Source: Lingula anatina
Lineage: Eukaryota; Animalia; Brachiopoda
DNA: 64,000 nucleotides
NCBI GenBank assembly: GCA_051362555.1
Contig: CM120646.1
Span: 15,128,001-15,192,000, forward strand
Reading direction: 5' to 3'
The translations under genes were made by a program, and so were the position numbers. How positions within the stretch are numbered: the first letter of the stretch is position 1; every line of letters begins with the position of its first letter. The notes under the pieces were generated by a model, which searched no databases, had not been told where the DNA came from, and was given only the letters and a program-made list of their open reading frames with translations. Below are positions 1 through 64,000 of the stretch, piece by piece.

Positions 1-2998
<2,998 letters not shown>

Positions 2999-3540
2999 TT
3001 TCGAGAACGGAAAACCAAGGAAAACAATAATAGCTCCGCAGATTTGAAATGAAGGGGGGAAAAAATACTGAAATAAAACGGAATTTTACATTTCCCTCAA
3101 TTTTCTATGATCACCCAAACTGACTATTAATTTCAATAATATTGGCAAATTTTATTTATAAATAATTTGCAATACGGGTAATATTTTTTTAAAACTGCAC
3201 GGTGTGACACTTTGCGCTACTGGGCTATTTTTAGCAACACACCAGATAACGCAAGCTGGTCCCGCAAGGTGTCACTAGTGGGTATGGGTATTTCAGCGCC
3301 AGGTGTGACAGGAATGGTGGTGTAAGACTGAAGTACAGGCGAGGGTTAGTCGGAGCTAGTATTGGGTTGGTATATTGGACGAATATGTCACCTGGCAAAC
3401 GAACTATGATTCCTAGTGGACTACCATTCCTGACACAGCAGCAGGAGTGTTTTTTTTTCTGTGCGCTTTGAATGCCCCCCCCCCCCCCCAAATAGTGAGC
3501 TTTGTGGGTGGATATAAACCGCTGCTTAAGTATATGTAGA

Positions 3541-3590
<50 letters not shown>

Positions 3591-3592
<2 letters not shown>

Positions 3593-4219
3593 CATTGGCC
3601 AAAAAGGTTGTCCCACCCCCATTTCCATGTACTTTTTTTGCAAATGATCGATCTCACAGCTGTAAATTGCTAGAAATAGTGCTTTTTATTACAGATTCTG
3701 TGTCTTACATGATTCTGTGCCTTACATGGTTAAAAAAATACAAAATGGTGGTGAAAATATACACATTTTATACCATTTAGTAAAATTTATAAGAGGTACC
3801 CCCTCAAATCCACTGTTTCACTGTGACTTCTACAAATGTAAACAAATGTCTATTAAATTGAAAAGACGCCATCAAATGTCACCAAATTCACACACAATTA
3901 GCATAAGGGTGTGCTCGTTGAAGGTCACGTGCATCACAGCGTGTGCATTTATCGCGTACTGCAATTATCTCCTGTAGACGGCGCGACAAGCCACAGTGAA
4001 ACAGTGGATTTGAGGGGGTACCTCTTGTAAAATTTACTAAATGGTATAAAATGTGTATATTTTCACCACTATTTTGTAGTTTTTTAATCATTAATCATGT
4101 TAGACATGGTATCTGTAATAAAAAGCACTACCTCTAACAATTTACAGCTGTGAGGTGATCATTTGCAAATAAAAGTAGCCTACATGGAAATGGGGGTGGG
4201 ACAACTTTTTTGACCAATG

Positions 4220-4221
<2 letters not shown>
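3591..4221. mobile_element. MITE with ~240-bp terminal inverted repeats, inserted in a (TA)n microsatellite
   Basis: AACATTGGCCAAAAAGGTTGTCCCACCCCCATTTCCATGT... at 3591 is mirrored by ...ACATGGAAATGGGGGTGGGACAACTTTTTTGACCAATGTT ending at 4221. (TA)n runs lie on both sides. Confidence 0.85.
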
Positions 4222-4287
<66 letters not shown>

Positions 4288-4865
4288 GTTATAATAATCT
4301 CTTTTAAATATAGGTATTACTTTTATCGTTATTATTTATGTATATATTAATTATGCCTATTTAATTAAATTCATTAATCATTGCTTGGCAGATGGATCAT
4401 ACAATAATAAAAGTTATTATAGGTTATTGAGCACAATTAGCTAGAAATTTTCTTAGTGTTAGCTTGCAGTCAACCTGGTCTTTGAAAAACATGATTTCAA
4501 TAGGTGGTTCATGGGACCAGCGGTATAGACTACACATTAAAATTGTCCCACTAAAATTAACGTGTACATGTACGCTGTTATATTTCGTTTTTCTGTCGGA
4601 TTTTTTAAAAATGATTTTAGCAACTAAGTTAAGCGGTGAAAACTTTCACAGGTACTGACAGCAAACGGCACCAGATAACGCTCTGAGACTAATGGCCTAA
4701 AGACCAAGTATCAATACTGTTATCCTGTCAGCTGGTGACCTTGGCTTCACCACAATTTATACTGTAAGACTTTATATTTCTTTATACCAAGAAGGTGACT
4801 AGATGTAAGGAAACGAAACCGTTCGATAAATTTCATAAAATAATTTATTGAAGTATTATTTGTTT

Positions 4866-4904
<39 letters not shown>

Positions 4905-5373
4905 TATTTAACAGTAAAATTTAGGGAAATCTTGAAGTAAATATAAATTATCAGCTTGTGAACAAAGAAATAAACATGCACCCATGTTTGCTTAGATAGG
5001 TGCGTTCAACTTAAAGCTATAATGCATCCACAATAGGCCCACGAGGAGTATGTCATGCCTGCAATAAAATACACCAACATACAGTATACACAGTGTCTTA
5101 CATTAAGACCAACATGTTCCTTATTCCATTTACCACACCACAATAACACACTTTCTTATATTATGACAAAACACATGGTTGTGATACACTTCACCTAAAA
5201 ATAAAAAAATCAACGTGGTTTATATTATGACGAAAATAAGAGTGTTGCACACTGCATTCGAATGAATATACAATTGTTTCTGCAATAACAAATGATGTAA
5301 TTGCAATCTTTTTCACCAGAGTAATGAACTGTAATCGTAACAAATTAAAGGCATGGCTGTAATTCACTACTAG

Positions 5374-7557
5374 TAGGCTTGTTAAGGACCAAAAAATGGC
5401 CAAACGCTGCATTTTGTAGTACAAATGTCTAACTTGGCATAAATGTTCCTTGGGCCAAAAGGAAATTTTTTATCCAAAGAGACACGCTCTATCGATGTAT
5501 AAATTAGCATAAAGTATGCAAATTAGGTGCCAAAATAAATAATATTTCATATTCTCATTAATTTTGGCCTAGCAACATGTATAGATTATCAAACCTGACT
5601 AAATTAGGGACAAGGAACCCATTTTTGATCATTTGGAAGCAGTTGGTGGCCATTTTGTGCCTCAAATCCAAGATGGCCGCCACCCGCCATTTTAAAAGTG
5701 GACAAAATTTTGCTATTTTATGTTGAATTTTGAAGCGTTTGGTCTATATATACTTGATATATATATCGATTCCTACTATTTTGGGGGTGCAAACGTCATT
5801 TTTGATATTGTTTTGGTGATAGTAGGTGATTTGAAGGGACAAAGAGGGTGTTTTAAGTGCCTACCAAGATATGTGTGAACACTGCAATATTGATATTGAT
5901 ACATTCAAATATATCTCAATGCAATATTTTGTTATATACCATCGCTATTGGACTATATTATGAGCAAAAAATACATTTTTACCATTATGGAGGCCATTGG
6001 TGGCCGTTCTATTTCTCAATTCCAAGATGGCCGCCAAAAACCATTTTGAAATTGGGCATAATTCGCTATTTTGAAACTATATGTATTACATCTTTGTAAA
6101 TGAGTAATACGTCGTTTTATATTATTTTCTGGTGCAGAATACATTATCTGTTTCATAAAATGTGAGTACAAACTATTTAAGCCGCCAAATTAATATGCAT
6201 GTCGGCTTAAGTTGTCAAATAGACTTACATATGCCATGTAGTCTAATTAGTACAAAATGTTTTATAAAATCCTTAAGAGCTTGAAACAAGTGTAAGAGAC
6301 CAAAATGGCTTAATTAAAGGTAAAGAACACATACTTGGTGCTTTAGAGACAATTGGTAGCCATTTTGATCCTCATATCCAAGATGGCCGCCAGACACAAT
6401 TTTTGAAATACGGGTAGGGCATAACTCATTAATTTGAAGCTATTGCTCTTACACTAGCATGTTATACATCGTTTCTTATCATTTGGGTTGTAGAAGTCAT
6501 GCGTCTTATCTCTTGTGAGATATAATACAAAAAGAAAATATTACAAGGCACCAACACCAATACAGGCTTACGTCTTCACCTTCGCTTGTATACGTCTTGA
6601 AGTCAAATTTGTGCAAAAATATGTTACATAACAGTTTTAAAATGGTTTTGCCAGACATAGATTAAGTGCAAGAGACCAGCATGGCTGATTCGACTTTATG
6701 GTGACTACTGTTTGCTATTCTATTGTTCATATCCAAGAGCCTGTCGCTATTCTAAAATTATGGCATAATTTCCCTTTTTTTAAGCTGTTGGACTTTTTAT
6801 ATGATCGTAATACATCAATTGTTACTATTTTGGAAGTACATAATTAATTTCTGGTGTTATTCTGGTGACAGAGGATAATAAAAAAGGCATAAGGTGTTTT
6901 AAGATGATTCCAAGATGAATTTTCCTGTAGTTGTCATATACTGTAGATGTTTTGTGCTTGTTCGTCCATTGGAAACAATGAGAACTATGTAGTCGCCTTA
7001 TGGATTTCTATTGGTAGTGAGATGACTTGACTGGCCAAATCATGCTAGGAATGATCACTGGCACTGTCAACTAGGAAAAAAGGCTGCTTCCTCGACTATT
7101 TTGCTTTATCCCTCTTGCCTACCTGCGCAGCTGCTGCTTTCTAGTTGGTTTTGCAGATTCCTTCTTCCTCTGATGCGACATGTTCTCATGCATTGGTGTT
7201 TCTCTGGAAACTGGATTTTAATATATTGTTTGGCTGTTTCTCATAGGACACTGACAAAACCTCAATACTTACTGGCTGTTGTCTTATTGGCCTACCAGAG
7301 CTGATCATGCATGTTTCTTTTTGCTGTGCTGCTGGATGATTTTGCAGACAAGATCTGGAGCTATTTCAAAGCAAAGTCCATTTGCTTGTCTTTCACGGGC
7401 ATTTACGCATCAACACAACTAACCAAGTTTCATAGTATTATAAGACGACAAATTTTTCACCCTTCAAATCTTCTGGACTATATTTAACATGCAAATGCAA
7501 GCCCCAGTGACTGGGACATAAATGTACGTGTGGCTTTTTGGTTCCCATGGACCAGTA
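5374..7557. mobile_element. Degenerate non-autonomous DNA transposon with repeated CCAAGATGGCCGCC motifs (possibly Academ-like; boundaries approximate)
   Basis: TAGGC start. CCAAGATGGCCGCC recurs at ~5668, ~6022 and ~6378. A similar start and motif occur at 47091-47250. Confidence 0.4.
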
Positions 7558-7809
7558 AAAGATGAATAATATAATGCCACTATGTATATATATTTATTGC
7601 TTACCTTTAAATTATCCAGTATCTTTTAGTGGATGGTCACTTAAGATAAATCTAGATGATATTGTTGCGAATACATAAACATAATTTTCCGGTGGAGGTA
7701 TGAACTTTTATTTACACACGTCTTGACACAAACTGATGACGGTGAACTGAAATAATTGAAACAATGAAACAAATGAAAGTAACAGAATAAACAAATATAA
7801 ATTTCAACA

Positions 7810-8447
7810 TGTCGTCAATGTAAAAATTCCGCTGAACCGTCCCACGCACCAAATCAGTGACGTCATGATCCTGCACAGTGCGCCTAAGCGCAAAACAACT
7901 AGCACTACCTGCCCACTTACCTCCAAACAGGTGGACGCGCATACGATAATGCACGAGTGAGTCATTCTCCCACCATAAGAAGCGTAAAGCATTTCTGTCC
8001 TTTTCTGGGACTATGACTTGGTAGTACATACATTCAATATCCGCCATTATGGCATATCTAAATTGACGGAAACGCAAAAGTATGCCAATCAGCGTATTTG
8101 TCAAGTCGGGGCCCTGCAAACATTGGTCATTGAGACTGACTCCTTGACATTTACAGGCACAATCAAACACAATGCGCAGTTTGTCAGGTTTAGATGAGTT
8201 CGTGACACAATGGTGAGGGATATACCAAACAGATTCGTTGCGCCAATCAATTTCTTTTTCAGGGACCTTCTCAGCGTAACCCTCGCTGAGCAATTTCCTC
8301 ATGTTCTCATCATACCTGTTGAACATGTCATCCCTTCTAAGTCTACGCTCCAACCCCTTTAGGCGATGGAGAGCAACCAAGTAATTGTCAGGGAAATTAG
8401 GCACACCTTCCGTCCAGGGAATAGGGAGGACGTAATGGTCGTTTTCC
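7810..8447 (-). pseudogene. BEL/Pao reverse transcriptase fragment; its 3' part is repeated at 10764-11053 (-) and 11054-11320 (+)
   Basis: WYIPHH.V...KPDKLRIVFD, GPDLTNTLIGILLRFR, ADIECMYYQV, LRFLW, NFYIDD. The frame is cut after YIDDML by a junction to an LTR-like sequence. Confidence 0.88.
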
Positions 8448-8754
8448 TTGACAATTACTTGGTTGCTCTCCATCGCCTAAATCGTTTGCAAACAACACAC
8501 CTTTTCCCAACTTTTTTAACAATACTTCTGCAACCAACAATCCAGAATTTTCTGCGGATGTTGCTAAGAGTCCACTCGGTGCCCAAATGAGCGTCACCGT
8601 GAAATTCACGGACGATAAGATCAGAAACAACATGATCTTTCGGCAAAATCGGAGGTTGCTTGCATTCCATAAAAGAATGCACTAATCGACCGCCTACGAC
8701 CAAAACGCCGTCACGCATGATTGGAGACAATTTGTAAATCGCGCTCGACTTAGA

Positions 8755-10023
8755 GACTTGCTAAAGACCGGCCGCGTTTCTAAGTCGAGCGCGATTTACA
8801 AATTGTCTCCAATCATGCGTGACGGCGTTTTGGTCGTAGGCGGTCGATTAGTGCATTCTTTTATGGAATGCAAGCAACCTCCGATTTTGCCGAAAGATCA
8901 TGTTGTTTCTGATCTTATCGTCCGTGAATTTCACGGTGACGCTCATTTGGGCACCGAGTGGACTCTTAGCAACATCCGCAGAAAATTCTGGATTGTTGGT
9001 TGCAGAAGTATTGTTAAAAAAGTTGGGAAAAGGTGTGTTGTTTGCAAACGATTGTATTCATCACCTATGATACAGAAAATGGCAGATTTACCAGACGTGA
9101 GATGTCAAAGTGGAGGTCCCCCCTTTGACGTAGTTGGTGTTGATTTGTTTGGCCCCCTTAAGGTTAAGGTTGGTCGCGCGGTGGCAAAACGGTACGGCTG
9201 TGTCTTTACTTGTTTTAAAACAAGGGCTGTGCATATTGAAGTTCTGGACAGTTTAGAGACTGATTCATTTATTAACGGTTTCATCCGTTTTGTTGCTAGG
9301 AGAGGATATCCTAGCAAGGTATACAGTGATAACGCTACAAACCTGGTTGGAGCGGACGCCGAAATGGCGCGCTGTTTGCGTCAAATGGATAAGGCTAAGG
9401 TCATATCTGAAGCTAGACGTAAAGGTATTGATTGGGTATTTAACCCCCCTCATGCATCACACTTTGGAGGCGTGTGGGAACGAATGATAAGGACTATCAG
9501 GAAAATTCTCATGGCTCTCCTTGCATCCCCCTCAAGCAGATCGTTGTCCGATTATGTGTTGCAAACAGTGATGTGTGAATGCGAATGTATCATAAATGGT
9601 CGGCCAATAACACGTAGCAGTGACGATGCATTTGATTTAAATGCACTGACTCCAAATCACTTATTGGCTATCCGTGGCATCCATTCTCTTCCCTGGGGTG
9701 ATTTTCATACTGCTGACACGTACAGGAAATTATGGAGACATGCGCAATACATAGTTTCTCAGTTTTGGAAAAGATGGACAAATGAGTACCTGCCGTTGTT
9801 GCAATCCCGTTCTAAATGGCAGTATGCAAAGGAAAATTTGAATGTAGGTGATCTCGTACTTATTGTAGATGCATCTATGCCCAGAGGACTGTGGCCTTTG
9901 GCGATTGTTGAATCTGTTAAGGTCGGCAGAGATGGCTTGGTAAGAAGCGCTTCTGTGCGTACCAATTCGTCAACTTTTGTGAGACCGATCTCTAAACTGG
10001 TGTTGTTAGAAGGAAATGTTTAG
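8755..10023 (+). CDS. BEL/Pao integrase (HHCC zinc finger, DDE core, C-terminal domain), 5'-truncated pol fragment
   Basis: H..AH.G...CVVC; GVDLFGP; SDNATN; HFGGVWER; LTPNHL; FWKRW..EYL; RPISKLV; stop at 10021-10023. Confidence 0.92.
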   Translation, partial: DLLKTGRVSKSSAIYKLSPIMRDGVLVVGGRLVHSFMECKQPPILPKDHVVSDLIVREFHGDAHLGTEWTLSNIRRKFWIVGCRSIVKKVGKRCVVCKRLYSSPMIQKMADLPDVRCQSGGPPFDVVGVDLFGPLKVKVGRAVAKRYGCVFTCFKTRAVHIEVLDSLETDSFINGFIRFVARRGYPSKVYSDNATNLVGADAEMARCLRQMDKAKVISEARRKGIDWVFNPPHASHFGGVWERMIRTIRKILMALLASPSSRSLSDYVLQTVMCECECIINGRPITRSSDDAFDLNALTPNHLLAIRGIHSLPWGDFHTADTYRKLWRHAQYIVSQFWKRWTNEYLPLLQSRSKWQYAKENLNVGDLVLIVDASMPRGLWPLAIVESVKVGRDGLVRSASVRTNSSTFVRPISKLVLLEGNV

Positions 10024-10181
10024 ATGTTTAAGGATTTTTGAGGATTTGTCTAAGATAAACAAGTGGACACTTTCTAGATTCTGTCTTTTAAATTAAGTAT
10101 TGAGTATGATAATTCTATTAAGAACTGGAAGACAGTAATTATTATTATTATTATTATTATTTTTTTTTTTTGTGGGCTGAG

Positions 10182-10397
10182 TGTTGCCGACAGTGTCGTC
10201 GGCAATTTTTTGTTTCGTTTGTTTGTGTTGTTTGTCATGTTTACTTTGTGTTGTCTCGTCTTGGTGTGAGTGGCGCCCTCATATGTTGGATGATTGGTGT
10301 TCTGTTGAGTGGTAATAAAACGTCACCATGTATTGTCATGGTTGGAACACGCCTAGTACTGTACGCGAATGAGTGGAGGCAGCATTGTTATTTCACA
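10182..10397 (+). repeat. LTR type B (216 bp); inverted copy at 11459-11673, partial copy at 10484-10616
   Basis: TGTTG start after a PPT-like GTGGGCTGAG, internal AATAAA, ends TTTCACA. Followed by PBS-like TGGCATCAGAAG overlapping a gag-like start MASEELVHVRRARKGAVTKAI. Confidence 0.8.
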
Positions 10398-11311
10398 ATG
10401 GCATCAGAAGAGTTAGTACATGTGCGTCGTGCCCGTAAGGGCGCGGTCACAAAGGCTATTGGACACATCGAACGAGCAGTCGCGTGTGAGTGGCGCCCTC
10501 ATATGTTGGATGATTGGTGTTCTGTTGAGTGGTAATAAAACGTCACCATGTATTGTCATGGTTGGAACACGCCTAGTACTGTACGCGAATGAGTGGAGGC
10601 AGCATTGTTATTTCACTGTTGCGAATACATAAACATAATTTTCCGGTGGAGGTATGAACTTTTATTTACACACGTCTTGACACAAACTGATGACGGTGAA
10701 CTGAAATAATTGAAACAATGAAACAAATGAAAGTAACAGAATAAACAAATATAAATTTCAACATGTCGTCAATGTAAAAATTCCGCTGAACCGTCCCACG
10801 CACCAAATCAGTGACGTCATGATCCTGCACAGTGCGCCTAAGCGCAAAACAACTAGCACTACCTGCCCACTTACCTCCAAACAGGTGGACGCGCATACGA
10901 TAATGCACGAGTGAGTCATTCTCCCACCATAAGAAGCGTAAAGCATTTCTGTCCTTTTCTGGGACTATGACTTGGTAGTACATACATTCAATATCCGCCA
11001 TTATGGCATATCTAAATTGACGGAAACGCAAAAGTATGCCAATCAGCGTATTTGTCAATTTAGATATGCCATAATGGCGGATATTGAATGTATGTACTAC
11101 CAAGTCATAGTCCCAGAAAAGGACAGAAATGCTTTACGCTTCTTATGGTGGGAGAATGACTCACTCGTGCATTATCGTATGCGCGTCCACCTGTTTGGAG
11201 GTAAGTGGGCAGGTAGTGCTAGTTGTTTTGCGCTTAGGCGCACTGTGCAGGAACATGACGTCACTGATTTGGTGCGTGGGACGGTTCAGCGGAATTTTTA
11301 CATTGACGACA

Positions 11312-11458
11312 TGTTGAAATTTATATTTGTTTATTCTGTTACTTTCATTTGTTTCATTGTTTCAATTATTTCAGTTCACCGTCATCAGTTTGTGTCAAGA
11401 CGTGTGTAAATAAAAGTTCATACCTCCACCGGAAAATTATGTTTATGTATTCGCAACA
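11312..11458 (+). repeat. LTR-like sequence type A (147 bp); inverted copies at 7663-7809 and 10617-10763
   Basis: TGTTG...CAACA termini and AATAAA ~50 bp before the end. Its end forms the left terminus of the insertion next to the TSD. Confidence 0.6.
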
Positions 11459-11885
11459 GTGAAATAACAATGCTGCCTCCACTCATTCGCGTACAGTACT
11501 AGGCGTGTTCCAACCATGACAATACATGGTGACGTTTTATTACCACTCAACAGAACACCAATCATCCAACATATGAGGGCGCCACTCACACCAAGACGAG
11601 ACAACACAAAGTAAACATGACAAACAACACAAACAAACGAAACAAAAAATTGCCGACGACACTGTCGGCAACAGATATATTTGAGCATGTGGTTCGGGTT
11701 CCACATTTTTGTAACAGACTCAACGGAACTCATCTTGGAATTTATTTTACAACCTTATATTACCTTTTTACTATCTTCTGTCACCAAATTAGCAACGGAA
11801 AATTACTTTTGAGCCCCCAGAATAGTATCATTTTACCTAATACAAGCGAATGAGGATCACACTGAAATGATACAATTGGCAATAA

Positions 11886-11951
<66 letters not shown>

Positions 11952-12204
11952 TTTATCAGTACCTGTGTCCTTTAACTAAATTTAATTCTATTTAGAAAAA
12001 AAATCAAACATATATTACACATAGCAAACTAGGGCGCGCATATATGATAATTAATTCTAATGAAATATACATGTTCATAAAACCCAAACAAATAATGATC
12101 TAAGGTTAAACTAAAACATAGTCCCACACATAACGTTTTTAGTTGATCCTTTTTGATTCCAGCGTGATAAACAAAAGACTGTGTTTTACATCTGTGGACT
12201 GTTG

Positions 12205-12251
12205 TCACATGTACATGGGGTAATCGGTCATAATTGTTTTGTTGATTTCTC
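12205..12251 (-). CDS. Possible terminal coding exon of the channel-FN3 gene (GEINKTIMTDYPMYM*)
   Basis: CCTTAG acceptor in phase 1 followed by a short open frame to TGA. No homology support. Confidence 0.3.
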
Positions 12252-13232
12252 CTAAGGATCAATGCAAAGATATGGCTGACACAAAATATGTATAAACAAT
12301 GGCTTTTTCACTTTTCCCTATAATATCTGACACCCTGGTAGAGGGTAGCTCCCCTTTGTCTGTTTGCATTCAAGGCGGTAGTGATCCACAATACCCGCAG
12401 GCTGTTCCCACTCTATGGCCGATTCTACTGCTGGAATACCCACAAGTTTCACAGCAGAGTCCCAGGTTGATTAAAATCTTTAGGGATATATGTTAAAGTT
12501 AAAGACCCTAGGACTCTATAAAGTCAGAAAGTGTTCCCAAAACAGGCTTATATCTTTTCCAGTCTCTTCTCCCCCTGCCGCTAACCGTCCTGACCATTCT
12601 TCATGAATCTGCAGTAGTTGAAAAGTGCAAATAGAATGTTATAATGTCTGGATTACTAATCCAGTCATTTTTGATCGTTGTTGCAAGGTTGAGGCTCCGG
12701 AGTATGAAGCGTACGTAGATATTTTAATATTTTAAAGAACAATCATCTCACTTCTTTTAAACTTAAAATAAATGTACATTGTTACATGACATTACTTAAT
12801 ATGATTATGATATAACTGGAATCTTACAGTATGTAAAAAAAGTACCATACCTGTTGTTGCCGACCAGTGTGTCTTGTCGCTGGTTTTATCTCCGCTCACC
12901 AGTTCAACATAACCTTCAATATGTGTGTTGGGATTCAGTGGAGATATCAGCAACTGCTGGGGTTCTCTCGTAGATACATGTTTTGTTATTTTCTGAGTAG
13001 AGCCAGGTAGACAATATGGGACTACTGCTTCGGTCACATCTGGTTCATCCTCCTTTCTACTCCATTTAAGTCTGATTGAATCTGGTGCAGTATCAATATT
13101 GCCCATCGACGGCCGTGAAGGAACTAGGTTGAAAAAGTGTGAATTGCGAATTTATTACTTGAAATGAAATTTAATGTCTCACATCAAGCTGTGTTTCCAT
13201 AGTTTATACAAAAATTATAAAGGTAACTGATG

Positions 13233-13296
<64 letters not shown>

Positions 13297-15904
13297 CATC
13301 AGTCAAAACCTATTATGAGACAATTAAGTACGAATTGAAATGGACACAAGCATATATGTGCAATTACAAATAACGAATATTAAAAATAATAAGCTGATGC
13401 AGGCTAAACCTTATATTATGCATTACAGGTATAAACCTGTTCCGATTTCGATACACGCACGCACGCGCGCGCACACACAAACACACATACTCTCCGCCAT
13501 GCGTTACCTGTATAGAACGTTTTCCTATCGCCACCTTGGCTTACGCGCCCTTCTACACTGGACTTTACTTCCGCGACGTACTTGGTCCCTTGATTAAGGT
13601 TAATAATTGATCCCGTGACTGCAGGATATTGAACCGTGGTCTTTCGCTTTGCTGATGGGTTGTTAGCACGCCAAAATACGATATCATACCTCTTGACCTT
13701 TCCCTCAACAGGCGGTCTCCAGGACACGTCGGCAAAGGTGGAAAACCCTTGCACTTGCACATTACTTACAGCAGGTGGTTCTGAAAAAAATTATGACAAG
13801 TGCATGTTGGCAGTAAGTCCTGCGTAAATACTCAATAAGCCAGTGAAAACAGGGCTACAGCAACCAGAAAGGAGATTCAACGGATGTATTAATTGCGTCT
13901 TCATAGTTATTTTTTAAAATAATTAAAATTAAAATGAACAATATTAATTAAAATGAACAATATTATTCAGAGATAATTGAGTCGTAATAGATTTATTTGA
14001 AATGGCTGTTTAACTTAACTTTTATAATCGTAACAGAAATTGCCAGGACTATGCACATACACAACCTGCAACAATGTTAACCACAAGGTTTTTTTCCCTT
14101 TTTTTAAACACTTAATGTACAATCCTGGGCTAATAACTAGTCAAGATAAAACAAGCGTAATCTGAACAAAACCACGGGTTCCTCTTGCTACCATTCTATC
14201 ATTACCAAACAGTACAGAATGCTTGACAATAAGTTATTTACCTGTACTAAACAACGCCTCCTTGAAATCGTTATTCCTCGTTTCTTGAAAGACAGCCTTT
14301 ACTTGTACCTTGTACTGTGACCCTGGAGTTAAAGGCTTAAGTATTGTTTCTAAGGCTTTAGAAGACGCTGTCAGGCAGGGTTCAGGTCTGCGAGCGTTCA
14401 CTTCCCAACAATTGATTTCAAATGTGATGCCGTCATCATCCCTTTTATCTGGATAGGTCCAATAAATTTTTGCTATATTCGCTCCTGGGTTGACAGAAAT
14501 ACCCGTGGGAGGCAAAGGGGCTGTAAAATAACCAACAGGCAACGATAACAAAGTAACGATATCGCACAAATAAATGCTGTTCACTTATAACGTAAGAAGT
14601 ACTTTACGCAGTTGTATATCAATATGTAATAATAACACATCGCTTTTCATTCTACTAAATTGCTCGCACAACGCTTGCACTTTAAATATATCGAATTTAT
14701 GTCTATAATAGCTGTCAGGAAGTATACGGTATTTACTTTTGATTTTAGTCATTAATCTTTTATCTTCGCACGTCGGATATACTTTCATGTGAAAATAAAT
14801 ATTTCATTCATGTGAAAATAAGTATGTCTTGTAAATGAGCAAATATGTTCATAAGCTTGGAAGTTGAACCATACAAAATTTATTTATTACAAGCTGATAC
14901 ATACAGCGGCAAGTGGTGAGTAACAAATTCTACTTAAATAATTCACCGAACGATTTGCCAGTTGGCTAACAGAGAGGAAAATTCTCCAGCTTGTGCTAGA
15001 AATTACTTTCTATAAACATTTCTTGGTTTTTTAATCTATCTTGCTATATTGCACATTTTCTGCTTTTTTAAACAAATTTGATAGCTACAGCCTATAACAT
15101 TTTTCTATTTTCGTATCTATTCAAAGAGAGAGAGAAAGAGAGAGTTCAGTTTATATGTAACCAGGATATGTTGTGTGACTAAGACAGGGTTCCATATCCC
15201 TAGATGGATCTAACAGAATCGGTCCATCTCCACGGGGTCCCGCGCTAAATTGCTTTCAGCCCTGGAGGCTTAGACGTCTGGGATGCCCACTGAGGCTGCT
15301 AAACGATAGTTAAACACCCCCTATCAGCCTCAGCAGGCTTGACAGACATCTAAGCCGCCCAAGTTAATTGCAATTAAGCGAGAATCCCCTCGGAGATAGT
15401 TCGAGATAAATCGTTCGGTGAATTATTTTTAAACTTAAAATAAATGTACATTGTTACATGACATTACTTAATATGATTATGATATAACTGGAATCTTACA
15501 GTATGTAAAAAAAGTACCATACCTGTTGTTGCCGACCAGTGTGTCTTGTCGCTGGTTTTATCTCCGCTCACCAGTTCAACATAACCTTCAATATGTGTGT
15601 TGGGATTCAGTGGAGATATCAGCAACTGCTGGGGTTCTCTCGTAGATACATGTTTTGTTATTTTCTGAGTAGAGCCAGGTAGACAATATGTGACTACTGC
15701 TTCGGTCACATCTGGTTCATCCTCCTTTCTACTCCATTTAAGTCTGATTGAATCTGGTGCAGTATCAATATTGCCCATCGACGGCCGTGAAGGAACTAGG
15801 TTGAAAAAGTGTGAATTGCGAATTTATTACTTGAAATGAAATTTAATGTCTCACATCAAGCTGTGTTTCCATAGTTTATACAAAAATTATAAAGGTAACT
15901 GATG

Positions 15905-15964
<60 letters not shown>

Positions 15965-18900
15965 CATCAGTCAAAACCTATTATGAGACAATTAAGTACG
16001 AATTGAAATGGACACAAGCATATATGTGCAATTACAAATAACGAATATTAAAAATAATAAGCTGATGCAGGCTAAACCTTATATTATGCATTACAGGTAT
16101 AAACCTGTTCCGATTTCGATACACGCACGCACGCGCGCGCACACACAAACACACATATTCTCCGCCATGCGTTACCTGTATAGAACGTTTTCCTATCGCC
16201 ACCTTGGCTTACGCGCCCTTCTACACTGGACTTTACTTCCGCGACGTACTTGGTCCCTTGATTAAGGTTAATAATTGATCCCGTGACTGCAGGATATTGA
16301 ACCGTGGTCTTTCGCTTTGCTGATGGGTTGTTAGCACGCCAAAATACGATATCATACCTCTTGACCTTTCCCTCAACAGGCGGTCTCCAGGACACGTCGG
16401 CAAAGGTGGAAAACCCTTGCACTTGCACATTACTTACAGCAGGTGGTTCTGAAAAAAATTATGACAAGTGCATGTTGGCAGTAAGTCCTGCGTAAATACT
16501 CAATAAGCCAGTGAAAACAGGGCTACAGCAACCAGAAAGGAGATTCAACGGATGTATTAATTGCGTCTTCATAGTTATTTTAAAAATTAAAATGAACAAT
16601 ATTATTCAGAGATAATTGAGTCGTAATAGATTTATTTGAAATGGCTGTTTAATTTAACTTTTATAATCGTAACAGAAATTGCCAGGACTATGCACATACA
16701 CAACCTGCAACAATGTTAACCACAAGGTTTTTTTCCCTTTTTTTAAACACTTAATGTACAATCCTGGGCTAATAACTAGTCAAGATAAAACAAGCGTAAT
16801 CTGAACAAAACCACGGGTTCCTCTTGCTACCATTCTATCATTACCAAACAGTACAGAATGCTTGACAATAAGTTATTTACCTGTACTAAACAACGCCTCC
16901 TTGAAATCGTTATTCCTCGTTTCTTGAAAGACAGCCTTTACTTGTACCTTGTACTGTGACCCTGGAGTTAAAGGCTTAAGTATTGTTTCTAAGGCTTTAG
17001 AAGACGCTGTCAGGCAGGGTTCAGGTCTGCGAGCGTTCACTTCCCAACAATTGATTTCAAATGTGATGCCGTCATCATCCCTTTTATCTGGATAGGTCCA
17101 ATAAATTTTTGCTATATTCGCTCCTGGGTTGACAGAAATACCCGTGGGAGGCAAAGGGGCTGTAAAATAACCAACAGGCAACGATAACAAAGTAACGATA
17201 TCGCACAAATAAATGCTGTTCACTTATAACGTAAGAAGTACTTTACGCAGATGTATATCAATATGTCCCGCGCTAAATTGCTTTCAGCCCTGGAGGCTTA
17301 GACGTCTGGGATGCCCACTGAGGCTGCTAAACGATAGTTAAACACCCCCTATCAGCCTCAGCAGGCTTGACAGACATCTAAGCCGCCCAAGTTAATTGCA
17401 ATTAAGCGAGAATCCCCTCGGAGATAGTTCGATCCAAAGTTAGTACGATAGGGTCTGGGAATGGTCTGTAAAATACGGACGTGTGTGAAGATTATACCTG
17501 TATTTAAAATGTGAGACCTAATGGCACTTCTCTTTGATCCCTTTATCGTCATGACGTCCATACGGTACCAAGTAGCAGGACGAAGACGAGTGTAGGTTGT
17601 GCAGAGTTCTTCTGTTACTTTTTCTTTTGTTTCATTGGTTGTCAAGTTAGTTAGAGTGACAACCATGTGATCATACTGGCCATCTGGCCTCTCCCATTCG
17701 ATGTTGGCCGTTGAAGTAGATACTTGCGTGTGGAAAACCGTTGCAGGGGGTACAGGCTCTGCGAAAAATGTGGAATCAATTTTATATATTCCATCGGATG
17801 TAATGGCGTTCGGTTTGACTGTTATATACTGTACAATAATATACTGAACAAAAATATAAACGCACGAAACTAAAATGGTCAGTTGAAATGGATAATCATG
17901 AAATATGCCCAGGTTGATGGTTTATTTGTGAACTAATGGGTTTGTTTTGATCAATTATAGTGGTCTGGTTTCACTTGGCCGCTCCCCGTGAGTATACTCA
18001 AAGGTTCAGTTTTTACACCCATAAGACTAATGGAGCATGATGGAGTAGAGGTCAATCTGCAGGACCAATACACAGACACTCTCTACCGCCTAGGCAATAA
18101 AAGGACACACCAAAATGTGTATTTCTGCCACTTGTCAACATGCCACAGATGTCTGGAACCATGAGGGAGCATGCCATCAGCATGCTCAATGCTGGCTTGT
18201 CAGTAACAGAAGTTGCAGCATGCCTGAATGTGCATCATTCGTCTGGGAACACGCTTCAGAGACACTGGTAGCATTAGGAACCACCCTCATGCACCATGTC
18301 GCCCAACAAACACCTGTGGAATGTTCTGGATCTGAGTTTTCATGTTCCAGCTCTCTAGAATGTTCGCCAACTGCGAGTAGCACTCCAGGAGGAATGGGAT
18401 AATATCCCTTAGGCCTCTGTTGACAACTTACTGATGTCCCTGCGCCGCTGGTGTTCTGCTCTGCACAAATTTAATGGTGTCTGTGAACTCAAGATGTTGA
18501 CCCCCATGGTGTATTTGATGCCCTAACTCTTGGACTTTGCATTTTAACTTCCCCTAATGCTCTCAAAGTGATGTCTATTTGTCGATAAAAATATGCTGTT
18601 ATTTTTGGCTATATACTCTAGTTCCATATATATATCTGTCATTCTTTGCTAGTGGTTACAAAATGTTGAATTTGACCGAAAATTTCAAACTCTCTCTGGG
18701 AAGCTGTAATTTTGCGATGTGATAGCTACACCATCACAGTTTATCATTTCATAAAAAGGGAAACAGCAGCTGCCCTTTTTAGGGCACACAGGAGAGTTGA
18801 ACAGCTATACCCACCAAATCCAAGACGCGTTACCCTGGGTAATATATTTTGCACAAACTAATGAAAGTCTAATGGAATGTTTTCAGTTTTAGTTTAAATC

Positions 18901-21900
18901 ATAAGGGGTTGTTGTCTCAATGCTTCAAAACTGGTTTTGAAGAATTTAATCCACATTTCATAATTAATAAAAATGGTGAATATGTGGGTCATGGTAACGT
19001 TATTGACGCGGGTCGAAAACTTTTTATAATCATGTAAATAATAACAATATTTTTGCTATTATCCATACACACTTCATTCATGAGGGGCACACCACTTTCA
19101 CATGCTTTTAAAATGGAATTGACAAACACAGAGGAATAATTCACATATTTTATTTACTGCAACTCTGTCATATGGGACACACACTGAACAAAGTTGATCT
19201 AAAGAATGTTCCAGATTGTAGTTTTTTATCAGAACTATTATTTTTTTATTATTATTTTAACACAATAAAGTTCAGTTAAATACAAAATTTAACAAAATGA
19301 AGTTCAGTGTAACACAATGTTCATAATTATAACATTCTTCCTGACATATGTAGACCAATGGTGATATCTGTTCTGTGCTCACTAAGGCATCCACTCTTGG
19401 GATTCTGAAAAAAAATCACACAAAGAATCTGTTAACTCTGATAACGAACAATGGATAACCTAAGATCACAAATAGTTTATTGCTTATTCAAACAAAGTAC
19501 AGTGCATTATGAGTGGCAAACACGCATTACTGAGACACATTTTCTTCACCCATTTTCGGTGCTTCATTGCGTAACGTAAGTGTTGCTAGTAATCCATTAT
19601 TGCTGTTTTTACAGACGGTTAAATTTTAAACGCACGGAATACAGTGTAGCAGCTTAATTTAAGACAAAACTAAAAAAAAGTAATTCAATTTCGATGATTG
19701 AGTTTTCGAGAACAAGAGAACATGAATACGGTATCACCGCGTCACCATGTTCAATATGACCTTCAGTCCCCCATGTGAAACAGACGCAAAACGAAAGTTC
19801 AGACGAAGTCACCCTACTTATAGAATGGTAAAAATCAATCGGTACACAAATATGTTGAAACAATTGAAGAAAAATGAAACGAAACTCATTATTTCTCACC
19901 TTCATACAAAAAAGATCCCAATAAACAATCCTGTGACGGTTAAATCGAGGGAATTACACCTGTGCCCTGCATCCTATCTCGACAGCGTCATTGCGTTATG
20001 CGTTATCAGAATGGGCCACCCGCCAGTTTGAGCTGGTTTTTTTAGTGTGCAAAAGAAGCCATTCGTGTGTAAGACGTCATCAGTTAGTGAGTATGGAAGA
20101 AGATCGCTATCGATGTATAATTTTCACGCGGCATTTTAAAGTCGTCTGATAAAAATCGATCTCTGAAGTTTCAGCGTTGCGAACGTTATATTGGGACGCG
20201 GTGAAGAAAAATCGACCTTGCTGAGCAATAAATGTGAAATTCTTAAGAAAACTGATATTATCTTGGATTTCGTGACACAAACTAACCGACATACTACTTT
20301 GGACGATTGAACAGTTTTAATACGGAAAGATAGGATTAGATGAAATTTTCATCGGGGTGGGACACCGCATGTATCGTAAGTTAAGCTAATTTTGTGATCA
20401 TTTTTCAGTGACTTCAAATAAATTTTTATTTAAATAACAATTTGCACATTCTGTTTATTATATCTTCTTGCAGTAGATGTATTTCCTGCTTCAATAATCC
20501 ATTCAAACCCTAAACAAACTGTTCTTAAATAGAGGTAGGGTCAAAATTCCACAAAAAAGGACGCCATTTTGAGGGTTATTTCGATATATTTTCTGCTTTT
20601 TCTATTTTTTTGCTTTTATAACAACATCCTCCTTGCTCATGCAGCTTCTTTGATTTGTTATTGAAACATACACAACGATGTCATGAGAATTTGGTTGGCT
20701 ATCTAAATTTAAATAACATTCTCGTTATGGCCCCCCTGCAGTGCACCACTAGCAAAGAATGACTGATATATGAAAACAAATCTACATATTCTTTCGTGCG
20801 TTTATATTTTTGTTCAGTATATATTTATTTACTTAATGTTACGGCAAATGTGAGATGTTGATTTTAACATGCCTGTAATTTGTATTTCATGCTCGCCTTC
20901 TGTTTTTTAATTTTGTCACCTGTGTCACGTGGTGACAGTTTAGGTAGGATGTCTCTCAGAGCCGTCTCACTGATGTGGTAGTTGGAATTCAAACCACATG
21001 GCTTGAAGTTCAATCAAGTCATGCCTGGCCTCTTTTACAGAACCTATATTTCTCTTTGTCGATCGAGGATCATAATGCTTTTGTTATCAAAAGCAGTTTT
21101 GTAGACGGGTATAAACGGCAGAATAATTAGCGTCACCAAGACTTACCAGTGATAATATCATTCGGACCACTTGTGTTTGATTTGTCTCCACAGTGGAAAG
21201 TGACTTCTGATCTATATGAAGAGCCTGGTCGGACATTATGAATGCTGGCGGTAGTCGCAGATACATCAGTTATAACAGGCAACTGTGAAGTTTTTGTACT
21301 ATCTCCCTTAAGCCAATATTTTATCGTGATTTTGTCCACACCTGGTTCATTTACCTTGACCCATTTCACTGTCAATTCAGTCGCTGATGCTTCGTACCTA
21401 ACGGTTGGTTTTGATGGTACTGAAATCAAGGTTCAATATACACATGTGGCTACATTCAATCATTTGTGTATTAGGTGATTCGTGTTAGGACTAAAGCAAT
21501 AATGAGACGTTAAATCCAGTTTCATTTTCACATAGCATTAGCGAAACGTCGGCTTTTAACAGATTTATGAAATGTTGAACCTGGACTCAATTTAACAGAC
21601 ATAAGCACTGGGCACGTGTTTGAATTGTTTACTATTGTATAACGTTTTTATGTTTTCATAGCCCATAATAAGTTGTTTACCTGTATGTATCGCCAGCTTT
21701 ACTGGTTCACTCTTGACCTCAAAGTCCGTCTGGAAATAACTGACACTTTGCACCACCACATCATAAACACATCCAGGCTGCCATTCCATCAAACTCATCC
21801 TCTCGGTTGAAATCTTTGTTTTGCTTTCATGGTGCCTGACTTGGTATTCCTCATCCTCGCGGCATTTATAAAGAATTTTATAGCAATCCTTTCTACCATT

Positions 21901-24900
21901 ACATGTGAACTGTAATACAAGGGTTTTGCTGGATAGATCACTTTCAATGCTCGGTTTTTCAGGTTCTAGAAAAGATAAGGAAATAAATGACCATATATAC
22001 CCATGTTTACCATGTTTTATTACCAAAGAAATCTAAATAAGATGTTCATTGCAAGTTTAACAAATGTGACATACTTGTCGCAACTTCGATGGTATCGCCT
22101 ATCTCGTCTCTTGCACCATCTACCTCAGCGCATACTCTAAAGCGGTACTTCAATCCTGGCTGAAGGTCATCCAGTGTTTTCAAAAAACCTTTTACTATAT
22201 CCTTTTTTTCACCACCGGACCACCATCGTGCGATATAGCCCATGTCTTCATCTACTGGTTGGTGATATAATGCGTAGTGTTTCACTTTTCCGCCAGGAGG
22301 ATTCCAGTGAAGAAAGATTGAATTTGTTGTCACCACTAATCCTTCGTGTACAAATTCCGGGTTGCCAGGTGCTAGAAATTACATCAGACATTGTCCTTAT
22401 ATCAAAACTGAAGAAAACACAAGTATATGTGTGGATAAAATGTACATATCTTGACCTTTCTTCAATGTGTTAAGACTTGGACATAATAAGAGAAGGTTCC
22501 TTTTTATTTCCAAGGTTAAGACGAGGAAAGTGTGGCATACCCATCTGTCGTGAATATTTAGATAATGTCAAAGAAGAAAATATGTGACCCATTAACCTTT
22601 TCACTGAAAAACTGGTACTAACCTATCGTAATTTTTTTTGAAATCTCCTTGCTTGTTTTTTCATTGCTGACTGCCACAACACTGAAAACACAGGTTTCTC
22701 CCTTCTCAATAGTGTGCACGTTATATATGCAGGTCGTTGTGTGGAATGTTTTAATGTCAGCTCCCATTGCGACTTTGATGTCATATCTACCAATATCACC
22801 GTCTGGTTTTTCCCAGGTAAGTCTGTTGGATGACGAATCCCACATTAGACCGTGGACTGGTTCTGGATCTATGAAGAAAGAAAAACGGGGATGGGTACAT
22901 TACGTACTATGTTAGCCTCTATGAATGTAAAATTCCATCGTTTACACATTTCTGCCCATTGGTATGACGATAAAGATATGTTTTCAAGATGTTTAGTCCA
23001 ATCATTTATCCAGTGAACCCCGCAATTGCTCGTGTGGTTTTACAATGTTGCATAACTGACACCACAGTGGATCAACAGCAGGCGATCACTAGTTTACAAA
23101 GACGTGCAGCAAATCGCTACATTTAGAATAGAAAAAAAAAAATACAAAAAAAATGGAAAACTGGTTTTAGCTGTAGACAATAACGTGTGTCCAATTAGAA
23201 ACAAAATAAACCCGCAGTCATAATCTTGCTGATGAAATAGGTCCATTTGCAAAAGTAAATAAACAGATAAATAAAATAAATTTTAAAAAAGTCTTGCGTA
23301 CTTGTTGCTCCTGTGCAAAACACCTCTTTGCTTGTAGAGTGGCCTACTTTGTCTTTCCATCCAGTTACTTGCAGAGAGAATTCGTACTTTCTGCCAGGGA
23401 CTAACCCAGTAACTTTCAGACTTTGATCTTTAACCACCCTATCATTGTGGTATTCTTCGGAGGTTCCGAAACGACGATATTTCACCGTATATGACAAAGA
23501 ACCGGCTGTGATAGATTCCGGTGCATCCCACTTCAAATGTATCGAGCGTGTGGGTAATTCGCTTTGGATCTGTCGGAAATTTTTAGGACATGGAAGATCT
23601 GAAATTAAAATTAACGTCCATTTCCCTGCTATATAACAGTTCACTTAAAAAATTAAATATATATACATATGTGTGTACATAGTTTATTGTCCTGACTTAT
23701 TTATTCCAGAGAAACACCTAAAATACATCATGTCATACCAAAATATTATTATGGTTCTAGTTAACGTGTGTGCAATAATTCAGCTTTAATAATGTTAGTC
23801 AACCGCCATTGCTGTACATGGTTTTAAAACTTGTTTGAAGAAAAACTGTTCCTACCTGTGGCTTCCACAACCTGAGAAGGGTCGCCTCTTATGCCATTGC
23901 TTATAGCATACACTTTATAGTTATATAGTACACCAGGCGATATGTTATCAATGATACAATTTGGAGTACTTGTTTTTAGTAGTTGTCTTGTGGTTCGGTC
24001 CTCTCTTTCGTATTCTATTTCATATTCACTGACATTGCCTTCACTAGCACCCCAAGACAGAGAAATTGATTCTGCTGTAGTCGACTCTTCTTTTGTCACT
24101 TTCCCAGGTTTACCCGGCTCTGGATAAAAAAATAATATAAAACATCACTGATCCAATACAATATTCCAAATTACTATATGCATACTATACATGTTTATAT
24201 ACACATACGTGCCTGTGTATCGGAATATCTACAAAATAATAAAAATATTCAGTAGCCCCTGATTGAAAGTAAATTATATGTACATGTCAACATTAAAATA
24301 CAGTATAAATACTCCAGAATTACTATTACATTATGTCTCTCAAAATCACTGAGGGTAACTTTTATGTAAACATTGTGTTGTTTCATGCGATGTATACAAT
24401 ATACTAAAGGTAAAACAACAATGCTCACTTGTTGCCTGTGTCAGCTGTTGTGGCTGGCTAAGATAACCGTGAGTTATCGCAAAAATTCGGATTTCATAAT
24501 TTGTGCCAGGATCAAGCTTTTCTACATTGCACTTGCTTTGTACAGTTTCGATTTGTTCATATCTTGCATTGCGTGATTGTTCTTCATCGTAGTCGAGTAT
24601 TTCTAGATTTTCTTCTGACGTCGGCTCATCGCTGGCACTTCCCTGTAGAAGTTTTTTTGTCTGCGTTTCTGTATTACTGTCGTCTTGGCTGTCGGTGGAA
24701 GTTACTTGGACATTTCTATACATAATAGAATATTTATGGACAGCTCCTGCAGCTGGCATCCACTGGAAGTATAAATCTTTGGTACCTGCTACAATGGTGC
24801 CTGGTACAATGGTGCCGGGCATTGCGGGGGCTGTCAAGTAGGAAAATTATGAATGCGTTAAGAGGAATTAAACTCTGAACATATACTTAAAAGTGCACTG

Positions 24901-27900
24901 TACTTTACCTTTACCATGAGGTTAACTAACAACAGAACTTTTTAGGATACTATTTTAATGAGCCACGTGTAATAAGGTAAAACTAAAAAAGAATCGCACT
25001 GTCCTGAGGAGACTATGAAGAATAGTGCCCTGTGAGAGGAAATGGGATCCCGACGTGAAGCGGATTTTTTTCACTGATCACTATTCTTCATAGACCCCGA
25101 GGTACTTTGCACTATTTGCTTTACTCTACCGGTTGTCCTCCAAGGTACCGTATGAAGAAAGGTAACTTTCACCTTTGAATAGCTAAACTTACATATCTAG
25201 ATCTACATCTACAAATCTACTTCCCTTCAAATCATCATACATGTCATACACGCCCCATATCCCATTGTTACGAAATGCCGCAACCAGTCGTTCAAGGAAA
25301 TCTTTCTAAACAGTCCGTGATAACTGATCAATTAGAGCTTTAGAATTAACTTCAGCTAATAGTCCACGGTAATTGTGCATGGTCATATGACCAATAGATC
25401 CCTTGTACAAACCACAAGATCATTATTTGAAATAGCCCGTGGTGACTGACCAATCAGTAGCCTGTAAGTCTACACGAGATATAATAATCCACAATATTAA
25501 CAAGACATTAATAATTACAGATACAACTCAGATCTGACATAGTGAATATGACTGAAAAACTGAATGATTTACGTTATCGCCACGTGATGTTACAGGCGAG
25601 GTCGATGCGGGGCAATTTAATTTTCACCTGAATTAAGGATGAAAACAACGAATTACCGGAGAATTTATTACAGAATTTCCTCAAAAAAGAGATGCGGTTT
25701 AACGAGGGCATAAACTTTGATCGAGTGCACAGGATAGGAAAGATAATAAATGGTAGACATCGACCGATAGTAGCAAAATTTTCGTCCTTTCGAGATCGGG
25801 AGATGGCGAGGAAAGCCGCGCAGCGCACTTTAGTTGGCAAACCCTTTGTAGTAAACGAACAATTTCCGAAGGAGATCAATGAAAAGAGAAAGCTTTTGAT
25901 GCCCCATTTGAGAGCAGCAAAAAGGGGTGGAAAGAAGGCTGTTTTGGTGGTGGATAAATTATTCAATGACGATCGTGAGTTTATCCCCCCGACATGCATC
26001 AGAGCACGGCACGTGGAACTAGTACTACTCAGCAAGATGTGATTCATGCCACGGGTCAACAACGCGCTCGCAGCCTGTCAGACCGTGCCGAGAGAGGAAG
26101 ACGAGGGAGACCTCGCTAGGCGATCTTGCAGTACACCCGTCACATGGAATATTAATAGAGCTAACAACTTGAAATGGTAGAAATTATCAGAGTAAACTGT
26201 CAAGGTATGGGGAGTTTTGAGAAGATAAAAGACGTCTTTCAATATTTACGAAACTTGAAATGTAATATCATTTGTTTACAGGATACACATTTTACTTATA
26301 AAAAAGAAGTTCAGATAAGGAATGAATCAGTTCTTATACTTCAAACGCTCGAGGCGTAGCAATTCTACTACAAAATAACATAAATTTTAAATTGCTACAG
26401 GAATTCAAGGACGAATCCGGGAATAAACTTATTCTGTAATTTGACGTTGATGATAAAATAGTAACATTTGCAAATATCTATGGTCCTAACACTGAAAGCC
26501 CCCCATTCTTTGAAAACCTTCTCAAAAAGATCGATGAAATGGACAGTGAATTCCAAATAATCTGTGGAGATTTTAACCTGGTTCTGAATCCAGATACTGA
26601 TTACTATAACTATTCACGGATAAATAACCCAAAGGCAAGATTAAGTGTTTTAAATATGATAAAAGAAAACGGCTATGTAGACCCATATAGAGAACTATGG
26701 CAATGTGTCTAATATCACTTGGCGAAAAACAGGCCTACCCAACTACCAGACTCGGCACCTAAGGATCCTGAATTAACCGGTATATCGGACAACGCTACCC
26801 GTTTTCAAGGTGTGTGTCAGATCGCATTTCGGAGTATCATACCCCAGAAATAATTTTGTAGCACGACTGCGGGCTCATCCACGCTCGGCTGAACAACCTT
26901 TAACTGTACTCTTTACTTTAGAGTACTCTATTTTATTGTCTCTATGGGGATATATGGGGACTTTACGACATTCGGTTTGAATGTTTTAACCACTTTTGAT
27001 AGGGCTTTTTTGCATTGTATTAGATTAATGTGGTAGTCTAAGGTGCATCTAGGTGGCTTTCAAATTTATGCACCCGGTTTTAAAATCATATAGCGATTTT
27101 ACGACAATCGTTTACTATCCAATCAAGGTGACAGCCGAGCATGCCAGGGCTCATCCTGTCGGTGTTCTGGCTGATACTCCGAAATGCGATCTGACACACA
27201 CCTTGAAAACTTCAAGTAAAATTTGACAGTTTTAAGAGAGGAAGAGGACTTTGGAAATTTAATAATTCCCTCCTATATGACATGACCTATGTCGAAAAAA
27301 TTAATGAATCCATACGAGATTTTAAAAAAGAATATTGCATTCCTATATATAATCTTGAAAATATTGGCAACATTCCTGACCAGGAATTGCAGTTTATGGT
27401 GAATGATCAGATGTTTCTAGAAATTTTGCTTTTACGTTTAAGAGGCACGACTATTTCGTATGCATGTTTTAAAAAGAAAAAAAATACAAGAGGTAGAAAA
27501 AGGGCTTATGAAAGAAATAGAACAATTAACAGAAGATTATGAAAATTGTGATGCCCGTCTTCAACTAGAATTAGAAAGGAAAAAACAACAGTTAGTTGAG
27601 ATTAGAAGTGCAAGGTTAAAAGGTAGTATTATTAGATCGCGCGGGAAATGGTTGACTGAGGGGGAAAAACCAACAAAATATTTTTTTAGCTTTGAAAAAA
27701 GTTTTACAGAAAAAATTATTCCCCGACTATAGGTTGGTGATATATTACTGAACAGAATGAAATCTTAAAAGAAACAAAAAAGTTTTACGAAAAATTGTAC
27801 TCAGAAAATACACAGTGTGCTGATATTGACTGGCAAACAAATTTAAAAGATTTTAATGTACCAAAACTGACTACAGATGAGAGGGAAAGCCTAGAAGGCC

Positions 27901-30900
27901 CAATAACTAATGTTGAAGCCAAGATATTCCTCACAAAAATAAGAAATGATAAAAGTCCAGGCTCGGACGGATTTACTGTGGAATTCTTAAAGTTTTTTTG
28001 GGCGAAAGTAGGGACCTTTGTCATACGATCTTTAAATTATGGTCTTACACATGGGCAGCTCTCTGTCACCCAAAGGGAGGGAATCATAACATGCATCCCG
28101 AAGGAGGATAGACCAAAACAATTTTTAAAAAATTGGCGCCCTATTACACTACTGAATACCGTTTACAAGATTTTCTCAGGTGTCGTATCAAGTAGAATAA
28201 AAACGATATTGGGTAAACTGATAAGTTAAGAACAGATTGGTTTCTTAAAAGGGAGATACATAGGGGAAAATACTCGTTCAATCTATGATCTCATGCAATA
28301 TACTGAGGAAAATCATATACCTGGAATATTACTTCTAATAGATATTGAGAAAGCATTCGATAGTATATCTTGGAACTTTCTAAATCAAGTTCTTATATTT
28401 TTTAATTTCTGTCCAGACATAATAAATTACATTAAAACTTTTTATAAAAATATTACTTCAAGAGTAAATCAAGGAGGTCATTTATCCGAAATGTTTCAAC
28501 CACAGCGTGGCCCGAGACAAGGTGATCCGATATCACCATATTTATTTTTGTTATGCTCTGAAATTCTTTCAGTAAGCATAAAGAATAACCCTCAAATTAA
28601 AGGAATACAAATTGAGGAAAACGAATACAAGATATCGCAATATGCAGATGACACGTCCATAATTTCGGGTTTAAAAATAAACTATGACAAAACTCAGGTT
28701 ATTTGGATAGGGAGAAAAAATTCAAATGAGAAACTGTGCAAAAATTGGACTTTAATATGGGGTGCAACGTCTTTTAAATCATTAGGTATTAAATTCTATG
28801 TTGAACTAGATACTATATGTGAAAGGAATTATCGGGAAAAAATTGAAAGTACTGAAGGATAACTTAAACTATGGGAAAGACGAATTTTGACCCCCGTCGG
28901 CAGAATTACAGTAATTATCTCATAATATCGAAATTTAACCATCTTTTTATTTCACTGCCTAACCCATCTAACCAAATAATTAAGGAGCTAAAAAAGCTAA
29001 TCTTTGGATTTCTTTGGAAAGGTTAGCCGGATAAAGTAAAAAGGGAAATAGTATGTGAAAAATAAAAGATGGAGGACTAAATATGATAAACGTAGAAGCT
29101 TCAATAATGGCATTAAAATTAACTTGGGTGAGACGGTTGATAAATACGGAGGGTATTTGGCAAAATATCCTTTTGCATAGATATAAATTAGATGCTAAAC
29201 TGTGGTTATGAACATTTGCGCTTCTGTCAAACAGACACACAGAATTTATTTTGGAAGGATGTTTTTTAGCTTGGCGGGAATTGTTGAAAAAAAAAAGAAC
29301 AAATGACCGAGTTGAATAAAGTCCCATTATGGTACAATAACTCTCTGAGTGTAAATAAAGAGACGCTGTTCCATAAAGAGATGTATGACAAAGGATATAG
29401 ACAAGTGAACGATTTTTACAATACAATGGTATTATTGCGACAATAAATAATATGTACAGAAAAAATGACAATCCGCATAAAATCAAAATGTACGGTCCGT
29501 GGCAACCAGAAAGTATACGGGTTATTGTTACACATACAAGGGGCTCAAAAGAAATGTTCGACATATTAAATAGCTCGAATACTATGGGTGCTTTCCCAGA
29601 GAGTTAGATCGATCTAAAGATTAAGTTTTAGATCGACCTAACTCCCTGGGGGTTCACGCTAAATTGCAGTCAGCCGAGCGGACACCATAGTTAATTACCC
29701 CCTTACAGCTTTTAGTAGGCGGGACAGACGCTTAAGCCGACCAAGCTGACAGTAATCTAGTGAGACTGCTCACAGGGATAGATCGATCTAAAAATCTATG
29801 GAAATGGGGTGTAAGCCTATTTTTGAGGAAAAATGGTCAAATATTTTTACTTCTCGGGATCATAATTTTTGGGAAAAATTATATAAGAAAACCAATATTG
29901 TCAGTAAAGGACACAAAAATGCTGTGGTTCCAGTTTCGAATCTTCTATAGAATCCTCACCACAAATAACTTTGTGTATAAAACTGGCCTATCTCAATCAC
30001 CTATGTGTACATTTTGCCATGAGGAGGTAGAAACTATATACCATATACTTTGGGATTGTGTTATTGTACAAAAGTTCTTACGCCAAGTAGAAGCATGGTT
30101 AATTTCTTGTAATATATATTTAAATTTCAGTAACATACAGTTTATTTTAATTGACATTAATGAACGTAATGTATCCAATATAATTATGACTATACACATT
30201 AAGTTTTTAACATACAAAACAAAATGTCAGAAAGACGCACTGTCACTCACAAAACTTCAACGTTATTTAGAAAATATTTACAAAATCTATAAGCAAAAAT
30301 ACATTGTATCTCAAGACGTAGAAAAATTCAATGTTATATGGCAGAAATGGATAGGTATATATGGATTTGTGTAGTTGCATGTATACAAATTATTGACTGT
30401 AATTTTTTATTAGTTAAATCCTTGTGGACTTTGTTATTGTAATGAGTATTGTGTGCTTGTAAAATTTATCATGTACTTGCTTTTTTCTATTGCAATAATA
30501 ATAATAATAATAATTATAGATACCTGTAAAAGCAACACACGTGGCACATTCACTCTTTTGTCCATTGCTTAAAATAGCTGAAATGCTGCAGTTGTACTCA
30601 GTCCCAGGCCCTAACCCAACTATTTTGGCAGTCCTTCGGCTGCACTCGACATTCACGGGACTACGCCCAACCCCCTGGGCGTCATAGATTACTTCAAAGT
30701 GATCAATGTATTCTTGTGGCATTTCCCATTTCAGCTTAACTGATGTTGCCTGCCTTTTCTTGTTCACCTGTGACCATATCTGTTTGAAGTTTGTTGGCGC
30801 TGACGGATCTAAAGAGATAAACGTGCATCAATGGCCAGGATAGGATATGCATTCCGACATGATAGACTGTCACAGTGAATATACAGTTTTTTTCTTAAGA

Positions 30901-32938
30901 ACGCAAGAAAATATGCATATTAAATAGACAGAGTGGATTTCCTTAGTATATATGTATCTTAGTTATAACGAAAACAGACTTACTGGTCCATATTGTGCGT
31001 TTGCTTGTATCACTCTTTAGTAGTTCCCCTTTATGGTCCGTTACACAGGTTGCGACTTTTACATCGTACTTTGTGGCAGGTAATAAGTTCATCATTATAT
31101 ATTTACATTCCGTTGTTGTTTCAGGGTTCATGGCGTTGATGCCAGCTTGTTCGCAAGACACTTCATAACTACACAATGCTTGAACCGGATCCCAACTAAT
31201 GGATACTGACGTTGTTTCAATGCCCATTCGATGAAATAGTACGGGTTTGGATGGCGCTGCCAAAGTAAAGTGTATAGTAAAAAGTTCAATACACTTAAAT
31301 AACTAGAAAAACTACTTATGTAATTATATAAAAATTACATTTAATTATAAATGTAAAAATTACAGTGGTGAATACAAAAAGTAATTTCGAATGCTGCATC
31401 ATGCGTTTATCGATATCGACGCGGCGCATTGGTGATGAAATTTGTAACCTTTAATTCTGTGAATGCAAACAAACATACCCGTTGTAAATTTCATTACACA
31501 TGGGTCACTTTTGTCATGATCCGTTACGACGAAAGCGTGCAGGTCATATGTAGTTCCAGGGGTGACGGTAAGTGGCGGTGATGGACTCTCTTTTGACGTC
31601 AACATTTTCAGATCTTTCTTACTGTCAGTTGGGAAATAGTCAAAGGACATGTGTTTGAATACTCCGCGTGGCCTTACCCAACACACCACATATGCACCTT
31701 CGTGAAAGTTTATGGTGATGAATTCGGCTTTTGGAACTTCTGGAACTGAAGGCAAATAGTGTTAATTCGTACTATCGTATTATATATTCGTACTATCTTT
31801 ATGGAAAAACCTTCAAGATACAAATTTCCTTGAACACTTCCTTAAATGCATTCATGTTTAACCAAAGAATACCACAGCTAACTTTGAAACTTATTTTTTT
31901 TACCGCCAATCACTATCAGATGAAATGCATTCAACACCTATAATCAAGCTTGTTAAAAGCGCAAACATTTAACAGAATGTTATCTGTTATGAACCTGTGC
32001 TTGTTTGGCATTCCATGTAGCTGCTCTTCATGCCTGCTTGTGATGTGGTGAAGACCAGACAATGGTACATCATGCCGGGGGTCAAATTTTCTACTTTGTA
32101 CCTGGTGATGTTTGGTTTTAGTTTATGGGAAGTCTCATTGCCATATGTGTCGCTGATGATCAGTGTATATCCTTCAATATCGCCTCTACTTGCCTCCCAT
32201 TCTAATGTCAATGTTGTTGTTTCACTTAGATCTTTTAAACAAGAGAAGTGCAATGGTGGCTCTGGGTCTATACAACGAAAAAAAGGTCATTAGACCAGGT
32301 GCTAAATTGACGACATAACTATTCCTATATATATGGCACAGGCCCAGCCCCAATCTAGGCATATTCTAAATCCACTAATCACAATAGGGCATAATGCATT
32401 AATTGTTAAAAACAGCACAACGTCATATATTAACTAATTTACAGGTAAGAAGACGGTTACCGGCAGTTTGGAGTTTCACATGTAAGTGCAGGCCTGATTG
32501 CCGTATAACTTGATCAAAAAAGCAGATGAAATGAAATATTCCATTTAAACTATTAGCAAATTCAATGCTGCTTTGTATCTACATGTAGCCCACTGCAAAG
32601 GACAGGAACACAAACTTGCCTGTATCTGTAAATTAGTCTCTAACCTGTAAATTAATTACATGCACCTGACTTAGTAAATTCTGCTTTTAAAAATGCAAAT
32701 TATGCTCAATTGCATATATGAATCTGTCTGAATAGCGACTGGTGACCTTGTTATATTATATGATTAATTTCCCATATTAAAAAAATTGTATCTACTTACA
32801 AGACTACTGGTAACCGTTTTTTTACCTATAAATTAGTTAATGTATGAAGTTGTGCTGCTTTTAACAATTAATGCATTATGCCATATTGGGGTTAGTGGAT
32901 TTAGAATATGCCTGGATTGGGGCTGGGCTTGTGACATA

Positions 32939-32969
<31 letters not shown>

Positions 32970-35900
32970 TATAATACTAATTTTATAAATTACAGTACAA
33001 ACCTGTAAAACAATCGAAGTTCGCGTGTTCACTCTCTATTTTCCCTTTGGACAGGGTACGGATCCAACCGGTGTAATGGGTGCTCGGTTGCAGATCGTTT
33101 AATACATATGTATTCCCTGCACTAAGCTGTTTATTTGTTCCAGTGTCAGTACCATCCTTCTTGCAAAAGATCTGGTATCTTTCAAACTTCCCTTGAGGAA
33201 GGTCCCACCACAATGTTATCGTGTTCTTGGTGACAGTATACCAAGGGCTCGGCAGTGAGGGTGGCGCAGGAGCTTAAATTGTGTAAATAGTTAACCACAA
33301 GAACAAGAAGTAACGTTTCCCATAATGTATTTGGATAACACATATACTCCACGCTTAAAGGATCTTCCGACTGTGTTCAGATCGAATGTTTTAACATATA
33401 AAAGACTGGCATATCTATATCATAAAGTGTCAGAACATACAAGGCGATGTTTGGTTGTATAATTAAGCAATTAAACCCCCATTTTACTATGACAAGAGAC
33501 TAAAGCATTAGATTTTAATGTTTGTTTGGCTTTAATTGTAATTGCTTCAATAAAAAAAGCTCAAATATACAAAAGACACAGTATACAATTGTAGTCTAAT
33601 AGAGTATTTCGTGGTGATTCAAATTTCTGTTTGTAAACTTACCTTTTTGTAGATGGATATAACATGGTTCACTTTTTTTTTCAAAACTGCAAGATCGAAT
33701 TTCAATTGTGTAGTCAGTGCCAGGGACAATTTTATTGATCACCACATCTGGTTTGGGTGATTTTATGCTTTGTTGGTATGATTCTTGATCTTCTTGCTTG
33801 ACCGCAATGTTGTACCCGTCAACTCTACCAGATGGTTGATCCCATTTGAGGGTAAAAGTCTCTATTCCTTCTGTCACGTGGACTTTGCCTTTACTAACCA
33901 TGTCAGGGACTGGGGAAAAAACAATGAGCGGTTATACAATCATATTTATACATATAACAGTTATAACATATAACCGTTAGCTTTATCATGTAAAATTATT
34001 TAGATAACACTTGATAGAATCATTGTTACTCCGTAAAAGGGGTAAAGTTGGTTCTAAAATTTAACTTTTCTTTTAACTATACTTTAATATATTTTCAACG
34101 TATGCACGCACCTGTAACAAAAGTTGCCGTCCGTCCTTGGCTTGCTAAACCGTTCACCAGCGTAGCGATTTCTACAAAAAATTTTTCTCCCGGTTCCAAT
34201 TTGTCCAGAGCAAACACACACTTGTCTGTGTATTCATCGATTTTATCCTGTTTTTTGTATTTCCAGTGAGAAACCCTAAAACTTTCCCAATTCCCGGGTG
34301 GGGGTTCCCAAGAAAGAGCTGCAGGTATTTCCTGTGTTTGTACCTCGATTTCACCGACCTCTTCTGGATCTGTAAGGTGACACAAAATATTATAAAATTA
34401 CACTGGTTTTCGTCTGTAAAAGTAAATTGATAACTTATAACCAAAAATTTACAACGGGATACATACATGTATTGTGATTATAGTAAGTTAAGATATAAAT
34501 ACAGGAAACACAAACATCTAATGGATATTGTAACCCTTATTTATCATCTAAATACCGAAACTAACTATGCATCTAACTATTCAATAATAATCTGTGCGGA
34601 TTTAATGAAAAACAATTACAAATATAAATATCGGCGTTTATATTTTTTCGATGCAATGTATAAGCATAGGAGTCTCAAAGCTTTAATCATCAATTTAACA
34701 CCGTTCTACTCTGAGGTGAGATAGCAATCGGTATGAGGCGTAACTTCATCTCTGAACAAAATTTCTTCACGAAAATTGGTATTGTGGACTGCAAGTGTAT
34801 GAGCTATAATCCCGTGCCAGCGTTTTTGATAATTGCTTTTGTCTTGGAGTTGTAACCCTCTAAAAACAGATTTTGATGGAACAAAGGTATTATTTTGCTT
34901 AATTAATCAACGATATCAACAATCTTAACTAGACTTTTAAGAAAAATTGCTGGGAGGGTTTAGTAGTGCTAACTGGTGTCTTTGAATCGGCGTTAAAACG
35001 GTGATCGTGGGTGCTCGGGTAAAAGGGAAATTCGAGAAACCGATTCTACAGTTTTTACCAAATAAAATTGCAATTATGACGTCACCCGTCACTACACTCT
35101 GGAGTGCATTTCGCTGGTTCTGAAATAAGGATACAAATAACATTATGGTCTTTGTTTTAGAATTATTACTACCATGGCTCTGATGTAAAACTGCTTTTGG
35201 GGAAGAGTCTAGAGTATTTACTGGGAAATGTCTTCGGTGAGAAAATTGAGATTTCCCCAACCATATTCAATGCAGATACATAAATGTATATCATTACACA
35301 TTCACACGACACTAGGAGACACCAAGGGGCTCATGATTTAAAACCCACAGCAATATAATGGTTACATATGGCACAACTCCTTTATTATGTTAAAGTCATA
35401 ACAGTTTAATTAATCTTATTATCAGGTAGGTGATTTCAAAGTCATATTTGACCTGATCAAATATGCTTTTATTGCATTAACAAAAATAAATAAATATGTA
35501 TCAAAGCCCGTTTCATCAAAATGATTAAAATAATTTTTTCTCAGAATATATCTTCTGAAGAACCTGTAAAACGAGAAACCATACGTTTTGGGAATTATAG
35601 ACCAATATCATATTCACCATAAATAATTGACATATAGACATATAGAGCTAAATGCATCATATCTATGACCATAATTATTGCAAATGACCCATCGTAACAG
35701 CTGACAAAATATGCTTTTCAAACACATAATTGGCTATATTTTTGTAAATTGAAGTCCAATTGCCATAATTTTTTTTTTTAGAAAATATGAATCAACACGA
35801 AGTCCCCATGTCACTCTCACCGACCTCAGAAATGTTCACGTCAACTGCGATGTCTGGCTATTTGATAAGATATTTTGATAACTGAATTAGAACATTTAAA

Positions 35901-38900
35901 TTAAAAGCGCATTTTGTAGCTGAAGCTAGAGCGATTAAGATCAAACACCATCACATTGCTTGTAACATGGATTAACCTGTAATTTGTATAAACATTTCAA
36001 TTCTCACAGTATTAAATATAAGGCACCCCTTAAAATAAAACATTTACACTTTAATTGATCTGACGAATGGAAATTATTCACCTGTAACTTTGTACATGGT
36101 TTCTTTCTCACTATGAATCCCATTACTTTTTGCTTGCACTGATAAAGTGTACTTGGTGCCCGGCTGTAGGTAATTAATGGTATATGTGCACGTGTCGCAT
36201 GGAACCTCTTTGAGACCGGTGTCACCGCTGCCATCACTCCAAGAGACCAGATACGTCTGCACTTGTCCCAACGGTTTCGCCCATGTGACATCTATACTGG
36301 TACAGGTGGAATCAGCCGCCATTTCTGTAGGTTTTGCGGGGTCTGGAGAGAATAATGAGAAACACGCTGTGCATAGGCAGTAACAAAAATGTTTGGGAAA
36401 TTTAGAAAATCAAAGAATGGATGATAGAATATGCGTGTATGTATGTTCTTTTCTGGTACATTAGCCTTAAAGTGGCACTTAATTTGGTGCAAGATAGACT
36501 TACGTGTGTATATGTCTGCCTGGACCTGTTTCCCCTGTATATAATTTGATTCGGCACTTTCCTGTATCCCGACGGCTGGTGGGTATTCACAAAACTAATA
36601 AAAAAGAAAATGTTAATTTTATACCATAGGTACATCGATAAAGTACTGTAAATTGGTCAACTGTACAATGTATCATTTGTTTTCATGACTCTTTTCAACC
36701 CTGAAATGTTTTTTTCATTTCTTCCTTGAGGAGCATACAGCAAAAGAAGCAATACGTTTGGGACTATCAGCCACAATTACCAGCATTCTACAAGAAGAGC
36801 CACTGGTTCTATAAATGTAGTTTGCCGTTGCATAAAATACGGCATATAAAAATATTTATGATTCGTCTATTGTTATCATTTTGCGCATGGCAATGTCATT
36901 TTTTTACATATGTTATTTGCCAGGAAATATTGCTGGCATTTCTTTATTTAATACATACCTTGTTATCAGTGCAACAATCCGCTGTAACAATTACAGTGTA
37001 CTTGGTGCCTGGTGTGAGACCGTATAAGATACAACTTTCTTTGTGAGAGGGTACTTGTCGGAATGCTTCATCCTGGCTTCCTCTGTAGAACACAGTATAC
37101 CTATCAACGTTGCCCTTTGGCTTAACCCACCGTATTGGGATGCTTGTCGTAGCATCCAATTTTGCCAGTCTTTCTTTTTGCAGTTCCACTTTCTTCACCT
37201 TACCAGGGTCTGAAATATAAATGTAAGATTAATTTTTGATGCACGTGCGGGTGTGAAACATTTACATGTACCGGACTACTAAAACGCATCGGCAAAATAT
37301 GCAAATGCTATAATTTCAAAATATCACAGGCAGCAAGATCATCCAAGTGTTATGCAAGATAAAATTTTGTTAACTCAAATATGGCACTGGCCTAAACTAA
37401 AGAATAGTGTATTGTACTGACACGTTTGAATCAGAATATAATTGCAAACAATTCCTCGCAATTGGAAATTGTGTTCACCAAAACATTACACTATTGAATT
37501 CATCCACTCACTTGTAAGAACAGTTATTTCAATAAAATTACTTTCGGTGTGAGAAGCATCCGTGTTTATTGGTCTTTCCTCAGTTTCCATTTTACTGTTT
37601 CAATTTTCTATCTTGATAATTGGTGACAGTTTTCAATTCCTCGTGATTGGTGATTGACATGAATATATCTTCGTGATTGTTGATTGACCTGTTTTCATTC
37701 TTCGTGATTGTTGATAGAGGGGGGGGGGGGGGTAGGCCTATTCCCTACCTTCTTTTTTGGACTCCATTGTACAGTGGTAAAAGTTCTTCAATTGCTATGA
37801 AAATTTTTAATCATACTCTGTATGGTGCTGTTATCTGCTGGTGCTATCGGCAACTAATTAGTTTGCCTTTGTTTCTGAGTGAATCAACGTCTAAAATCAC
37901 TATTTCTGAAAATATTTGCGTTTTGCTAAGGGTGGGCTAGGCAATGCACAGCACACTTCTTAGTACGTGTGTACAACAGAATTTAAAAAAAAACCCTAGC
38001 GATATTTGGTCAGGAGTTGCTTGAAGCATAGCACAGCGTTGCTGTCTATCGGCATCAGGCCGTTAGTTTGTCAATTATCGCGAATTACCCACGAATCGCG
38101 AACCCATTCATTTTCCTATGGCAATCTAGCAACTCATTAAAATGCACGCATGCGCAGTGGGCTAGACGTGACGTCATGCAGTGCATTTCTGGGGATGAGT
38201 CACATCTGCACTTCAGCATGAATCTGAAAGCCAGAGATTTGGGGAGTGGTTACCACACCCTACAACTGCTAATAGCGGTCAATAATACAAACAATTCATT
38301 TAATTCAATGTTTTAGCAAAGAAGGACGACACACCACCTCTTTATGCGTAAATAACACGAGTAATATGAAATACATCACATATATAACTATATAATCTGA
38401 TTACAGGACAGGCGTTTGATGAACATCTACCTATACCTACAGTCGCGTTAACCTACATTCGTTATTATTTTAATCATTAAAATTATGAAACATATGTTCC
38501 AACGGGTATAAAATGTGTAAATTTTATACAATGAGCATTCCGCTCCGCTATTTCTGAGAAGAACGAGATTCTACATTAAAACCTAACCCACCCATGGAGT
38601 GTCCCTGGTAGAAGGTCTTTCACTTGGGTATCAGTCTCTTTGCCTGTTATAACATCAGGAATTGCACGCGATATCGTGGTGGTTTTCGAATGAGTCCCAC
38701 TCTTGTTAGCGTGGGGGGAGTAAATTCTGCATTGCAAAACGAATGAGGTCACATTTCCCTTGCCCACCATACCGGTTAATGTTAGCCCCCTGTCATATCT
38801 TGCAAATCTACCAGATGACTTTTTCAGAACAAATAAACTGGGCTCAGGTGGCTCTGAAGATGACATTTAAAAATACATAAATCGATGATACCTAGAATGA

Positions 38901-41900
38901 ATTGTATATCTAAAGGAATGAGTTATCTAATCGTTCCATAAACCTGGTTAAATTCGGGATGCAAATCAGTACCCCAAAGGAAAGGGCGTTCCCCACAAAG
39001 TGCATGCATTCGCATTTGGTATGTATGGGATAGCAAACAAACCTCAAATCTTGAACATAACAACGAATTATTATCGTAATTATGTCCAAGCTCAAATGTA
39101 CATTTTATGCACGTAACTCCATTTATATATCTTGCAATAAGGTGTATTCGCATAGAATCTTCTTGATACTGTATGTGGTGTCTACGAAAGAAAAAATAAA
39201 AATATGAAACAAATGCCTTATACTAACATGTAGCTATGACTATTTTTGACGGCTGGCTTGTTCTGATAACCCCTTCCTCTTTTTCCAACACAGTAAAGAT
39301 TCGGACTTGATACACAGAACCGCACTCTAAATGTCGCAAACACACTGTTCTCTCTTTCTCTTTGCCGACGTCTGCCTTCACAACGTGCCCTGATTTATCA
39401 AACACAAAATTCCCATCGGTTCTCTTCTCTACCGTTATTCTAAACCCCGAGTATTCCCCCTTGAGCGGCCCATTCCACTCCAAGTTTACAGTGACCGTAT
39501 CATCATCCTCAATGGTTTCATGATGGATTCGTATTTCATCTGGACTAAACACCACACCTAAAATTAGAAAAGAATTTTGCATGTTAACTGAAAATGAGGA
39601 GCGTTAAACCCCTTGTTGTATAGGCTGTGGATAAATACATGTACATGTATGTATGTATTTATGTATGTGCCGGCATTGGGGTATGTACAACGTGTCGTGT
39701 CATTTTGTTTGTTACCAGCAGTGCGGTACTTCTCGTAATTCTATGATCTTGTGTGATTTCCTTGACTGCTTTCTTTATTTATTTAAAGTATGTCTAGAAT
39801 CCACCAGAGGCATAGTATTTAGTGCCTAACATGCTGACAAACCTTCCAGCATTTCTTTTAATGGACGGGACATCATCCGTGTAAAGTGCTCCACTTCCTC
39901 GGACTTGTTTCTCTCCCAAAGGCGCACCATGAACGCAGCGTCTCTGTGAAATTTGTCGACCTCCTAAACCATGACCGAAATAGGAATGTCAATATATAAT
40001 AAAACCGTACAGGTAAAGATTTTTACCAAAATAGTAATAAGTATAAATTTCTTATTTCACTGAAGTATTTGACGCAAAGATTAAAGGGATAATAACTCTT
40101 CGTATGAAATCTATATTTCACAATAAAAACATTGTGAATAACTCATAGAAATATAATATATTCTGTTTTACGACGAAAACAGCAGTTATAGCTATTATTC
40201 TGATATCTGAACTTGTCTTCGGATCACGTGACCACCATTGATGGCTATACTCTGTCATAATCTCTTAAGAGATTTTAACAAAAAAAAAACAAACTTTTTA
40301 GAAAAAAACCAGGGGCTAACTTTGAATGTAAAAACGGATTCATTAACCATTGGTAAGTATCGGAAAATTGTTGTTTACTCCAGGAAAATTCATTTTTTGG
40401 CCAAAACGAAGAGTTATTATCCCTTTTATATTGCTTTTAAAACCAAAGAATGACCTTTCTTAATCAACATTTACACTGCATCAATAAAACTATTTTACGT
40501 ACTTTTTTCTTTGGATAATTTTATAATAACGATCGGTGCTCACCTTTGGCACATGTCTTTGTTCAGCAAGAAGACAATCGCTTTCTAAATTAACCTACAA
40601 AGTTATATTAAGTGAAGCATTATTTTTATATTGATATTGATTCACACAATATCTTGAAGTGAATAGCAATACAGCAACAAATATTATACATTTTTACACC
40701 TATCGATGTCCTCTAATTCTAAGTATCTGAGTATAGTTTGCCTTTTTCGAAAGGATAAAGTGGTATTAGTGATGTTAGGGGGCCACTGTCCCGCTCCCCA
40801 TGTATCCACCAAATAGGTACGACCTCTCCCTCCAAACCAACCCCTTATCTAAAGATAATTACCTTTCTTAGGGCATTATTGATAAGTTTTGTGGTATCAT
40901 ATTTGAGTCGAAGCATCACCGTCCCGTCAACGATTTAAAAAATGAGACCTTATAACTGAGTCATTGCGGTAGTTGTATCTTTTATCGCATTAAAATAAGG
41001 AATTACGTCGTGTGCAGGTCAAGCGAATAATAAAGCTAAGCCATTATACCTGTTTAGGACCCTCAACAATTTTCTAACATCAACTATTCAAAATAACACA
41101 TTTTATATGTAAATTCTACACAAAAGTAGTCAGCTACACACACTGGACAAAAGAAGTGTCACCCCCTAACTCAGAGTAATAAAAGTAGGCAGATCTTGGG
41201 TACTTATAATGCCTGGTCTACTTATAATGTGACTAATGAGTATAAAACCGCTATACCATGGCATTGTATTGTTTGTCTTGTACATGTACAGCAAATGTTA
41301 TTCCTGTCTTCCTCCAATATGGCAAGATACAAGCAATTATTTAACAGTTATAGGTGCAAGTTATTAACCTGAAGAGGCGGAATATAAGCAATGTCAGAAT
41401 ATCGATACAATTGAATTGTTCAGTCAGAACCGTGCAGAGGGTCTGGTCTTGGTATAGAAACACTGGATCAAGAGACAAATTGCCTCTGATGGGTCGTCCA
41501 AGAAAAAATACTATCCGTGAAGACCGACGACTGATTTTGATGTCCAGGTTGTCAAAGTTCGACACTGCTTGTCAGTTGACAACACAGTGGAACAATTTCA
41601 CACATAAGAATGTGTCTGTGAAAATTGCTAGGCGTCGGTTACATGCTCAGAGAGTGTACAGCAGGTTAGCAAGTCTGAAACCTCCTATATCGTTACAAAA
41701 CAGGCAACTTGAGTGAACTAGGGTCAACAGGATCTGGAACTAGACAGTTCATGACAATTGGTCCCATATATTTTTTCTGATGAGTGTCGCTTTGGTCTGA
41801 CCTCTGATGACAGACGGGTACTATGCTGGCAAACTGCTGGTAAAGCATTTGACTCACATGCACTGAATTTTCGAACCCGGAGCAGCATATTCATCATGGT

Positions 41901-43547
41901 GTGGGGCTGCATCAGCATCCATGGCTTGGGCGAATTGATAGTGGTTAATGGAAACATGAATCACTAGAAATATATCGATGTTTTGGAGTCAGGCTTGCTA
42001 CCATCTATTACTAACATGTTTGGTGACAGGAATTATCCATTTGTTCACCAGGATGACAATGCTCCTTGTCACAGGCCCAGAGCAGTTGATGATTGGTTTG
42101 ACCAACAGGACATTCGCAGGGTGGTGTGGCCTGCCCAGAGTCCGGATGCAAACATAATAGAAAATTTGTGGAATGATATGCCAAAACTTTTTACAAATGT
42201 CCGTCTATCCAGTAGAGAAACTCTGTTATATTCAGTGTTTCATGCTTGGGCCAGCATAAGCCCTGAACGCATCAGACAATTATATGAATCCTTGCTTCGT
42301 AGACTGGCACCTATTATTAGGTCAAGTGGCTATGCCACTAAGTACTAATTTTGGACTTGAAACTGCATATTTTGGTAGAATGTATATTTTGTTCTCATTT
42401 TGTGATTTTTTTGTGAAATTTGATGTTAATAAAATGATACCAGGAGCATATCATTCCACAGTCATTTATCTCCCCCATAGTATTGGGTCAGTAGGGGTGA
42501 CACTTCTTTTGTCCAGTGTGTGTATGTCAGACCTAAATATGAGACTTAATCAATAAAAAAAATAATAACTGTCTCGTATAGTAAATCTAGCTCGTGTTTG
42601 GATGAATGCACTTCTGCAATGCCACCGTCTTTATTCCCTGAGGAATAATATTATATTATATTAAGAAAAGGACGAAAACATGTCAGTAGTCTTTATACTG
42701 TTATGAAACTGTAATAATCACTACCGTACGTGCTTCAATCATCCCTTCTAAACAAATTTTACATCAAAATCACTTTGCGTCACTGATTATTAAATTTTAG
42801 CAGTCTAACAACATAGCCAAACACCAAACGGTTTTTTGTGCAACAAATCCCAAACTTATGCTTTTGTAGTGGTCTAAAAATTGTTGGACCAATCCTGTCT
42901 GAGGCTTTGGAGTAGGTCAAACTCACCTCCCCTTCACCGTCCGGCGGACGTCGTGGCACTGGGTCATTGTTACCTCCCTGTCATTGTAAAGAAAGCATTT
43001 ACATAAAATATAATAAATGTTCACACTGTCACTGGTCATTAATTATCGAATATTTTAAACGAAGTATGTTTCCCAAACATGACATCATATTGCAGTCAAA
43101 GATTCATTGTTATGTATCTGTCAATAGTTCCATATCTTTAAAAATCCTAAAACTAGTCCAAACTAGTAATTTGTACCAGTATACTATTTATTTATATACA
43201 TACTGGAAACAGCTAAAATCTGATGCAGGCCAGCTATCTATTGGAATTACAACGTTTTTCCTGATTTGCCCTTTCGGGATTGATTACTAGAAATGACAGA
43301 CTTCTTACATTCCTTAAAAGTCTCTCATTCACCAGAATAATGCATGAATTATTCATTACACATGTTTCTTACCTCAAATGCGGCGTCATGCCACCCTTCT
43401 ATATCTAAAAAAACCTATAAAGCATAATAAATAGATTGGCAATTTGAAAAATTTTATACGTTAACCATTCAATGAAAAAATCATGAATCATGATTTTATT
43501 AGTTAAAAACAACTTAATGATTTTCTGAATAGTGGGGTATCCCTTTG

Positions 43548-43619
<72 letters not shown>

Positions 43620-46600
43620 TAGCCCACATAGTAATTCAACAGAAACCTGACCCTAGTTTCAAAATATAAATTATTACTGCCAGTTCATCGTTAATATAAA
43701 TTATTACTGCCAGTGCATCGTTGGATAATAGTATCTTGCGGTCGCATCGGCGTTGCGAAATATTAGTTTTTACATTGATATTATGGGATAGAACGCACAG
43801 CCCGGAAGCCACCGGCTCATATGACGGTTATTTCGGAAAGTAGGCCTATTAGATTTGGCCTCGTTTTCAAAATGGGGAGCAGAGGCTCTAAGAAAAACGT
43901 CGGGAGTCGAAGGCATAGAGACAGGTAAGATGTACATATGTTTATACAATGATCAGTTGATTTATGCACAAATAAATTCGATGGAACAATACAGTATATG
44001 CTTAAGTTACATTTTATACACCTGAGGAATGTTCGTGTATCGATTTCAGTGAGTATCCTCTTAAGTTACTGGCTAATAGCAAAATGGCCGCACACAAAAC
44101 GTCAATGTAAAGATAAACTTTTGAACTGTGCCAAATGTAGTTTAAGGGTTTTTTTTCTGTATCTGTTCCTGTTTTTTCACAGTTTGACATTCATTTTTGA
44201 ACATATAAAACTTTTAAAATGTGCGATGGCCTGTAATTTGTAGATGTTTAACATTTCCAACAAGCTGTATATTGACTATATTCACCGTACCGGGTAGCTA
44301 TCATTTAGTCGATCGAGTGATGGCAGTGGCGTTCTGGTCTCATGTATGGAATGAATGTCAAGCTTCTTACGTAATTTCTCCGTGTTTTAGTGTGAAAAAA
44401 ATTAAGTGGCTTGCAAAATGACATTGTCATCCGTCGTGAATACACTTATAACTCCTTGCCTATGCGCATATGGCGGTGTACCCGCGCGGTACTTGTTTGC
44501 AGGGGGTGAGGGGGCGGGTATTGATTGTGAAAGTTACTGCATTGTAAACTTACCATAGGCATGTTTTAAAAGGTATGAATCTTAAATTTTGGTTATAAAC
44601 ATGTTTCCTTTTTGGCCGGGGGAGGGGGGGTGGCAAATGTATTGTGTTAATTTTTTAGAGAAAAAACGTGTAAACCCAAAATAAGTTTTATTGCATTAGT
44701 TGGGGGTTTTGACTGGAAGAGTGTCATCAAAAAGGCAATTTAACACAGAGGGATAATATGTATGTTGTATGTACATTAAATGTAACAGGACCTTCAATGA
44801 TTAGGGCGTGATAGTGGGTACACCACAACTTGTGGTGCTCTGACTTGCATGTGTTTTTGTAACATTTTCAGGCCTTGATTCAAATTGGGTTTTTAATTGA
44901 ATGATGGGTGTGCAACTTTGTCCAGAGTTCAATTTCAGATGATTTTTGTTTATCATAACAATTATGAATTAAGTATAAATAGTGCAGTTTAAGGCAAGAT
45001 TTATTGTAAATAGTGCTGTTTAAGATAAAGATTGATTGTTACAGTTTACCTATTAAAAAGATTGCAATTTATTATTATTATTATTATTATTATTATCATA
45101 TGTGTATGTGAGGGTGTGATAAATGTAGTTAGAAAATATTTTAATGATATTCTATTGAAAACTCTATAAATTATTTTCTAGGCTTGAGTAGCATGAATGG
45201 GACCAGGATTCCTTTTGCCGAGCCTTGACCTGCAATTTTCATAACAAAAGCACCCATCATTTCAAAATGCTGTGTGACAATGAACACCACGACCTCTGCG
45301 ATATTTCTTATGGATGAAAAAAATATTATTGAGCTTGCATGGTGATACCATGTTTCAGACTCATTGAAATGTTTCAGAGTAGTTGAAATGTAAAAATAAA
45401 ATAGAATAAAATATCACATTACAATGTGATTAAATATAAAGACGTCTTTCATTTGTTATTTTTCATATTTTAATGAAAGGAATGCTCTCATCATTTATAT
45501 ATATATTCATTCATTTATATTAGCACTATGGTAATTGCCAAGAAACTTTTTTTCATTGTCGCCAATTCTCAGTTGCTCTATATAAGTAATACTGTGTGAG
45601 GGAAAAACTAAAACGACGCTGAAGCGCTTGAGAAAGCACTAAGTCAAAGCGAGGCTAATATACGGATATTGTAAGTTCAAGTTTTCAGGCTTAAACGGTC
45701 GTGAATTGATTTGTCCTATTCACAGCTTAAAGCAAAGTTCTTTACATGCTTACATTGACAGAAAGCTGAATAAATTTGCCACACCTTACTGGTAATTAAA
45801 ATTTGTGCGGAGGCCTCTATAAATACGAAGATCACAGTTGTTCGTAAATTTTCGATTTCAAACTAATTTTTTAACACCAAAAAGCCTCTAGATCAACTCT
45901 GCTCATGGTGCATCTCATATTATTAGAAATTTATTTCTCAATACGTCAATGTACACTGTAACCCAGAGTACGTTCATAGCCAAGATATTTCACCGTTTCT
46001 GACACCTTTTAAATCTCCAAAATTTTAGCCGATTAAAAAATGTAAGCCTTCTGGTTTGTCTAAAAGCCACCTAGAGCGGCAGACCGAGAACGGGTGAAAG
46101 AGAATAAGGTCGTATTCCGAGGTGTTTAAGAGATCAGGGGCCGGTTTCGCGAAGCAGTAGTAGTTAGAATAACTAACTACTGAACTGTCTCTCTAACGAG
46201 GACACTTTAGGGGTGTTTCACAAAGCAGTGGTTAACTCATCGCTAAGTTCAGTCGTTAAGTTCGGTCGTTAGTTCTCTCGTTACTCACCGTAGTCTCAAA
46301 ACAGTTTACCGGAAGTGGAACTCTTGCGTAAAAGTGTCGCGAAAGCACTAACTCTCCAGTTTATGGTGGCTGGAAATGCATAAGAACGTCTGCTTTGAGG
46401 TAGTCGTAAAGGATCTCCACCACCTTTTTGCCGCTCTTTTTGTCACAGCTAGGCGCAACCTCTTGTAAATTGCATCATCGTGTGAATACTCTAATAGATT
46501 CTGCCTATCATGAAAACGTTGTAAGTCTACATCGCGTCTGGTGGTACGGATAGCTAGAATGGTCGTCGCCATATTGGATACAAAGACAAACGACAGACAA

Positions 46601-49600
46601 CGGTAACTAAGCAACCTTTTTATTTCACTCATTACGCATGCGTACGATGAAACTCTAGAGTTAGCGACTGGTCTGACCAGTCGTTAAATATCCAAGGCAA
46701 TAACGAGCGAGAGAACTAGCGACTGCTTCGTGAAACGGCACTCTAACTAGCGAGAGGCTAACTACCGATCGCTAACTAACTACTGCTTTGTGAAACCGGC
46801 CCCAGGCATAAATCGAAAATGTCCGACGTGTAGCGACAACATGTCAGTCACTATGTCCGTACTATCAAATAGCAGAGCTATATTAAAATACTAAGTCCTG
46901 GCCCACTTGTCAGTGCTTTTTGCCACAGCATGACAAAATTTTGCTGTTCAAAATAATGGCCACGAACTCCCGATTCCAAAAAGTTTAGTGAATTTCTGGA
47001 AAATATCCGTGCGATTTTGGCAAAATCACACGAATATTCGTAACACTAGCACACCTGTATCCTTACTGAATCGTAGAGCGTATCGAATTAGTAGGCCAGT
47101 CAAAAAACAACTTAGGTTGGAAAAAAATTGGTGACAAAGGTTTTTCAACTGATTCTGGTCTGATTCTTGAAGGCCCAATATAGCCCAAAAAATTTTCCCC
47201 GTGAATCCCCCTATGGCAAAGTCTCGTTTTCCACAAAAATCCAAAATGGCCGCTATTGAATGGGGTGGGTGGACATGAAATCCATAACTTAGGAACCCAA
47301 TGTCACAGAAACATGTTTTAAGTATCAACTCCTACTAAGTGAGGGATCCCCAATCTTTTGCAACTAGTCTCAAGGTCACTGGAGGTCAAGGTCATGACCT
47401 TATTACAAGATCAAGGCATTTTTGGAGAAAAAAAAACCCATAATGTCTATATGACAGTTTCCCAATGTCACAGAAACATGTTTTAAGTATCAACTCCTAT
47501 TAAGTGAGTGATCCCCAATCTTTTGCAACTAGTCTCAAGGTCACTGGAGGTCAAGGTCATGACCTTATTACAAGGTCAAAGCATTTTTGGAGGAAAAAAA
47601 ACCCCGTAATGTCAATATGACAGTTTCACAATGTCACAGAAATATGTTTTAAGTATCAATTCCTGCTAAGTGAGTGATCCCCAATCTTTTGCAACTAGTC
47701 TCAAAGTCACTGGAGGTCAAGGTCATGACCTTATTACAAGGTCAAAGCATTTTTGGAGCAAAAAAACCCATAATGTCTATATGACAGTTCCCCTGTTGTC
47801 ATAGAAACATGTTATAAGAAACAATATCAACCAAGTGGGACACTGCCAAACACCGCAACTATTTTCAAGGTCACCAGAGGCCAAGATTATGAAAAAATTT
47901 CAAGGGCATGGTATTTTCCAAGTGAATTATATCATATTATTTATAACTTGGTAACCGTATGTCACTAAAACATGCATGTTTAATGTATCAATTCCTACTA
48001 AATGAGAAGTCAACAATCAATTGCAACTAATTTAAAGGTCACCAGAGGTTAAGGTTATGACCGCTATTTACAAGGTCGTAAGATTTTCAAGCGAAATTCC
48101 ATAATTTCTCAATTACCAAATGTTACAGAAACGTGTTTAGCGTGCCAATAATGCCTTGTAAATGGGGTCCTGTTTATCATTTGCAACTATTTCCAAAATC
48201 TAGGAGGTACATGATTGACCTTATTGCAAGGTCATCATGAAATTTAATGAAAATTTGATTCTAGGGTGATCTAAGTACAACACATAAGATTGTTTAAGAG
48301 CAAAATATGCATCTCCATTTTTTATGACAAATGTTACATTTTATAGAGCGACCTGAGCCCATTGTTGTTTGATGTAAATACTTCATTTTAATACCGGTAC
48401 TATTGGCATAAGCTCTCTTCTTGTCTGCCCAATGATTGACCTAAAGCCTTCTTGTCCCACCTTTGTATGTATGATCTACTTTGGAGTATCTGTGTGCCAT
48501 TGTAGAGAGGAGATAGTGGATAAAGCACATTTATTTGCCCATTTAATCAGTATCTGTATTTGGTTGCTATTATGACAATCAAAGGCTAGCCATTACTGAA
48601 TTGCCAATGGTAAAATGTGTTGATTCTTAATGGTTGATTCAATACCTATAGCTCCGACTCTGCTCCATCATGGATGGGTGAGGTCTAAAAGCTATACCCT
48701 CTCCCAAGCCTACAGAGCATGCTGTCGCAAGTCGATACTTGGGTTAATTGGGTAATTTTAATGTGCTGAGTGGAAAATTAGTAACTTGTCTTGTGTGAAG
48801 ACATACTTGTAGATGGTGCCCTTTGAGCGTCATTTCAGCATCTGTTTTCCTAAAAATCCCAATTCTTGGTCCTGCAGTGGGATTCTGAAATAAGCAGCAG
48901 GCCACTTGCTGGGGTAACTTGTTCACCACAAGTGAACTCTCTATTAGAAAGTGTAATATGTTTTGGTCGACAAACTTTAAAGCTGCTGTTTTTTGGTGTG
49001 CTCACCTTTGTCAAAAGTAGTTATATGTTTTCATATCATGCCAGCTCCTGTCAGATTGGAGAACTAGTACTGAGACAAGATCGCAAACTGGAAGTTTTTA
49101 TCAGGTCTGTTAGGATAGGAAACTGGCTACAGGCTCTCACCATCATCCTTCGTTTACTTTGCTGCATCTCATTCGACAGTCATTATGACAAGCTAGCAGT
49201 CTCAAAAGGGGGGAGGGGGGCTTTTTCTGAAAAAAGTGGACCTACTCTTAGTATAGAGACCCACAGCTAGCAATTGTGATAAACTTGTGGCTAGTAAGTT
49301 TGAAGATTTGGGAGAGTAAACCTGGCGCACGGACGCCAGGCGTTGCGGTTTACGACAGTCGTAGCCGAGTAAATATACGCCCTGTTGGTGCAACCGGGCC
49401 CTGTATCGTAACTGAATCGTAGAGCGTGTCGAATTAGACCAGAAAATTGGTAAAATCTCACGAATCCTCACGAATCCGGAAATTTGTCAATACCTGGCTT
49501 TTCGTGGGATTCGTGGTCTGTGTGAATAGGGGCATAAGGTAAGACGTGCGCTAGTGGACATATAACATTGGTAAAGCCTCGGTCACAACCGGACGCACGT

Positions 49601-52600
49601 ACCGTGTATTTTAGGACCGTAGGTCTCCTACCGATTTTGGATGCAACGGAGATCGTGGAGGTACAATAAAGGTTTCATTAGAAAGATCTCGAAAGGCACA
49701 AGTCGGAATTGCGAGTCGCAGGTGCCACGTAAGGGAGTGCAGTTGTTACTTTAAAAAAACCTTGTCATTTTTTTTTTAAATGATAGACACCCCACCCTTT
49801 TAATCTAATTTTTCTCAATGTCTCCAAATGGACAGGAGTTTTTGCTTTATCTTATATTAAAGAGGAGGCTTTGAACTTTAAAGTGACATTGTTAAATCAA
49901 TTTGTATATTTTGGAGACAAAAGTAATTAAACATTATAAGAAAATATGTGATATGTGCTATTGCATGGTCACTGATCCAGAACAATGTACTATCAAACAC
50001 CCAAATTTAGAAATATCTACATTAGTTTACCTGTTATCTTTCAGAATAAATTTCCCCTGATGTTGTCATACTATAAAATATTGTTTTGATGTGAATGAAA
50101 TTGTTTTATACAGTTGTTCTTTAATTATTGACATCTCATCAATAGACCAGATTTCATGTCTCCGTGCAGATACCTACTTGTTGTCCTATGTCATTTAAAA
50201 GATATTTACAACCTTAATAAATAACCACATCATACTCAGACATGCTGAAACTGTCGGTCATGACCGGGAAAATTTGTCTGGACCGGTAAAAAATTGGACC
50301 AAAAGCGTTTTAAGAGCAGCAATTTTGAATTTACAGTTGACATACTTCACTAACAAAATTATATAAAACCCTAAGCATTTTTCCCTTCCATTTCAAACCT
50401 ATCACATTCTCAGACAAGGTAAGCTACCTAATCGTACTGGTAGTATCTGTCTCAAACGCACAGGGTGATTTTCGGTCTGACAAAAATCCATTCAATCCGG
50501 CATATTTTTCATTACTGCTGGTCCAAATGTCCGGCCATTTTGAAAAGTTTTTAGCATATCTGATGTCTTACATATGTCCAAAAACATATTGTTTTATTAT
50601 AAAGTACATGTTTTCTTTTTTTGTAGGTCAAAAAAGTTACATGTTTATCATCTAAACCCAATATAAAGGTGCAAATAATGTCAGAGGTATGCTCTCGAAA
50701 ATATCCAATGCATGGATTAGAAACAATGTTTGGTAATTTTTATGGTCCCACATGAAGAAATGTGTATCAAAGTTTCATTATCCTGGAACCACTTGTCATA
50801 AAAATTAATTCATAGTCTAACTCCAAATGTAACTGTCACAAATGGAAATTTTGAAACTGTGAAAGTGTTGTGCTCACTTTGCAAATTCAATAAGTGCTGA
50901 TTTCCTTTTTTTATAATTTTATAACTTTTGCTGCAATTTTAGTTTGTTTGTCACTGAATTTTATAAATACAAATGCAGCATGCTAACAGTAAAAGCAACA
51001 TAAAATGAACTATTTTCTATTAGTGGTGAAAAAATTATGTCAGAAATACCAAACACTATGCATGTTATGTATATGTTTCAGTTGATAGCAAAAGACCCTG
51101 TTACCTACTGCACTAAGGACTTGGTCAAAAATAACCTTTTTTTTTTTTTTGGAACATTTTTCTGGGAAACATAAGTTACCTATACACACATGATAAATAT
51201 TGCATGTAGAAGTAAATTTGAGGCAGCCATGCATTTTTGTTCTACACACAGGTTATAAAAATTGACTACAATTTCAAAATTCATTCAGTAATATTTTTTA
51301 AACTACAGCATGTGAAATTCACCTCCATATTAGGTTGGGGTAATATGCAGAATGCTTTGTATAACTATTTACATTAAATGTATTCTAAGGATAACATTTT
51401 ATCTTACATAATCTACTCGCCCAGAATTTTCTTTGGTCAGCAAGCATTTAAATTGCTGGGTGCCATTAAATGATATAATTTGCAAAATTATCATCCCTGT
51501 TCCTGTCACTGGCATATCATATAATATTATGCAGGGTGGCCAAAGGAAAATTTGTGAGAAGTTCCTTTCATATTATGTATCATAGGTTAGATTTTTTAAT
51601 CATCTTTAACTAAACTAAAAATAGTTATTATGGAAAAATCATATTTTTTAGGTTATGTAAGCTAAAATGTTTACTTGAAAATACATGTTACAATTGTACA
51701 AAGCATTCTGTATATACATGTAAATTATGTAACTATTTTGACATATAAATAAATAGATAAACATGTACATTATAATAAAAAAAGTTTTGGGACACATGCA
51801 TGATATGGTCATTTATTTAGGTTGTAAATATCATTGAAATGACAAGACACAACAAGTAGGTATCTGGATGGAGACATGAAAACTGGTCTATTGTTGGGAT
51901 GTCAATAATTAAAAGAATATCTGCATAAAACAATTTCATTCACATCAAAAAATATTTTATAGTATAACAACATCATAGGAAATTTATTCTGAGAGATAAC
52001 AGGTAAACTAATGTAGATATTTCTAAATTTGGGTGTTTGATAGTACATTGTTCTGGATCAGTGACCATGCAATAGCCCATATCACATATTTTCTTATAAT
52101 GTTTAATTACTTTTGTCTCCAAAATATACAAATTGATTTAACAATGTCACTTTAAAGTTCAAAGCCTCCTCTTTAATATAAGATAAAGCAAAAACTCCTG
52201 TCCATTTGGAGACATTGAGAAAAATTAGATTAAAAGGGTGGGGTGTCTATCATTTTTAAAAAAATGACAAGGATTTTTCAAAGTAAAAATTAAGTGCATT
52301 TTAAATATGCCAGACCATTTTCAGTGTGATAGTTGGGTTCCTGAAATGTTAAGATATAAAGTCATGAAAGCTACAAAGCAATGGGATATGCAGGGCTATT
52401 GTTATAGTGTTTTTCTTAACTAGGTCACCATGACCTAGATTCAAGTGAGGCACAGCAAGCCCACAGCTGGGTCCAACTTTGGAGTGTCATAACTCTGAAA
52501 CCAGTTGAGATCTCAATCTAAAATTTTAGGTTTTTTCTAGTCCCTATAATATCTACAAAATATGTGAAAATCAGCAACATTCTTGACGGAGGGTACCCTC

Positions 52601-55600
52601 GCTGGATGAGTTGATATGGAATGACCCAATCGACGTTCATTGTAAAGACACGAGCGCACCAGGGCCCGGTTGCACCAACGGGGCGTAAATCTACTCGGCT
52701 ACGACTGTCGTAAACCGCAACGCCTGGCGCCCGTGTGCCAGGTTTACTCTCCCTGCTTACGCCCGTTGCACCAAGACAAAAACTGATCGTCGTAACTACG
52801 CCCAAGTAACGCTCCGTTGCGTCACTGGCCAACAATACGTGAATGGTATAATTGGGCAAATGAGGTGATCTCAGCTGCAGTCATTATGGAATGATGACAA
52901 ATAAACACAAAAGGAGCATTTCAGAGACGGAGAAATTCATAAGCTACATTATTCCATTTTGATTTAGTAATAAGAACGTTAAAATACGTTAACATTGCTG
53001 TGGCCTTGGATATATAGCAATAAAATCGTAAATATATTCCGAATCAAAATATTATTATAATATGCTAATATAGTATGCTGCTGTAAATGAGAAAAACGCG
53101 TTGGAGGAAGTACGTATTTCTATTAATGGATTTGAACACCTTCACATTTGTTATTGAAACTTTTGAATCTGAAAATAATGCAAAAACGCCAACATTGCTC
53201 TCTTTTTATATTTTTACAACAGTGCCGACGATTTCATGACCTTCTTATCTATGGTTACACCGTGAGAGATCATTTAATTCAATCGAGCTTACATCCTGGA
53301 GATTAAGAAATACAAGAGACCTAATACACATTATATATGAACCTTAAAAGTTTGATATTTTAAGCTTTCGTCTCTATGTTTGTATTAAGTCAAATATTAA
53401 TGATATAAAATGTGAAGAAAGAATGACTATAGTTAGTTATGATTTGTCAAAAATTGTGAAAAGGAAAAGAATTAAAGAAACCGTACTGCTGAGAGCCAAG
53501 ACGTACCTACATGTGTGGTAAGATTTAATTTGAACATACCGTGTATGCATATACAGGTACATGTACATGGCTACACATATAATGTATTTAGTAATCATAT
53601 ATATATATATATAATTAGTTTTTTAAAAACCAAGCTATACAGACGGAAGATTTGAGTAAGAAACTAACAAATAACAACCCACATTTTCTACGTTAACTAC
53701 GATAATTGTCATCAAACTCTCTCTGTGCTTGCCTAGCCATAGTGGAAAACGAGCTACGACCGACTTACACCACCTAGCTGGCAGGCGTACATTTACGACT
53801 AAGTTAAGACCGACGTAAACACTATTCTAGTTTGGTGCAACTGGCTTTACTCGGGCGGAGCGATTTGCGCCCGGTTTACGCCGGTGTGAACGGACCTCGG
53901 TTCCTAGGAACGGTGGTCCTACGGACCGCCGTTCCTGAGGAATAGTAGTCCTAATGGGACCTGCATTCCTGATATAATAAAGGGTAGGACTTCTATTCCG
54001 GGCGGACCTGCATTACGTTTACATTAGTCAACGGAATGAAGGTCCGCCCTATAACTATGTCCGACCATTTAAACTAGTGGATAATGACTATTGACAGTAA
54101 TATCATGCTTTAGTGAGCACATATAAGTACCCCAGTTCGTCTACCTGGTGTAGTGGTCAGGCTGTGCAGTGTAATGGATGTTATACAGAGTAATTGTGTA
54201 AGTGGATGGAGGTTCGAATTTCGTTTACAGAAATAAAAGTATGTTTACTTTTCGTGTGAATTTTTTTCTTTTGTTTTATCCTGGTCGTCATTTTTGCAAC
54301 GTAGCAAATTTTTGATTGGTTACAGACATAACCAGATGTCAGACGTTACCTTGTTCTACTATAAATACCGCTCATATATGAATACCACACCATCACAAGA
54401 CGTTTGATATGGAAGGGACAAGCAGCACCCGGACCAGGCCCGAAGTTGAAGTTATTTTCCAATATCTTCAGGAGGGCACGTATGCCATCGAGACAACACC
54501 AACACAGAAAAGAGTTATTCAGAGAACAAGCAAGTCTAATTATAAAGTAAACTTTCAATTTTCATGATGTTTAATATGCAATATTATTAGAGGTCACACT
54601 ACGTTATACGCAGATATATAATTCCTGGGATGTGTGTACAATGGTCCTATGTACCTTGAATAAATGTCCTGCAGGGGATTACTATTTAATGGGTATTTAT
54701 GCCCGGGGGACTACCATTTCTGGGATTTTAGGTCCGGGGACTACCATTTCTAGGATTTTAGGTCCGGGGACTACCATTTCTAGGATTTTAGGTCCGGGGA
54801 CATTCAACTGATGAGTTATAAGCTTTTGGTGAATTACCCCATGAATCAAATTGATGCATATTTTACTTATAAAGCATTGGTTTAATATAGTGTGACCGTA
54901 ATATGTACACTGTTTGCCTGGATTATACCATTTACTGGTGGTGCGCCTTGTACATTTGTATACTTCGTAGTCAATAACCATTTATATTAAAATTGAATGC
55001 AGGTGAACTGTGATTAACGATGCAAAAACACTTACAGGGGTATGGTATCTAAATTAATTTTACAGGTACTTACCGTGGGAACAAAAGTGTTGAAAAGAAA
55101 TTTACGAAGGAGTGACAGAAAGGGGGGCAAACAAGAAAACCCCTGGCTGGGGCCCTACGTTGTGAAGGGGATATCCAAATCTGGATCTTACATCCTCCAG
55201 ATTGAAGGCGGATGCACACTGAAAGGCGCCGTAAACAGGGCAAATTTGAAAGTTTATGTTGCAGATGAATAGATAAAGAACTGAAATAAATATGTGAAAA
55301 ACTGAAATAAATATATGCAAATGTAACAAGTGTTATTCTTCATATACCTTTTTATTCCATTGTATTTGTTTAGGTGAAATATTTTAAAAGTAATGGTAAT
55401 ATTATATTAGTTATCTATCTATCTATCACTCACTTTAAGTGCGAGAGAAAAATGGTAGCGGACATATATTCCTAGTGTAAATCAGGATAACAGGTCCCAT
55501 CCGGACTTAGATTCCTGGCGGTGGGACATGCATTCCTTGGTAACTGTTGTCCTACGGACGTTAAATCCTAGTAACGTATATCCTAGGACCTCCATTACTA

Positions 55601-58600
55601 GCAACGCTAGACCTAGGACTTACGTTCCCAGGACTTAGTGTCCGGTCGGACTTACGTTACTAGGACTACCATTCCGTTCACACCGGCGCAACTGCTACGC
55701 CTCACTTACGACCGGTTGGTGCAACCGGACCCAGGGCTCCGTATCTCGAAAGGTTCGCTATGCTGCGCACGTGCGCAAGCGTCTCGATTCCATGGCCCCG
55801 TATCTCTAAAGAATCGGTTATGGAATCGAGACATTTGTGCACTTGTACAAGCGTCTCGATTCCATGGCCCCGTATCTCGAAATAGAATCGGTTATGGAAT
55901 CGAGACGCTTGCGCACGTGCGCAACATAGCGAGCCTTTCGAGATACGGAGCCCAGGTTCGCTATGTTGCGCACGTACGTAAGTGTCTCGATTCCATAACC
56001 GATTCTTTTTCGAGATACGGGGCCATGGAATCGAGACGCACTTTCGAGATACGCAGCCCTGCTATCTCGAAGCCTTAGCAAACGCAACGCAATTATAACC
56101 TCAAACTCTACTAAAATGCGATTGCCGCATAAAGTGAAGACGTCATAACACAATTACACAAAATGTAATTATTTTCACCATGACGCAAACCAAGAGGTTG
56201 TTTTTATTTATAGGAATATCATAATTACAAATACTGATATTTGAAGTATTTGACACCAATAAAATGTCAAAAAACAATTCAATAAGCGAAGCTTGAACTG
56301 ACACAATTACTGACACATTGGTGAGTAGTGTTCAGTCTCACAATAATAGACATTGAGGAAGGTCACGTTGCTTTGTTTCTGCTTTTTCATTTTGTGTAGA
56401 GAATGACACTTTTAAATTTATTATTATTATGAATAGACTACAGAGATGAATTAAATTCACCAGAAAATATAAAATGATGTATGAAATGTTTAATTTTGAA
56501 ATTTTTCTGCATAATAAAACATGACTTTAGCATTCTTCGCGTGAATTTAGTAAGGAGGAATAGGGTCACGCGACAAGGTTATTTTCAGTTGCACCCTGGA
56601 TTACGCGCGCTTGCTCCGCAAGGTGTCGCCTGTGGTGGTGGGCGGCACAGCCCATATGGTTACTGGGGCGAAGGTGACAGGTACTTCCAAACATTTTTTC
56701 ATAACTGTCATTATTCCTCATTCTATTCACAATTTGATATTTACGGCAATGAAAAATGTGGCACTGGTAAAAGTGGGTCTAGGTGCATTGACAGGCCGCA
56801 CAGGTGTCCCAATTAACCGCCGCCAGAGAAGAGACCCCAAGCATTAAACAACACAACCTGTAGATATTGGAAAATTGGCAAAAGTTAAGCAACTGAGGCT
56901 TCATTAGATTTGGGCAGAAATCGAGAGTAATATCCAGTGACATGCCAAACCCCTAAGTTCACGTCTTGGCCCTTGACACCAGTAACGCACCCCATAGTCA
57001 AGAATCTGAACAAATCAATGTTTGGCAGGAATGCTCTATTTTCTACAGGCGTTTTGTGATTTTATCAACTTGATTGTCAAGTGCCAGACCGTTTGTTCCG
57101 AGGTCCTAGTAGCAAACTTTATCAGATAACAATCTGACACTAACCATGCTGCACTAACAGCGCTGTAAACCCAGTTATCAATGCTGCCATCTTTACCTGT
57201 ATCTCTACCGGTATTATACCAGTGGTGTGTTTGATATATTTCAGTAAGGAAATACGCTGTGATGCTTATAATTATTTGTAATACGTTAGCATCAACCTGT
57301 TAATAAAAACTTGGAACCTTTCAATATTATTACAATATAACAGTATAATGATGGGAGCTGTTATGATTAAATGCTTAGTTAGAAGAAATAATAAAAACAG
57401 ATTATGTGAAATATAAAATAAATTGATTTTATTTGAATTATTTATTTATTTATTTTTCAAACCAATTAATTATCAAACATGAAGCTTATTTTTAGAAACA
57501 TCAGATATTACTGCAATATAGCACTGCTGGTACACAGATGTACAGTTCTAAAATGCAAATACCAAGTACCTTTCATACACCACTGATGAGATGTGAATAA
57601 TCACATGTATAAAATAGTAAAAATATCACAAAATGTGTGTAGGAAAGATATTTCTACAAGTAAACTCATTAATCAGTCAGGAAACTTCATAATGCACTCA
57701 ATAAATGTAGAAATTTGAGCAATAGAAATTCTACATACAGACATGACAGATTTACCATACAGGTATATTGCAATCAACCCTAAACTGAACGGGCATAGAA
57801 AGAACAAAGTGAATCTCCCTCCCATTAAAAATGAATAAAAAATAAAAAAAAACAGAAACTGTCATTCTAAATACTGAAAAACAATGGCACCTTGCAGCCT
57901 TCACTGCCTCACTATTTGCAGACAATGTTCTAGTCACTGTAACTGTGTACTTTTGAGGAGGCATAGACGCAAGGATAACTCCTTTGAAGTATATTGTGAA
58001 GGTCTCTTTTGTCATAAATCTGCCACATATAACCTGAAAGTACATATTGCGATTCACATTGCAGCAGCTTGTCTTAGTAAGGACTCAACCAGTTGAAAAC
58101 TTGTGGCACAGCTTCAGGGACAGGATCACACCAACTACCTTTGCTGTGATGATGGATCTACATTATCTTGTCCTCCTAGTTTCTCTAATACCATTTCCTC
58201 TTGTCTTTGCTCACATCAATCTCTACAGCTTTGCCAAATGCTACACAGTTTTTGCATCTGAAAGTATACAGCAAAAATTGTAATAAAGCACTATCACTTT
58301 ACTTGTTATATATTGATTTCAGGGCGAGAGAAAAAGGCAGAAACCTCATATCATAATCAAGATAATTGAAAATCAAATATGCATAATCAAATAGCTTTAA
58401 TTGTACATACAAGTGATGATTTAATCTTTTAAACTTTAGCATAAATTTTGACTTTCTCTTGTTAAAGCATAGCCACTTTTTCAAAATGTGCTTGAACAAA
58501 TAATAATAATAATAATAGTAAACAACCTGCACACATGATGGAACATGGAGGTAAATTGCCACAAAAATAAGTTGATACGTACTTGGTAGCCTGAGAAATA

Positions 58601-61600
58601 ATATCAGGTATTAATTTAAGCAGCAATAATACCGCAGAGTTAACAACGACACAGCATAGGGTGTTATCAGTTATGCAACAAAATTCCATGCATTACTTGC
58701 AGTGGCAGTGTTCTCCTCAACCTATCGTGCACCGCAGGTTTTGATTTTCAGTGTCATCGAAATTGTATATTATTGTTAGTTTGACCTATGTATATGCTTT
58801 TCATATAATATTGTTTGGAAAATAACTGACTAATTTAATTATGCTTTTGCAACATGAAATTATCATTAACTTTGCCGGTTCACGTGTACACAGTACCTTG
58901 CCACGCTCGGCTGTCACCTTGATTGGATAGTAAACGATTGTCGTAAAATTGCTAAATGATATTAAAATCGGGTACATAAACTTAAAAACCACCTAGGACA
59001 ACCTAAGACTGCCACATTAATCCAATACAATGCAAAAATAAACTATAACAAGTGGTTAAAGCCTTCAAAACGAATGTCGTAAAGTCCCCATATACCTCCA
59101 TAGAGACAATAAAATAGAATGAGCTTCTGAAACAAAACTCAGCCAACTTAAACATAATAATCGAAATAAAATACTGCCGGGCATCGGAGCGGCCTAAAAC
59201 TTGGCATGCTTACCGCAAATACTGCAGGCTACATCATCCCGTCGCTCGTTTGTAAATTCCGTGCATGGCATACGCACAATCAAACCGTATATCCAAATTG
59301 CACCTCTGATGTTTGAATTGGTCCTCTACACTATTCAAATCCTGAAGTGACGTAACCGCAGAGGTCGCATTGTCCAATGGCATGGCTTCTTTTTCGTAAT
59401 GGTAGGTTAGAGAGGACCAATTCAAACATCAGAGGTGCAATTTGGATATACGGTTTGATTGTGCGTATGCCATGCACGGAATTTACAAACGAGCGACGGG
59501 ATGATGTAGCCTGCAGTATTTGCGGTAAGCATGCCAAGTTTTAGGCCGCTCCGATGCCCGGCAGTATTTTATTTCGATTATTATGTTTAAGTTGGCTGAG
59601 TTTTGTTTCAGAAGCTCATTCTATTTTATTGTCTCTATGGAGGTATATGGGGACTTTACGACATTCGTTTTGAAGGCTTTAACCACTTGTTATAGTTTAT
59701 TTTTACATTGTATTGGATTAATGTGGCAGTCTTAGGTTGTCCTAGGTGGTTTTTAAGTTTATGTACCCGATTTTAATATCATTTAGCGATTTTACGACAA
59801 TCGTTTACTATCCAATCAAGGTGACAGCCGAGCGTGTACCTTGCTATCAGTGCTGCTCTTTTCTCCCCAACTCGCCACTGACAGGCTAACCACATCGTTC
59901 CAAAACAACGTTGGTATGATCCTTTACTTTTGGTGTAGGCAGTTTCGCCCCGGGGACATCGTCTTCGGTTAAAAACAACGTATCGTTTTCACCCATCTTT
60001 GCATTGCTCCTGTACAAAATGTCCGCTTGACGCCCGCCCAAGGGAAAAAATCGTAGCACGTTGGTAGTTACGAAAGACCTGTGACGTGTAACGCGCGCAA
60101 GGTTATTGCGTGGGATGTGAGATTCTGCGCACAATTTGCACGCAAACAGCCCTTAAGAGCCCGTGCGGCCGGTTGTGACAGAGGCTAAAATTAGTTCTTA
60201 GGGAAGTTGACTCTTTTTTTTTTTAATTTTGCTTTATATATTTTTGCCAGAAGTTTTGTTTTGTTTTAGCACCAGACTTTTTTGGGACAAAGGACGACGG
60301 AAACCCCTCCGAGTTTAGAATAAAACGAAAAAATTGAAGTGATCGTGGCTTTTAGGAAATGGTATAGCACCATTGTGTCTGCCCATAATGACCCCAATGA
60401 CCTGACCACAGTTTCACAAAAAAAAAAAAAAAAAAAAAAACCAATTCCCTGGATTAGCCGACTAGGATTTACACGAGAGTGCTGTTACACTGCTCTTAAT
60501 AGGGTAATCTTGGTAATTAAATTCTTTGTCAAGGAATTTGACTTTAGTTTTTTAGTGAAACCGGGGCCAGAGAGAGGGAAGGAAACGGGTTTTAACGACG
60601 CCCGGCAACTTCGCTAGACTAAACTTTTTCCATAGAATTTAAGGTTTGCATTTATTATTATTATTTTTTTAATTTTTACTTTCTTCTTACGAAAACATTT
60701 ACTATAAACAAGAATGAAACCAAACATACTTGTTGGACCTAGATTTCAATTCAATTAAAAAAAAGAAAAAAAAAGAAAATGAGCTCGGACAAACCTTACT
60801 GTTAATTATACGGAATGGTGAAACAGAAACAGAAATGATACTGTATGAAACCGGCTGTGTGTGAACCCCTTAGACACAAGGGACTTAATATTCTAACACT
60901 TTGTCGTGTGACAGATAAATAATTGATGGAATAATCAGATTAGCACTTTTACCTGTTCCTGGGGCTTGTTGGTCGACTTCTGTCTGTCAGTAATTTTGTC
61001 TGCGTTTTCGTCCAGACCGTATGGCTTTCTGCCTTCTTTGAGGTACCACACAATACCAAATACTAATATAGCTATGTACAGAGCAGAAGTTATGGCGTAA
61101 ATGGCATTTAGAATAATGAACCATGTCCCAAGGGTTCGTGTACAAACGTAGTCAGCTCTTACATTTGCCAATGTGCAGTGAAACAACCCCTGGTGCACTG
61201 GTGGCCAACCCGCAAAAAACAAACTGAACACTAGTGCCAAAACAGAAAACACCAGTTGGACTACACTCTTAGCCAGGTAAAACCTGCCAAGAAAGCGTTT
61301 CTTTTCTAGACACTGTCTATATTGCCACAGTTCTTCATGTTGTTTCTTTAAGTCAGCGTAGATGTCAGGGGCTGGGGTGGCTCCAGGATCTGATTCCATC
61401 CGCTGTATTTCTTTGTTCATTTCATTTGCATTAATTGTCCTATCTAACTTTGATTTGAACTCTTCAATTTTAGATTTGATGATCGGTAAACGGAACCAGT
61501 GTTCACTGATTAGAGTTAGGATAAACGCCAGAGCAAACAGAATTCCCGAGAAACTCTTTGAAGGAAATCCAAGTTGGGAACTGCATTGTGCGTTAACAAA

Positions 61601-61840
61601 ATCAGCAGTCCGTGTGGACTGCAAAGATGGAGCGTTTGTATTGAGAGCTTTTAGGTCGATGTTTCCATTTGCTGAGCACCTGACTGTTACATTTACGTGG
61701 AGTGCCATCGCTATGACGCCCACTAATAGCAAAAATGGTCCAATCCACTGTATTACCCTGTCCCACCAACACCGCAGGTCGTCTGTGGGGGGGCAGTGCT
61801 GAACCTTTCTTTGGAAGTAAGTGTCGATTTGTGATATCAT
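12205..61840 (-). CDS. Predicted LRRC8/pannexin-like large-pore channel fused to a C-terminal array of ~25 fibronectin type III domains (~2600-2700 aa; multi-exon model, 3' end uncertain)
   Basis: 4-TM exon 60953-61840 (phase-0 donor) joins linker exon 39843-39963 (phase 0 to 1), then a series of phase 1-1 FN3 exons from 39557 to 12851. All are on the same strand with canonical GT-AG sites, and I saw no signal peptide or start codon for a separate FN3 gene. Confidence 0.72.
12851..14520 (-). CDS. FN3 exons 23-25 (14242-14520, 13508-13780, 12851-13123), duplicate of exons 20-22
   Basis: Near-identical to 15523-17159, with one visible coding change (VVPYC vs VVTYC). Confidence 0.8.
15523..17159 (-). 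CDS. FN3 exons 20-22 (16881-17159, 16176-16448, 15523-15795)
   Basis: KIYWTYP..PLTPGSQY; DVSWRPP..NLNQGTKY; SIRLKW..PLNPNT; all GT-AG, phase 1-1. Confidence 0.85.
17498..17758 (-). CDS. FN3 exon 19
   Basis: STANIEWERPDG..RLRPATWYRMDV; phase 1-1. Confidence 0.85.
17842..20819 (+). mobile_element. Tc1/mariner remnant with nested insertion(s)
   Basis: TIRs TACTGAACAAAAATATAAACGCACGAAA / TTTCGTGCGTTTATATTTTTGTTCAGTA with TA flanks. Possible decayed transposase sequence at ~18115-18480. Confidence 0.75.
21147..21419 (-). CDS. FN3 exon 18
   Basis: TELTVKW..NVRPGSSY; GTAAGT donor, phase 1-1. Confidence 0.85.
21681..21965 (-). CDS. FN3 exon 17
   Basis: PEKP..YKILY..WQPGCVYDVVV; phase 1-1. Confidence 0.8.
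22075..22371 (-). CDS. FN3 exon 16
   Basis: TTNSIFLHWNPP..DLQPGLKYRFRV; phase 1-1. Confidence 0.85.
22623..22868 (-). CDS. FN3 exon 15
   Basis: LTWEKPDGDIGRY..FSVVAVS; phase 1-1. Confidence 0.82.
23302..23598 (-). CDS. FN3 exon 14
   Basis: SIHLKWDAP..YTVKY..GLVPGRKYEF; phase 1-1. Confidence 0.85.
23856..24119 (-). CDS. FN3 exon 13
   Basis: SISLSW..VSEYEIEY..NISPGVLYNYKV; phase 1-1. Confidence 0.85.
24429..24830 (-). CDS. FN3 exon 12, with a ~45-aa acidic Ser/Thr-rich loop insertion
   Basis: LYFQWMP..YSIMY-[STDSQDDSNTETQ...DEPTSEENLEILDYDEEQ]-KLDPGTNYEIRI; GTGAGC donor. Confidence 0.82.
26801..27210. mobile_element. MITE (~40-bp TIRs) nested in the LINE, itself carrying a CACGCTCGGC-family element (26880-27143)
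   Basis: GTTTTCAAGGTGTGTGTCAGATCGCATTTCGGAGTATCA is mirrored at 27172-27210. The inner segment matches 58902-59836. Confidence 0.75.
29586..29810. mobile_element. Harbinger-like MITE family X (copy at 62350-62762; related copies at 15187-15403 and 17267-17460)
   Basis: Shared core TAGATCGACCTAACTCCCTGGGGGTTCACG.TAAATTGCAGTCAGCCG; this copy interrupts the LINE. Confidence 0.65.
30524..30808 (-). CDS. FN3 exon 11
   Basis: PSAPTNF..TSVKLKWEMP..GLGPGTEY; phase 1-1. Confidence 0.85.
30984..31256 (-). CDS. FN3 exon 10
   Basis: TTSVSISWDP..NLLPATKYDVKV; GTAAGT donor, phase 1-1. Confidence 0.85.
31479..31745 (-). CDS. FN3 exon 9
   Basis: VCWVRPRG..VTPGTTYDL; GTATGT donor, phase 1-1. Confidence 0.82.
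31995..32267 (-). CDS. FN3 exon 8
   Basis: TTLTLEWE..IEGY..NLTPGMMY; phase 1-1. Confidence 0.85.
32333..32936. mobile_element. MITE with ~120-bp TIRs flanked by (TA)n
   Basis: CACAGGCCCAGCCCCAATCTAGGCATATTCTAAATCCACTAA... is mirrored by ...TTAGTGGATTTAGAATATGCCTGGATTGGGGCTGGGCTTGTG. Confidence 0.8.
33003..33272 (-). CDS. FN3 exon 7
   Basis: NTITLWWDLPQG..DLQPSTHYTGWI; phase 1-1. Confidence 0.85.
33643..33909 (-). CDS. FN3 exon 6
   Basis: FTLKWDQPSGRVDGY..IVPGTDYTIEI; GTAAGT donor, phase 1-1. Confidence 0.85.
34112..34369 (-). CDS. FN3 exon 5
   Basis: LSWEPPPG..KLEPGEKFFVEI; GT-AG, phase 1-1. Confidence 0.85.
36082..36342 (-). CDS. FN3 exon 4
   Basis: TSIDVTWAKP..YLQPGTKYTLSV; GT-AG, phase 1-1. 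Confidence 0.85.
36504..37209 (-). CDS. FN3 domain 3, in two exons (~36959-37209 and 36504-36534)
   Basis: TTSIPIRWVKPKGNVDRY..GLTPGTKYTVIV..NK|GTATGT (phase 0), then ATACAG|GKQVQADIYT|GTAAGT (phase 1). Confidence 0.8.
38592..38853 (-). CDS. FN3 exon 2, first part (second part appears split at 38253-38259 / 37512-37569 by an insertion)
   Basis: EPPEP...VKDLLPGTLHG|GTGGGT. The remainder INTDASHTESNFIEITVLT|GTGAGT lies at 37512-37569. Confidence 0.6.
39228..39557 (-). CDS. FN3 exon 1
   Basis: VNLEWNGP..YSGFRI..LECGSVYQVRIFT; TTTTAG acceptor, GTTAGT donor, phase 1-1. Confidence 0.8.
39843..39963 (-). CDS. LRRC8-type intracellular linker exon of the channel gene
   Basis: TTAG|EVDKFHRDAAFMVRLWERNKSEEVEHFTRMMSRPLKEMLE G|GTTTGT. 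Aligns without gaps to the recalled LRRC8A [25 protein letters not shown]. Not in the ORF track. Confidence 0.8.
40085..40424. mobile_element. Kolobok-like MITE
   Basis: TIR AGGGATAATAACTCTTCGT / ACGAAGAGTTATTATCCCT; TTAA on the left flank, TTTA on the right. Confidence 0.6.
41137..42522 (+). mobile_element. Full-length Tc1-like transposon (1386 bp) with a pseudogenised DDE transposase
   Basis: TIRs CACACACTGGACAAAAGAAGTGTCACCCC / GGGGTGACACTTCTTTTGTCCAGTGTGTG with TA TSD. GRPRK, FSDECRF, MVWGCI, QDDNAPCH and SPDANIIENLW motifs split by stops and frameshifts. Confidence 0.93.
43552..43617. repeat. (TA)n microsatellite; others at 3543, 4222, 11891, 13234, 15906 and 32937, and (GA)n at 4870
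   Basis: Seen directly. Confidence 0.95.
46138..46802 (-). mobile_element. PIF/Harbinger internal-deletion derivative
   Basis: TIRs GGGCCGGTTTC.C.AAGCAGTAG / CTACTGCTTTGTGAAACCGGCCC with CAG TSD. Minus-strand RFHDRQNLLEYSHDDAIYKRLRL resembles a Harbinger transposase N-terminus. Confidence 0.75.
47295..48240 (+). repeat. ~165-bp tandem repeat (about 6 copies, decaying 3') inside a non-autonomous DNA element
   Basis: AATGTCACAGAAACATG...GCAACTAGTCTCAAGGTCACTGGAGGTCAAGGTCATGACC at ~47299, 47464 and 47630; degenerate at ~47795, 47960 and 48119. Confidence 0.8.
49746..52286. mobile_element. Fold-back DNA element with ~440-bp inverted arms (49746-50183 / 51846-52286); right arm continues to ~52626
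   Basis: Near-perfect reverse-complement match of the arms. Confidence 0.8.
53885..55682 (+). mobile_element. Ginger-type DNA transposon (deleted), nested in element Y
   Basis: TIRs TGTGAACGGA / TCCGTTCACA with a 4-bp TSD CCGG. Integrase C-terminal GPY/F module (VGTKVL..RKGGK..PWLGPYVV..GSY.L...VNRANLKVY) at ~55066-55272, after a TTTACAG acceptor. Confidence 0.75.
54703..54802 (+). repeat. 30-bp minisatellite, 3 copies (CCGGGGACTACCATTTCTAGGATTTTAGGT)
   Basis: Direct repeats are visible and explain the PGPKILEMVV repeat ORF. Confidence 0.85.
55735..55952. mobile_element. Palindromic Harbinger-like MITE family Z (partial copies at 55956-56060 and 63348-63512)
   Basis: TIRs GGCTCCGTATCTCGAAAGG / CCTTTCGAGATACGGAGCC with CAG TSD. 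Confidence 0.8.
56600..60010 (-). pseudogene. Decayed transposon-associated gene with a SAP-like N-terminus and SWIM zinc finger (possibly a YqaJ/Kolobok-type accessory protein)
   Basis: LTEDDVPGAKL...TNVVLER near 59890-59996 and KGVILASM..KYTVTV..VKAARCHC at 57880-57990. Interrupted by a palindromic MITE. Confidence 0.4.
58902..59836. mobile_element. 935-bp palindromic MITE, P-element/hAT-like
   Basis: CACGCTCGGCTGTCACC...GGTGACAGCCGAGCGTG with ~425-bp near-identical arms. 8-bp TSD TACCTTGC at 58894-58901 and 59837-59844. Confidence 0.9.
60953..61840 (-). CDS. Pannexin-like/LRRC8-type transmembrane channel domain exon (296 aa, 4 TM)
   Basis: Compared with LRRC8A from memory: MISQIDTYF..LRCWWDRV (MIPVTELRYF..LKPWWDVF); ADFVNAQC (YVDAVC); HWFRLPIIKSKIEEF (FWFKFPRTSSKLEHF); two Cys in each extracellular loop (VRCS, AQCS, FHCT, YVCT); WYLKEGRKPY (WMLRRSLKKY). 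Ends CAG|GTAAAA. Confidence 0.88.
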
Positions 61841-62368
61841 TGTCGCTGACTGAAAATCATAAAAAGGCAAAAGTCAATTAACTTGGGTTCGCCAACTTTA
61901 ACAGATTTAAAAAAGAGTAAAAAAGAAATCAAGGATTAAGTTTTCCGCTGTAATATGCTTACAATCACATCAAACACAATGCGTCTGATATCCCCCTTGC
62001 ATGGAACAGCCTTCCATTCCTTCGTACAATGCAACCTTGGCCCCCGAAGCCTGGGGCTTTTCCTCCACATATCCATCATACTCACATTTATCATATCTTG
62101 TAATCATACATGGATAACGCTTAACGCAGATAGATTGATATTTCTCATAAAATTGCAACGCCAGTTTCAAATGCTACAGATGTTTGAAGCAAATCACCTG
62201 AGCTCCCCCCTTTAATACTGCGCTTGTAATCTGATACCGCAGATTACACTATTTCCACGTCGTAATATCTATACTCAGATCTTGTCAGTGTCTCTACGTT
62301 TCCTGTACTGCTAAGGTTACTTGGTTAGGCTCTGATAAACAGACTTAGAGGGCATTTCCAGAGATTAA

Positions 62369-62560
62369 GGGACCGTTCACATGGAAAGTCTATTTTCTAA
62401 AAATCTATTTTCTATTTGCGGTATCTTGTGATCACGGAAGTAACTGGCTCGCGCTGCCAGTAATTACGCCGGGGGATATTCAGGGCACAGACCGTGATCA
62501 CATGATACCGCGAATAGAAAATAGATTTTTAGAAAATAGACTTTCCATGTGAACGGTCCC
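62369..62560. mobile_element. Harbinger-like MITE nested in a family X copy
   Basis: ~67-bp TIRs GGGACCGTTCACATGGAAAGTCTATTTTCT... with TAA TSD. Confidence 0.85.
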
Positions 62561-63646
62561 TAAGTTGGATCTTACTAGATCGACCTAACTCCCTGGGGGT
62601 TCACGATAAATTGCAGTCAGCCGACCGCGCACAGAAGTTAATTACCCCCCTTCAGCTTGTAGTAGGCGGGACGGACATTTAAGCCGGATTATCTGGCAGT
62701 AATCTAGTGAAACTCCCCACGGGGATCCGATAGATCGTCCTAAAATCTATGGGATTGCGCCCTAAAAGCAGGTTTTCTGGGAAGATGAAAATATTTAGTT
62801 AAAAGTGAAAATGGATACACGTACGTGTATTTGGTAATTTTGATGCGTGGCTTCACGTACATGCATTTAGCAATTTTGATGGGATCAGAGGCTACACGTC
62901 TGAAACATAACCGCCATCATTGATTACCTGAGTTTTGTTTTTTTGCATTCCAATAATAATAATAATAATAACAATAATAATAAAAATATTATTATTATTA
63001 TTATTATTTCTGTTTACAAATGAAATTATTATAATTAATTATGTTACATTTGCGAAAATTAACAAGTCATGCTGATTTTCGATTTCAACCTTCCTTTTCA
63101 CCCAGCAAAGCTTCCAGTCCTAGTATTATGTTTGTGTATATTTTCTCCGTCAACCATATGAAGATTAGACTCTGATTATAACGACAGAAAATACAATAGA
63201 GTGAGTGTGATAATGATAGGGTCGCTAAACGATTGTTGACGGGATATAGTGACCAGCCTAATCCCCTGGGCCCGGTTGCACCAACAGGTTGTAAATTTAC
63301 TCGGCTACGACTGTCGTAAATCGCAACGCCTGGCGTCCGTGCGCCAGGGCTCCGTATCTCGAAAGGTTCGCTATGTTGCGCACGTGCGCAAGCGTCTCGA
63401 TTCCATAACCGATTCTATTTCGAGATACGGGGCTATGGAATCGAGACGCTCTTGCACGTGCGCAAGTGTCTCGATTCCATGGCCCCGTATTGAAATAGAA
63501 TCGGTTATGGAATAATTTTACAACAGTGTAGAGAATGTTAGGTCCTTGTTTCTATGGTTACACCGAGAGGTATCATTTAATTCAATCGAGGTTACATCTT
63601 GTAGATTAAGAAATACAAGAGACCTAATACATATTATATGAGCCTT

Positions 63647-63909
63647 CTTCTTCATGCGCCATCACCCATTCGGTGTTGACGAACGATGATATTCTGCCAA
63701 AGGGTTCTACATGTATTTCTCGCCCATGACCAAAGGTGTCTTGTTGATAATTCAAAATAATCAAGAAAGGACTTTCGATGTCTGCCTCGGGCACTTTTGC
63801 CAGGTATTCTTCCGCTCAGGCTAAGATCTTCTAATCCCTCTTTTCTGATGCAATGTCGTAAGAACTTCAGTTGTCTTTCTCTGACAGTGTTGAGAAGCTG
63901 TCTTTTTTT
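63647..63909 (-). mobile_element. 5'-truncated RTE-clade LINE
   Basis: Minus strand reads LLNTVRERQLKFLRHCIRKEGLE..GRIPGKSARGRHRK. (GAA)n tail and a 10-bp TSD TATGAGCCTT at 63637-63646 and 63910-63919. Confidence 0.8.
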
Positions 63910-64000
63910 TATGAGCCTTAAAATGTTGATATTCTAAGCTTTCGTCTCTGTGTTTATATATAGTAAAACATATATATATATATAATATTTAAAAAACCAA

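Follow-up and report, generated by a model that had tools for sequence, protein, structure and literature searches.

The C-terminal domain of LRRC8/VRAC subunits consists of 15–17 leucine-rich repeats (LRRs). Motion of these repeats acts on the VRAC gate via the intracellular subdomain, according to one report (PMC13586329). The standard account, as given in PMC9399500 (citing Abascal and Zardoya 2012), is that LRRC8 arose at the chordates and that a cnidarian copy was obtained by horizontal transfer. Here, a window of 64,000 nt from Lingula anatina (GCA_051362555.1, contig CM120646.1, positions 15,128,001–15,192,000) was analyzed. A gene on its minus strand (12205–61840; all features below lie on this strand) is predicted from the sequence to join an LRRC8-like four-helix pore to about 24 fibronectin type III (FN3) domains in place of the LRR tail. 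An LRRC8-type pore exon is followed by small exons, a linker exon and 25 FN3 modules. Every modelled exon has AG/GT ends and the phases are compatible. No LRR-encoding exon was seen in the window, where a motif scan gave three isolated matches, none of them in modelled exons. The observation of an earlier note on this DNA is confirmed in part: its outline holds, and its splice path and the integrity of the gene are corrected below. Its interpretation is partly supported: the results back an LRRC8-like pore that carries FN3 domains on its cytosolic side, and they do not back the proposed spring.

Two L. anatina RefSeq models share the architecture and the module order of this gene. XP_013407927.1 (P0002; 2457 aa, named "tenascin-X") contains the whole pore, the spacer, the linker and 21 FN3 domains, and XP_013399668.1 (P0001; 1425 aa, named "tenascin-N-like") contains TM4, the spacer, the linker and 14 FN3 domains. 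Both are predicted models and look imperfect: P0001 lacks TM1–3 and P0002 ends in the wrong frame, its last 35 residues being the first exon of the block of modules 14–22 read in another frame. The P0002 pore matched Pannexin_like with 16.7 bits, which is under the Pfam cut-off. FN3-type families and Pannexin_like were the only Pfam families found in the two proteins; LRR, EGF and fibrinogen domains were absent. Individual FN3 modules are 65–94% identical to those of the gene studied here, which differs in lacking modules 5–12 and in extending 12 modules beyond the P0002 model. Both models switch sequence at the same Gln as the donor of our pore exon and, although located on different scaffolds, show an identical join of parts. 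Since both carry pore sequence, then the linker, then an FN3 chain, as the gene studied here does, the fusion is very probably real at the family level, the models themselves being predictions.

Coding exon 1 (60953–61840) comprises 888 nt, is open from the ATG to a phase-0 CAG|GTAAAA donor and encodes an LRRC8/pannexin-like pore of 296 amino acids, 84% identical to residues 1–298 of P0002. The donor scored 8.7 compared to a background 95th percentile of 6.0. The exon matched Pfam Pannexin_like with 34.8 bits (cut-off 25; E 1.3e-8), and all 26 PDB matches at E ≤ 10 were LRRC8 subunits. Thus, the LRRC8-type pore exon with a phase-0 donor claimed in the earlier note was recovered, including the profile match on which the claim depended. 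The gene gave no match to Innexin (PF00876) at E ≤ 0.05; the Atlas neighbours at 0.92–0.93 were Innexin and Pannexin_like clusters. LRRC8A was the best Foldseek match of an AlphaFold model of the pore (E 8.6e-11). In VIA, the model matched LRRC8A with Z 17.1 (rmsd 5.1, 258 aligned) and pannexin-2 with Z 14.6 (rmsd 5.0, 243 aligned). PANX1 and PANX2 belong to the same large-pore fold class, but their best profile match has an E of 1.9e-05 versus 3.6e-39 for LRRC8A (the profile includes a more LRRC8-like row), and they have no folded repeat tail.

The Lingula pore shares with LRRC8A-E/VRAC (PDB 6g8z, 8dr8) the four-TM fold, the Trp before TM1, FVN..C, W..P and loop Cys; W26, FVN..C, W..P and four loop Cys did not vary across an alignment of 13 sequences. 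Putative post-TM4 linker helices, assigned here by motif, and a large C-terminal cytosolic domain would be further likenesses. In contrast, the Lingula family has 14–25 FN3 domains and no LRRs, an acidic spacer of 3–4 small exons between TM4 and linker, and a likely protostome host. The pore differs in that its first loop is shorter on both the extracellular and the intracellular side, in having four loop Cys where LRRC8A has six, and in a Thr at the LRRC8 filter position Arg103. The pore is about 20% identical to LRRC8A. Four hydrophobic segments were found in the pore exon and no further one anywhere in the gene model. Because no hydrophobic segment follows the four TM helices, the FN3 chain would lie in the cytosol. 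The earlier claim that a chain of FN3 domains replaces the LRRs in the cytosol is thus backed by fold, by hydropathy and by two Lingula models whose parts are arranged alike.

The FN3 chain finds its closest solved structures in fibronectin and tenascin-R, which are extracellular proteins. It resembles tenascin and fibronectin in its tandem FN3 domains, but it follows TM4, with EGF and fibrinogen domains missing from the Pfam matches and a 4-TM domain rather than a signal peptide at the N-terminus. Together with the identity of about 20% to LRRC8A and the loss of the filter Arg, these extracellular matches would suit a real fusion whose pore does not conduct and, as an oligomer, holds an FN3 scaffold to the membrane, or whose topology has changed so that the chain points outward. 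However, the four TM helices and the loop Cys are retained, the N-terminal helix is kept in the pore model, and sequons are not enriched (9 observed versus 12.5 ± 3.2 in shuffled sequences). We regard a non-conducting or inverted pore as quite unlikely.

The direct splice from the pore exon to the linker exon (60953>39963) assumed in the earlier note is probably wrong. The supposed 21-kb intron contains three small phase-0 exons which match both Lingula models, and the first intron (60953 to 43414) measures 17.5 kb. Exon A (43373–43414) encodes 14 residues of acidic spacer and scored 66, with 34 for the next candidate exon. Exon B (42927–42977; 17 aa) is 81% identical to P0002 and 62% to P0001, and exon D (40544–40594; 17 aa) was assigned by matches to the Lingula models. 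Comparison with the relatives and inspection of splice sites indicated that a spacer exon C (42578–42637, end approximate), present in P0002, absent from P0001 and without a donor here, is probably dead. The 3–4 small exons give an acidic spacer of 48–70 aa between TM4 and linker.

The linker exon (39843–39963; 40 aa, phase 0 to 1) encodes putative LRRC8-type post-TM4 linker helices and is 85% identical to P0002. When 127,774 six-frame windows were scored with a post-TM4 motif built from nine non-Lingula LRRC8-like proteins, this exon ranked second overall and first of the windows without a stop. By itself the exon matched nothing in the PDB by phmmer. The linker was not found by hmmsearch either, where an HMM of octocoral-type proteins matched the pore only, and the structure model gives it no confident docking (pLDDT < 50 beyond residue 324). 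The motif rank and the observed phases agree with the earlier assignment of this exon as a phase-0 linker opening in phase 1 into FN3.

Gene prediction could in principle have merged two adjacent genes, one for a pore without a tail and one for a secreted protein of tenascin type. Phase 1-1 FN3 exons are typical of matrix proteins, and the length of the first intron would fit such a merger. Reading past the pore-exon donor leads to a stop at 60935, 18 nt beyond, with polyA-like hexamers downstream, and the RNA data list no exon-exon joint, including any across the first intron. Against this, no exon ahead of the FN3 modules encodes a segment resembling a signal peptide, the very exon that opens into FN3 carries the LRRC8-like motif, and two models on different scaffolds show the same join. 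A merger of two genes is therefore very unlikely.

Downstream of the linker, 25 FN3 modules extend from 39557 to 12851. Pfam fn3 was matched at E ≤ 0.05 by 22 of them, the curated cut-off was passed by 19, and three gave no match; the 25 domains counted by our own HMM are circular, since it was built from the same exons. The earlier count of about 25 tandem FN3 domains without LRRs holds. Module 1 (39228–39557; Pfam, junction translation) has a last base that yields a TAG on splicing to 38853, or a TAC on splicing to 37209. Module 2 (37512–38853) is damaged according to alignment to relatives and splice sites: its exon 38853–38592 is followed by a split second part with about 600 extra bases inside, the left piece having no donor and the right piece a poor acceptor. 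Modules 3 and 4 (36082–37209; exons 37209–36959, 36594–36504 and 36342–36082) were assigned by Pfam, phases and identity. Comparison with P0002 revealed decayed remnants of its modules 5 and 12 (34980–35858, approximate), about 740 bases apart, with modules 6–11 missing between them. Modules 5–13 (23856–34369), one phase 1-1 exon each, align collinearly with P0002 modules 13–21 at 65–87% identity. Modules 14–22 (15523–23598; Pfam, phases), likewise one phase 1-1 exon each, lie past the end of the P0002 model. Modules 23–25 (12851–14520) are a near-identical tandem copy of modules 20–22: a single nucleotide differs over 825 exon bases, and the block as a whole is 98% identical. The last FN3 remnant (12205–12515) proved to be frameshifted by translation and splice sites, both candidate acceptors reaching a stop within 2 codons; the end at 12205, formerly taken as an exon, is not intact.

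The array comprises about 30 distinct modules in order, mostly 25–40% alike, and is old. Turnover affects whole modules: eight were lost and three duplicated in this copy, and three were duplicated in P0001. Cys residues are scattered and often odd in number, which would suit a position on the cytosolic side. The substitution pattern is near neutral (mean BLOSUM −0.23 versus −0.42 ± 0.13). The reading frame has nevertheless been kept: the aligned FN3 exons contain no stop at 18% amino-acid divergence, where neutral simulation gave a mean of 10 and a minimum of 2 (200 runs, all change on one lineage).

This copy of the gene is partly damaged, with at least five lesions. Plain splicing of 39228 to 38853 (T|AG) creates a stop at residue 495, where P0002 has Lys. 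In the earlier spliced model, which lacks the small exons, the same junction places the stop at residue 447; that model is consequently not an open frame, and it overlooked the exon skipping that this copy needs to stay open. Without module 2 an open frame of 2651 residues results. Alternative donors or acceptors within modules 1 and 2 that avoid the stop were rejected (scores −10.9 and −1.2), as was skipping of exon 38853 alone, which shifts the frame. Skipping of module 2 is not assured, because its first exon retains a strong acceptor (9.9). The long form would require skipping of module 2 (or of module 1); failing that, the expected outcome is a pore of 494 aa carrying a single FN3 domain, or a decayed message. 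The chances that this copy makes the long protein (about 2650 aa, 24 FN3 domains) appear even.

RNA depth was available from four runs for the region from the small exons to FN3 module 1 (>39200), the pore exon lying outside. Support amounted to about 3 reads per exon in one run (X7), and exonic reads were absent from the other three. In X7, depth was found in 6 of 8 exon-holding bins versus 0 of 7 non-repeat intron bins, and the base totals fit the exon lengths; exon B had a depth of 0.94 and the depth at the linker exon was exon-confined. Exons A (the pore-side junction) and D showed no RNA depth. The few exonic reads may derive from paralogs at 88% likeness. This very low depth, the junction stop, the interrupted module 2, the dead exon C, the two decayed exons and the frameshifted last exon would all be explained by a real family of which the present copy is either a young pseudogene or reduced to the 494-aa pore with one FN3 domain. 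However, every lesion sits in a unit that can be skipped without a frameshift, and one skip removes the two lesions around module 2. Stops are absent from the pore exon and from 24 modules, and a single-base assembly error or an allele could explain the junction stop. We consider loss of the long form in this copy a serious possibility, though not the probable one.

As a whole, the best explanation, which we would hold at even chances, is that the gene belongs to a small Lingula-type family of large-pore channels positioned and gated via proteins that bind the FN3 chain. Pore, linker and FN3 exons would form one transcript, as in the two RefSeq models, and by homology the subunits would assemble into a hexamer or heptamer. 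As FN3 module 1 starts directly after the linker, where the LRRs of LRRC8 start, binding or crowding along the chain would influence the gate via the intracellular subdomain. The chain might then be a variable arm for docking or sensing, not a calibrated spring; given the fusion, regulation by such an arm is about as probable as its opposite. The acidic spacer that separates TM4 from the linker, the linker's lack of confident docking in the model, the Thr at the Arg103 position and the extracellular nature of the closest chain structures count against this explanation. The earlier note had instead proposed a tethered mechano- or volume-sensing channel or a scaffold; in such a tethered sensor, the FN3 chain would be anchored to the cytoskeleton and pull the gate open upon swelling or stretch. 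In titin and fibronectin, arrays of FN3 domains carry load, and the present array, about 30 distinct modules in order, is old. The chain also occupies the place of the LRRs, which have been proposed as VRAC mechanosensors (PMC12182595). Nevertheless, no result supports the spring: no anchor domain was recognized at the chain terminus, modules are gained and lost freely in whole blocks, and there is little substitution constraint. NOMPC/TRPN, in analogy only, is likewise a channel with a long cytosolic repeat chain, but its pore is unrelated and its chain is a stiff ankyrin helix which opens the channel by compression, not stretch (PMC8186909). A flexible FN3 string presumably cannot push. The tethered sensor is thus unlikely.

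Outside Lingula no protein combining pore and FN3 was found in searches yielding 1 match among 1556 candidates (519–2000 aa) and 2 among 3928 (1351–4300 aa); among 9 matches from 7986 candidates (813–2320 aa), P0001 alone carried FN3. The Atlas contained no such cluster among clusters of 50 or more. This absence is weak evidence, because the same searches failed to return vertebrate LRRC8. One of six matches in a further search (P0006) was dropped as an unrelated Ig/PKD-repeat protein (E 5e-4). Eight relatives of octocoral type (P0007–P0014), one of which clusters with a Paramuricea clavata protein, likewise have a tail that is not of vertebrate type behind a Pannexin_like pore and a linker; they differ in keeping a short LRR and ending in a caspase domain, and are 21–24% identical to the Lingula pore region. 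With their LRR and caspase domains they argue that the invertebrate LRRC8 pore swaps its tail. Together with the diverged lophotrochozoan pore they point to a modular LRRC8 family that is older than the standard account allows. It is conceivable, if doubtful, that brachiopods possess a new class of large-pore channels with six or seven cytosolic arms of 25–30 FN3 domains (about 100 nm each), gated by force or ligand capture, and that with the octocoral caspase fusions the LRRC8 pore is an ancient pre-chordate module with swapped sensor or effector tails. A natural LRRC8-type pore with another tail offers a chimera or deletion test of how the cytosolic domain opens VRAC.

Neither the pore-FN3 architecture nor invertebrate LRRC8-like or coral LRRC8-caspase proteins were found in the literature searched, which did not extend to subscription journals and InterPro architectures, and the text and one supplement of the Lingula genome paper do not mention such proteins. 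The claim that this is not a described family thus stands after these searches, except that RefSeq already contains its proteins, named as tenascins. Judged by their domains, these labels appear to be a mislabelling given for FN3 alone, which has kept the Lingula pore-FN3 proteins hidden in databases.

The pore exon (61840-60953, minus strand) consists of an 888-nt frame which extends from an ATG to a CAG/GTAAAA donor; read-through of this donor leads to a stop after 18 nt. The exon matched the Pfam family Pannexin_like with an E-value of 1.3e-8, and 26 of 26 sequence matches in the PDB were LRRC8 subunits (best E-value 5e-5). This confirmed the LRRC8-like pore exon with a phase-0 donor postulated in the earlier note. 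A structure was predicted for residues 1-409 of the closest relative, the predicted Lingula anatina protein XP_013407927.1 (P0002), from an alignment of 13 rows. The model had a mean pLDDT of 57, with values of 60-90 in the helices. Using this model, Foldseek returned only LRRC8 structures in its top rows (E-value 8.6e-11), and an independent aligner placed LRRC8A first (Z 17.1, rmsd 5.1, 258 aligned), followed by a chain of the dystrophin complex (Z 15.1) and pannexin-2 (Z 14.6). Because helical bundles reach high scores by chance in the independent aligner, the sequence evidence was weighted equally to the fold ranking.

A protein search of the full library revealed P0002 (2457 aa, 84% identity across the entire pore exon) and XP_013399668.1 (P0001, 1425 aa). 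Both are RefSeq models of Lingula anatina which carry tenascin names, and a profile made in this analysis counted 21 and 14 FN3 domains in them, respectively. The identity between the window and the Lingula models is 65-94%, which suggests a lingulid source for the window. Their alignment to the window continues through the linker exon (39963-39843) into the FN3 exons in collinear order. This supports the linker and FN3 order of the postulated gene; its single intron 60953>39963, however, is probably interrupted by three small phase-0 exons. Among stop-free stretches of the window, the linker scores highest against the post-TM4 motif derived from unrelated LRRC8-like proteins, and it is also the top match inside both P0002 and P0001. 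Therefore, what is probably a part of the pore domain leads straight into FN3.

Four RNA runs were aligned to 39200-43470, with 6-25% of each run read. Exonic depth was zero in three of them. The fourth, X7, exhibited a depth of 0.5-2.4 in six of the eight bins with a model exon and in none of seven non-repeat intron bins. The 14 repeat bins had depth in every run, and the bin at the probably dead spacer exon C (about 42578-42637, minus strand) had a depth of 0.2. The X7 base totals of 74 plus 51 compare with the 121-nt linker, 104 with two passes over a 51-nt exon, and 74 with the 72-nt start of module 1. Since these totals fit the exon sizes, they suggest spliced reads, one possibly across the proposed junction 39843>39557. 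The calculation involves about three reads, to which paralogs may contribute; no exon joint was recorded, and the pore-side junction had no depth.

The chain comprises 25 FN3 modules (39557 to 12851), 22 of which matched Pfam fn3 and 19 passed the cut-off. The majority are encoded by one phase 1-1 exon each with good splice sites. Neither an LRR exon in the window nor a fifth hydrophobic segment was found. The claim of about 25 FN3 domains following the pore, with neither LRRs nor a further TM, held in outline. The final three modules are near copies of the preceding three (one difference in 825 exon bases); they arose by a recent duplication or are an artefact of the assembly. Near 12515-12205 (minus strand) there is a frameshifted FN3 remnant. 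In module 12 (24430-24830, minus strand), about 45 aa form an acidic insert, also present in P0002 (76% identity), which is a possible regulatory or cleavage loop. The nearest solved structures of the chain are fibronectin and tenascin. Despite this, the lack of sequon enrichment and of a fixed cysteine pairing pattern fits a cytosolic chain, without proving it.

LRRC8 termini are located on the cytosolic side (PMC9399500), and LRR motion reaches the gate via the intracellular subdomain (PMC13586329). FN3 module 1 would start at the position where the LRRs start in LRRC8. The modules are for the most part only 25-40% alike, which argues for an old array; blocks were lost and duplicated separately in each copy, and substitutions are near neutral in kind. 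On these grounds we consider the chain a variable arm for binding or sensing on a putative oligomeric large-pore channel; this is the leading reading, with about even chances of being correct. The same gain and loss of blocks and near-neutral substitutions place the mechano- or volume-sensing tether of the earlier note, in which the chain transmits force, behind it as unlikely. A pore serving as a non-conducting anchor ranks lower than the arm as well and appears slightly less probable still.

The copy in the window is damaged. Across the junction 39228>38853, residue 495 becomes a TAG stop (Lys in P0002). About 600 bases split the second part of module 2, which runs into a stop, and spacer exon C lacks a donor. 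P0002 modules 5 and 12 are broken remnants in the window, and modules 6-11 are absent. Skipping module 2 removes both local lesions and leaves 2651 open codons; skipping module 1 leaves 2656. The remaining exons contain no stops at 18% amino-acid divergence, versus an average of 10 in a neutral simulation, or about half if the change is shared between lineages. So the frame was maintained through most of the copy's history, and any death is recent.

Just downstream of the gene, 7663-11753 contains rearranged LTR-retrotransposon remains (integrase, DUF5641) in which stretches of 200-440 nt recur exactly, in direct and inverted orientation, and misassembly is possible there. A broken LINE-type element (25600-30400, plus strand, RVT_1) lies in the intron that separates module 11 from module 12. 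A Tc1/mariner-type element is present at 41059-42631 (plus strand); each of the four runs had RNA reads from related copies, and some of these reads skipped about 1 kb. RNA depth was very high over the short repeat at 40058-40486, reaching about 4700 in X7; the reads came from many diverged copies, and the repeat is probably a MITE common in UTRs. On the 3' side the gene is bounded by exons at 496-2400 (minus strand), which presumably resemble the RING finger protein RNF32; a Pfam search with them gave no clear match.

Lacking LRRs, the predicted protein is not an LRRC8 in the strict sense, yet it is built like an LRRC8 subunit; it is not a tenascin either. In the literature searched no description of a pore+FN3 protein was found. 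The family is probably real and, so far, lineage-restricted. A profile search further revealed eight proteins of about 920 aa (P0007-P0014) which combine a Pannexin_like pore, a short LRR and a caspase domain, an architecture checked by Pfam in four and by precomputed annotation in all eight. They are apparently octocoral in origin, and one clusters with a Paramuricea clavata protein. No description of such a caspase fusion was found in the literature searched. The joining of a pore to a caspase brings to mind caspase-gated pannexin-1, and these proteins may be cell-death or immune channels. P0003 and P0005, unnamed short Pannexin_like proteins without LRR, may be fragments; P0005 carries a low-complexity tail after TM4 which resembles the Lingula spacer.
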